A stretch of 63,099 nt of DNA, counting the filler, from Reticulomyxa filosa (Eukaryota; Protista; Foraminifera): the NCBI GenBank assembly GCA_000512085.1. It is 19 parts of 19 records of this genome, joined end to end, with 100 filler letters (N's around TTAATTAATTAA, not from the genome) between each part and the next. Parts side by side here need not be neighbours in the genome. Positions count along the whole stretch, not along the records: positions 30,870 to 34,744 come from ASPP01022754.1; positions 34,845 to 37,797 come from ASPP01003884.1; positions 37,898 to 40,496 come from ASPP01000748.1; positions 40,597 to 51,759 come from ASPP01024399.1; positions 51,860 to 53,621 come from ASPP01001780.1; positions 53,722 to 54,721 come from ASPP01050781.1; positions 54,822 to 56,143 come from ASPP01039842.1; positions 56,244 to 61,885 come from ASPP01001185.1; 11 more parts are not named here. The stretch is one strand, 5' to 3'. Position numbers and translations under genes: made by a program. The notes under the pieces are model-generated. The model was not told the DNA's origin. It saw nothing but the letters and a program-made list of their open reading frames with translations, and did not search any database. Of the stretch, positions 1-63,099 are shown piece after piece. Position 1 is the stretch's first letter; each line of letters opens with the position of its first letter.

Positions 1-661
1 TTTGAAGAAAAAAAAAGAAATGCATAGTTCACTTGTGCAATCAAATCGAGTCTACATTTCATAGCTGTGCTGACGAACTAAAGTTTTCTTTTTTTTAAAG
101 CTGGCGAAAGTATAGATTTATTTGTGACAATTCTCCTTTGATGATTAACAATGAATTATTATCGTCAACAGAAAAATAGAAGGAACAAAAACCAAAATCA
201 ATCTCATATTTAAAAACTACAATATTCACATATCCGAAAAATTTTTTTGATTAAATGTTGTTTTTCAAGGAGAAAATCAATTATCTATATAATGTGCCTA
301 TAAAACAATTTTTTTGCATCTTACAATAGATTGCAGAAAAAGAACGCTAAAAAAAAAATAAGGCACTCAAAGAAATCTGTCTAACATCTAGTTAACATTA
401 TTATCAATCCAAGTTCAAAGGATCAAGTGGATATTCTCAAAGTTAATAATTTTATATTAACTCTGGGCACACATTTCAATGTTGGGTTTGCATTGTTAAA
501 AGTGTAATTTATGCAAAAGGTTTGTTTTAGTCTCTTTTGATTGAAACACAATTTACGAAGAAATGCAGTTTTAAAAGAATTAAATTAAAATTTAAGTAAA
601 ATTATATAAACATTCCAAAAACAAAAAAAACCAACAATGAAAACAAAAGAAAAAAACAATG

Positions 662-1318
662 TCAATTTTCTTCATCAGAAGAGATTTGATCCATGATGTT
701 GTCACTTTGCTTTTTCATGATTCTCCAAAAGTCGTCCAGTGAGACATGCCCTTTGTTGTCTCTGTCAGCAATTTCAATCATTTCTTGCATCTCCGTTTCG
801 GTGATATTTGTTATTCCGATTTCTTGGCAAACTTTTTTTAAGTTTTTAAGTGTTATATAACCGTTGTTATCTTCATCAAACAATTGAAACAACTTTTGGC
901 ATTGTTCTTTTGTGTCATAAGTAACCATCCGAGTACTCATTATTTCAATAAACTCATTTAAACTAATTTCGTCTGTGTTGCTGTTGCTATCTTTGTTTCC
1001 GTATTCCATTCGCAATGTTTTCAGTTCATTCTTGCTGCATTCATAACCTAATGCTTTCATTGCTGCCCGCAACTCTTTGATGTCTATGGTCCCACTGTTG
1101 TCTCCGTCAAATAACTCAAATGCTTCTTTTATTTCTTTTATTTGATCTGTTGTCAGAGGCTTGTGGGCTTTTTGCGGTGCCATCTGGTGCTGTGGTGTTG
1201 CCGTGTTTTTGTTCAATAAATTTTTGGAGCTCATTGCCATCACGTTTGTCAAGTCTGTTCCAATATGTCCTGTCCCAACTGCATTGGTTGCTGTTTTTGT
1301 ACTAAGAGCAGTCGACAT
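662..1318 (-). CDS. CETN: Centrin (EF-hand calcium-binding protein), divergent, N-terminally extended
   Basis: [37 protein letters not shown] is a centrin EF1 signature. EF3 is [13 protein letters not shown] and EF4 is [13 protein letters not shown]. Single ORF ending in TGA. Confidence 0.9.
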
Positions 1319-1656
1319 TTTTTGTGAAGCAAGTCAAAGCGTCCAAGACAAAAAAAAACACAATTATTATGAGAAACTAACTTTAAAACAAACTAATTTG
1401 GATACTTGTAGATGTTAAATGTTATTGAAATCCTATTTAAAAGCAGAAAAACAAAATGAAAAAACTAATGATAAGCAGGCTTTTCTGTGAAAACAGTTAT
1501 GAAAGACTTTCCACTGCACCTTTTTTTTTAAAGCTTGGGACTTCGCATCCAAGGGAAAAAACCTTTCAGTGATATAAAATCAACAGTAGTCTGTTGTTCA
1601 TATAGGTATTTCTTGTTTGATAAGATCGTGACAAAAAAGTTGTCAAGACTTTGGAA

Positions 1657-3756
1657 ATGGCAGACATTGAGAATAGTGACAGTGGAGACATGGGATTTCG
1701 AGACGAGCCCGAATACTCTGGTGAACGACAACAAAAAAAAAAACTACAACCACCGCCAAAAAAACCAAAAATGTGACATCCATAGTTTGCAAAAAAAAGA
1801 ATCCTTCTTTGTCGCTCAAATAATACTTTTGTGGTTCATTACAAATTTTTTCAATCAATTTGTTCGATAGTAGGAGATTTTTTTTTTTTTGGCATATGAG
1901 CGAGTGAACATTGTGCCAAAGGGGGAGGGGAGAAAAAAAAAAAAGAAAAATTAAAAAATGTACAAAAGGGAAATTGCATGCAAACAAACCAAACAAAACA
2001 AAACAAAACAAAACAAAAAAAGATTACGAATTGGACAGTGTAAGCGAAAAGGACCGAGATCGATTATTTGATTCGAAGAATGACGCATCAGCGGTGAAAG
2101 CACCAGAACCAGTGGAGCTGTGGGATTCAAAAACGTTTACATCGAAGGCCAACGAATTGGAGAAAATGTTGAAGCAAGTGTCGAACCGTATTGACAAGGA
2201 GCACCAAAACACGATCATGCAAGGCGCATTGGAAAGGAAGACATCGCAGCAAGTGTTCGGAAAGAAGCTGTGGGAACAAAGATATTTCAGACTGTCCACC
2301 CATTACTTGAGTGCTTATCGAAATGAAAACGATACGGAGCCTGAACGTAAGTTTTTTCAACAATTGACAATATATAGAATTTATATATATAAGGAGGGTC
2401 AATATACATACTTGATAAGCTCAAACAAATGAATTTTAAAAAAATAAATACACATGTGTAGAGCGATGGAGATTGGCTAGTGTCTGTTGGATATATTTGT
2501 GCGTGGAAAAGGCCAGTGGCACTCGTTTCAATGTGTACTTTGACAATGACACATTGCAACTTCGCGGACAAAATTTGGCGCTGTGCCAACACTGGGTGAC
2601 CAAGTTTGGCGATGCCAAAAAACGACATCGCAATGCGCTGAGGGAAAATTTGCAACAATTGGGCTTGTTTGAAAAAGCAATGGACGCCTATCATGCGCAA
2701 TCGAAAATGAAACGAACGGTCGAAAAGACACAACAAGAAGAAGTCAAAAAAGCTGAAAAAACCAAAGACAACAAACCCAAAGACAAAGACAAAGACAAAG
2801 CCAAGAAAGATATCCCACATGAAAAACGCTTGCAACTTCGCACTTGGGGAACCAATTCCGATGATTTTGTTGCCGAAAATTCCTTATCCACGTCCATCAC
2901 CTTTGCTGATCATTTGCCATTGTTTTGTTGCTTTACTTACTATTCGTTTGTCTATGCTTTTTTTTTTTTTTTTTTAAATGTCTTGACTTTGTAATGTGCT
3001 CCCTTTCCCACCTTTTTTTTTCTTTTTTTTTGATCGCCTTTGGATGCACATAGACCTGAGGCCGGAGACAAAACAGATGACGTAAAATCTCCGGATAAGT
3101 CGAAAATTGTAATTCGACCCCACTTGACTCGAATGGTGTCATTTTCTGGGTTTTTGGTATTTGCTCGCCAAAGTGTCGAAAAAAATGCCGCCGTGGCTGG
3201 GAAGAAAAAAGAATACTTTTTCACATTGGAAGGGGATGTGTTGGAATACAAAAACACTCCGAATGACACTGTCAATATTGGAATGTTGTCTTTGGATCGT
3301 ATTCAATTAGTCTATCGCGATTCCACCAATAGCAACAATATTAACAATGCCAACGAATGGCATGTCTCTTTTGTCAATAACACCATCATGAAATGGTTAT
3401 TTGAGTCCCCTTTCAACTCTGATCAATCTTCTAAAAAATGGATTGGCGTCATGAAACGAGGCAGCAAGGAGGCACGCGCAGTCAAATGGACTGTCATCAA
3501 TGAATACAAGTGGACTGGTGGCATTCTCAAAACTCTCAACAGCAGCACTATTGATGCGGAATCCACCGAATTGAAACTCACCGAAAGTAAACATCAATGC
3601 GTCAAAAAGTTAATGAATTGCTTCATGCCTGAAGATTGGGACAAGAAAACTAGCTCCAAAAATGCCAATGAAGATAGTGTCAACGACGATGATGTCGACT
3701 TGAACATCAAAAACAATCAGCAGAAAAATAGTTGCTGTAGTTGCACTGTTTTATAA
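1657..3756 (+). CDS. Multi-exon double PH-domain protein with C-terminal CaaX/palmitoylation motif
   Basis: Exons 1657-1720, 2023-2346, 2462-~2890 and ~3055-3756; the first two GT-AG introns were phase-checked. PH1 is MQGALERK..KKLWEQRYFRL..CQHWV and PH2 is FSGFL..KKEYFFTLEGDVLEYK..KKWI. The protein ends CCSCTVL*. Confidence 0.8.
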
Positions 3757-4232
3757 AATAACCTTTTTTTTCCCTCCATTCCCCTCAATTTGCAGGTTCA
3801 TTAAAAAATTTGCATAAAACTTTGTGTGTTGCGTGCTGTAAAGAGAATTGCTGTAACAAGACTTTGCTTTTGTCTTGTTGTTTGTTTGTTCATTTTCCAT
3901 GTTGATAAATTGCTGGGTCACTTCAGCTCCCTTTTTTTTTTTTAGAACCTTGCAAACTTGTTTTAGGCCAATCGTGCCCACAAGGAGATTTTCAAAGAGA
4001 TAATTTACTTTTTAAAAATTTTTCTTAGTTATTAAGATAAAAAAAAAGACACAAAAATACGCAATATTTTTCCTCTCTCCAAATGAGCTATCGATTGATA
4101 TTAACACGAAATGAACACTAATTGAAGAGCGGAGTAATTGCACAAAATCTGATAATCAAACACATGAAAAAAAAGGAAAGAATAACAACTCAAAAAAACA
4201 CTTTTTACTAATATCCTAAAGTTTCCCTTGTC

Positions 4233-6881
4233 TCATACATCAGGAACAGAAAGATGCTTGTTAGTATTCGTGGAAACGACATTAGTTGTTGCTTCGTTTT
4301 CATTGGTTGTTAAATGGTTTACTGTACTGTGTTGATCTTTGGAAGAGACATATTCTGGTCCATTTTCTGCAGATTCAGGTGCACCATAGCTATCAACAGA
4401 TTCTTGTGTTGATGTCCTGGACCGAAGCTGCGACATGGACGAGCTGCCTTGTGGAGCGATTACATTGGCAATGGAAGAAGGCAAGGGACTAAGTTCATTG
4501 CCACTGCTTGCACTGGAAGTAATACTAACCACACTACCCATACTTACATTGCTGATATTATGTGCATGACCATGAACATTTTCATCTGACTCTGAATATT
4601 TGTTTCTGACATTCGTGAATAGGGTCGCGGCAGGATTTAATCGATTGTTATCTTTGGAACATTTGACAAACAAACAAATAGCAATTTGTCCATTATAAGT
4701 CGTGACAAAAAGAAATCACAAGTATTTGTACCTGCTCCCAAATCTCTCATAGAAGAAGGTGCAGAAAATTGTCCCGATTTGATGGCTTTTTGGGCAGCTT
4801 CGATATCGCTGTAGGAGTTCTCTTCACCAAAGTCGTCCAAGACAATCCCATCGGAAGTGGAGCGCATATGTTTCAACACAATATTGCCGTGATGGTTTCC
4901 AGGGACTTGTTTTTTAGGAGAGTGTATATTTTTGTTTTTTTTGCGTTTTTTTGGCTTGTGTTTCGAAGAGTTGTGGGGACCAGGGGCAATGTTTAAGTAA
5001 GGTTTCAGAAGCGGTGAGTGATCTTTTTTCTCGTCTGAGTTTTTGTGCCAAGTGTCACTCTGATCTTGCACAAGTTCTTTTGGAGACTCAATTGTCATTT
5101 GCTGCATTACCTTTTGATACATGGCTTGGAATTCATTGAAGAAATCGTGATAACGGAATACATTACCCTTACAAAAGAACAAACAAACAAAAAATTTGTG
5201 AGCAAATTGTTTTTTTTTTTTTTTGTAAACAATACAAGCCATATCATTATGTCCGTTAGTTGGATGTTCTCAACTGATTGCCGACGACACTGGACAATAT
5301 ATTCGCCAGTGGGACTGTGGAATATTTTGATGTTGATCAACACAATGGATGACTTTTTGGCGCATTTCTTGGTGACAAGCAGCTCATAACGATCTGTTTC
5401 CACGGAGGACGTGCACCCGTCCATTTGATCCACCGACTGTTCGATCGCCCAAAGGATTTTCGCAGGTGATGCCGCTGTGGCAAATTGTGTATACGTTTTC
5501 GTCGGTCTCTCTTCCTGCAATGATCGTGTAAACACATTGCTAAGCATTTGCGTGGAAACAATTCCAATCAAATCAAATGCCGTCATTCTTTATTTGATTA
5601 TCATTTATTATTATTATTATCATTGCTTACGTTTAAGCTTAAAAATTTCATTCGTTTTTACACTCTCATATATATAATATACATATATGTATATATATAT
5701 CTAAATATAAATATATGCATGTAACAGAATCGGTTTGGTTTGCATATGCGACGACGTTGATGTCGTGCCTTTACTGGGAGAGTCGGAGATTACGTCTTTG
5801 GAGTCTTCATGGACGGTACTTTGGGCACGCTTCACTTCGCTGATATGTACACGAAGTGAACTTCGTTTTGGCAGTGTGTGTTTATTTGCGGATGTGGTAG
5901 AGGTCGAGATTGGAGTGCCTCCAACGACATTGGACACATCGACTCGTGCTTTTTCTTTTTCTCTTTCTTTTTCTTTTTCTTTTTCATCCTCTTCCAAGAT
6001 TTGCAAAGGCGCAGGCTTTTTGGCACTCTGACTGTGTAGGGGTTTGACGGCCGAATTGTGCGTTGAGATTTGGCGCGAGTTATGAAAGCGTGACAATTGA
6101 CTGAGACTTAGCGTCACACTTTCGCTGTCACTCCCATCTTCTTCTTCTTCTTCAATGATTATATCTCCTCCTTCCTCATCAGCTTCCTGTTCCTCTTCTC
6201 GGTTTTCCTCTTCCTCTTCCTCTTCCTCTTCATTATTTTCATCATCGTTGTCGTCATCATTGTCGTCATGAGCCCCTTCTTCGTCTCTGCCGACGCCGCG
6301 GCCGTAACTATCGTCCAGTGAGTGTTGATTGAGAGAAAGGGGCGTTATTACCTCGTCGCCAAGGCCAGCGGCACTATGCATGTACACCTGCTCGTCTTCC
6401 GCCAATGGGTTGTCGTGCTCTTCTTGTGTGAGCTTCCTTTGGCTTTGGCTTCGCCGTCTGTCGTGAGTTTGTCGCACGTTCAATCAAAAAAAAAAAAAGG
6501 GGGGGGGGGATGTCGAAGTGCACAATTACAGATATGTACTTTGTCAAACGCAGCAGAGTAGATAGACAAACAAAAGCCACTACGAAACCCGAGAAACCAG
6601 CTGTGTCTTTGGATTGTCTCCAACGTCGCCCTTTTTTCTGGATCGATTTGGAATATCAAGTTCAGCAAATCTGCACCAAAACAAGAGTCAAGTTCGTCAC
6701 AGAAACAAAAATGAACACAAACATATATTTATACATTTATGTGTATATGCATACATGTATTATATGTATATGTATATGTACATACCAATGATATCACTTC
6801 CAAATGTGGAAGGGTAATGAAAATCGGCAGTGCAGATTTTTTGGAATAACAGTGTTGTGTTTGACTCATCAAAGGGCAAGT
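4233..6881 (-). CDS. SNF1/CIPK-like Ser/Thr kinase, 3' part (kinase C-lobe, acidic linker, NAF motif, KA1-like region); 5' end cut by contig edge
   Basis: Exon 6881-6786 reads LPFDESNTTLLFQKICTADFHYP. The next exon reads DLLNLIFQIDPEKRATLETIQRHSWF (subdomain XI). Around 5586-5240, MTAFDLIGIVSTQMLSNVF..TQFATAASPAKIL resembles the NAF/FISL motif. Confidence 0.8.
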
Positions 6882-6968
6882 CTATTTGAAAAAAAAAAAA
6901 AAAAGTTGTATATGTACATATATACATATACATATACAATATGCATATAATAATCGGAAAAAAAAAAA

Positions 6969-7068
6969 NNNNNNNNNNNNNNNNNNNNNNNNNNNNNNNN
7001 NNNNNNNNNNNNTTAATTAATTAANNNNNNNNNNNNNNNNNNNNNNNNNNNNNNNNNNNNNNNNNNNN
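6969..7068. other. Artificial contig spacer (first of 18)
   Basis: 100-bp N-TTAATTAATTAA-N blocks start at 6969, 10707, 11815, 18848, 22265, 24602, 26040, 27913, 29389, 30770, 34745, 37798, 40497, 51760, 53622, 54722, 56144 and 61886. Adjacency across them is not biological. Confidence 0.99.
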
Positions 7069-7111
7069 TGATACCGTTTTAGGCGTTCAGTTTTCTTTGC
7101 AACCTACTGTA
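7069..7111 (-). mobile_element. Tc1/mariner-like TIR end at contig start
   Basis: ...TTCAGTTTTCTTTGCAACCTACTG|TA; the reverse complement TA|CAGTAGGTTGCAAAG resembles the copies at 9690, 30879 and 40458. Confidence 0.6.
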
Positions 7112-7386
7112 CGTTGAAAGAATTAGTTGCCAAACACTTTAAAAAAATGATAACTTTAGTGATCTGAGCCAATTTGACAATATGTCTTGTATCTTTGAGA
7201 TGATCTGATAGTTCATTTCAGAAGTGGTAAAACAGAAAAGTATTACTAGGACAATTTATATATTCTCACAAACACAAGTGCCTGTTATCAGAAATTCATA
7301 TTTTTCATGATAAGATTAAAACCACAAGAAATACAAGACGACTGCTGTTGAAAAAGTATTTAATTGAATACGTTAAAGTATGTTGA

Positions 7387-7857
7387 TCAATTCAAAAAGT
7401 CTTTCTCCTCAGTTCTTTTTTTCTCTTTTGAATTGCAAAGCATCATTGTTTCCGCATCGTCATCACTTTGTTCGCTTATATACAGTGACTGCAGTACAGG
7501 CTTAAAAACAGGTTCAGTAGCTGCGTTTACGGGTTTCTCAGTGGCTTTTAAGATCTCAGTCTTTGATTTTTCGTGTTTGTTAGCAATCGTGTTGTCCGTA
7601 CTTTCTAACTTCAACAAGTCTCTTTTTGGGTTCCCTTGTGGTGAATTTTCTATTTTAAATCAAAATCGAGAAAAATAATTATTTAGTTCTTTGCTTTTTA
7701 GAAATTTAAATAATAAACAAAATGTGGAATAATGAACTGATTGTCGTTTCTTTGTTCTTTGGCGATACAAGTGGTTTACAGTCTGAGTCTTCGTCGAACG
7801 AGTCATCCTCACTTGCTTTGTGTTGAGAAATACTTTTTTTGTTACTGCTGGCCATAG
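7387..7857 (-). CDS. Hypothetical small charged protein (probably two exons)
   Basis: Two adjacent hydrophilic ORF pieces (MASSNKKS..DEDSDCKP and LKLESTDN..EKDFLN*). No recognisable domain and splice sites not resolved. Confidence 0.3.
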
Positions 7858-8067
7858 TTTCTTCTGGACAAAGGCCTTGCGTTGTACACACACGAGAGTG
7901 TTTTACCTTACTATTAGAATTATGTATCTGAGAAACGTCGTGTGGCTCTACTTCATTAATGTTCTTACTTGGCTATTTTTTTGTATCAGAGCAACGTACA
8001 ATTGCGCTCGGAATTTTCCAACTTAAATAAACAAACAACAGATGGGTGTGTCGTGTAAAATTAGAGT

Positions 8068-8989
8068 CTATAAAACTGATTTTTTTGCTTGGTTTTTCCA
8101 AGGAGAAGCATTGGGTGCCGTTAAAAAACGTTGAGGGGATTGGCCAGTTTTATTTATGTTAGACTCTTGAAGATGTTCTTTAATTTTTGACGAAGCCTCT
8201 GAAACTTTTTCGCCAAGTTGTGACACAGCTGTTTTCGTTTTGCTTACCAACTCTTTACAATTTGCAGAAACATTTTTTACAATTGGAATATTGTAATTTA
8301 TGATTTTCTTACACGAACTTAACTTGAAGCAACTTCACCACTTTTGACTGCGACTGATACTGCCCATTTTGTTATATCCAATGCATGGTCATCTTTGGAG
8401 CTTTCACAATTTCTTTGAGCATTGTTCAATCTATTAGGTGTACGGTTGGGACTGACAACTAGTGTCGGGTCAAAATTTAAATTTTGGTCCCCGTGCGTGG
8501 GAACTTTATCTTCAACAGATTCGACCTCTTCTTGAATAGCTTTTGTTGCCTCCTTTAACAATTGAAAGCGATATTTTTCCATGTCTGTGTTGTCGTATTT
8601 TTGTTCGATAGTCAAAGAACTGCCAAGATTTTGATATTTCCAAAATTTACGCAACCGTTTGTTGCCTCCGTATTTCATTTGTGCTACTTGAACGGGAGAC
8701 CAAGAATCCATTGTAACACTTCGCACAAAACTAATATGCGCTCCAAAACCTCGGTGAATACCAACACATGTAATGCATAAAAATACACCGTTTGTTACAC
8801 TAGCCCATTGAGGATTATGTGCATTGCAATCCATGCACGTGGAGTTACTTTTTCGTAACTATTGTAATTTATTTAACTTTTGAAAATTATATTGGAAAGT
8901 GTTTTTTTTTCTATAAAAAAATTTTCAATGTTAAATTATAAAAACAATACCAATAGTGTTTCGAGCTCTTTTTTTATGTTTGGATTCAT
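8068..8989 (-). CDS. ArfGAP domain protein
   Basis: Exon 8989-8951 (MNPNIKKELETLL) splices in frame to 8858: CMDC-x16-CITC zinc finger, WASV, IHRGFGAHISFVRSVTMDSW. A terminal exon ends at 8068. Confidence 0.9.
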
Positions 8990-9689
8990 GGATGAATGTT
9001 TGGGTTACTTTATAACAGATAAGATTAAAGAAAGCAAAACTCAAATTTTAAGAGAATTCATAATCTTTTTGAAAACTGTAAAAATAATTATACAGTGTTT
9101 CCCCGATCTTGGTGTAGATAGATGTGGCTGTGTTTTTTACAAAATGGGATTGCATAACTTTTGAAGATATTGAAAATAACAAACATCTTCGTCTTCTTTG
9201 AACGTGCTTAAACTCGTAAACCGTTTTAAAAAACTTTTAAATAGTTTTAATCATTAAGAGACCTCAATTAATATTATCTAAATCGACAACTGTTCAATAT
9301 TTCTAAGTAATCTTGGAAAAAACTAAAACTGAAAAATATTTCACAATAGAAAATTATTAAAACTTTTGGTAAGGCACTATCCGTTTGCTAGATTATGATT
9401 GTCGTTATTGTATAGTTTGAATGTATGTTTGTGTTTGGGTACTTCAATATTTTTTGATTTTACTATTATTTAAACTTGACGCGTTGTTATAACAAGAGAA
9501 TGGATTCTTACAAAATTTTTCATAATGCTACACTTTTTGTGAACATATTGTGGTAAAACTGGCAATAGAAAAATATGATGCTATTAAAAACTTCAAAGAT
9601 ACAATGCCAATTTCTTAAAAGTATCTACGAGTGAAGATTTTTCGAATTTTTTATTTCTTTTTAAATTTCAGGGACAATATTCATAAAAT

Positions 9690-9724
9690 GGCATTTATGT
9701 TCAGTATTTTTGCAACCTACTGTA
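9690..9724 (-). mobile_element. Tc1/mariner-like TIR copy (solo)
   Basis: GGCATTTATGTTCAGTATTTTTGCAACCTACTG|TA has the same terminal motif as 7069-7111. No partner TIR was found nearby. Confidence 0.55.
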
Positions 9725-9951
9725 ACCTTCTATCATCTTCGTCTTTTGACTAAAGAAAGGAAAATCAATCCACACGTGCTATATGCCGATTTGTGTCAAT
9801 CCACTTCCTTACGAAAATTGTATATACAAAAAGGATGAAAACAATTATATTAATCGTAAAAACTTCCAATTGATTGTTTCCTCCAACAAAAAAAAGCAAG
9901 CATAACCTCAAATGTCAAGCATTGAAAAAAGGATAACAACTGACCCTTTTA

Positions 9952-10620
9952 TTATGTACTCGACCCCTTTCGCAAATGTACACCAAGTACCTTTTGTTGT
10001 AACGAATCAAGTAGATTGGGTTGTGCATTGGGACCAACAAGACGGAATTTTTCTGGATAAAGTGGTTTGGATTTTATCAAAAACTGTCGAACGACATCAT
10101 CTTTGATTGGTTCGAAATTGGCAAAGTCAGGTGTCACTCCAATTATTCGAGCAATTTCATCCAAAATGATTTTGCTGGTGAAAGCGATTTCATTGAATCC
10201 ACGGAAAAAATCCATTTCCACAAGGACTTTGTCAATCCAATGAACTTGTTCTTCGTAGGTCATTTTATCCAACTTGTTCATGACATCGTTAACATTTGCC
10301 CAATAAAATGCAATCAAGCGAGATTGCAATTCACATTGAGAGGGGAAGGACTCTCCAATGCCTTGTATTCCCACAAATGCTAATGATTTCATATAACATT
10401 TTGGTAAAAATGTTAATAAAAATAACAAAAATCGTCTTTCTGATAAAGGTGCGTTCAAAATACGATACACAATTTCCCGTGGCAAATAAGGGATATCATT
10501 TACTGTCCCACCGCAACGTATTATGTACGACACATCTTTAAAGACTGTTCCATCGCTTATTTCAACATCTCGGCCATTGTCTCCAATGTGTGCGATTGAT
10601 CCTTTACGTATATATTTCAA
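9952..10620 (-). CDS. Flavin-containing monooxygenase (FMO)-like protein, last exon
   Basis: VEISDGTVFKDVSYIIRCGG (FATGY-equivalent region), SLAFVG..SQCELQSRLIA, DEIARIIGVTP and P..FRLVGP match FMO C-terminal patterns. 5' end truncated. Confidence 0.75.
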   Translation of the reverse strand: MKYIRKGSIAHIGDNGRDVEISDGTVFKDVSYIIRCGGTVNDIPYLPREIVYRILNAPLSERRFLLFLLTFLPKCYMKSLAFVGIQGIGESFPSQCELQSRLIAFYWANVNDVMNKLDKMTYEEQVHWIDKVLVEMDFFRGFNEIAFTSKIILDEIARIIGVTPDFANFEPIKDDVVRQFLIKSKPLYPEKFRLVGPNAQPNLLDSLQQKVLGVHLRKGSST

Positions 10621-10666
10621 ATAGCAAAGAACGCACGTATATATTTGCTAATGTATAAAGGTAACA

Positions 10667-10706
<40 letters not shown>

Positions 10707-11069
10707 NNNNNNNNNNNNNNNNNNNNNNNNNNNNNNNNNNNNNNNNNNNNTTAATTAATTAANNNNNNNNNNNNNNNNNNNNNNNNNNNNNNNNNNNNNN
10801 NNNNNNAAAAAAAAAAAAAATGTTGAAATTAGTACATTTTTTTTTTTTTTTAATTATCCATGTGCAACGAACTTTCTACAGAATTTGGTTTGGTTAAAAT
10901 AAGAGTTAAAATGAAAAGAGCCGTTTTTCAATAGGAAATTCCGTATCCATTTAAAATGTGAACGAGATCGATAGTTGCAACAACACAACCAGGCTATCTT
11001 ACTGTCCTGTCGCACTGCTCAGGGACGTACTTTCGAACTGAAAAACTGAATTAAAAAGCGACTATTAAC

Positions 11070-11783
11070 ATGGGTGGAAGCAGTTCCTCTGTTGAAGAAG
11101 AATATGGCCTGGATCCAAAAGATACGTGGCTCGATCGCAGTCGATATCCTCTGAAAGACATTGGTCAGACGTATCAATTATCAAATGGCCGTTTAATTGG
11201 TTACGAAACTTATGGGAAAACGGAGGGCTATGTAGGTGAAAAAGAGGAGGGGAAGGAAGAATAGTCCAACATACAGTGCCTTGCAAACAATAGCAATAAT
11301 AATAATAACAATAATAATAATAATAATAATAATGATAACAACAGAAATGCAGTATATTGTTTTTTACGGGTTCACCGGGCACCCGCTTGTTCAAATACGA
11401 CCGAATAACGGAGAAACTGAAGAGCAAAGACGTGCGATTGATAGTCGTGGATAGACCAGGGAAAGGGAAATCCTCTTATGACAAGGGATTTACAGTGGAG
11501 TCGCATTGTAAAGATGTGTTCGAGTTGGTGAGCGAGGGATTGAAGCTATCGTCATACCATATAATGGGGTACAGTGCCGGAGGCATGTACGCACTTTGCT
11601 ATGCACACCTGTTTGGCAGACAGCTCCGTGTCCGAAGTTGCGTGTTGGTGTCTGCCGTTGGTGCTTGCGACACGCCAAACGCGACAGCCGATATGCCCTT
11701 CCTCTTCAAGACGATGTGGTATTTGGTGGCAAATCATAAGAAAATGGCCAAATTGGGTATTTCTTTCGATCAGAGCAGATATC
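11070..11783 (+). CDS. Alpha/beta hydrolase, putatively N-myristoylated; 3' truncated
   Basis: Starts MGGSSS. Exon 11070-11231 splices in frame to 11345. Motifs are LSNGRLIGYETYG, FFTGSPG, DRPGKGKS and the nucleophile elbow GYSAGG. Confidence 0.85.
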
Positions 11784-11950
11784 GTAAGAGTTTAGTAAAG
11801 ATTTTTTTTTTTTTNNNNNNNNNNNNNNNNNNNNNNNNNNNNNNNNNNNNNNNNNNNNTTAATTAATTAANNNNNNNNNNNNNNNNNNNNNNNNNNNNNN
11901 NNNNNNNNNNNNNNACGACGACGACGACGACGACAAACAACAATAGCAAT

Positions 11951-14013
11951 ATGCGCAACTTGCCAACGGTGATGCAAGAGGTCGGCCAAGGGAATGCTCC
12001 CACGTACGTTGGATTGAAACCGGAAAATGAAAAATCGAAAATCGCAATGGGAGTCGATCCAAAGGCTTTTTACAACTTGCATTCCTCACGAACCTCGAAA
12101 ATCCACTTTTCCATGGATGACGAAGTCCATTTCGAAAGTGACAAAGATAATGACAGCGCTGGGTCAATACCTAAGACTAGACTTCAATTTCCACGTGAGT
12201 CTGAAGATGACTTTAGCATCGACCATGCCAATAAAGTTTATATATAAGGAGGGAGGGAGGGAGGGAGGGGATAGTTTTTTAAAAAGTTCAATAAATTTTT
12301 TTTTAAAAAAAAAAAAGGGGAAACTGGATGAAGACAGCGATGAAGGGAGCGAGGAGCTGGACTTTGGAGACGGAGAAGCGAAAGAGATGATGAATGAGAT
12401 GGTGACATTGGCACGCCGAATGACAACGAATGTAACGGGGAATGACGGTGGAGACTCTGCCAACAATGATGGCCTGATGAATCATATGTGGAATAGCTTT
12501 CTATCGTTTCGACAAGCCATGGAAAAACCTCCCAACGCCCCTTCAGTATATAAAGTACAAGACAGTTCCCATGGATTCACCGCGCTGCGAGACCTGCTCG
12601 ATGCCTTCCCAAGCGAACTGGCCCAGCCCATATTTGAAGAGCAATGAACAACCCCACGACATATTCGAGAATCCTTTTGCAACGAGGCTGTTGGCCTATT
12701 GTCCGCTTTTCTGGTGATCGACATGTTGCTATTACTCAATCTGTGATTTTGATCAAGTCATTGAGTGTTTACAAGTTGCGTTCATATACGTACTACATAT
12801 TTATATAATTTATATATTTGTATAATTTATTACTTTTTTTACATTAGCTTTATATATATAATACCATTTGTTTATTTACACATTTTTCGCACGCGTGTAC
12901 GTACATGTATATGTATACGTATATATATTATATGTAAAAGAAATACATGAATATTACAAGCGGACGTCGGCTGACAGGTATATTGGATCCTCAAAACACA
13001 ACCGGGTATCGTCTGCATCAAGTGACGGCAGTGATTCGTGATCGTAATGAGGCGAAGCACGGCGTGACGGCATTGAGCTATCGAATCGGTCGATTGTGGA
13101 CGCCGAAATTAAACCCGATCCACGACGCCATTGACTTTTGGTCGAATTTGGATAAACCTGCGTCGATGCTGTTACTGGGTCCGAACACTGCTGAAAAGGC
13201 GGCCATGACGAGGGAACTGACCCGGATCATTAGCGAACGTGCAAGAACTGCTTTGGTCGACACGAGATCCACCATTGCCGGCTTTGGAGATTGTCCATTG
13301 GAGTGTGGCACTGCTGTCCGCTTTTATGTTAATCACGTCGGAAATCAACACCAAGTCATTGATCAAACACGCTCGATTTATCCACAAGTCGTTGTTGTCA
13401 GTGAAGCACTGAGTGAGGAGGACATCAAAGTCCTGTCCAAATTGCAAAGCGAAGGAATTAGTGTCATTGTTGGCACGAACATGCACTCTTTACCCTCTTT
13501 ATTGGGACATGAAACTTTTAGCAAATTATTGCCACTACAAAATCGATTGGAAAATGTTCAACCAAAACCAAACATAAGAAATCCGATGACGCTGTGTCAT
13601 CTTCCACCTCCAACATGTATGCCGCTTTGATGTCACCTCATTTGGTCATTTTGGAATTAAATTATACTGCTTCCAAATTGAGAGTTTATAAAAACATTCC
13701 TGACGCTGTTCGAGCCGTTAAAGACAATATCGAGCCCAAATGCGATACCGTCTCACTTCGATGGGGACAGTTTGATCATTCCACGGGCACCGCCAAAATG
13801 ACTCGCGCATTGCATCGTCGTGATACCAGTAAAGCCTTGGGCGCTTTGATGCAACAAACTTTGTCCGGCTCCAAACACAATCCTCCACCTGCTATCAGCG
13901 AAGCCAAAGAAGAAGATTATGAAGTTCCTGCTGCCACTCACCAGGCCACTCAATCTCAAAGTGTTAGTATTAGCCATTCCAAATCACAATTGGCTTCACC
14001 TAATACTACGTAA
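11951..14013 (+). CDS. Ycf45/SpoIIIAA-like AAA+ protein with degenerate Walker motifs; apparent frame breaks at ~12630-12670 and ~13620
   Basis: LHQVTAVIRDRN..GVTALSYRIGR, SMLLLGPNTAEKAAMTRELTRII, LVDTRSTIAGFGDCP and QHQVI..PQVVVVSE..EGISVI parallel the Ycf45 motif order. The first intron is 12236-12317. Confidence 0.7.
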
Positions 14014-14342
14014 TAACTTCTTCTTTTTTTGTTTGTTATGATTCCTTTTTTCCCACCCTTTTTTAATATCGTTTGCCCTTTTGAGAACGTATTTTTTGCT
14101 TGAGATATTCTCAAAATATTTGTGTTGTGTGTATAATGTAATTTGAGCATTGCTAGATTTTGCCTTTGTTGTCCACATTTTTGCACGATTTTTTCATTTG
14201 CATCAATATTTGAGTGTTTTATAAAACTTATGAAAAAAAAAGATAAATGGTCTCTCCCTACAAAATGTCCACAAATTCAAACTAAGAAACCACAATCTTT
14301 TTCCTCTCCTCCTAAAAGAATTAAAACAAATAGTAATCAGTT

Positions 14343-16084
14343 TCACTCCTTTTCTAATGAAAACACAAAGAGTCTTGGAATACGATCTCCTGATCGTCTT
14401 TTGCTCTTGGTCATGATTTGCACATATTCTTTTGGACATCTATTGAAATAGTTCGATTTACCAATTCCAATTTCTTCAATTTCAATCGCAGAATAGCCAA
14501 ATTTTTCAAAAAACGTTTCTGGCATGTCCAAGCCGAATTTTGTATCTATTGATTATTTTTGGAAAATAAAGGACTTTCAGGACAACAAAAAAAACATATA
14601 TACACATATAATATGCACATACCTTGGGCATATTTTGTCCATACTTTACGAACATACTCCAGTCGCGTATTGGCAACATTTGGGACATCACCAATAATGA
14701 TACTTTCGCTTTCCAATTGCACCTTATGTTGCAATTCAGAAAACAATTTTGTAACTAAGTCATTACTTAAATACACAAGCAATCCCTCTATAACAATAAT
14801 GGATTTCTTCTTAGGATCGAACCCTTCATTGCACAGTGCACTACTCCATCCCGGTTGAGAAATATTACAAGCGATTTCTTTTACAACAATACGCTCTTCA
14901 CGATCTTTGGCATCGTTCCAAGGTAATGAATTGCGTACTTGTGCAAATACTTTGGAACGATAGCGAATGACATCTTCGTGATCTATATAATAAACATGCA
15001 GGCCCACCGGAAGTTTTGGCAAACGATAGGCACGACTATCTCCGCCAGCACCTAAAAAAACCAATTGCTTGAGGTTCCTGTCCTCATGCAAGCAAGAAAC
15101 GATACTATCATCAATAAATTTTGTGCGAAAGGCGACAAATGTGCTCAAATATTCCGGAGTAGAACGTAAATCTACCGAAATTTTTCGTAAAAATTCTTCG
15201 CCATATCTTCCAGCAAATGCTTTTGCATAAGGGTCATATATAATGCGATCTGTTCCTGCGCGTTGACTTTCATGTGCGCGTGCAGCAGCTGTGTAAATTC
15301 TTGTTTTCCCCAATAGTGACAATTTGCTTGCATCGTTCTCATCTATCGAATCACTTAGAGTTGGTAATTTATTTGGCGGTGATGCTGGAATGAAATTTTC
15401 CTCGAATGTCTCCAATTTTTTTTCTTGCACAATTTATATATATATATGTATATTAAAAAAAAAAAAAATCAACCGTCGTTATACTTCAAATATTACTTGA
15501 TGAGATTTTTTTGACCTTCTTCAACAATGACAAAACACGCACACAAAAAAAAAAAAAAAAGAACCTTCGATGGTTGATGCACTAGATTGCAATAGGTCCG
15601 CCTTTATCTCTTGTAATTGCATTCGAACATATGTCCGAAATTCAACTCCATTGTCTACTGCTGACTCAACCAACAGGTTTTTTTTTGATCTTTTTGTTTT
15701 TATTATTTGTGTTCATGTATGGGCTTATTCTTAAATGTGGGATGAATTTAATATATGTGTATATGTAAAAGAAATACTTTCTATTGATTTCCTGACTGAA
15801 AGGAAAAAACCGAGTCCATTTTGGTTAAAAGAGAGGAAGAAAAAAAAGACCTGAGTCAACGTGTCTTTGGTATGTTGCAATGATTGAACCATATCTTGGA
15901 TGGCATTTTGTTGAGTGGAAATAACTTGTTGATCTTTCAGTACTTCTTCCTTTACTTTCGTAAGCTTGCTTTGCAGGGATGCATTGTTTTTTATTGCGAT
16001 ATCAGCCTCCAGTGCCTGAAATAAAGCTGCCAACGCTTCTTCTGTTTCTTTTCCACGAGCTTCTATTTTCAAGTGCCTCGACAT
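14343..16084 (-). CDS. N-terminal coiled-coil module fused to LCM-family (leucine carboxyl methyltransferase-like) SAM-dependent methyltransferase
   Basis: Exons 16084-15851, 15689-15565, 15423-14623 and 14545-14343. Phases are consistent except for one extra A in an A9 run at 15678-15686. MTase motifs are AAARAHES, DPYAKAF, RTKFIDD, QLVFLGAGGDSRAYRL and IEGLLVYL. Confidence 0.8.
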
Positions 16085-16347
16085 GTTCAAATGTTTTCTT
16101 TTTAAAAAAAAAGGGGAATAAATTTTGTTTAAAAAAGCGCTGCAAACATTTTCGCCTGTTTATTTAAACAAAATAATGCGTGTGTTTTGTTCATTTTGAA
16201 TTAGTTTTTATCATTCCGTCACTTTAATTATACTAGGTAATGATTGTTTAAGTATGCTTAAACCATGTGCGAAACTTCCAACCATTAAAAAGAAAAAACG
16301 ATGTTTTCAAAATTGCATTAAACATTTATTTTTTATAAAAATAAATA

Positions 16348-17085
16348 TCAAATTTGGTTTTTTAAAAAAAAGAACCGTTGAGAAAATAATGTCAAAAAAT
16401 TTCTATTGGAAGATGTCGTTGATATATTTTTTACGAAAAGAAGCGCTTTGTTTTTTTTATCATTGACTTGTTCAATATCATTTTGTTTCATAACACGAAT
16501 AACCTCGCGTTTGCTTGTTTCTTGAACTTGCCCGACCAACACTATTTCATCTAACATGTAATGTGCATATTCACGCATCGATTATTCCATACGCACACAG
16601 CGAGACAATATAACGAAAGTTTTGACAAGCAATATGCACAGAATGTATATATTATGAAACCTTATCAAAATTGAAGATAAGTCCAATTCACAAACGTTTC
16701 CAAAGTAACTATCAAGTACTCCTACATATCGATGAATCAACTTCATTGCCAATATTTCATTGTCTTTATCATCAATGCACATCACAAAATACAACGATGC
16801 ATATCTACGTCATTGTTTTTTTGATTGTAAGTAAGTTTGCTATCCTTTTTCCAATCTTTCACACATAACAATAAAAGGATGGAATAAAAGCGCACCTTTT
16901 GTAAACCAAAATGTATTCACGCCATTGCAAAAAATTACACTTGTTTTTTCTCGTGAGGTAACCATGTGCCCAGTCTCTCTTAACTTTTTGTTTCTATTTT
17001 AGCGTGAAACCGGAAATGAACCATTTCGTCAGTCGTGTGTTTTGAAGTATCATAAAACGGATTTATGCGATCAAAACAAGACAGG
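16348..17085 (-). pseudogene. Adaptor-protein complex sigma (small) subunit, AP-1-like, with several frameshifts/stops
   Basis: TRLTKWF, RYASLYFVMCIDDKDNE..IHRYVGVLDSYFGNVCELDL and AHYMLDEIVLVGQVQETSK are spread over different frames. Either a pseudogene or low-quality sequence. Confidence 0.75.
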
Positions 17086-17490
17086 GCTGAGCAATTTTTA
17101 GTTGACGATATGATTTCTGCAAGACTTTAGTATATACACATATAATCTAGAAAAAGGAGCTTATTCTTACACCAGAAAATCGATCAAGATTATTTTTTTT
17201 TGTAAGAAGATAAACTGTACAAATCCGAATTTCACAACAAATAAACTTGAAATTTTTGAACAAATTCATAGTGATCACAGCAAAAAAAAAAAGGATCGGC
17301 CTAGAATTTAGTCATTGGAAGCGATATCGCGTACAAGAATTCTGGAGGAAAAAAAGACTCTTCCGTTACTGAACTAACAGGGAAATTCCACCCCTTCCCT
17401 TTTCCACCTAAAAAAAAAAAGCAGTGTAAATGTTTCCGACATATGAAACAATAGAAAAAAAGAAAAAAATCATTCTGTTGCCCCATGTAA

Positions 17491-18750
17491 TCACATTGCA
17501 TCACATCTCAATTCAACGATTTGCGTATGAATATCTTCTGAGATGATAGTGGCTGTCCATGCGTCGGCCACGTGCAAAGGGTCCTTTCCACGTGAACGAG
17601 AAAACAAAGTTTCATTTTCAGCCTTGTAAGGTGAGATCCATTTCACATTACAACTGCGAATATGAGGGCTCGTACGCATAGAAGGATGAAACTGGAGAAT
17701 ACATCCACACTCGCCTCGATAGAATTCGGCGACTTGTCTGTCACAAGATGTGCTAATATAATTGATGAAATAGCCTTCTTTGATAGCACTGACATCTTGT
17801 AGCCGCACCTCATTTAGCCCACAATACAAATAAAAATCGCAGTCTTGTTTTTTTTCATATTTGGACAGCAGTTCAATAGCTTCACTCAAGCACCAGTCCA
17901 GCCATTTCCATTTTTTATATTTCCTTTGCAATTGATCTCTCCCAAATTCTACATTGCATGATCTCCCACAATATAAGAGCAATGCACAGATATGATAAGG
18001 TTGCAATGGGAAATTCATTTGTTCATGTTCCTTACAGAAATAGAGTCTCTTAATATTCCCCAAAATATTGAGTCTTTCTTCGTTCAATACAAGAGTTTCA
18101 TATCTGTTTTGCTCATATTGTATTTCCTTTTTGATCTCTGCATTTTTGCGCTCAATCTTATGTTTGTTCGTTGACACGTAATCTGTCAAGTCATTTAAAT
18201 ATCCATTTTTAATAATTTCATGTAATAACGCTTTCAAAATGTCCACACTCGGAATAAAAAAAGCTGGCTCGATTTCTTTCACATATCTCAATAACACATT
18301 TGTGGACTCAAGTTTGTACGTCTCATCACTGTCCCTTTCATACAAAAACGGCGCACAACAAGTTGTGCCCGAGAATTTATTTTCCTTTGCTTTGTAGCAA
18401 GGTCGTGTATCCACTATCTGTTGTCTATATCGGACAGGGAGCATCAAGCGTCTTGGTGCATGCCACTTCGAATGGATTGTCCATTCCACAATACAATCTG
18501 ACACATTGCACTCGTGCGAATAAAAGGCCTCCAATTGTGTGTCTGCATGCTTCTGGAACGTATTCTCTCCAAGTGCAGGCACACATTCGGAGCCAATCAA
18601 TTCAAACTCCGTACACTCCTCACATCCATCCAATACTTTTTTTTGCATTCGGACCTGTCCACTCAATTTTTCGAAAGCCTGCTTCAATGTGGTTTGTCTC
18701 GGGTCGACACAAATGCACGTTCTTATCTTTGCATTCTTATCATGTAACAC
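17491..18750 (-). CDS. Mono-ADP-ribosyltransferase (R-S-E clade)-domain protein; 5' end uncertain
   Basis: ALLLYCG helix motif, LYCGL (canonical LYRG), YISTSCDRQVA (STS motif, 17746-17754), GCILQF and VKWISPYKAENETLF (ExE, 17611-17619). Confidence 0.75.
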   Translation of the reverse strand: MLHDKNAKIRTCICVDPRQTTLKQAFEKLSGQVRMQKKVLDGCEECTEFELIGSECVPALGENTFQKHADTQLEAFYSHECNVSDCIVEWTIHSKWHAPRRLMLPVRYRQQIVDTRPCYKAKENKFSGTTCCAPFLYERDSDETYKLESTNVLLRYVKEIEPAFFIPSVDILKALLHEIIKNGYLNDLTDYVSTNKHKIERKNAEIKKEIQYEQNRYETLVLNEERLNILGNIKRLYFCKEHEQMNFPLQPYHICALLLYCGRSCNVEFGRDQLQRKYKKWKWLDWCLSEAIELLSKYEKKQDCDFYLYCGLNEVRLQDVSAIKEGYFINYISTSCDRQVAEFYRGECGCILQFHPSMRTSPHIRSCNVKWISPYKAENETLFSRSRGKDPLHVADAWTATIISEDIHTQIVELRCDAM

Positions 18751-18816
18751 TATAACAAATCCTTGACGACTCTATTTTAATTTTGCAAAAAGTATAATAT
18801 ATTTCACCCTCTTTTT

Positions 18817-18847
<31 letters not shown>

Positions 18848-18973
18848 NNNNNNNNNNNNNNNNNNNNNNNNNNNNNNNNNNNNNNNNNNNNTTAATTAAT
18901 TAANNNNNNNNNNNNNNNNNNNNNNNNNNNNNNNNNNNNNNNNNNNNTTTTTGCATGTTTCTTGTTACAATTA

Positions 18974-19265
18974 GACTTGGGATTTTCAAAGTGCAAAACT
19001 AATAAACTCTGTTACTTGGAGCCCTGCACCCATGATTTATTGTTGCCAATATTCGTCTGACTGTGAGAACATAATTGCCGCTGGTGGATCAGGGTTGAAC
19101 TGTCTTCGACTCATTGACGTCAAAACTGGAGCCAAAAGTCCTGCTGTCTCACTTTTTGACAAAAAAGGTATTTACGCTTTAGACTTTGATCCAACCGGAA
19201 ATTATGTCGCATTTGCTGGAGCATCGAGTTTAATTAGTTTGTACACTTTGAAACATTCGAAATAA
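18974..19265 (+). CDS. WD40 protein, last exon
   Basis: After an AG acceptor: TWDFQSAKLI..IYCCQYS..IAAGGSG..LRLID..IYALDFDPTGNYVAFAG. Confidence 0.7.
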
Positions 19266-20487
19266 TAGTGACACATTTTTACAATTAAGTCGTGTTTCCT
19301 TTAAGGAAAACTCGACAAACAACAAAGAAGTGTTTTTTTAAATATCTAATTTTGGTTTCGTTAAATTGTGATACGGTTTTGTTGCAATTTTTAAAAAATT
19401 TTGTTTGAACCTACCAAGTAATTGCTGTCTGTGGAGATTTACTGTCCTGCAATACAATTCAAAAATTACACTGTTAAATAATCTCATAAATATTTTATGA
19501 AATATCAAAATTTCTGACAAATTTGATATCTGCTACTTCATCAAATATTACAAACTTTTGAAAATGCCCTATTGTACGATACAATCAGCTCTAGCAATAA
19601 TGACTGGAAGGTTCCAGTTTTTTAATATGCTTTAGTTTTGATATTCTGTCTTTGATCATTCAAAACAATACTAACATTTAAACAACATTATATTATAACT
19701 GCTCACCATTCGCAAAAACAATCAAAGCATCTCATTTAAACAAATAATTAACTGTCAATTGTTTTTTGTTGCAAAGGAACCCCTACAGACCCTGTATGTT
19801 TACTTATGAAAACAATATTTTTTAAGTTTTTAAACATGTAAATGTCTTTTGAAGTTAAGAAAAACACAAAATAAAACGTGCGATATTTTAAACTTTTAAA
19901 CCAGAGCGAACAATTAACTTTTTCAAATTTTCAAAAAATAAAAAAATAAGCGATTTTTTCACGTTTTTCTAACGTTTATTAAGATCAATGCATTTTTGGA
20001 TTCTCTAATATGCGTAGATATACTTGTTACAATAAATGGAGGTCTTATATTAATAGCATACAAGATATTATATCGGAAACATTTCTGATTTTGAGAAAAA
20101 GAATTTACTATTTTATTGTGAACTCCCACCAGAATATTTGCATGCTGTATAGTAAATGGAAAAATACAAGGGCATATAAACTTGCAAACCTTCTCGGTTG
20201 TATAATGATACATGTTATTAAAACAAAAATCCTCACGGTTTAGCATATTGGCACTGCTTTTTTTCAAATAAAACAAATTTGTTGAAATTTGGGCACCAAA
20301 AATGATAAAAAGGGATATGAAAGTGAAAAGATAAAAACAAAAATAAGCCCTCCAAAGTGGAAAAAGGATAACCACAAAGTTTATTAAAAGCGTAAAATTC
20401 ATTACACTTATGGTGATGAAATGTGTTGGCATTTATTGTCGTCATTGAAAAAAGGACATAAAACAATATCTCCAAAAAAATTGCGTT

Positions 20488-20963
20488 CTATTTCTGTTTT
20501 ATTTGCAACAGTTCTGCTTTTAAGTTTTGCAGATATTTGCGAATAAGTCCACGGAACTCATCATCACTAGTCGATGCAGATTCGACCAGTGTCTCTTTTT
20601 TTATCTGTGTTTAGTTATTTTATTTGTTTTTTGTTTATTTTTCGTGTCAAGATTTCAATGGAAAATTCCTAAGTTTTTTCTTGAACCAATCCAAACCTGT
20701 TGTAAACTATTTTTTGCTTCTTTCAACGAACTCATAAGATCATCAATGATTTTTTTTTGATACGCAATTGTTCCTTGATCCTTCACCGCTTCTTCTTTAA
20801 TTAATAAAAGCTTTGCACGTAGTGTTTCTTTCCAGTCTTCGGACACTGGTTCATGTGTGTGGGTTGACGTTTGACTCACTGTTCGATTAAGTGCCGCCAA
20901 TGATCTTTCTATTTCTTTTGCACGATATTCAAATGCCAGCAAATCTAAATCAGGAGACGCCAT
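20488..20963 (-). CDS. Small two-exon coiled-coil protein, paralogue of the N-terminus of the 14343-16084 methyltransferase
   Basis: Exon 1 MASPDL..EYRAKEIERSLAAL..KEEAVKDQ..SLQQ|GT; exon 2 IKKETLVESASTSDDEFRGLIRKYLQNLKAELLQIKQK*. Same intron position as the fused copy. Confidence 0.75.
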
Positions 20964-21854
20964 TTTTTCCTAATTTCACTGCCTGTAAAAAGATCAAATA
21001 GATTTGAAAGGGGGAGAAAAAAGCAACTGAGTTTAGGGACAGTCAGTTTATCCATTCTAAACGCCAAAAAAGAGTTTGAGTTTTTAAAAAAGACAAGGAA
21101 AGAGGATTACTTTAAGAAGTAATTAAATCTAATCCTTTTCAAAATTAAAATATAATATTGATGTAAGTAATAAAAAAAGAAATCATAACCTTTAAAGGTA
21201 GAATCACGTTTTAACAAATTTCGTTTAGTCTTTTCATCAATTACAACGTTTTATTTTGATAATATGTCTACTTGAGAAAATTTGCTTTTTGATAAATTTA
21301 ATAAAATTGTTTGTATCAAATTGAAAAAGGAAAGCCTTCCTTAGCAAACTTTTAAGTGCTAAAAAAAGCTGAAAGGTAGAGTGCCACCTTACAAGAGAAA
21401 TAATTTCCAAAAAGGCTCCAAAAAAAATTTTTTCAAATTTGGTTGGTAGCTCGAAAGTTCTTCAATTTGCTGTTCTAACCTTAGGCTGGTCGTATGTACC
21501 ACTATTTGTTTTTCGATTAGCCGATGAACATGAAAATTTTTGAAAAAAGGTATAGTTCTGTTTTATATGATATTTTCTCGAAGAATGAAAAAAAGAAATA
21601 GACTGTCATTGAGAGTCAAAGCAGTTGCTGAAATTTAAAAAATAAATGAAAACAAAATTGCAATAAAACGATCCAAATGAAAAGTGAATCAAAAGAAGAT
21701 TTTCCGTTGTTTATTGCAAAAAAAAAAAAACTGCTTTATTTTTTGTGTGCAAGGGGACACACAAATTAAATTCAATAACCTGTTTTGCAAGAGAAGACAT
21801 CTCAATCATCACAGCATCTTTTCTCGTAAAAATTTTTAAAAAACAGGCCAAAAG

Positions 21855-22228
21855 TTAATTGGAAATGGCTTCGGAAACATCGCGTGGCAATTCTACAATT
21901 TTAGTATGATAAAATTGCTCAATTTCCAACAATTGTCCTTCATCCTCGTTGGTGACAAGATTGATAGAGGCGCCTTTACGGCCAAAGCGACCACTTCGAC
22001 CAATGCGATGAATGTAATTTTCACGATTGGTCGGCAAGTCGTAATTGATAACCAAAGACACACTGTGCACGTCAATGCCACGAGCCAATAAATCAGTGGT
22101 AATCAACACACGGGTGCTTCCTGATCGAAACTCTTTCATTATCATTTCACGGTCTTTTTGATCCATGTCTCCGTGCATTGCACTCACTGTGAAATCGCGT
22201 TGAATCATTTGATCGGTCAACCAATTCA

Positions 22229-22229
<1 letters not shown>
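21855..22229 (-). CDS. eIF4A: Eukaryotic initiation factor 4A DEAD-box helicase, C-terminal part
   Basis: [61 protein letters not shown]. Confidence 0.95.
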
Positions 22230-22264
<35 letters not shown>

Positions 22265-23052
22265 NNNNNNNNNNNNNNNNNNNNNNNNNNNNNNNNNNNN
22301 NNNNNNNNTTAATTAATTAANNNNNNNNNNNNNNNNNNNNNNNNNNNNNNNNNNNNNNNNNNNNAAATTTGAAACTTTTTGTTAAAGAATAAAATTGATA
22401 AAATTATCATTTTTTTTTCAATCATGAATGAAATATTTTAGAGTCATAACAAATTGATATTAAACTGAGTAACCAAATTCTGCAAACTTTTAGAGATTAT
22501 TCATTATCTTGTGGATCTGTTTATTGATTGTGAATCCATAAAGAGTAACAGTCACTATTTTAAAAAAACGATGGAGTCATTTCTACTGTTTAGAGAGTAA
22601 TCTTTTTCTCATTTTCAAAAAAAAGCGTGTGTAAATTGTACACGTTAGTTGAAAAATGAAATAAAAAATAGAAACGATATTTTAAACTTTTTAGATAGAG
22701 AAAATGGATTATCAGTACAAAGTACCATTTAACTCGTTCACTTTTTTTCTAGTTTTTTTGAAATCGCATTCCCTTCACGGAAGCATCATTTGTGATTATC
22801 TAAATCGCTATGAAACTGTATGTCGAGTTGTTCCAACTCTTCGCCTCATCGCTTTTTGTCACTCTTTCGTAACATTTTTTAAAGAGACATATATCAAGGA
22901 CTAAAATAGACTAAACAATGTGAAGAAAAGTATTAACAAGACAAACTGACAAATAAAAATGCTTCCGAATTACATTTTAAAAAAATAGGAGATGAAATCT
23001 TGACCTTTTTGATGTGTTTGATATATATTAAAAAAAATAAATGTTAGCAAAA

Positions 23053-24558
23053 TTATTTTATCCCCCACAAACGAATGGGACCATCTCTTGAGCCAGAACA
23101 TAATGTATAATTGTAACTGCTTTTACTGTTTGGCGTCTTTTCATTGTTTTGTGACTTTGCAAGTTGAAGACACACTACGCCATGGTCATCATCAACCCCT
23201 TTCGTCACATGTAATTGTTTGTTTGTTCGAACGTCCCAAAAACGAATTGTATTGTCACTTGATCCAGAGCATATAAGATGTGCACAATCAACCCCAACGA
23301 AATGATTTGTGCATTTGGACGAGGAATATTCAACGCAAAGGATATATCCTGTATGTCCTTTGAACACATGAATTACCTTTCCAGACCTAATGTCCCATAA
23401 GCGAATAGTTTTGTCATGTGACCCAGAGCATAAGGTAGCCCCACTACCATTGACACCCGTTCCATAGGGCGCATACTTTACACTTCTCACCCAGTCTTCA
23501 TGTCCTTTGAAAGCAGACAGTTTTTTGTTTGTTTCAATATCCCACAAGCGAATACTCTTGTCATCAGACCCAGAGCAAATGGTATATCCACTGCCACCAA
23601 TCGCGCCCATGTTCGTATTGTCATTACCAATGTTACTTTGCAAAGGTGAAAATTCAACACACCAAATGCCTTTTCTATGTCCATTGAAAGTATGCAATGA
23701 TTTGGAAGTTTCAGCATCCCACAATCCAATAGTTTTATCAGCCGCTCCAGAACACAAATATCGCCCACCATTGAATGATGAAAACTGAATTCCATAAACA
23801 GGGCCTGTATGTCCATGGAGCACTTGGAATTCTTTGGCAGTTTCAAAATCCCAAAAACGAATGTTGGCGTCATGTGACGAAGAGCATACAATGGGACAAT
23901 AATAACCAGTGTCATTATATTGCTGTTGATGATATGGCGAAAATCTCACCGAATACACATAACTGGAATAGTTGTTAAAAATTTGAATTTGTTTTGTGGT
24001 TTCCACATCCCATAGCCGAATAGTGCAATCCCCTGATCCAGAACAAAGATATCGACCACTATCAAAGGTTGAGCATTGCACACTCCACACAACATCCAAA
24101 TGCCCAGAAAAAGTCTTCCGCAATTTGGTGCCACGAACCAATTCATCTGTAAGAGCGGAAGAGCAACCAGAGCGAGAAGACGAAAAAAAAGAAGAAGATG
24201 AAGAAGAAGAGGAATGAGAATGCGAAGGAGAAACTGGGACGTCACTGTTGTGATCTTCCTTTTGCTCCTCACTGCTCATGACAGTGGCGAGTCGCATCAG
24301 TGTGTTATAATCATCACCAAGCTTCTCCTTGTTTTTTTGCAAGATGGTGCAAAATTGCTTTCCTTTTTCAACACAATCGTGTATGATAGACCGAAGCTGC
24401 AGCACTTGCTGTTGTATCTTTTGCAATTCTTTTTCTTTCGTTTGAATAATCTCCTGGTATCTCCTCGTCTCTTCTTTCATACCCTCAATCACATTCATTT
24501 TCCCATCTATTTCTTTTTGCAATATGTCAACGTCAGTATTGGAATTCTGCTGTGTCAC
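23053..24558 (-). CDS. Coiled-coil + WD40-repeat protein (ICSGS subfamily); 5' truncated
   Basis: N-terminal heptads and a Ser-rich linker precede about seven GH..CSGS.D.TIRLWD repeats. Intact 501-aa frame. Confidence 0.9.
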   Translation of the reverse strand: MTQQNSNTDVDILQKEIDGKMNVIEGMKEETRRYQEIIQTKEKELQKIQQQVLQLRSIIHDCVEKGKQFCTILQKNKEKLGDDYNTLMRLATVMSSEEQKEDHNSDVPVSPSHSHSSSSSSSSFFSSSRSGCSSALTDELVRGTKLRKTFSGHLDVVWSVQCSTFDSGRYLCSGSGDCTIRLWDVETTKQIQIFNNYSSYVYSVRFSPYHQQQYNDTGYYCPIVCSSSHDANIRFWDFETAKEFQVLHGHTGPVYGIQFSSFNGGRYLCSGAADKTIGLWDAETSKSLHTFNGHRKGIWCVEFSPLQSNIGNDNTNMGAIGGSGYTICSGSDDKSIRLWDIETNKKLSAFKGHEDWVRSVKYAPYGTGVNGSGATLCSGSHDKTIRLWDIRSGKVIHVFKGHTGYILCVEYSSSKCTNHFVGVDCAHLICSGSSDNTIRFWDVRTNKQLHVTKGVDDDHGVVCLQLAKSQNNEKTPNSKSSYNYTLCSGSRDGPIRLWGIK

Positions 24559-25139
24559 AACATTGTTTCAACACCCAATCAATTATTTATTATTATTATT
24601 ANNNNNNNNNNNNNNNNNNNNNNNNNNNNNNNNNNNNNNNNNNNNTTAATTAATTAANNNNNNNNNNNNNNNNNNNNNNNNNNNNNNNNNNNNNNNNNNN
24701 NGGCAAACATTATCCAATAGAATAATCGGAAGGAAGCAATCGCTGTTGAAAGAGAAGACTGACGAGTCAGCAAAAAAATGTAGTCGATGAAGCCAACAAG
24801 AAGGACAAGCTAAGTTGAAAAAAGAAAATGAAATCCAAGACAAAGTGCAACATAAAACAGCAACAACAGCAACAAATGACGAAAAGTAACCAAAAAACAC
24901 GAAGGCACAAATGAATTGCTGAGTAGGCGATTAGATTCTACCATTTGGGTCGATAAAGTGCATGACATAAAAAAAAAAAATAAAAAAAAATAGAACAGTT
25001 TCATTAAAGCAAGCAAGACATTTGCATAATTCGCGGGGCAATTGAAGAAGCTGGCGCACAGTTGCAAAATTACTGTCATCAACGCCGAGCCAAATCCTTT
25101 CTATGTCATGTGAAGTTGCAGTATATCAATGAGGATCAT

Positions 25140-25987
25140 TCTTCCACAGCAGCAACACATGCAAATGCAGATGCACATGCATCTTCTTCAACAGAGACCT
25201 CTCTGACGTGGTGTATTTGAAATGGATGATGACGACGGTGAGATACAAAAAGTTGCACGAGTTCCACATGCTCAACGATCCCATGTCCACGCACTTTGTT
25301 GTCAAGTGACGTGAGTAGCTGCTGCCAATCTATTTGGGTACGCTGTGCATGAACAATTGTGTCGTGGAGACTTTGCTGTTTTACGGCCTGCTTTATCCCG
25401 CCTGACATTGTCGAAAAGTACTATCACAAGAGCCACGATTACAATCGCGTTTTCACTTAATGCTGAAAGTGACAATGACAGTAAGACGGATGATGACAAC
25501 AAGGATGAGGATGATAATAGTGATGATCGCAATGGCAATGGCAATGATGATGCAAGTAATGAAGAAGAAAAGTAAAGGCACATTGAATTTGAAACAAAAC
25601 ACTAATACAAAAGAAGAAGGATGAAACGTCGAGCAAATTCTCCACATGGACAGCAACAGTTTGGATGTCGGCAATCGTGCTGTTCCATTACCGTCGGAGA
25701 TCAAGCCAGTTCAAACAAGAGTGAAATCGAAGAAGAAGACTCACTAATCAAATCGATACTGATCCCACAACGAGCCAAAGTTGTATTTTGTATATACACA
25801 TATATACATATGCATATGTATTCATATACATATACATATGTATATATGTATGTACATAGAAGTAGACATGTGTGTACGTCTGGACGGACAAATCAAGCGA
25901 GAAAGACAGTGTGTATCTGCAAATTGGAGTGCTTGTGAACGACTTGTTTGTGACACCAAACTGGCCGCAGCTTTGTTTGTGATTTGA
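25140..25987 (+). pseudogene. Degraded gene fragment of unknown family
   Basis: Coding-like composition, an acidic D/N tract and a (TA)-rich intron-like segment at ~25780-25860, with stops in all frames. Confidence 0.3.
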
Positions 25988-26209
25988 ACGTGTTCCGTCT
26001 GCTGGTGGTATTCGCATTCGCATTCGCATCCGCATCCAANNNNNNNNNNNNNNNNNNNNNNNNNNNNNNNNNNNNNNNNNNNNTTAATTAATTAANNNNN
26101 NNNNNNNNNNNNNNNNNNNNNNNNNNNNNNNNNNNNNNNTTTTTTTTTTTTTTTGTAAAAGACTCTATTTTTTTATTTTTAGAAAAAAAAAAAAAAGTTA
26201 ATAAGTGGA

Positions 26210-26877
26210 CTATTGTGCAAGAAACTTGGGGTGTTGCTCCAAACAACAGATTGTATCTTTCAGCAATAGCCAAAGATCAGACAACATCAGTTCAATGCAA
26301 TCCAAACTCCAAAGTGCTATGTTTTGTTGAAAGTATCCCCAAAGCCATTTCATGTCACTTTTCAAATCCTTTTCTTCTTCTTTTTTTTCAATTGACCATT
26401 TTGTTTCTTCGTCATTTCTTTCGCTTTATTCATGTACAAAAATATATATATGACCTTGTATGCGTATATACATGTTTATATCACCTTTTTTTTTTTTTTT
26501 TGCATGTGCGTAAGAATTTTCTTTCACATTTGTTCCATGAGGCCCCATTAAAAACAAAACTAATATATATTAAACTTTTGTTGCTTGTTATTCATCTCTT
26601 CTTCTTTAGTTCTATCTTTTTGTTTGTGTACCTTCCAAATGTCCCATGCTCCGTCTTCCCAATTTTCCATTGATTTTTTACTGTTGATATGTTCTGTCAG
26701 GTCGCTCTCTTCAGTTGGTAATGGCTGTGTTCTCGGTATCTCACTCCTTGCAACCGCTCCTTCCTCGTTATTTCCAATTCTCGTATCATCATAGCTACTT
26801 GCTACTTCTTTTTCCTCTATCCCAGTGCATTGTGAGCACATGAGCTCTAATATTAATATACTACTTAAAAAGGCCAA
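26210..26877 (-). CDS. Hypothetical protein with hydrophobic N-terminus, multi-exon, partial
   Basis: AFLSSILILELMCSQCTG then an acidic region ending WDIWK|GT. Further coding-like segments at ~26560-26510 and ~26400-26210 are not resolved. Confidence 0.35.
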
Positions 26878-27210
26878 ATAAGATTATAGCAAATTGTTTC
26901 AAGGATTTTTGTTTTTTGTTAAAGATCATAAGGACTTTTCACTCGATGATTAGAAAGATCTAATTAATCATGTGAAAGAAAAAAGTATTGAAATTTCGCA
27001 ACTTTGTTCTTAGTTGCTTGGTTTAGCGAATAGCAAACAATGGTACGTTATTCTTGTGAATACTCTTTAGTACACGTAGTTCAATTTATACCTAGCCACT
27101 TTGAAGAAAAAAACATTACGAAAAGTGAAAGTTCTAGTTTGTAAGATTTGAAAGTGCACACGTGTGCGTTTTTCCTTTTCCTTTTTTTGATTTAAGAAAA
27201 AAAAAATTAA

Positions 27211-27826
27211 ATGAGAAAGCTGTGGTTTGTCTTAGTATTGAGCAGCTTCATGTCAATCGTTTGCCTCGGTAAGCTTGGAAACAAAAAAGAGATAAGAATA
27301 AATGAGCCAAAACCAAACTACTTCAACGGACGCTTTTTTAGCAACAACCAGCAAACGAATAATAATAATGGGATGCTCCCCAATCTGCGTTTGCCAAAAG
27401 ACAAGTTCCGAAACAGTGAAATAGTGAACCCAGAAATAGTGCGGATGTTGACAACGAGAGACAAGGAGTGTTTGAATCGTGTCGATGGCCAATACACGTA
27501 TTACATGTGTTTGTTCGACAAAGTGACTCAGCAAGATAGTCGCAGCAGTGTATGGACGTTGGGAGTCTTTGAAGAATGGAGTAGGTGCACCGACGCGAAT
27601 GACAACGAGGTGCTATGTTTGAAATACACTGACGGACATCCTTGTGGCGGGGTAAACATGTCCCGTTCGACCTACGTACAATTGAGATGTACGAAGAACG
27701 AAGTGGCTCCAAATCATATTGAAAATATTGTGGAGTCACATGCCTGTCACTACACCATTGATCTGGTCATGCCACAACTTTGTCACTATACGACGATGTT
27801 TGTTAACCCTCCTCCAAATAATAATA

Positions 27827-27895
<69 letters not shown>

Positions 27896-27900
27896 GATAA
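27211..27900 (+). CDS. Secreted MRH-domain lectin (PRKCSH/GNPTG/OS-9-like)
   Basis: Signal peptide MRKLWFVLVLSSFMSIVCLG. The domain C..YTYYMCLFDKVTQ..LGVF..YTDGHPC..RSTYVQLRC..VESHACHY..C retains the Q, R, E and Y mannose-binding residues. The ORF runs into an (AAT)n repeat. Confidence 0.85.
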
Positions 27901-28077
27901 TAATAATAACAANNNNNNNNNNNNNNNNNNNNNNNNNNNNNNNNNNNNNNNNNNNNTTAATTAATTAANNNNNNNNNNNNNNNNNNNNNNNNNNNNNNNN
28001 NNNNNNNNNNNNTTATTAGTTATACAAATATACATATACATATATATATATATATATGCATATATATAACTAATAAC

Positions 28078-29388
28078 CATTCGAGAGAACTTTTCCACCA
28101 TAATTTTGACTAACTCTTCAGGCTCTGGACAGATGGTGACGAAAGGTGTCGTCTCCATGACGTCGGCGGCAGTTCTCATTTTGCAACACGAGACGAGAGG
28201 TGATCTGTTGATTGTTGTTGGCCTCATTGCTGTCCATGAGCTTGTCTTGCTCGGGCTCCTTTTGTTCCAGTTCGTCCAGTCTTGGCATGCCCGAGTGGAC
28301 GGTGGGATGAAGGGCCGTGGTGGTGACAGTGGTGGTGGTGCTGGTGCTCGTCGTGACACGCGTGGTCGTGGTGAGCGTGGTGGAGGTGTTGACAGTGGAC
28401 GACTCTTCGGTCGCGAGACGATACATTTCTGTGGGCATGACAGGGAGCATCGGAATGCCACGCAGACGCATGTTGCTGTCGAAGAAGGACTCGCCAAAGG
28501 CGCCGACGATGCCACAGGCGATGAGCACGCATAGAAGCATGGGTACGAGCAGGGTGGTCTCCTTGGTGATTTCCATCAGAATGACGGCCGAAGAGATGGT
28601 TTTGGTGATGCTGGCCATCATAGCAGCGGCACCAATGACGGCGTATACACGAGGATCGGGATTGATATCGGGAGTGAAGGCAAAGCAAATGTGCAGAATC
28701 TCGCCAATGATTCTGCCGACGAACACGCCCATGGTCAAGGCAGGTCCCACCACGCCGGCAGGGAAGGGGCAACGTTTGGATAGTGGCAGAGAAGAAAAAG
28801 TGCACAATGGTGGCTAATGTGAGATTGAGAATGACATTGCGATCACCCCAGTCATTGAAATAGCAGCCTTGTCGAACGATCCCATGCAATTCTTGATCGC
28901 TACACTCCACCAAGTCCTTTTGCAAAAACAAGTCGTTGACGGCGCCTCGAATGGCCCCAAACGAAAAACTTCCCACAAAAAACTGCAGCGTCGAAAAGAA
29001 GATCACAATCACAAATGTAATGCCATACGCGCTGCTTCCAAAGTACTGCACTTGGTACTTGCGACGGAACAACACAAACCACGAATTCATCTTCACGAAC
29101 AACAAGCCGACCACACCACACACCAGGCCCAGAAACAGACAAAACAGCAGCTCCACTGTCTCGTACGTGTTCCCGCCTTCCTTCACAAAGTGCGTCGGCG
29201 TCCCGCCATCGTACGTCTGCAAAAAGTGCACATCCGATATAAACCGCAGGCATACCTTTGTCACGGACGAGGCCACAATGCCACACGCAAATGCCGTCCA
29301 ATAATTCGCAACCGGATAAAAGGTACGTGTCAGCTCTATTGAAAGCAGAGCACCACCAATAGGAGCACTAAATGCCGCGCCTAATGCA
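28078..29388 (-). CDS. CLC: CLC-family chloride channel, internal part; one frameshift at ~28760
   Basis: AAFSAPIGGALLSIEL, LGLVCGVVGLLFVKMN, PLP[A]GVVGPALTMG..GR, YAVIGAAA, ISSAVILMEIT and SFFDS. The frameshift lies in a C-run. Confidence 0.9.
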
Positions 29389-30104
29389 NNNNNNNNNNNN
29401 NNNNNNNNNNNNNNNNNNNNNNNNNNNNNNNNTTAATTAATTAANNNNNNNNNNNNNNNNNNNNNNNNNNNNNNNNNNNNNNNNNNNNTTTTTTTTTCTT
29501 CTTTTTTATCACATTTTTCTCTTTTTTTTTCTTTCTCATAATTCTTTTTTCTTTTTTTTATTCATCTCTTTATTTATTTTTTCCCCATTGTTATTATTAT
29601 TATTATTCAATTATTTTTTTTTAATTTCTATTTTCACCCTTTTTCATAATATATTTTTCCCCCTTTTTTCAATTATCTATTTTTCCACATTCCCCTTTTT
29701 TCAATTATACATTTTTTCCCCTTTTTTTTATATAATTTTTTTCTCCTTTTTTATAATTATTACTATGTTTTCCCACCCACCACCTCTTTCTAAAATTTCT
29801 TTTTTTCAAAAATAGTTTGGATCCTGGGACATCTATTCAAACAAACAAACAAAATTATTTTTATATTTTTAGATAACAAAAAAAAAAGTTAACTGTTGAA
29901 ATGAAGTTTTGATTCCATTTCAAACTTTTCTTACTATGATTAAACAATCAACTTTTTTTTGTTTTTTGTATGGAGGATAGGGACAAAAAGAATATAAAAT
30001 ATATATTTTTCTTTGTAAGGGGGAATTCCTATTTATGACATAAACACACAATTACATTATTTTAACAAAAGAAAGATTATACATATATATAATATAACAA
30101 ACCA

Positions 30105-30347
30105 TTATTCTTCATTTTGCACACCGGACGGCTTTCGACCCCAATTTGTGTGTGTGTTGGGTAAATACTGGTAACTTGTTTCAGGCGGGGGACTCCTGTA
30201 CACAAACACATAACACATGAACATATTTATATATATATAAAGATAGAACAAACCTGTTATACTCCTTTCGGAGACGGAGTTGGCTTCTACCCCGTATTCT
30301 CTTGTTGTTGGTGTCGTTGTCATTGTCGTTGGTACTTCTTGTTGACT
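30105..30347 (-). CDS. Hypothetical protein, terminal exons
   Basis: Two short T/S/P-rich coding-like segments separated by a GT..AG, TA-rich intron (~30253-30198). Confidence 0.3.
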   Translation of the reverse strand, partial: SQQEVPTTMTTTPTTREYGVEANSVSERSITGLFYLYIYINMFMCYVFVYRSPPPETSYQYLPNTHTNWGRKPSGVQNEE

Positions 30348-30878
30348 ATATTTTTTTAAATAATGTGTATCAAATAGACAATATCAAAGTTATACGTTGT
30401 TTTTGTGGAAATTTTACGTAAAAAAAAAGTGTGTACATATATACGTATGTTAGTCAAACTGTTGACATATATTAATTGGTCGTGTCCTAGTTGAACGTGC
30501 TTAGCTGTTGACTGTTGTCGCGGGCACTGTAATCATTTCGGGTCGGCCATATATCATTTTTTATTTACGAGCCATTGTTGGAGGCTATTTGGTTCAATGC
30601 ATTGAATTCCCGCTAGTCAAATTAGAAAATGGTATCATAATGCCAGCCAACAACTCACTTCAACAATTTATTGTGAATTCTTCCACTGGACGAACAATCA
30701 CCTGGCGCATTAGTGTGCATGGATATATAATATCGCATTCACACCTGGCTCAGTATAAGCCAACATGCTNNNNNNNNNNNNNNNNNNNNNNNNNNNNNNN
30801 NNNNNNNNNNNNNTTAATTAATTAANNNNNNNNNNNNNNNNNNNNNNNNNNNNNNNNNNNNNNNNNNNNTCATATAGT

Positions 30879-30948
30879 GCCATTTAGGTATGGCAGTTTT
30901 TTTGCAATCTACATTTAGGTATGTCAGTTTTTTTTGCAATCTACTGTA
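30879..30948 (-). mobile_element. Tc1/mariner-like TIR with internal ~31-bp tandem duplication, at contig start
   Basis: CATTTAGGTATG(G/T)CAGTTTTTTTGCAATCTA occurs twice (30881-30911 and 30912-30943), followed by CTG|TA. Near-identical to the reverse complement of 40460-40496. Confidence 0.75.
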
Positions 30949-30949
30949 A

Positions 30950-31045
30950 AACATAACATATTCAAAATCATTTATCTATCTTAATTTAATATTTAATATT
31001 CGGATCTAGTTCATGATAATCACTTAGATATCTTCTTCTAACTAG
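30950..31045 (-). pseudogene. Decayed copy of the WIR..LGWI box exon
   Basis: Reverse complement reads LEEDI*VIIMN*IRILNIKLR*INDFEY followed by GTTATG, the same donor as the intact copies. Confidence 0.7.
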
Positions 31046-31296
31046 TTTAACTCAATAGAATATGTGAATAATTATTTTGTTTCGTTTTCATCTTTATTGA
31101 TTGTATCTTTTAATGAGTTCGATAATTTGAACAAATGTCATATTAATTTGTTTCTTTGTGATGAATGTAAAATTAATTTTAACTGATAAATTTCATGATT
31201 GTGAAACTTACACAGATAAATAAAACCAAAATCAAAGCTAAGTTTATCAAATTGTGCTTCTTTATTGGAAAAACAAATTATTTCTATAGTCAAGAT

Positions 31297-32386
31297 TTAT
31301 TTCTTTCTAGTGTATTTCATAATAATTTTATCAAAGTCATCGATCCATCCAAATTTTATTTATGAAGTTCGAATCCAATATTGTATAATATATTTTATTT
31401 CATTTTTTGACTGTTCATTATTTATTATTTATCAACCAGTTTCATAAAATACAAATTATTTTTGTTTCATTAAAATAAATAAATAAATAAACAAATCATT
31501 ACCAACTGTGAAGGATCACATACACACTTTAGTCCTCATGTGAGTTGATACTGATTTAAATTTATCATTTAATCCTCCAATAATGTGTATATGATTGTCT
31601 TCTTCATTTAATATTGCAACACAATTAAATAATGGACCGTATAAAGGGAATTGAAAAGTATTATTATCTTCATTATATTCAATTGATAATCCTGAATCAA
31701 AACAAAATAACAGCATTTGATAATTTTGTTTACTTGTTTTCATCATTCCTTGTCCATATCCATCTGCTGAATTTGATACAAAGCAATGATATTGAATATA
31801 ATTATCAATTGGTAAAGTATCATGTTTAATAAATTGAAATGTATTTAAATCAAATACACTAATATTATCAAATATATAAGTGATAAATAACAAATTATTA
31901 TTGCTTCCACCAATCACTGCACGCACTCCAAAATAGTCATCATTATCTCTTCCAATGATAACTGGATGATTATGATTTCTGTGAAAGGGATCCATTGATT
32001 ATAATCGTTTAATTTATTTGATTTGGTTGATATATCTGATATATTATTACTCGAAACACTTACATATTTCATCACCAATGTATGTCTTTTTATAGATGAA
32101 GATCCACCAAAAGACAATAAAGTGATTTGATTGTTATTATCTACCAGTTTTACTACACAGTATTCATATAATTGAACATTACTTGGATATTCACAGATAA
32201 ATTTGTATTTGTTTTTGATTGTATCTACGAATAACAAGCTCTTTTTTGATAACCTCCGCAAATGAGGAGTTCATGTTTGTGTTGTATACATTGAGTTAGA
32301 CTAAGTGGAATAGGTAGCTTCTTCAAAGTTTGAAAGGAGGTAATAAGATGTTCATGAGGTCTTTGTGTTGTAGTTCGATTACCCAT
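31297..32386 (-). pseudogene. Kelch-type beta-propeller with C-terminal WIR..GWI box exon; frameshifted
   Basis: MGNRTT start; FQTLKKLPIPL..ELLICGG, ITLLSFGG, GVRAVIGG and IHIIGG in shifting frames. Intron 31502-31411. Last exon SKNEIKYIIQYWIRTS*IKFGWIDDFDKIIMKY. Confidence 0.85.
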
Positions 32387-32484
32387 GTTGTTAATGTTGC
32401 TGAGGCTTTTTAAGTTTAACTTTTTTAAAAAAAACAACAAAAATGTATTTTGAAAAATAAATAATGTCAAGATATTTAATTATT

Positions 32485-32775
32485 GTATTGAGAAAAGGAG
32501 AATATGACAAAGCAATTGAATATCATAAAAAAATATTTTAAATTAGATTGGATAAATTGGGACCTGATCACTTTGATAACAACAAACAAATTCAATCATT
32601 CAATGAACATTCAGAAAATATGTATTATGGGAAATTTTCATCATTTAATGGTAAAGAATTTGCGCTCTGCATGTGTTTTAAATTTTTACAATCAAGAAAG
32701 AATAAACAGAAAATACAAAGCAATGATAATGTTGGTTGTGATATTAAATTTATTCATAAAAGGGACAAGTTTTAA
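32485..32775 (+). pseudogene. Chimeric relic: TPR fragment joined to WD40 fragment
   Basis: EKGEYDKAIEYHKK.. then LDKLGPDH (TPR, kinesin-light-chain type) runs directly into FDNNKQIQSFNEHSENMYYGKFSSFNG (WD40 of the local subfamily). Confidence 0.6.
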
Positions 32776-32813
32776 ATCTTACATCATTATCATCTAAGAC
32801 AAAAGTTAAAAGA

Positions 32814-34159
32814 ATGGGCAATCCTAGCAGTAAAAAGATGTTATCAATACAGTCACAAATAGTAAGTTTTGTTTTAATTTACTATCTTCAGAAAGCTAGT
32901 TGTCTTTTAACATTTGACTGTATTTAATTTAAGATAAATTTATCAGAAAAAGAAATTAAAGTTATTATCAAATATTGGATTCGAATATTAAATATTAAAT
33001 TAGGATGGATTCATGAGTTTGACAAACTTGCTGTCAATTATGTTATGTTTTGTTTTTTTTAATATTTAATTAAATGTTCAAGTATGTATATTTAATATAG
33101 ATAGCTACAGTATTCAGATTTGATATATTTTGTTCATTATCGAAATTACTTATGCCTTTAAAAGGACATACTAAAGCCGTGTGGAGTATTGATTATTTTA
33201 TATTTGATAATAATCCATTCATTTGTTCTGGATCATCAGATGATACAGTTTGTATATGGGATGTAGAGACTAATAAACAAATTCAAGTATTTAATAAACA
33301 TTTAGGTACTGTATATTGTGTAAAATTTTCACCATATCATTATTATAATTATCATCAAAATGTTACTTGTTCTTCATCATATGACAAAACCATTCGTTTT
33401 TGGGATATTAAAAAGAATAAACAATTACAAATATTTAATAAACATACTGGATGGATTGGTGAAATTAAATTTTCATCATTTAATAGTGGTAGATATTTGT
33501 GTTCTGGATCATATGATAATACTATTCGTTTATGGGATGTTGAAGCATATAAATCATTACATGTTTTCAAGGGACACACAAATGCTGTTAGGTGTATAGA
33601 TATTTCACCATTGCGAAGTAATAAAAGTAATAATATTGGTATAATTGGTGGTAATGGATATACTATTTGTTCTGGATCATTTGATAGAACCATTTGTATA
33701 TGGGATATTGAAACAACTAAACAATATATTGTATTCAAAGGACATGGAGATTATGTTACTAATGTAAAATATGGATCAAATGAATTATTAAATACAATAT
33801 TATCTGGATCAGAAGATAAAAGTATTCGTTTGTGGGATATTCGATCTGGTAAACAAATTGAAATATTTAATGGACATAAAAATAGTGTGAATGTTGTTGA
33901 ATATTCACCATTTATAATAAAGAATAATAGTAAAGTTATTGATGGTAATTCAAATGTGATATGCTCTGGAGGATTGGATGATACAATTCGATTTTGGGAT
34001 ATTCGATCAAATAAGAATCAATTATATATGATTAAAGAAGAAAATGGAATATTATGTCTTAAATTTATACAATTAAAAAAGAACAAAATATGTAATAATG
34101 ATGATTGTATTAATTTGTGTTATGGTTCATGGAATGGACTTATTCATATTTGGGGATAA
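32814..34159 (+). CDS. Box-WD40 protein (intact): myristoylation-like start, box exon, about seven WD40 repeats
   Basis: Exons 32814-32861 (MGNPSSKKMLSIQSQI), 32934-33041 (INLSEKEIKVIIKYWIRILNIKLGWIHEFDKLAVNY) and 33101-34159. All introns are phase 0 and the frame is open to TAA. Confidence 0.9.
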
Positions 34160-34198
34160 AAATAAATAATAAGGACTAATCTACTCAAGTTTTTAAAA

Positions 34199-34350
34199 TT
34201 AATTTATTGACCAAACATGAACTTTTCCGTTTGAATATCCAGCAAAAAGAGTGTTTCCATCATGAGACCACGTTAAAGGAGTACATAAAATGGGCAATGG
34301 ATGTTTTTTCTTTCCTTTTTTTTCTGTTTGTTCTAGTTGTTCATATCTTA
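34199..34350 (-). pseudogene. Isolated C-terminal fragment resembling RACK1
   Basis: [27 protein letters not shown] matches the last RACK1 blade. No upstream RACK1 exons are visible in the remaining ~400 bp of contig. Confidence 0.55.
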
Positions 34351-35213
34351 CTTTCAAAATAATTATTTTATTGAAAAATGAACCTATTTTTACAGTGACA
34401 AAATTCAAGAGATATTTTACTTTGTATGCGTTTTTATGAAATTTAAAGCATTATTACGTTTATCTATCACAAATTTTGAGACTGTTTTGTTTGTTATGCA
34501 ACAATTTTTTTTGAGAATTTGTATACATTTTTGTCGAACAAAAAGAATTTCATCATGTAATTATTCTGCTTGCAAAAAATCTTGTTGCAAATCTATTTTT
34601 AAAAACCTAACTGTAATGATGCCCTACGTCAAATGGGGTAATAAAATAATAACATAAAAATATACTTTGAAAAAATAAGTATTTAACATATGACTTGCGC
34701 ATTTCCATCAAAGTTTATATTCTTTTACTTCGAAACGGGGAGAGNNNNNNNNNNNNNNNNNNNNNNNNNNNNNNNNNNNNNNNNNNNNTTAATTAATTAA
34801 NNNNNNNNNNNNNNNNNNNNNNNNNNNNNNNNNNNNNNNNNNNNATTCACGTTATCAAAAACGTATGGGGAAAAAAAAAAAAAGAAAGTGAAGAAAGGGA
34901 GGGGTGTAAAAAAAAAAAAAATCCACTTTAAAATTTTGGTATGGAAATTTTTATTAAGGGAGAGAGGAACAAAGAGGAAGGAAAAAAAAAAAGTGCTTAA
35001 ACAATCCCAAGCAATTGGAGATTGCCTTTATTTCTTTCCAATTGATTTATTTGCGTACGTGTGATGATTGCTGTTTGCTGAGAAAGCACATCACACCGGC
35101 CACATAAAATGGAACACACACACATGGGACACATTACGACACATACATGAAACAAGTCACATTAAACACAAAATAAATAAATATAAAAAGGTGTCGGTGG
35201 TCGTGGTGGACAT

Positions 35214-37797
35214 GTGCAGTCACCGCAGCAATCTCGACGACCAACAACGACGGAAAGCTCGGCTATGTCTCTCGTGTCAGGATCGTCTTCAACGTCGGCG
35301 TCAGCATCAACCTCGGGATCAGGGTCGAGGTCGGGGTCAGGATCATCTCCATCACCATCCAACTCACGAACGAGAAGCATGAAAGGACATCGACACAGTG
35401 GCGATGATGACATTTCGCCAATGATGGAAACGCAGTCCATGGGCCATCACCAACGGTCCGCGACGACCGAAGACCCGCCTCCCGGATTTGATTCCAACGA
35501 TATCAAATTCGCCGGAAAAGCCGTTCTGGAAACACACAGCAGCTTTGAGCGTGAAAGGGAAAATCGAGCTAGTCGTGCTAATGGACACAACAACTGGAGA
35601 CAGCGTCAATACAGCCATAGTACTAACAATAATAACAATAACAATAATAATAGTAACAACAATAATAATAATAGCAATAATAATAATAATAATAATAATA
35701 ATAGCAATAATAATAATAATAACAACAATAAAAATAAACGTATGATTCCTGGTGGGAAGGATACAGGAAGTAGAAGTGTGGTGCATAGTCATTCGCGTGA
35801 CAACTATGACGCGAATATAGACAACGATGACAATTACGCAGAATATGACGATGATGATGAGGGTGATGCAATTCCAATTGGAAATCCGGGAAGTGATCTA
35901 AAATGGCGGGTCAGCGATCGATTTCATGGACGAAATAACAGCAATGATTTCAATAACAATGACAACAATAATAATAACAAAAATAATAATAATAATAATA
36001 ATAGCAATAATAATAACAACAGCTGTGACAATATCAATGTACATACCAAACGTAAAAATAACGAACCGAGAGACGATGGCAATGGCGGCGAGGAGACGTA
36101 CTCCACTATCACAAACACCGCCGGGGCCTACGATATCATTGTCAATTGCATGCGTGACGTAGTGAATCTTGCACATACTGACTTTGGCAACGTCGAGAAA
36201 ATCCATGCCGGTTTGGCTCAACAAAAAGGGCAGACCGAAATTGCCAAGCAAGCTAAAGAGAACGCACAGTCCGCGGTGCAAACCGAGTCCACGGAAAAGG
36301 AGACCAAAGCTCTCGACGGCAACACTCCACACGAAGAGCTCAAATATTCCGTCAAAGAACTTATCATTTTGGGCTCTATTCCTGTGTTCCAAGATATGTG
36401 TGAAAATAGTGCCATTCCAGAGGAAGTTCGCTTGTTTAGTAGCTCTATTTTTTTTTTTTTTTTTTTTTTTTCAAATAAAAATAAAAAATAAAAGAGTGTG
36501 TGTATGTAACAAACATGCAAAAAAAAAAAAAAATGCTTTGTTTTGAATAGCAAAATGCAACCACAAACACGAGATGGAAGAAAGGATCAAAGAAATCGCT
36601 TTGCAAATGCACGGACGCGTGGACGAGGTAGCTCCGAGGGTGGAGGAAACGTAGATGAAAGCCCGGCGTTGCCACCCACGAACCCGTCATTGCGCAAAGC
36701 TGTGTCGTCCACTGATTCGTTTGGACGGCGACTGTCGACAGACTCGTTGCAAAAGCTGAAGCGCGAAATGAACACGGTGAGTTGGAGGACCACGAATAGC
36801 AGTGTGTCCGAAAGCGGCGAAGAACTAGTCAGAGAGATTACATCATTGAACATGACAAAAAGCAATGAAGAGCACAGACTCCACATTCCAATCTCGTCCA
36901 GCATAAATCAAGCGATGGCCGACCACACTGCCATCACTACTTCTACTAATACTATTAATACTATTAATACTATTAATACTACTAATACTACTACCATTAC
37001 TGCAACGACGCCGTCAGGCAATAGTAGTGTTGGTGCAATGAAGCATGGTCATGCTGGGATCGCCAGCCAAGACAAAACGACAAAATCAGCAATAACAACA
37101 GGCAAAGACAGTAATGACAACAATAACAATAACAATAACAATAACAATAACACTGTAAACAATGGCACGAAAGTCGGCTTCATAAACGACGCGAATAACA
37201 ACAAAGGGTCGAACTTGTCTTTGTCACATGCCGAAAAGGTGCCGACGCATGAAGGGGGCATTGCGGAGGCCGCTGAAAGAGACAAGGACAGAAAAGTAGA
37301 GAGCAAAGACAAGACCGACAGATATGCGGTAAGCACCTCGTCGTTGCAGGTTCAAGTGGGATTGAAGCAGAAACAGCAGCCTCTTCCTCTTTCTCTTCAA
37401 AGTGTGGATGCCATTGTCAATGCCTTTGTGGAGACTCCGTTTGGACCTGAAGAGATGGGCGGTCATAGTCACAATCACAATCACAATCATTCGAGTGAGC
37501 CCTATGAAGCAGTCTCTCCTCCAGAGCCCTTGGAGGAACAGCTTCAGCCGCGCAACATCACTCCACCTTTACGGTCTAACGAGGGCGAAGAGCCCGAGGA
37601 CGAAGAACGAGAGATCTTGTGGGAGGATGAAAACGCCGAGTCGATTCAAAAGCGAGGCGAGTTTCAATTCGCTACGTTGGACAAAGTGAAAGAGCAGCAA
37701 TATTTGGAAGTGCACGGCAAACTGCCCAGTCATGTGTATACCTTGTCAACCGAAGAAGAAGAAGAAGAAGAACAACAACAACAACAACAACAACAAC
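35214..37797 (+). CDS. Large low-complexity (poly-N, S/T, E/Q) intrinsically disordered protein; partial
   Basis: ORFs 35214-36491 and 36543-37797 are separated by a T/A-run intron (~36426-36550). Coding (AAT/AAC)n tracts are present, as is YSVKELI (YxxxxL-phi). Confidence 0.65.
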
Positions 37798-37897
37798 NNN
37801 NNNNNNNNNNNNNNNNNNNNNNNNNNNNNNNNNNNNNNNNNTTAATTAATTAANNNNNNNNNNNNNNNNNNNNNNNNNNNNNNNNNNNNNNNNNNNN

Positions 37898-37929
<32 letters not shown>

Positions 37930-37930
<1 letters not shown>

Positions 37931-39001
37931 AAAATACAGAGATTACAATACTACTTAAACATTGGATGAATTCGTTATTAGCTAATGCGCTTGGATGGAT
38001 TGAAGAATTTAACACTATTATTTTACGATATATATTGGTATGAAATGTACTTTTAATTTTTTTTTTTTTTATGACACATACAAACTATACACTTACCCAA
38101 AAAATGCATATTAGCCAAAGTATTTTGAACAATTAAAAGTTTTTCACGGGCATTCTGATTCAGTGAATATTGTAAAATTTTCACCAGATGGAACAAAAAT
38201 TGTTTCATCTTCAAATGATGCAACAATTCGAATATGGGATGTTAATTTAAAAAATGAAATAAAAATACTGAAAGGACATTTGAATTATGTTAATTATGCA
38301 GAATTTTCACCAAATGGTGATACGATTGTATCATGTTCTACCGATAAAACTATACGATTATGGGATGTACAAACAGGTAATGAAATAAAAATATTGGGAA
38401 GACATAAACGTAGTGTAAAAATTGCAACATTTTCTCCAGATGGAAAAATTATTGTGTCTGGTTCAGCTGATGGAGAAATCATAATATGGGACGCAAAATC
38501 TGGGCAAACGAAAAAAACATTGGGAAAAAAGTTTAAAGTAATACGTGATATAGCATTTTCACCAAGCGGTGAACAAATTGCGGTTGGAACAGAAAATAAA
38601 GTTGAAATTTGGAATGTGTATTTATGGGAAAAATACAAGAATTCAAGGAAAATTTAGAGTATGAACAGAAGGTACAATTTTCTCCTGATGGTTCTTTTAT
38701 TTTATGTTGTTCAACATCTGGAATATGCCAAATATGGGATGTAGCTTCAAGAACAATGATAAAGCGATTAGGTGAGGAGTATCAGCATATGACGAATGCA
38801 AGATATTTTCCAGATGGACATACTATAGTAACAGGTCTAGAAGATTGCACAGTTCGATTGTGGAACGTAAGTTCAGGAGAGGAAATACAAAGATTGGAAG
38901 GACATGAATTAGAACTGTTAGGATTGGATACCTCTCCAGATGGCTGCATTATCGTATCATCTTCTGAAGATAACACTATTCGATTGTGGAGACAACTGTG
39001 A
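37930..39001 (+). CDS. Box-WD40 protein, FSPDG-type WD40 subfamily; one frameshift at ~38620-38650
   Basis: Phase-0 exon 37930-38037 KNTEITILLKHWMNSLLANALGWIEEFNTIILRYIL splices to 38115 PKYFEQLKVFHGHSDSVNIVKFSPDG, followed by GH..FSPDG..D.TIRLWD repeats. Confidence 0.85.
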
Positions 39002-39689
39002 ACAAGAAGAAAACCATTTTTTGATTTAAGCAAATAGATATCATAATTGATAGTATAGTCGTATTGCTTGGTTGTTTTATGATATTTATCTACAAAAATG
39101 AACATAATCATTTTTTTTGATGTTATTTTTTTTACACTTCATAAGTGTACATTTTTGAAAGAATTAGAAAAGATGTAATAAAAAACTAAAACCATATTTA
39201 AAAAGTACACAATTCGTAAATATTTTTAAAAAATTAGGTTTAAATGTTGTTTCTTCATGAAAAAAATCAATCATCTCTATTAGGCGTCGACTTTCTTTTG
39301 TATTTGTATACAATAATAATTTCTAGACAATGCCATACACATGTTGATCATTTCTTAAAAATTACTTTCTAATGATACCGATAAAATTGATTTTATCTTT
39401 ATGGAATTTAAAAACAGCAAATGAAATCTTTTCATTCAGAAAAAAGATAAATTTATTTCAAATTAAAAACATCTTTTAGAGAATGTATTAAAATTGTCTT
39501 CATTGATGGATTTAATTTTGATTATATTTTTTGTGGAAATTTTGTCAACGAATTGTCAGACGTAAAATATTGAATACAATGATATGATTAATTGAACTAT
39601 CGTTCCTCTTTTTTATTAGATGCAAAAATTCTCGCAAAAAAATATTAATCACAAATGTTGTAGCAATTAAAAATAAACTTTTTCATGTG

Positions 39690-40445
39690 CTCATCCCCAA
39701 ATATGAATTGGACCATCTGATGAACCATAACATAAATGAACACTACAATCATAATTCTTTCTTTTCTTTTTTAGTGACACAACTTAAAATAATGTATTCC
39801 ACTGTCTACACCATCTCCTTTAATCACATACAATTCTTTCTTATTTCCTAAAATCGAACTGTATTGTCAACTGATCCAGGATATATCACACTTGAACCAC
39901 CAACAGCATTACCACTATTTTTATTACAAATGATGAATATTCAACAGACAATACAGCATTTGTGTGTCCATTGAACAATTGAATTTGTTGACAGGATCGA
40001 ATATCCCATAAGCGAATACTTGCATCATATGACCCAGATAATACTATATTTACTAATTCATTTGATTGTTATCGCTTTGCAATGGTGAAATATCGACACA
40101 CCAAACACCGTATTTATGCTCACTGAAAGCATGTGATAATTTGGATGTTTCAACATCCCATAAACGAATTGTTTTGTCCCCAAATCCAGAACATAGATAT
40201 CTACCACCACTAAACGGTGGAAATTCAATATCACAAGGACTATATGTGTCTTAGTTGAGTGATTTCAATAGTTGATTATCATTGAATGACTGAATTTGTT
40301 TGTTATCATCAACATTCAATACCGAAATGTTTTATCATTTGATCCAGAGCAAAGAATTGATAATCACCAGATGTTGAATTATCAATATTATACACATGGC
40401 TGGTGTATTCAGGAATGTTTTGAGTAATTTTGACGACAAAGATAG
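39690..40445 (-). pseudogene. WD40 pseudogene (ICSGS subfamily)
   Basis: Fragments GRYLCSGFGDKTIRLWDVETSK, SGSYDASIRLWDIR and LCYGSSDGPIHIWG with many frameshifts and deletions. Confidence 0.85.
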
Positions 40446-40457
40446 CTGACTGTTGAA

Positions 40458-40496
40458 TACAGTAGATTGCAAAAAAAACTGCCATACCTGAATGGC
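40458..40496 (+). mobile_element. Tc1/mariner-like TIR at contig end
   Basis: TA|CAGTAGATTGCAAAAAAAACTGCCATACCTGAATGGC, i.e. a TA target and a CAGT terminus. Confidence 0.75.
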
Positions 40497-41379
40497 NNNN
40501 NNNNNNNNNNNNNNNNNNNNNNNNNNNNNNNNNNNNNNNNTTAATTAATTAANNNNNNNNNNNNNNNNNNNNNNNNNNNNNNNNNNNNNNNNNNNNTCAA
40601 AATCCACAAGAAATGTTTTCTTCAATGGTACTGCGATCATATTTTCTGAGTTTTTTCCCCCACCACAAAAAAAGAACCAGAAAAAGCGCCCGTCCAGAAA
40701 AAAAGTTGATATAACAAGCTCGATCTTTTTCATATCCGCTGAAATAGATTTCTAAATAAACAAATTTTCAATTTTATGACAGCTTAAAAAAAAAATTTGC
40801 AACTTTGTTAAACGGTAAAACTTTTCTGATTTCACTTCTACCAAAACTTTTTTTGTTATTCTTCTTGCGTTGTGTTTTGAGAATTATTTTTTTATTTAAT
40901 TTTGTTTTATTGGAAACTTATTCAGTAATGAAGTTACTTTCGTATTACATTTAAGTCACCTCAACCTTCACACAAAAGAAAGAAGTTGTTACAAATAATT
41001 TTAAGTTATTGTTTGCCGTAATGCGATGCTTTGTGATGATTAAGATAAAAAATATAGTCACGTTTATTTTTGTATTTTTTTGTTTTCCGTAATTGGGATC
41101 TTTAATATTATTTGATTGACCCAAAACAAAATTGGAAGTTGTATTAGCAACATTATGATCACAAATAAATACGTTAAAATCAATTTCATCATTAGAAATA
41201 GAATATTTATAAGGTATCACAATATATGCAATCTTTTCTGCAAACTACTGAGTTTTATACATATATATTATTGTACAAAATTCAAAAGATGAAGAATGCA
41301 ATTCAGACACATCAGAAAGCTATATCGTCCAACGATAGTGAGAATAAGAATTTTGTCAGTGATTAATAAATTGGCAGCA

Positions 41380-42240
41380 AATCAAAGAGAGTGACAAAGG
41401 AGTACAAGAAAGAGTTGGAAGGACATTCGCAATATATTTCTAATGCCCAATTCTCGGCACTGTTGTATCTTGTGATCATGATTTGTTTTTAGTAAATGTC
41501 AATATTTCTTTCTGATGAGGGTTAAAACTTTTCTTTTTCTCGTTTTTGTTTACATCTAAGCTTTTTGTTGAGGTATAAGACAATATGATTTGAATGTGGG
41601 ATACTTTTTGCTTTTGACCGGCCAGAATCTTTTTTTGTTTAGAACTTTACAATAGTTTCGTGAGCATGGAAATTGCAGCTTACTTTGATATTTTGACCTC
41701 CTTGTCTGTACCCCTTGTTATTCGTATTATGTGATTCATAAACACACTCATTATTTGTCGAGTAATGACAACGGGGAACGTTACCCGTATAATACTCTGT
41801 TCACGTTGTATGGAAACTGTGCAGTGAAGCGTGCGAGCAACAAACACAAATACGATTACCTTATTGTCTTTTGATGGGCAAAGACAACGCACACAAACAC
41901 GCTAAGTAGTGTATAGAAGGTAGAAGAAGATGGAAGCGACAACACAATGCATACAAATAAATGGGTTCCTTTTACTGATGATAACAACAATCCAATTTCA
42001 ATTGGCAAGGATGAAGACAATTATTAAGGCGTGCATGCAGTGCTCGATGATATCAACAATGATCAAGCAACACCAGCATATTCAATTTGAACACGTTCCA
42101 ATATGTCAAACACATACGATCTTCCAGACAGATGATATTTTACGTTCATTGTTTTGTTTAAAATATGAGAGGGATAGGAAATGTTGTTATTTTGTGGAAC
42201 AACAGAACTGGTAATTGAATATATTGAACATGACAAAATG
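41380..42240 (+). pseudogene. Relics of WD40 (~41380-41620) and Kelch (~41950-42240) genes
   Basis: ELEGHSQYISNAQFS; NKWVPFTDDNNNPISIGKDEDNY*GVHAV matches the intact-family WIPFTD..IIGRDNDDYFGVRAV. Confidence 0.6.
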
Positions 42241-42320
42241 TGTAGAGGCAAATATACACAATTTTTGGAAATTAATTATTACTTAAAAAAAAAAATGAAA
42301 ATATTATCTTACAAAGGTTT

Positions 42321-43526
42321 TTATCCGAACAACCGAATTGGTCCATTAGTTGATCCATAGCATAAATTGTACGTATTATGCTTATTTTTATCATTTGCAT
42401 TACTTTCCAAAGACACAAATTGAAAACAAGATATGCCAGAATCTTCTTTCTTTCCTTCTATCTGGTGTAATTGTTTGTTGGTTCTTATATCCCAAAATTG
42501 AATTGTATTGTCACTTGATCCAGAGCATATGATGCCAATAACACCAGTATCTTTGTGATTATTTTCACATGGTAAATATTTGACACAATTTACATTGGCT
42601 GTATGTCCTTTGAAAATAGTAATTTCTTTATCAGACCGAATATCCCATAAACGGACAGTTTTATCTGCTGATCCAGAGCATATCATATTTCCTCCTCCAT
42701 TAATTTGTATTGAAAATGGTAAATAATGAACACTTCGTACCCAATCACTATGTCCTCTGAAAATAGCTAATTCTTTGGTTGTTTCGATATCCCATAAACG
42801 AATAGTTTTATCTGCTGATCCAGAGCAAATTGTGTATCCAGAACCATCAATAATATCAATTTTGGATTTATCATTATTATTAATTTTGCCATTACTTTGA
42901 GGTGAAAATTCAACACATCTGACAATATTTGTATGTCCATTGAAAACGTGTAATGATTTAGATGTTTCAACATCCCATAAACGAATGGTACAATCCCATG
43001 ATCCAGAACATAAATATCGTCCTCCAGCAAATGATGAAAAATCAATACCTTCAACACTTTCAGTATGATCACTAAATATCTCTAATTCTTTGTTATTTTT
43101 AAAGTCCCAAAAACGAATAGTTTTATCCCATGATGAAGAGCAAATAACTGGAAGATGATATTTACGGTAATAATAATTTGAAAATTTTACACAAAATACA
43201 TGATGTGAATGTCCATCAAAAGATTGAATTTGTTTTGTTGTTTCCACATCCCATACACATAATAAATCATCACGTGATCCAGAACAAAGATATTGAATAC
43301 CATCAAATGTGAAAAGATCAATACTGTCTATATGATTAGTATGTCCAGTGAAAGTTTTAAGTAATTTGGCAGAATGAAATAACTCCAAATCAAATGTAGA
43401 AGATGGATAAAAATTAGATGTGAATATATTTTCTTTTTTTTCATTATTGTCATCTTTTTGTATCCTTTTTATTCTTTTTGAGTTTATTCTTTCTTCGGAT
43501 TGTGATTCCTCTTTCTGCATATTCAT
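42321..43526 (-). CDS. WD40-repeat protein (ICSGS subfamily); 5' exon(s) unresolved
   Basis: Intact 401-aa frame with about seven WD40 repeats ending LCYGSTNGPIRLFG*. A GT-AG intron is likely at ~43587-43530. Confidence 0.9.
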   Translation of the reverse strand: MNMQKEESQSEERINSKRIKRIQKDDNNEKKENIFTSNFYPSSTFDLELFHSAKLLKTFTGHTNHIDSIDLFTFDGIQYLCSGSRDDLLCVWDVETTKQIQSFDGHSHHVFCVKFSNYYYRKYHLPVICSSSWDKTIRFWDFKNNKELEIFSDHTESVEGIDFSSFAGGRYLCSGSWDCTIRLWDVETSKSLHVFNGHTNIVRCVEFSPQSNGKINNNDKSKIDIIDGSGYTICSGSADKTIRLWDIETTKELAIFRGHSDWVRSVHYLPFSIQINGGGNMICSGSADKTVRLWDIRSDKEITIFKGHTANVNCVKYLPCENNHKDTGVIGIICSGSSDNTIQFWDIRTNKQLHQIEGKKEDSGISCFQFVSLESNANDKNKHNTYNLCYGSTNGPIRLFG

Positions 43527-43895
43527 TTCTTAATTTCATTATTTTAATCAATTAAAAAAAAAGGAAATTAAAATATTATTATCATACCTCAGTTTTTAAT
43601 GTTTGTTCTTTTTTTTCATTATCTTTTTATCAAAGTGTTTTAAACTTGTGTATACTTTTTTGTCTAAGTGCATATCACAAGATGCACATTATCTTGGTAT
43701 TGATGAATCCATAGGTTCATGTATTGATCAACAATAAATATTCTTGTAACAAAGATTTAAACAAAAGTGGATTTTTCACACTCTTGTACTGTCTTACATT
43801 GGAATGCTAAGAATATTCTGGTTTATTCGACTCAAAAAAAACTATTGAAAAAATCCCTTGTGAAAACAAAAGGAAATTGACCAGATTGGATAACA

Positions 43896-46138
43896 ATGAT
43901 CAAACTAGAGAACCAAACAACTGAAGAAAAAAAATCTGGAGAAGCCTTTCTTTCGGCACAACAGGCTTGCTTCAATAAAAACTATTTCTTAGAACTTGAC
44001 CAACACGATCAACTAAATGATTTTATTTGTTTGATCTGTAAGCAAATTGTTTACGAACCTTTTGAAATTAATTGTACACAACACCAAAACTTGGATGGAC
44101 TACTACTTGTTGGAGAGCATTGTTTAAAGAAATTTCTCAACGACAATCCTAATTCGTGTCCAGTTGAACCACATGGCACTTGTCAGTACGCTAAAAGCAG
44201 ACTGGCACAACGTTACATCAATGAATTAAAGATTACATGTCCAAGACAACTTGCACAATCGCAACAGCAGAAAGGAAAAGCAAACGATATTATATGTAAT
44301 TTTGTAGGGAAGTTGAAGGAATTAAATGCACATTTGAACAATTCATGCCCTTTAAATTCTGTTGACTGTTGGTTTAAACCCTTTGGCTGCAACCACAATT
44401 TATATAAGCACGAGTTACAAGAGCACTTGACATCAAAGATGCGATTCCATTTTGATTTAGTGATTAAATCATTTGATACATTAAAACAAACCATACAATC
44501 ACTTCAAGTTTAATATATATATAATATATACATATATATTTTGTAAAAAGTTTTACCAAATAATAAATAACAAAAAATAGAATGAATTAATACAATTGCA
44601 GTCACAAAACCAGCAATTGCATTTGCAAATACAATCGAAAAAGAAAAAAGATGAAAAAGATTTAGCTCTTCTTAAAAATAACACAGTTTTAGAATACAAT
44701 AAAAAATATCAATACTTTTTAAACTTGTTTTTTTTTTATATTTATGTATATGTGGGGAAATGAATAGAATGAAATAATTGTCGAAATTGCGAAATTGAAA
44801 AAAGCTACTAACAATAAATTGGAACAAATTCACGTACAAGAGGATATCCAAAAATCAATGGAAATCATTCAATCAAAAGAAAAGCAACAGCTGAGGAAAG
44901 AGATAGAAATAAACAATATAAAAAAAGAAGATGAATCAGGATTGCCCGAACTTAGTGTTGGTTTAGATAATATGGAAACAGATTTCTTTGATAGCGACAA
45001 ACAAATATCATCTCATCATGATCAACAAAAAGAAAGCTTTAAAACACAAGATTATAAAAGTAATATTCCCAACAAAAATACAGATATCGAATTTAAAGAT
45101 AAATTTTTTTCTTCTACTGCTAATCTTGATTCATTTTATCATGCTAAACTGATGAAAACATTCACTGGACATAGTGGTATTGTTTGGAGTGTTGATTATT
45201 CACCATTTGATAATGGTCGTTTCCTTTGTTCTGGATCATGTGATAAAACAGTTTGTCTTTGGGATGTAAATGCTAGCAAACTACTGAAAATTTTTAATGG
45301 GCATTCAGATTATATTCGCTGTGTAAAATTTTCACCTTATCATTATCATAAATATAGTCGTTATATAATTTGCTCTGCTTCAATTGATGAAACGATTCGC
45401 TTTTGGGATTTTGAAAGTAAAAATGAAAGTCAAATACTTAAGGGACATAATCTTGGTATTTGTAGTATTCAATTTTCACCATTTAGTAATGGCCAATATT
45501 TGTGTTCTGGATCATGGGATAAAACTGTTCGTTTATGGGATATTGAAACATTGAAACTATTACAAATTTTTAATGGACATACAAATCGTATTTGGTGTGT
45601 AACATTTTCACCATTGCAAAGTAATGCTAATGTTGGTATTGTCGGAGGTTCCGGTTATACAATTTGCTCTGGCTCAAGTGATGATACAATTCGCTTATGG
45701 GATGTTGGAACAGCCAAAGAATTGATTGATTTTAAAGGACATACAGATGGAGTAATGAGCGTAAAGTACTTGAATGAAAATATAATATGTTCTGGATCAG
45801 TTGATAAAACTATACGATTATGGGATATCAGATCTAAAAAAGACATCAATGTATTTAAAGGACACGCAGATGACATTAACTGTGTTGATTTTCCACCATT
45901 TGGAAGTAGCTGTGATGGAATTGGATTCAGCGCTACAAACATAATATGCTCTGGGTCATGGGATAATACAATTCGTTTTTGGGATGTTCGCACAAATAGA
46001 CAATTACACGAAATTAAAGGATGCGATAATGACGGTGGAATAGACTGTCTTCAATTTGCTCCATTGAAAAGTAAATGTGATTATAGCACTACCCTATGTT
46101 ATGGATCACTTAAGGGTTTTATACGCATGTGGGAATAG
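43896..46138 (+). CDS. RING-like/TRAF zinc finger - coiled coil - WD40 protein (TRAF7-like architecture), intact
   Basis: Exons 43896-44507, 44581-44685 and 44768-46138, all phase 0 and in frame. Motifs are FICLICKQ..C..H..GEHCL..CPV (RING-like) and CP..C.F.GKL..L..HL..CPL..VDCWF..GC..L.EHL (TRAF Zn fingers), followed by about seven WD40 repeats. Confidence 0.9.
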
Positions 46139-46309
46139 ATTTAATTTCTTACAAAATTTTTGGTGTCTTTTATTTTCTTTTTTCCAAAAAAAGGAATGCC
46201 ACATTTTAAGATTATCTTTGATGACTTAATAACGTATGTTCCAAAAGAAATAATTGCACATTGACAAAAATAAACTCCTATATGCCCACTTTTTTTGGTA
46301 TTTTTTTGT

Positions 46310-47110
46310 ATACAATATCATCTTCCGAACAATTGGATTATTTTACTTGTACATTATACCGCAATGATATTTCTATCAAATGAAATATCCATACATAACA
46401 TATCTATAATGATATATCCAAAATGTTGTGTAATCACTTTGAGTATTACATCCCAGAATTGCATACCATTTGGCCACAAGCTACAGTTGCTTGGCTATCT
46501 GGTAAAAATCTTACATCATTTGTTTCACCCCTTATTTCAAATTTTGCAATCTCCAATCTTGTTTGTGCATTCCATATGTGGATTATTTTATCACTTGAGC
46601 ATGAAACAATAAATCTATCATCTCCAGAAAATAATGCTTTTTGCACACTACTGAAATGCCCTTTATGTATATATTTTTTTACTTATTTTTATATCCCATA
46701 TTCCAATTGTAGTGTCACAGAGGGCATTGCCCATCTGGTGAAATTGCACGTTGAGAATTGCATCGGTGTGTCCTTCAAGTTTTTTAAGCAATATTCCAGA
46801 ACTAACACCCAAATATGAATTACATCATCACTTGAAGACGATACAATGAACGTCCTTCTGGTAAAAATTGGACACTTGTTACAACATAAAATGTCCTCTT
46901 AATATCATTAACTCATTTCCAGATTCCAAATTGTATTATTTCGTCCACCAAATTACCATCTGGTGAAAATTATTCATGTGTTACACTTCCGAAATGCCCT
47001 CCAATAAAATGCACAAACGTCTTATCTTCGCTCAATATAACAATCTAATATTTTAGTCCAATGGGTAAAGTGATTGCGACCATTTATTCTTAAATGTTGA
47101 ATATTTGTAT
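46310..47110 (-). pseudogene. WD40 pseudogene (FSPDG subfamily)
   Basis: GHFGSVT..FSPDG, FSGDDRFIVSCSSDKIIHIWN and VQFHQMG fragments broken by frameshifts and stops. Confidence 0.75.
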
Positions 47111-47249
47111 GTTTCATGATTGAATGCATTAAAAAAAATGAAAATACCATTTACATATCACATTTACATTTAAAAAAGCTCATTAATGAAAAAGTTTGTA
47201 CTTTAAAACATCTCACTCGGTTGATATCTTCATCGTAATCAACCGCTAA

Positions 47250-47885
47250 TCACACATTACCAGAAAATAATATCAGTTCTATTTTTCTCGGTTTTTATAT
47301 TTGATAATTCTTCATCTCATTTCTTACCACAAAATCATGATAACACAAAACACAAGAAGTAAGCATGTTAGTATATGACACATTGCAATGTATCCAAATT
47401 GAATATATGTATATTCATTGAGCGATATGTGATTATCAACAAATGTTTTTTACTTCCCTCAATCATTGACGTGCTCCTTCGTAATTGACATCTTTTGCAA
47501 AATATTAATATGTTTGTTATTATCTTTGAAATGTAACTATTCTTCAATGTTTTTTTCCATTGCAATTTCAATTTTTTCTTCTTTTTTATCTTCGTTATCA
47601 CTATTTCAAACACTCACATATTTCATTATCAATGCATGTTTGTATACTTCACTATAAAATAATGTAATTTAATTTGAATTGGTAACATTGTTCAGTTTTA
47701 CCACACAATGTACAAATAATATAATCCTACTTGGAACTAGCAAATATATTTATACTGCTTTTGATTTTATTATTAAGGTAGCAGTCTCTTTTATACTATT
47801 CTCACAAACTAGGATTTCATGTTTGTAGGCTACATGTTGGCATTGATAAAGCGGGACATTCAAGGGAGCATAGTTTCAAAAGCAA
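47250..47885 (-). pseudogene. Kelch pseudogene
   Basis: Fragments VPLYQCQHVAYKHEILVC, KQYKYIC, KHALIMKYVSV and IEGSKKHLLIITY..IFNLDTLQ parallel 31297-32386. Confidence 0.75.
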
Positions 47886-48206
47886 CATAAACGTTTCAAA
47901 CAACATAAACGTTACAAAATAAGCAAACTTGGGACGAAACAAATGTGGCAGCTGGAGAAAACACTAAAATAAGTCAATAACCCCATTCAGCTAAACACTG
48001 CAAATACATAAATAGCATCACATATGACTGCCAAACCGTTGGGCAAGCAACAGTGTAGTAGCACAATAAAACATTTATGTACAAAATGAACTGTAGTTAA
48101 TCCAGTTTCAACATATATTTTTTTTCTTTCAGTTTTTCATATTCAGCTTTACTCCTCTTTGCTTTATTCGTTTTTGGCTTGTCGGACTTTTAATAATTGA
48201 AATATG

Positions 48207-48808
48207 TACAATTGATAAAAAAAAAAGACCCACTAAAATGAACCTTATAAACATTTGCAATTTTATTCACGAAAAATTAAAATTTTTTCAAAATCATTTT
48301 TTAAATGATATATACATCATGTAGAATCTAAAAATGTATTTGATTTTTAATAAAAGTGTATAGAACATTCAAAAATCGTTTATGTTTTTGTTCATTTTTT
48401 GAATTTTGTTAATCCTTTTTTTGTGTGTTTTTTGAAGTGTTTTGTCTTTAGCCCGTTTTTTTTTGCTGAATTTTGTAAAAACAATGAGAAAACATGTACA
48501 ACTTGACAGCTTGGTGAATTAAAGCTTACAAAAGACTTGGCCTTGGTGCTAAGCGCATTGCCACGTTAATTGACCTGTTTCTACAAATAAGAACGCGCTT
48601 AAGCGGCTGAAAAAAATAATTTTGAATGGCGTAAAGTTGGAAACAGCAGAAAATAAAACGTGTAATGTTTTTTACTTTTAATACTTTTCTAAAATTTTCA
48701 AAAAATGAAAAAAAAGATTTTGAAAAAATTTTAATTTTTCATGAATAAAATTGCAAATGTTTATAGGTGTTTATTTTATAGTGGTCTTTTTTTTTGCTGT
48801 TGATTGTA
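48207..48808. mobile_element. MITE-like element, ~600 bp, with long imperfect terminal inverted repeats flanked by TA
   Basis: ~48209-48300 (AAAAGACC..ATAAACATTTGCAATTTTATTCACGAAAAATTAAAATTTTTTCAAAATC) is the reverse complement of ~48715-48806. Both ends read TA|CAAT. No ORF inside. Confidence 0.75.
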
Positions 48809-49518
48809 TTTTTCCTGTGCGAACATAAAAAATTTTACTTTAATGAACTGATTCTACTTCCGGGTTTTGGTATTATTTAACTTTTACACTGCCAATTTTC
48901 ATGTAAATGCTTTAAACTAAATATGTCAAATGTATGTTCTTTTTACTGCCAAAGATATAGCCATTCCTTCTATATATAACTTATTAATCAAATTTAAAAA
49001 CAGCTGAATAAATAAATCTTTAATCATATAAATTGACATGCACAGAAAGAAATTGTTGATGATACATTTATAGAAGATAGAAAGGGCAGAATGAGGTTGA
49101 AGTGATACAAAGAACAGAGCAGCAATATTCGAAAAAACTCTCAAATCCAAAAAATTTGTATGTACTGTAAGACGAAGTGTCTGCTCCAATTTGTAAGAAA
49201 ACAACATAGTATAGAAATCAATTTGACAGCAATGTTTCGTTCGTTCAAAAGAAAAAGGACAAAACACAGCAAAACAACACAAAAATACAACGAGTAGCAA
49301 AAATGCACGCAGACAAACTGTTATGTTATTAAAAAGGGTTTTCGTTTATTAGGCATAATCTTAATGAATTTGCAAAAGTACACATAAGATGGGGCACCTT
49401 ATACATACAAAGGTTTTGTTTTTTTTTTGAACAAAATTTTCTTTCTTTTTCCTGAATATTTAATTTGTAGAAAATTGGTTTATACGTGCCAGGTCACAAC
49501 TTGAACCCAAACTTAACC

Positions 49519-50103
49519 TTACTCAAAGTCATTGCTGTCAATGAACCATTCTACATTGGTATCAAGCCAATAACTTTCGTGACGATTGGCAAACCCAAAC
49601 ACAGTATACATTCCCAACGTCAAAAAATTGAGCATTGTGACATAAAGAAAAACTTCAAAAAAGAAATCAGAAAATTCGGGTTTCAATTTGCATCGAAGTT
49701 GTCCTATTCTCAAATTTGCAATGTGTTTTCTGTAAAAATAAAATTTCCATAACGGCAAAAATAGCAATGCCACACCAAATGTACAAGCAGTGATCCCATA
49801 AAACATTAGGTAATCGTACCAACGCCACTCAAAAGATTGTTTCACATTGCTTCCTATTTTGTTGATTTCTTTTGCTACTTGCTTCCAATCATCCTTTGTT
49901 AAAGTAGAACGGTTTTCTGTTGTCGCTTGTGAAGCTTCTCCTTCTGCACTAATCTGGTATGATGATTTGTTTGTCCATCGGTGAACCGCGTATCCACAAG
50001 TGAGACCAAACAACGTCGTTTTGATCGGCTTGGCTGAACAAAAGGCTTGGGCTGAGCGATGAACTGATGCAAAAAATGGGCGGAAAGATTGATGTAATGC
50101 CAT
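49519..50103 (-). CDS. DUF898/YjgN-like membrane protein with predicted mitochondrial presequence
   Basis: From ATG 50103, MALHQSFRPFFASVHRSAQAFCSAKP is R/S/A-rich with no acidic residues. Two repeats follow (ITACTFGVALLFLPLW..HIANLRIG and LNFLTLGMY..YWLDTN), resembling the TLGIY motif. Confidence 0.6.
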   Translation of the reverse strand: MALHQSFRPFFASVHRSAQAFCSAKPIKTTLFGLTCGYAVHRWTNKSSYQISAEGEASQATTENRSTLTKDDWKQVAKEINKIGSNVKQSFEWRWYDYLMFYGITACTFGVALLFLPLWKFYFYRKHIANLRIGQLRCKLKPEFSDFFFEVFLYVTMLNFLTLGMYTVFGFANRHESYWLDTNVEWFIDSNDFE

Positions 50104-50653
50104 GCCTTTTAGTATAATTGTTAAGTTATCAAGGTTTTTTCTTTTCAATATTTGTTTGAGTGCACTCTGAGTGCTTCGCTTTAAATTAATTTTTATTTGG
50201 CCAAAATTTATTATAGTATTCAATTTCCATAACAGTGAAAAGTGAACGGAAGTAGCTGCAATGTTTGAACCATATAATTTTAGTGTGATAAGCGGATAAA
50301 AAATTTTAATCAGTTTTTTGCGCTTGTAGCAAGAAGTAAGATGAATATAAAAGATTTGCTCAAATAGCGAATGAAAGTGTAACACTATGAAATCACACCC
50401 AAAAGAGGTATGGCACTCCATGGGGTTATACAGATAAGCCTTCCTTTGTGTGGCAATTATTATAAAAATACTTTGATTAGTTTTGACCAAATGCATTACT
50501 ACAAATTTGCATTTTATTTAGACATTTTAGCAGAAGGGTTACACATTAGTATTTGAAAGGATAGACAACTTTTAAAGAACTTTCCAAATAGTGCTGTTAA
50601 TACAAATAAAAAAAACACCATGAGTAATTAAAAAAACTCTAGCAAAACCCTTG

Positions 50654-51759
50654 ATGTTGAATATTGTGGAAGTGGTGGTGATTTCTGGGGTAACAACTTT
50701 TTTGAATCTTCTGTTATTGGGAGTATTTGGCTTTTTGAATTTGAGCAAGCTACGTCGCAGAAGTTCTTATTTTACACCAGCACAGCCAAAAACCCCTTTT
50801 GATGGGTTTGTAAAACAAGAAACAAGTGAAAAAAGCAAAGGAGAAGAAAAAGAAAGTGAAGAAAAGTCGCAAAGCCGAAAACTAGAAAAAGCAGAATTGA
50901 AAGTTAGTAATAAATATTCGACACTTTTGAACGATGCGTACAAAGACTTTGTGAGAGCAGTGAATGGAAAGGAAGAAGAAGGATGGATAAGTTTGGGAGA
51001 AAGCAAAGGCATAAAACGATTCAAGTGAGCCATTTATCGACCTCTTTAAAAAAAAAAAAAAAAAAAGATGCAAGATAAGATGTACGTATAATTGAAATGG
51101 ACATTTTGGAAAAAATAATAATAATAATAAACTAATTAACTAAATAGAAAGGCAGTCGCAAATAGTGGAATAGGTATGTATCGAGGTGAAAAAGTCTTGA
51201 AGTATCCAATGAATGTATTGTTTGAAGCGATAAAAGATCCGAAAGTTCGCATTCAACTAAACGACAATTTGAACCATTGTACTACGTTAGCAACGGTCGA
51301 TACGTATACCAGCGTGGAACTGGAGCAATACAAAGCACCATCGATGTGGATATCACCACGAGAATTCGTGTACTTGCGTTGCACGCACCAATCAGCAGTA
51401 GATGGGATGTTGGTATCTTTTGCACGATCTGTGGATTGGGGGGGTCACCCGCAAACTCGCTCGTTCACAAGAGCGACACTTGCCATTGGGGGATGGGCTT
51501 TCAAGCGTGTCCCAAAAAAAGCTAATGAAACGAATGTAGTATACGTAGTGCAGTGCGATTTGGGAGGAAGTCTGCCATCCTATATCACCAATCAAGTCGC
51601 CCAAGACATTCCTATGACAATACATAAATTGGATTCGTATATGAATCGTTTGAGTGAAAAGGAGATGAGTCAATATGACAAGCCATTACCTATTGAGTTG
51701 ACTGGCATAAGTGATAAGATTGAAGATAAGAATAATGATAATAATAATAATAATAATAA
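50654..51759 (+). CDS. START-domain lipid-transfer protein with N-terminal TM anchor; 3' truncated
   Basis: Exons 50654-51024 and 51148 onward, phase-checked. Motifs GWISLGESKGI, ISPREFVYLR, SFARSV, RATLAIGGW and YVVQCDLGGSLPSYITN. Confidence 0.9.
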
Positions 51760-52159
51760 NNNNNNNNNNNNNNNNNNNNNNNNNNNNNNNNNNNNNNNNN
51801 NNNTTAATTAATTAANNNNNNNNNNNNNNNNNNNNNNNNNNNNNNNNNNNNNNNNNNNNTTGAGCTTTTTTTGAGATGTTTTGTGATGATGCAAGATGAA
51901 AAAAATGTTTGAATTTTTGCTTAAAAAAGGAAAAACTGAACTAAGAAACATTTTGAAATGAAAGATGAATGTTACATTTTGTAAAAATCTTTGCAACAAT
52001 TTTACAATGTAAAAATTTTAAAATTAAAAAATAGAATGTTACTTATTTTTGAATTTTATATTAAATCTGTGCAAGCAGAAATGCTTTTCAGAATAAATTG
52101 TAAGATATTTGAATAAGTGTTTATATTTACAATTATTCTTTTAATGCTAACAATTTCAA

Positions 52160-53540
52160 TTCAATTTTTATATTTCATTAAAAATGGCAAAGATACAACA
52201 ATGTTAATGTCCATAAATGTCCTTAAGCAAAGGTATGCATATCTTTGATTGCGATCAGATGAGCACGTAAGTGAATGTACAAATTGTACACTACAAAATT
52301 TACAAATCAAAAGCGATAATAACAAAAAAACGTATTTGAGTAATTCTTGTTGAGAACCTCTTTTCATTTGTTTGATTTGATTATTTTTCAATTAGAGTAA
52401 TTGAGTGACTAAATCAAAATATAATTTCATATTTGTAATTAGATGGCCTTCTAAATTGTTATTGAAGCGTGTATAATCACAACCAAATGATTTGAATTGA
52501 ATTCAAAGGACACCCATTGATTAAATAAGTATTTAAATCACATGTAATCACTCCGGGTGTTTTTCCATTAGTGTCTTTGGCTCTTTTTCAAATTGTCTTA
52601 TTCACATCACTGTTAAATCTAATTTATCTTCGTGCTAAATTACTTCTTGAATATTGACATTTGTGATGTGATTGAATTGGAAAAGGGTTATTTGTGGTTT
52701 TCAAGAGATAATTTCTAAAAAAAAGTCTACAAATACTTAATATGAAATAAAATTACTATTTTTGGAAAAATCTATGTTTTTGATAAATGGATAATTGAAT
52801 AAAGAATGTAATTCCTTTTTTTTTTATGCAAAGCAGAAGAATGTTCTGTTTGAAGATTTTCCTGTTCAAAAATAAATCCAAACTTATAAAAATCAATCAT
52901 CACCACTGCTTATTCTCTTTTCAATCTGTTTTCATTTGCAAGAGAGAATTAGAAAGTTCTCACACTGAACTATTTCTGAACATAAAATTCCTTCCCCTTC
53001 TAAGAAAGTATCCACGTGAATAGTGCAATCGATAAAAAAAAGTCTTTTAATGATTACATCTGAGTAATAGAAAGTGTGCAATTCTTAAGTTTTTCATGTT
53101 CCACAATTTTGTTGAAAAGAAAGAAATGTATTGAATTATTTGCTTTTGAATGTTCTATTTGGAGAGATACACTTATTTATGTGATAAATATTTTAAACAG
53201 TCATTTCATATCAATGAAATAAAATGACATTTTCCTTTTTTATTTAGATCAACTGATAGTCATCGAACACTGTTATGAATAATTGAAATAAAGACACTTT
53301 TATTTTATTTTTTGATTCTATTCATCAAATTTTTAATTTGATATGAAAAAATTGTCTGATGACAACACAAAAAATAAGAACCTCTTATTCAATACGTATA
53401 TTGCAAATTGTGTAAAATGTTCATATTATAGTAGGAATGTCATTTATTCTTCATCACAAGGTAAAATGATTCGTTTGGGAATTTCAAATTTTATCAACAA
53501 TTGCAATCATTCAATAAACACACAAAAAGTATAAGGCATA
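52160..53540. pseudogene. Heavily decayed relics of coiled-coil/TRAF/WD40 family genes
   Basis: Minus strand NQIKQMKRGSQQELLK; plus strand EFKG..LNKYLNH (TRAF-like) and CVKCSYYSRNVIYSSSQGKMIR (WD40). Confidence 0.45.
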
Positions 53541-53822
53541 TGAATGTACTTCATTTGCTCAAACATGCTCCACTATGTGAGCAAATAAACAGTACCAGCA
53601 GCTCAGCAAGCACACATATTGNNNNNNNNNNNNNNNNNNNNNNNNNNNNNNNNNNNNNNNNNNNNTTAATTAATTAANNNNNNNNNNNNNNNNNNNNNNN
53701 NNNNNNNNNNNNNNNNNNNNNTTTGTAATGATTGATACTGCCACCAACTCAAAATGAAATATTCCGTAAGTCTTACTTCAGCGCTTTACAAAGTAATTGT
53801 AATAAAATCGACAGATAAAACA

Positions 53823-54640
53823 GTCAGAAAAACGGTGAAAGCAATTATTTAAAATTAGCTTCGATTTTAAATAGTGAATTAGGATATTACTGGTTTTAAT
53901 AAAATTGTTATTAAGTATGTTAGGTTATCTTCATTGTTCAAAATGCAGTCCAAATACTTTAAATTGTTGAAAGTTATACAATTGCATAAGAATATATTAA
54001 ATACTGTACAATTTTCAACTGAAAGGTACAAGATTGTTTCGTAATCTGATTATAAAAATATGATGTTATGGGATTTTGTATCGGAACAAATATAAATATT
54101 TGAAGGAAATCTTAGTTAGGTGTATGTTGCAAAATTTTCACATGTTAGAAGTTATATAATTTTTTTGTCGCATTACACAACAATGCAATTGTGTGCAGTA
54201 AGATCGAGAAAGATATAATTAAATTAGATGATGTCTAAGTTTAGTATGTAGATTTTTCTACATATGATAAATATATTTTATCGAGTTCATATGATAAAAT
54301 AATAAGTATATGTGATTTAAAGCAGAAAAGAGATTAAAGAATTAGTATTCATTCAGGTGGAGTGTTGCAATTAAAATTTTCAATATATAGTTAAATTGTT
54401 TATTATCTTTAGAATATTTATTTGCTTCAAAATATTCTACAGAAAGTAAACTATTATATCATGGTTATAAGATATTATTTAAATATATATATTAAAGTGC
54501 ATTCCGATACTGTGAAAGCTGTCGATATTTCATCATATAGAAATAAAATTGATGTTCTTTTGATCATACAATATGAACTTTGGAATAACAAAATACGTAA
54601 AACAGAATTTTTCTGTTGCAATATTAGTATATAAGAACTT
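53823..54640 (+). pseudogene. Decayed box + FSPDG-type WD40 gene
   Basis: TCAGAAAAACGGTGAAAGCAATTATT..TTCGATTTTAAATAGTGAATTAGGAT..AATAAAATTGTTATTAAGTATGT is a box-like exon. After an intron come SKYFKLLKV..NTVQFST and LSSSYDKIISI, with many stops. Confidence 0.65.
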
Positions 54641-54821
54641 TTATTACGTATCATTACGTATATAATGTAAACATATATGATAATTTAACAATTTAAAAAC
54701 AATAAATTAGATTATTATGTTNNNNNNNNNNNNNNNNNNNNNNNNNNNNNNNNNNNNNNNNNNNNTTAATTAATTAANNNNNNNNNNNNNNNNNNNNNNN
54801 NNNNNNNNNNNNNNNNNNNNN

Positions 54822-54959
54822 TTTTTTTTTTTTGTTGAACATTAGCATTGCTCCTGTAATTCCCCCTGTTGATTGATCTCGCCATACAACTTTTGAGATT
54901 TATTTGTTTTTTTTTGATATTTTAAAGATTAAATTAAAACTTAAATTTTTTTTTTTCAC
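54822..54959 (-). repeat. Left arm of ~138-bp inverted repeat (A-tailed unit)
   Basis: Reverse complement of 55960-56098, apart from homopolymer length. Confidence 0.95.
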
Positions 54960-55169
54960 AACTTGCAATTGATCTGATAATGCCTTCTTTTAAATTTTTT
55001 AAGTAAAATTCAATTTTTTGTTTTGTTTTTACTACTTTACTGTAATGTTTGAATGTGAGATTTCCTTGTTTTGTTTTTTGAGAAGTACTGTTAAATCTTT
55101 GACGAGGTGTTTCTTTTAACTTGGAAAGGAACCTTTACATTGGCTTTTAGCCACATCTAAAAAAAAAAC

Positions 55170-55739
55170 ATCAGGAACATGATTGAAGCCCAGTCATTTG
55201 AGAAGATTGTACTCCACAAGTTGGAAGTACATGAGCGTAGATTTGTTTGCAGATTGACCACAGGCAAAGTGGGATTGAATGGATTTCTGTTCAAGATTAA
55301 AAGATCAATCACAAGTGGTGTGAAGATGAAGAAGAAACTGTGGAACATTTCCTAATGGAGTGTCCACATTATGAAGGACTTGGTGCCGTGAAATCATTGT
55401 TGCCGCATTTTCAATTCAATATATCGAACCTGGACACAGAAAAGAATTAAAATTGTCAAGGACTTTCAAAGTCCGTTGTCGCAACGAAGGAAAATTTAAA
55501 TAAACTGATTGATAAATTTTAAACAACTTTATATTTCTTTTACGTTTTGTGACAATTGTAATTATTTTTCGTTTTCTTTTATTAGTGCCATGACCTATTT
55601 TGGTCTAGGTGCTTTAACTTGCTTTTGTTTGTATGCATGGTGTTCAGAGTAAGGGCGCAAAATCAGTGAAGTGCGGATGATGAAGAAGGAGTAGGCTGAA
55701 ACTTTCACAGCCCTCCCGGTGCAAAAGCTTAAAAAAAAA
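55170..55739 (+). mobile_element. 3' end of a non-LTR retrotransposon: C-terminal zinc-knuckle region, 3' UTR and short poly(A)
   Basis: RFVCRLTTGKVGLNGFLFKIKRS, then after a frameshift CEDEEETVEHFLMECPHY. A GGCTG..CAGCC hairpin and A9 follow at 55731-55739. Confidence 0.8.
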
Positions 55740-55749
55740 GTTTTTCGAT

Positions 55750-55955
55750 AGAGATCAGGTTGATCCATCTCTCTTTGAATCTTGCTTTTTTTGCCACTGC
55801 ATCTGCTATTTCATTCCCAGGTATTCCAGAATGTCCTTTAATCCAATAGATTTCAGGAATATCTTTTTCTCCAAGTTTTTTCGTCATTCTTTGGATTGCA
55901 TTTGTTGAAAACCGAGTTCACAACAAATTTACAATCAGAAAGAATAACAACAACA
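55750..55955 (-). mobile_element. RNase H fragment of a retrotransposon
   Basis: VILSDCKFVVNSV, then IYWIKGHSGIPGNEIADAVAKKA (RNase HI C-terminal motif WxxGHxGxxGNExAD). Confidence 0.85.
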
Positions 55956-55959
55956 ACAA

Positions 55960-56098
55960 GTGAAAAAAAAAAATTTAAGTTTTAATTTAATCTTTAAAAT
56001 ATCAAAAAAAAACAAATAAATCTCAAAAGTTGTATGGCGAGATCAATCAACAGGGGGAATTACAGGAGCAATGCTAATGTTCAACAAAAAAAAAAAAA
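55960..56098 (+). repeat. Right arm of ~138-bp inverted repeat (A-tailed unit)
   Basis: GTG-A11-TTTAAG..GTTGTATGGCGAGATCAATCAACAGGGGGAATTACAGGAGCAATGCTAATGTTCAAC-A13. Confidence 0.95.
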
Positions 56099-56243
56099 TA
56101 ATCCTTCATCATCGAGCTAAACTTTTGGAAAAAAAAGTTATATNNNNNNNNNNNNNNNNNNNNNNNNNNNNNNNNNNNNNNNNNNNNTTAATTAATTAAN
56201 NNNNNNNNNNNNNNNNNNNNNNNNNNNNNNNNNNNNNNNNNNN

Positions 56244-56372
56244 AAAAATGTATTTTATTTTTAATAAAATAGACCAAATTAAAAAAATTGCACTTTTTAT
56301 TTTATTTTTTCTTAAAAAAAAGTTCTTTTTTTTTAATTGTATTCACTTTTATTAAAAACAAAATACATTTTT
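56244..56372. repeat. Small AT-rich fold-back repeat
   Basis: 56244-56269 AAAAATGTATTTTATTTTTAATAAAA pairs with 56347-56372 with one mismatch. A similar motif occurs at ~48330-48358. Confidence 0.6.
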
Positions 56373-56449
56373 GGACTCACAATGGTATATATATTTCATT
56401 TAAGCAAAAGTTTGAAAAGTTTTTTTTCTAAATCAAATTGCAAGTTTTT

Positions 56450-57100
56450 ACGCTAGTTCATTTAGATAAGTTCACCTTATAATATTGAGGATAAATCACT
56501 TCCTTAAAATTACGAGCATTAGTTTTAGCAAAAAAGATACTTAATTGTACACATTGTTCAAGACTTGAACATAAGACAAATAAAATTTTTTGAAAAAAAC
56601 ATAAATACAGGTATTCTGTGATTTTAATTTTCTTCTTGGTATGATATCAATACTTTTTAAAAGTCAATTTTCTATGCTTGTAGACTTGAAATAATCTCAT
56701 TTCTTTTGATAGCATAATTCCATAAAAAAATTAATTTTCTGATATATCTTATATGCAAAGAAACATGATTATAAAGATCAACTTTAGGGCATACAGTATT
56801 TACTGAGCCATCAACTCATTACAAGAAGTCAAATAATTGTAATGCCTAAACGATCTCATTGATGATTAATTATTATAGACAACAAATATTCATGTTGTAA
56901 TAAAATTTTCTCAAAATAAGAAAATAATTTATAATTGTTACATCGTCTGAATATCATTTAAATTTGTTTATTTTATTCAAATTGTATATTATTAGCATCC
57001 AGATGTCCTTGAGTATTCATTTTTAATAAAGTTAATTCATCGATTAGACAAAAGCTAATATTATTAAAATATTTCATTTTCCATTTGCTAGTGTAACCAC
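56450..57100 (-). pseudogene. Very decayed WD40 relic
   Basis: Traces such as LKGHLDA and YSDDVT on the minus strand, with no sustained frame. Confidence 0.35.
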
Positions 57101-57755
57101 ATAAACAATTTTTTCATAAACACTAAATAAATACAAAAAAATTCTTGTCGACTCTAAAAAGTTTTTTTATGTAGTTTTTTTTCGAGAAAGGCCGAATAAA
57201 AAAAAATCTTATTATTTTTTGTTGACAAAATGAACGTCAAGCATATTATCATAAATTATTCTGATAATATAAAAAAACAATATCAAGTTTTTTGGTTTGA
57301 CATTCGTGTGGTAATGACAAGATGTTGTCTGAATAATGATATTTCATAAATTCAATTGTTTTTTTATTTGGGCAACACAAAAAAAAGGCGAATCTCTTTA
57401 GGAAAACAAATTCCCTTGTTCAGGAGACTGCTCAACAAAACAGTCCCTTTTTTTCCCCGCAATCGACATTAAAAAATTCAGATTTATCTGAGTACATCTT
57501 AACAATTAAAACAGTTTTTTAGAGTGCCTTTTATACCATGCAAAAAAAACAGTATATCTTTTTCTCACCAAAACATTCGAATTGCTTTAATTATTTTGAA
57601 TTCCTTTTCTTTATCCAATAAAAATAAGAAAAAAATATAACAATTTGTTTTGACTGCTTACTGAAGATGAAATTAATTTTAAATGGATTAAAAGATCATT
57701 TGAAACAAATAAATTTTTTACTCCTTTCTTCTCTTTTTAATAACAAATGATAATA

Positions 57756-60087
57756 TCACTTTGACGATTTCAAAAAATTTTGAATTTTTTGTTGCAAAAG
57801 AGAATCAGGAAAGAGCTTTAACTCTCCGTCAAGTGTCAAAGAAGAATATGAAAGATTATGATAATGATTAATAATTGATGATCGATCATAAGTGACACCA
57901 TCCAAAGCAATGACAGGATCAGCCATTATACGTTTGGATAATGGACATAAATATTCTTTCGGAATGTCTTCTTGACCACGCGACATAGCATCTATCGGAT
58001 AAGTATGACAAGTTTGAGCAAATGAATCATGAATAATACATGCTTGAGAAAACATTTTTAATTCAAATATATCCATCCAGTCTTTCTTTGACATTTTCAG
58101 TAATGCCATTGAATCGATTGTATTTTTTTGAATAGTTTGATGAAAAAGATTTATCTTGGATTTTTTGCATTTCAAAGTGTGACCAATGAAAATGGCAATT
58201 TCTTGTGAATTCCATTTGTGCCATTTTTGTTGCAATTCCTTCCAGTGTTCGTCAATCCACTTTTGGTTGTCTTGTGTCAATTTTTGTAAATCCTCAGTGA
58301 ATCTACCAAAACCTTTGATGAATGTGTCATTAAATGCAAGCAGTTCGTCAATATAACCTATTTCTTGTTTCTTTTGCTGTTTTTGAAATTCCAAGTCACT
58401 TTCCATCCAACACAAATCATTGTATTGTTTTGCACACTCGGTATATCTCATAACCGCTTCATCTGCTCCTTTTTTCAATTGTATTTTTTGTAAATATTTT
58501 TCATCAATCTTTTGTTTTATCAAGTTTTGTTTTTCAATTATTTCATCAAACTCTTTTGTTGTGGTATTGACATCAATCTATACAATCCCAAACTGACTCA
58601 ATCTGATTTGTGTTATATCACACAAAAACAAAACAAAATAAAACAAAAAAAACAAACTTTGATTGATGTTCGATGTCCAAGTAATGTTTTAATGATTGAT
58701 GGAATAGAATTTGCTCGGGTAAAATCATTATTTCTGGCCTGTTCAAAGGCACCATCAAAACTCCAAATATCATCCCAATTCATTTCATTCAATTCCGTTC
58801 TTTTTTCTTCATCCCATTCTTTCAATTGTTTGTCCAATGCCTCCATTCCTATTTTTCTGCTTTCCCATTCTTGTGAGATCTTAAAGTCCTTTTTGATTCT
58901 TTTCACTTCACCGCAATGTCGCTCCTTTTCAATTGGGATTACAATATGGTCTTTCAAACTTAATTCTTGATGTCACTTTTTTTAATAATTCCGTTTTTCG
59001 TTTCGCTCTTATCGTTATTTCTTTCAATCTTGCAATTTCTTTCTTTAATTCATACGCTTTTGGCAGTTCCAATAATTCTGCTTTTTCAAATAGTTGTTCT
59101 ATATTCATACTCACATGCATTTTTAGTTCATTATTTCCATTCAATCCACCAATAACATGAACATTTGTATCATCATTCAAAATTGCAAATGATAAAGAAA
59201 TTTTCATTGGTAATGTGATTTTGCACTCATTCCATGTTTTATCTTTCATTGAATATTTATACACACTATTTATTTTTTCTTGTGTGTGTGTGGCTATTTC
59301 TTCCTCCAAATAAGAATATAAAATCATAAATATGCGCAAATGAATAAAAAGTGAAATCATTTAAGGAATGACAAATTGGTAATTTTTCATAATGAAATGT
59401 TTGATTTTGTTCATCATATTTTATTAATAATCCCGTGTTTCGACAAAATAATATGAAATGATTGATCACTTTCTCATTGTTCATTGTCAATGGCACAAAA
59501 CAATGATATTGAATTCCAAATTTGTTTTCTCTTTTGGTATTATGCCATTTTTCAATGGTTTCATTGTCTTCAAATCAATCACTTTAATGTTTCGTGAAAA
59601 TTGTGTAATAAACAATAAATCATTATTTTTCCACCAATCAATCCACGCACTCCTATTAAATTATCTTCAAATTTTCCGATGTTGGTATCTTCGTTATGTC
59701 GTATCCAAGTATTGAAAGATTGATTTTCAGATTTTAAGTTACTATGGTGATTATGATCGCTAATTTCCCAAACACTTTTATATTTCATGGAAAATGTTTG
59801 TTTCATTGTATCTTTACCTTGTCCTCCAAAAGATAACAAATCAATTTCATTGGGATTGGTTTGTGAATGAATCAATTGTACTACACAATGTCCACTTAAT
59901 TTAACATCATTGGGATAAGAGCAGATGTATTTGTATTGTTTTTTCAGAGTATGATATGAGTAACAGTCGTTAGTTTGTTTGCCACCACAAATAAGAAGTT
60001 CCTCCTTGAACAAAATACATTGTGTTGCTGTGAATGATTTGGGTAATTCAGGCAACTTTGAAAGCTATTGTTGACTTGAGTGGACAT
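57756..60087 (-). pseudogene. Kelch - coiled coil - SAM - U-box protein; several frameshifts (pseudogene or homopolymer errors)
   Basis: Kelch motifs ELLICGG, LLSFGG, GVRGLIGG, IFLFGG and VHVIGG. SAM-like WNSQEIAIFI..IDSMALLKMSKKDW. U-box IPKEYLCPLSKRIMADPVIALDGVTYDRSSI..LFPD..LQQKIQNF. Confidence 0.85.
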
Positions 60088-60199
60088 ATCAAAGATGAGC
60101 TTTTCTTTTTTGAAGTTCTTATTTTTTTAAAAAGGGGGTATTCAAATGGCAAAAAAATTGAAGATGTTTCAAGTATTGTTTTCTTCATTGCGAATCGCT

Positions 60200-60860
60200 A
60201 CTAATTTGTTAGCTATAATGAATAGGCAAAGTATACTCTAGTGTAATCCATGTATTTTCTTGTATTGAATACTTGTGCACCGATTTTGAAATGACATTAT
60301 AATTGTAATTACATCCACCAAAGATATCATTTATACACATATGCATAACAAAACAATATTGCAATATCCTTACAAACAGGAAGTTGATGAAATTGCTGTT
60401 ATCTTCGTTATATTCAATTGATACTCTTACACTTTCATGGAACAACAGCATTTTATAATTTTGTTTATTTTTTTCTTCATTTGTTTTCATTGTTATTTCT
60501 CGTCATTGTCCATTTTCTGACCTTGGTATGAAGCAATGATAAATTACCAACTAATTTCTTTTATTTATTTTCATGTTTAATAAATTGAAATATATTTAAG
60601 TCAAACACACTAATATTATCTCCTATATAAGTGATAAATAACAAATAATTGTTAATTCCAACAATCAATACACGTACTCCAAAATAATAATCATTATCTC
60701 TTCCAATGATAATTGAATAATTGTGATCGTCCGTAAAAGGAGTCCATTGATTGTAATCTTTAATTCATTTAATTTGTCTGATATATTATTCCAAACGCTT
60801 ACATATTTCATCCAATGTATGTTTTTTTCCAAGCAAAGAAGATCCAAAAGACAATAAGGT
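60200..60860 (-). pseudogene. Kelch pseudogene
   Basis: TLLSFG, MKYVSVWNNISDK, NYKMLLF..IEYNED and IFGG..SKSVHKYSIQENTW in shifting frames. Confidence 0.8.
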
Positions 60861-61069
60861 GAATGTGTATTAATTTATATTTGGGAATAGTACAAGCTTG
60901 TTAATATAACACAATAAAAGAATTAACTCATTAAACAATTCAGAATAAAAATCTCGTTTTTCATATCGTCAAAATATTGTTGTCCCCCTTTCCCATTGAT
61001 CTTGAAGAAAAAATTCAATCATTTTTTACCTTACATCATCGAAGATAATCCCCAAAAAAAGTCGAAAGT

Positions 61070-61885
61070 ATGAACACTCAAAACAATGAAAAACAACCAG
61101 CATTGGTAAAATTCATTTAATCTTTTAAAACTTTATCTTCAGATTTTAATTTTATATGGTTTGTGGCTGTGATTGTAATTGAATTAGTCAGAAGAAGAAA
61201 TCCAATTAATTGTTCATCATTGGATTCGAATATTAAACATTAAATTAGGATGGATTCATGAATTTGACAAATATGTTGTCAATTATGTTATGTTTGTTTT
61301 GTTTTTGTTTCATTTATTAATCGTCAAACATTTATTTGTTGTTATAATCATTATTTTGTACAGGCAAATACTTTTTTCATTCTTGACGCATTTCTTTCAT
61401 CATCAAAATTATGCAATACATTCATTGGACACACTGGCGGTGTGTATGATATCGATATTTCAACACGTGACAATAGTCAACTCATTTGTTCTGTATCATC
61501 TGATAAAACAGTTCGTGTGTGGGATATTAATAGCAACAAACAAATTCAATCCAATGGACATTCAGCATTTGCCCATGGTACGAAATTTTCATCATATTAT
61601 TATCATAATCATCGTCAAAATGTCATTTGTTTTTCATTATATGACAAAACCATTCGTTTTTGGGATTTCGAAAATAATAAGCAGTTACAAATATTCAATG
61701 GACACACTAATGGTGTTTGTGGTATTGAATTTTCATCATTTAGTAGTGGTAGATATTTGTGTTCTGGATCATATGACAAAACAGTTCGTTTATGGGATGT
61801 CGAAACACCTAAATCATTACATGTCTTCAATGGACATGAGAATAGTATTTGGTGTGTTGATATTTCACCATTGCAAAGCAATAAC
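61070..61885 (+). CDS. Box-WD40 protein (ICSGS subfamily), intact until contig end
   Basis: Exons 61070-61105 (MNTQNNEKQPAL), 61188-61286 (SEEEIQLIVHHWIRILNIKLGWIHEFDKYVVNY) and 61364 onward (WD40). All introns are phase 0. Confidence 0.9.
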
Positions 61886-61985
61886 NNNNNNNNNNNNNNN
61901 NNNNNNNNNNNNNNNNNNNNNNNNNNNNNTTAATTAATTAANNNNNNNNNNNNNNNNNNNNNNNNNNNNNNNNNNNNNNNNNNNN

Positions 61986-63099
61986 CCGCTTGAGTCCCCG
62001 CTGTCTTCCCCTGAACTGTTGCCGGCAGCGCTGGTCACGGATACCGCCTACTGGCTGGCCGATATGGGGCGCAGCCGTTTCCTGTTCATGTCGCCGGGTT
62101 TCGAGGCTTTGTGGGGGTGTTCGCTGGCGTCGCTGCACGAGCAGCCTGCACGCTACCTGCAGGCCATTCATCCCGACGATCTTGCCGTGTTCGGCCATGG
62201 CCAGCCGTTGGCTGGCGGCCGGCAGCAACGCTGCTTCCGTGTGCGGCAGCCGGATGGCAGCTACCGCCGTATCGGCGAATGCACCTTCACCATGATTTCC
62301 CCGTTCGGTGGCGAGCCGCGTCTGGCTGGCGTAGCCTTTGCGCTGCCGGACAACGACGCGACGCTGGGCGGTGACTGGCTGGCCGGCAAGGAGGGCATCG
62401 TGGACGAACTGGCCGAGCTGTACCAGCGCAGCATTACCAACGACGACAACCTGCGCCACCTGTTTGCCCACTCGGCCATTGCCGTCATCGTGCTGGATGC
62501 CGAGGGTTACGTTTGCGAATGGAATGCCGAAGCCGAACGCCTGCTGGGCTGGCGTGACAATGCCGCGCTGGGGCGGCCGCTGTCGGCACTGATCGTGCCG
62601 CCCCAGCTGCAAAACCGTTTCCACGACTGGCTGTTTGCCGACGGCAGCGACGCCTTGGCGCACACCATGCGGCCGCTGGAAATGCCGGCCGTGCACGCCA
62701 ATGGCAGCCGGGTACCGCTGGAGCTGTCCGGCTGGCAGTTTGTGCTGTCCGGCCTGCCGTACCGTGGCATCACGCTGCGCGACATGACGCGCCAGCACGT
62801 GGCCGAGCAGGTGCTGTACGAGCACATGGAACGGGCACGCATGCTGTTCGAGTTTGCCAGCATCGCCATGGTGGTACTGGACCATACCGGCACCATCATC
62901 GACTGGAACATCCACGCCGAGCAGATCTTCGGTCTGCGCGGCGAAAATGCGGTTGGCCGCCCGTTGCTGGACGTGCTGCAGCTGGGGCCGGACCAGCTGC
63001 CGCCTGGCCTGAGTGTGGGCGATAACGGTCTGCAGCTGGCGGCGGAGGCGTCGCTGGAGTTCGTGTTGCAGCGCGCTGACGGCCCGCAGCACGTGGACG
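61986..63099 (+). CDS. Bacterial multi-PAS sensor protein, partial at both ends (probable contaminant contig)
   Basis: GC-rich and intronless, with the frame open across the whole contig. Three PAS domains: YWLAD..FMSPGFEALWG..AIHPDD..RQPDG, VIVLDAEGYVCEWNAEAERLLGW and VVLDHTGTIIDWNIHAEQIFG. Confidence 0.9.

What the first reader, a model, noticed from the sequence alone, without database searches (positions are those of the whole stretch)
31297..61286. A portable 'WIR-LGWI box' exon grafted onto WD40 N-termini and a Kelch C-terminus: candidate new E3-adaptor box
Seen: one 33-37-aa motif, consensus (S)xxEIxxIIxxWIRxLxIKLGWIxEFDKxxxxY, occurs six times. The copies are 32934-33041 and 61188-61286 (before ICSGS-type WD40), 37930-38037 and decayed 53823-53920 (before FSPDG-type WD40), 31410-31297 (last exon of a Kelch gene) and decayed 30950-31045. 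In the readable N-terminal copies it fills its own symmetric phase 0-0 exon. The Kelch copy uses the same phase-0 acceptor AG|TCA as 61188. The ORF track misses it because it is spliced. Established: symmetric exons are the substrate of exon shuffling, and short helical boxes beside propellers (F-box, SOCS/BC-box) link substrate receptors to cullin ligases. Inference: the predicted two-helix amphipathic pattern ending IIxxY resembles such boxes, so this may be a lineage-specific Skp1- or Elongin-C-binding adaptor. I cannot match it to a named domain.
Basis: partly seen in the sequence, partly recalled or inferred. Interest (0 to 1): 0.88.

Follow-up and report, generated by a model that had tools for sequence, protein, structure and literature searches.

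The report
Orphan helical box on foraminiferan propellers
Hundreds of ring-shaped binding proteins of the freshwater foraminiferan Reticulomyxa filosa share one short tag of no known family, which likely docks them onto a protein-destruction (ubiquitin ligase) machine, although no partner has been identified and four of the six copies here are in broken genes.

Summary
The 33-residue motif is real. All six copies are at the stated places, far above shuffled background. It marks at least 350 database proteins; all 120 listed with names are Reticulomyxa filosa. It matches nothing in Pfam or PDB and is not part of the propeller. It precedes two WD40 subfamilies whose propellers are only 23-37% identical, ends Kelch proteins, and sits between Kelch and WD40 domains, while the boxes stay 39-64% identical. 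The same ICSGS propeller also occurs without the box, once behind a TRAF zinc finger.

Corrections: four of six copies are in broken genes, and the Kelch copy has an in-frame TAA. A symmetric phase-0 exon is read cleanly in two copies only. Kelch-box proteins are an established family related to Kelch-box-WD40 proteins, not a fresh graft.

Best reading (0.45): a lineage-specific docking box for a Skp1/Elongin C-family cullin adaptor. It is not a canonical BC box (0 of 196 fit the consensus), and binding and splicing were not shown. Rivals: DDB1-binding helix-loop-helix, LisH-like dimerisation, a non-ubiquitin partner, or a passenger in a duplicating gene unit.

The parts
32934..33041 (+). Intact box exon (36 codons, phase 0-0) of an ICSGS-type WD40 gene
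   Evidence: AG before and GT after, both in phase 0
32814..32861 (+). Predicted first exon (16 codons) of the same gene, phase-0 donor
   Evidence: read from the sequence
33101..34159 (+). Intact ICSGS-type WD40 propeller exon, two WDxR motifs
61070..61105 (+). First exon (12 codons) of the second ICSGS-type gene
   Evidence: matches the start of P0001
61188..61286 (+). Intact box exon (33 codons, phase 0-0, AG|TCA)
61364..61885 (+). ICSGS-type WD40 exon, cut by the contig end
37930..38037 (+). Divergent box before an FSPDG-type WD40; donor two codons after the box tyrosine; upstream boundary lost at the contig edge
38115..39001 (+). FSPDG-type WD40 exon with a frameshift near 38600
31297..31410 (-). 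Box as last exon of a Kelch pseudogene; in-frame TAA at residue 17
31411..32386 (-). Frameshifted Kelch gene and its last intron (31502-31411, phase 0)
   Evidence: tblastn to the intact Kelch-box protein P0112, E 3e-85
30950..31045 (-). Decayed WD40-type box exon with three stops, about 250 bases downstream of the Kelch gene
   Evidence: 13 bits; blastn 79% over 78 bases
53823..53920 (+). Heavily decayed box with indels before a decayed FSPDG-type WD40
   Evidence: blastn E 9e-6; tblastn 53886-54206, E 1e-5
43881..46138 (+). Comparator: box-less ICSGS-type WD40 behind a cysteine-rich region, a TRAF zinc finger and a coiled-coil-like stretch
   Evidence: zf-TRAF E 7e-7, above cut-off; propeller 50-54% identical to boxed ones

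Best explanation
The box is a 33-residue module shared by WD40 and Kelch propeller proteins of Reticulomyxa filosa, predicted to form two amphipathic helices, that likely docks these propellers as interchangeable substrate receptors onto one Skp1/Elongin C-family adaptor of a cullin-RING ubiquitin ligase. Shown: the motif, its spread over unrelated propellers, its position at the N-terminus, the C-terminus or between two propellers, and its absence from the propeller fold. Predicted: helix 1 (box residues 2-17), a Leu-Gly-Trp-Ile turn and helix 2 (26-33). Inferred: helix 1 would fill the adaptor groove as a BC-box helix does, and helix 2 would stand where the cullin-box helix stands; because Kelch-box proteins end a few residues after helix 2, the order would be that of SOCS/VHL boxes rather than of a three-helix F-box, which favours a short, Elongin C-like or truncated Skp1 adaptor. 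The many pseudogenes fit birth-and-death turnover of a receptor family.
For: Portable and position-independent: about 141 boxes before ICSGS propellers, 33 before FSPDG propellers, 10 ending Kelch proteins and 7 between Kelch and WD40, of 244 boxes in 242 proteins (by pattern matching on imperfect gene models; the other 53 unclassified or fragments). Boxes are 39-64% identical across propeller subfamilies that are 23-37% identical. Trp, Gly-Trp, Ile, Phe and Tyr are kept in Kelch proteins that have no WD40. The same ICSGS propeller occurs behind a cysteine-rich region and TRAF zinc finger instead of the box, the layout of single-chain TRAF-type E3 ligases (own knowledge), which ties this propeller to ubiquitin ligation. 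Kelch plus C-terminal BC/Cul2 box is the layout of KLHDC10, and KLHDC3/10 occur in SAR lineages (PMC10591846, passages read). The hydrophobic spacing of both VHL-box halves is kept: 158 of 196 fit a relaxed BC pattern and 196 of 196 fit the Cul2 pattern with Ile for Pro (the second count is partly by construction). R. filosa has a cullin (PMC11736642, one passage).
Against: Defining residues are missing: 0 of 196 boxes fit the published BC-box consensus (the Cys/Ser/Ala position is Ile, Leu or Val) and 4 of 196 the Cul2-box consensus. No F-box, SOCS, VHL or other box model matched any of 57 members at E up to 10 and no solved box matched the profile. Such spacing fits most amphipathic helices. 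The two-helix shape is weakly supported: pLDDT 54-72 in the full protein, while the isolated box modelled as one continuous helix. Propeller relationship to KLHDC proteins is not specific (KLHL20 E 1e-9, KLHDC10 E 0.003). Whether R. filosa has Elongin C or a short Skp1 was not established. Four of six copies in the window are in broken genes.
Confidence: 0.45

Rival explanations
1. The box is a DCAF-type helix-loop-helix that binds DDB1 and brings the propellers to a CUL4 ligase, as in CSA and DDB2.
For: Helix-loop-helix directly before a WD40 propeller. 48 of 69 boxed proteins over 380 residues carry two WDxR motifs. H-boxes are short helices of only moderate conservation (PMC3928422, passages read). 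In the fold search CSA from the DDB1-CSA complex aligned from model residue 50 (Z 35.9, rmsd 2.4, 314 aligned).
Against: All three box-less or boxed ICSGS propellers checked in the window carry the two WDxR motifs alike, and 17 of 69 boxed proteins have none. Kelch-box proteins lack the WD40 surface that the bipartite DCAF model uses. The CSA alignment covers only the last few box residues and other WD40 proteins did the same.
Confidence: 0.15
2. The box is a LisH-like homo- or heterodimerisation motif that lets propellers pair combinatorially.
For: Helix 1 has the hydrophobic rhythm of LisH followed by Gly-aromatic, and LisH-WD40 and LisH-Kelch layouts exist (both recalled, not from a call). 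Both helices are strongly amphipathic (moments 0.54 and 0.51) and too short to fold alone.
Against: Pfam LisH matched none of 57 members. The Gly-aromatic pair would need a four-residue insertion and a conserved Phe sits where LisH has a small residue (recalled consensus).
Confidence: 0.15
3. The box is a docking handle for a non-ubiquitin partner (cytoskeleton, motor, membrane or signalling scaffold of the reticulopodial network).
For: Everything shown here (portability, conservation, exposed hydrophobic faces) requires only one shared partner. No known box matched.
Against: The alternative TRAF zinc-finger N-terminus on the same propeller and the propeller-only partner domains point to ubiquitin ligases.
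Confidence: 0.15
4. The box is a passenger: a piece of a recently amplified and homogenised Kelch/WD40 gene unit, with little function of its own.
For: Four of six copies are in broken genes. The two intact copies differ at 7, 2 and 6 first, second and third codon positions (8 changed and 3 silent codons) and even their introns align, so that pair shows little sign of purifying selection. Kelch and WD40 genes recur as neighbours on two contigs. Not found outside this species.
Against: Across subfamilies the box is more conserved than the propeller it is attached to, with Gly, Trp and Tyr invariant in 57 diverse copies, while the neighbouring first exon is only 32% conserved. These figures are biased upward because hits were chosen by the box.
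Confidence: 0.1

Closest known systems
VHL-box / SOCS-box receptors of CRL2 and CRL5 (KLHDC2/3/10; WD40-SOCS proteins)
   Same: Short helical module of about 30-40 residues beside a propeller; can be C-terminal to Kelch repeats (PMC10591846, passages); similar hydrophobic spacing in both halves.
   Different: No (S/T/P)L..(C/S/A) BC-box signature (0 of 196), no proline in the second half (4 of 196), invariant Gly-Trp; mostly N-terminal to WD40; two predicted helices, not three.
F-box / Skp1 / Cul1 receptors (FBXW: beta-TrCP, Fbw7)
   Same: N-terminal helical module, a helical linker and a seven-bladed WD40 propeller; large lineage-specific expansion.
   Different: No Pfam F-box match in 57 members; 33 residues, and it can end the protein after its second helix. 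Several members are named 'F-box and wd40 domain protein' by their source, but no F-box family was seen among their listed domains, some lists being cut.
DCAF helix-loop-helix / H-box (CSA, DDB2, DCAF1)
   Same: Helix-loop-helix before a WD40 with WDxR motifs.
   Different: Also on Kelch proteins with no WD40; WDxR does not track the box.
LisH motif (LIS1, TBL1, muskelin)
   Same: About 33 residues, two amphipathic helices, found with WD40 and Kelch propellers (recalled).
   Different: No Pfam match; Gly-aromatic pair displaced by about four residues (recalled consensus).
Two-helix tag of other foraminifera reported in earlier AI note e1-9910997
   Same: About 30 residues, two helices, on many unrelated domains including Kelch, in the same phylum.

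Membership tests
VHL/SOCS (BC) box | BC-box consensus (S,T,P)LXXX(C,S,A)XXX-hydrophobic | tested here: not met
   0 of 196 boxes (consensus from PMC4878042); relaxed spacing met by 158 of 196
VHL/SOCS (BC) box | Cullin box: hydrophobic-P-X-X-hydrophobic-X-X-X-hydrophobic | tested here: not met
   4 of 196; Ile, Val or Thr at the proline position
VHL/SOCS (BC) box | Binds the host Elongin C and a cullin | not testable with these tools
   No host adaptor sequence could be obtained; no whole genome held
VHL/SOCS (BC) box | Three-helix fold | tested here: inconclusive
   Two helices at pLDDT 54-72 in context, one helix alone
F-box | Match to Pfam F-box models | tested here: not met
   0 of 57 members at E up to 10 (HMMER filters drop most hits above about 0.1)
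F-box | Three helices, the first opening with Leu-Pro; binds Skp1 | tested here: inconclusive
   No conserved Pro; Kelch-box proteins end after helix 2; binding untested
DCAF helix-loop-helix (H-box) | Helix-loop-helix before a WD40 with WDxR | tested here: inconclusive
   Layout present; two WDxR in 48 of 69, none in 17 of 69, also present in box-less propellers
DCAF helix-loop-helix (H-box) | Binds DDB1 | not testable with these tools
   No DDB1 sequence obtained
LisH | Match to Pfam LisH models | tested here: not met
   0 of 57 members
LisH | Homodimerises as a four-helix bundle | not tested
   The single complex job was not spent on this question
WD40 propeller (integral part) | Residues belong to the blades or close the ring | tested here: not met
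   Propeller is residues 70-406 at high pLDDT, box is 22-54; structural matches mostly start at residue 54-70; box-less propellers of the same type exist

The most novel reading that the evidence does not exclude
Foraminifera run a second, undescribed cullin-RING system in which a two-helix box with an invariant Gly-Trp docks hundreds of WD40 and Kelch receptors onto a short, lineage-specific Skp1/Elongin C-family adaptor, and R. filosa swaps one propeller between this box and a TRAF zinc-finger E3 head by exchanging phase-0 exons, turning receptors over by rapid birth and death.
Probability: 0.25. Interest if true: 0.75.

Novelty: new variant of a known kind. Interest (0 to 1): 0.5.

Why it matters
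Cullin-RING adaptor boxes are known almost only from animals, fungi and plants, and divergent protist cullins were predicted to hide further complex types (PMC2785787, passages read). A defined 33-residue box on at least 350 proteins gives a ready bait for finding the adaptor in Rhizaria, and explains a large block of misannotated R. filosa genes. If it binds no adaptor, it remains a real but single-species orphan motif of modest interest.

Tried and rejected
Complex prediction of the box with a stand-in Elongin C from another organism: no answer (score 0.00 in two runs, alignments not used, controls not folded); no evidence either way. Homodimer, Skp1 and DDB1 complexes were not modelled. RNA: no RNA holder listed; no evidence on expression or splicing. 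No whole genome held, so no genome-wide count, intron-phase table or search for host adaptors. Taxonomy of the unnamed representatives could not be looked up; they are assigned to R. filosa families by sequence likeness only. Distribution scans with word patterns: 64 viral and 89 prokaryote pattern matches, none confirmed; 1 of 125 metagenome matches passed but is a short chance match in an unrelated bacterial-type ORF. These scans reach close relatives only and contain few foraminiferal data. PDB sequence searches gave only short chance matches (YPEL5, MRS2; E 0.18 or worse). ESM Atlas: no usable hit by features; by structure only its own family at TM 0.72 and unrelated short helices; a second query did not complete. 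Fold searches with the full model are filled by WD40 propellers and the single-helix model of the box gave no match; neither excludes a family. The Elongin C search listed 120 of 593 hits, none named R. filosa. A pattern scan for DDB1 found only an unrelated viral ORF. Literature searches listed no paper describing this motif; the library lacks most subscription papers, and I did not see the organism's genome paper. Rejected: alternative genetic code for the Kelch TAA (relatives have Leu there and the gene is frameshifted elsewhere); integral propeller element; a recent single graft onto Kelch.
Full report
Source and layout. The window is 19 short contigs joined by N-flanked linkers. A 40-residue query from 61188 returned 13 proteins, all named Reticulomyxa filosa, two of them 100% identical. 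No whole genome was held.

The observation. Six-frame translation shows the motif at 32934, 61188, 37930 and 31410 (minus), with decayed copies at 31045 (minus) and 53823. A profile scores five of them at 13-71 bits against a best of -1.3 bits in 20 shuffled windows; the sixth is supported by blastn (71% over 99 columns, E 9e-6). The two ICSGS-type copies fill GT-AG-bounded phase 0-0 exons. So only two of six copies are in genes that look intact, one of them cut by a contig end. The 37930 acceptor is doubtful: it lies in a poly-A run at a contig edge, the donor is two codons later, and its nearest boxes belong to Kelch-coil-box-WD40 proteins where coding sequence runs into the box.

The family. 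A profile search found 350 proteins at E up to 10 among 7,989 scored candidates; all 120 listed are named R. filosa, 109 with WD40-type domains, one Kelch, ten with no or another family. A search of 1.84 billion representatives gave 186 at E up to 0.001; the 150 listed carry no names but look like the same families. Pattern sorting of 244 boxes in 242 proteins gave 141 before ICSGS propellers, 33 before FSPDG propellers, 10 ending Kelch proteins, 7 between Kelch and WD40, and 53 unclassified or fragmentary. Gly, Trp and Tyr are invariant in 57 diverse copies. In a 14-propeller, 12-box sample, ICSGS and FSPDG propellers are 23-37% identical while their boxes are 39-64% identical. Within the ICSGS type the box is 73% conserved, blades 60-70%, the first exon 32%. 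Both figures are biased because hits were selected on the box. Against strong selection, the two intact window copies differ by 8 changed and 3 silent codons and their introns still align. Scans of viral, prokaryote and metagenome DNA confirmed no relative.

History. In a tree of 85 boxes (33 columns, weak support, bootstrap not settled; one chosen row was dropped because the pattern missed it), boxes cluster by protein type far more than shuffled labels do. Kelch C-terminal boxes intermix with four of five Kelch-box-WD40 boxes and share their N-terminal signature. The Kelch-box form is therefore an established family, with about ten members that end just after the box, and is explained as easily by loss or gain of a downstream WD40 part as by grafting of one exon. 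Direction was not tested. The ICSGS propeller also occurs without the box three times in the window; one has a cysteine-rich region and a TRAF zinc finger upstream and is 50-54% identical to boxed propellers.

Structure. AlphaFold2 of the boxed relative P0093 with 74 sequences gives a closed propeller at residues 70-406 (pLDDT mostly above 90) and, before it, helix 12-37, loop 38-46 and helix 47-67 at pLDDT 54-72. The isolated box models as one helix, so the break is uncertain. Structural matches mostly begin at residue 54-70. The box is not part of the propeller. Both predicted helices are amphipathic (moments 0.54 and 0.51, against 0.39 as one helix).

Comparison with known boxes. No Pfam family matched more than one of 57 members, and none was a box. 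PDB sequences gave only short chance matches. Against the consensus in PMC4878042 (passages read), 0 of 196 boxes fit the BC box and 4 of 196 the Cul2 box, though the hydrophobic spacing is kept. It is thus not a member of the VHL/SOCS, F-box or LisH families by sequence. It may work like them: Kelch plus terminal box is the KLHDC10 layout (PMC10591846, passages read), and box plus linker helix plus WD40 is the FBXW layout. A DCAF-type reading is possible: two WDxR motifs occur in 48 of 69 long proteins, but also in box-less propellers (H-box description from PMC3928422, passages read). PMC12475580 (one passage and supplement hits) only lists the species. PMC11736642 (one passage) mentions an R. 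filosa cullin. PMC2785787 (passages read) anticipates new complex types in protists. An earlier unchecked AI note (e1-9910997) reports a two-helix tag of other foraminifera modelled onto a shortened Skp1. It is a lead only; I could not compare sequences.

Mechanism. Most likely (0.45) the box is the common handle by which many propellers bind one Skp1/Elongin C-family adaptor of a cullin-RING ligase. Shown: motif, portability, conservation pattern, independence of the propeller. Predicted: two amphipathic helices. Inferred: partner, cullin, ubiquitination. Rivals: DDB1 binding (0.15), LisH-like pairing (0.15), a non-ubiquitin partner (0.15), passenger in an amplified gene unit (0.10).

Verdict. 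Real, undescribed in the sources searched, so far seen in one species, with no identified partner. New variant of a known kind; interest 0.5.

Noticed in passing
window 61986-63099: Last contig has GC 0.66 against 0.24-0.51 elsewhere and reads like a bacterial PAS-type sensor gene; probably a contaminant or associated bacterium.
   Followed up: no
window 43881-46138 (+): Cysteine-rich region, TRAF zinc finger, coiled-coil-like stretch and ICSGS-type WD40: a TRAF7-like layout. Pfam found no RING in the cysteine-rich part. It is divergent from another box-less WD40 at 42324-43529 (-).
   Followed up: partly
window 30870-34744 and 56244-61885: On two contigs a Kelch gene (minus) and a boxed WD40 gene (plus) face away from each other; P0016 and P0015 suggest Kelch and WD40 genes are often neighbours, so a Kelch/WD40 unit may be amplified together.
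   Followed up: partly
window 58600-60060 (-): Broken Kelch gene followed by a charged stretch, a different aromatic linker and the start of a WD40-like repeat, with no box; a second broken Kelch lies directly upstream.
   Followed up: no
L001:130-630 (+): A contig of a giant-virus genome bin encodes an intronless Elongin C about 73% identical to animal Elongin C; viral capture or bin contamination not checked.
   Followed up: partly
L002-L006: Five viral contigs, four of them 1.8-2.5 Mb, match a Skp1 pattern; Skp1 ORFs were read in L002 and L006, and the L002 one looks intron-containing.
   Followed up: partly
window 28070-29387 (-): GC 0.51 contig with a CLC-type chloride-channel-like ORF broken by a frameshift (label from my reading of the translation, not from a family scan).
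   Followed up: no
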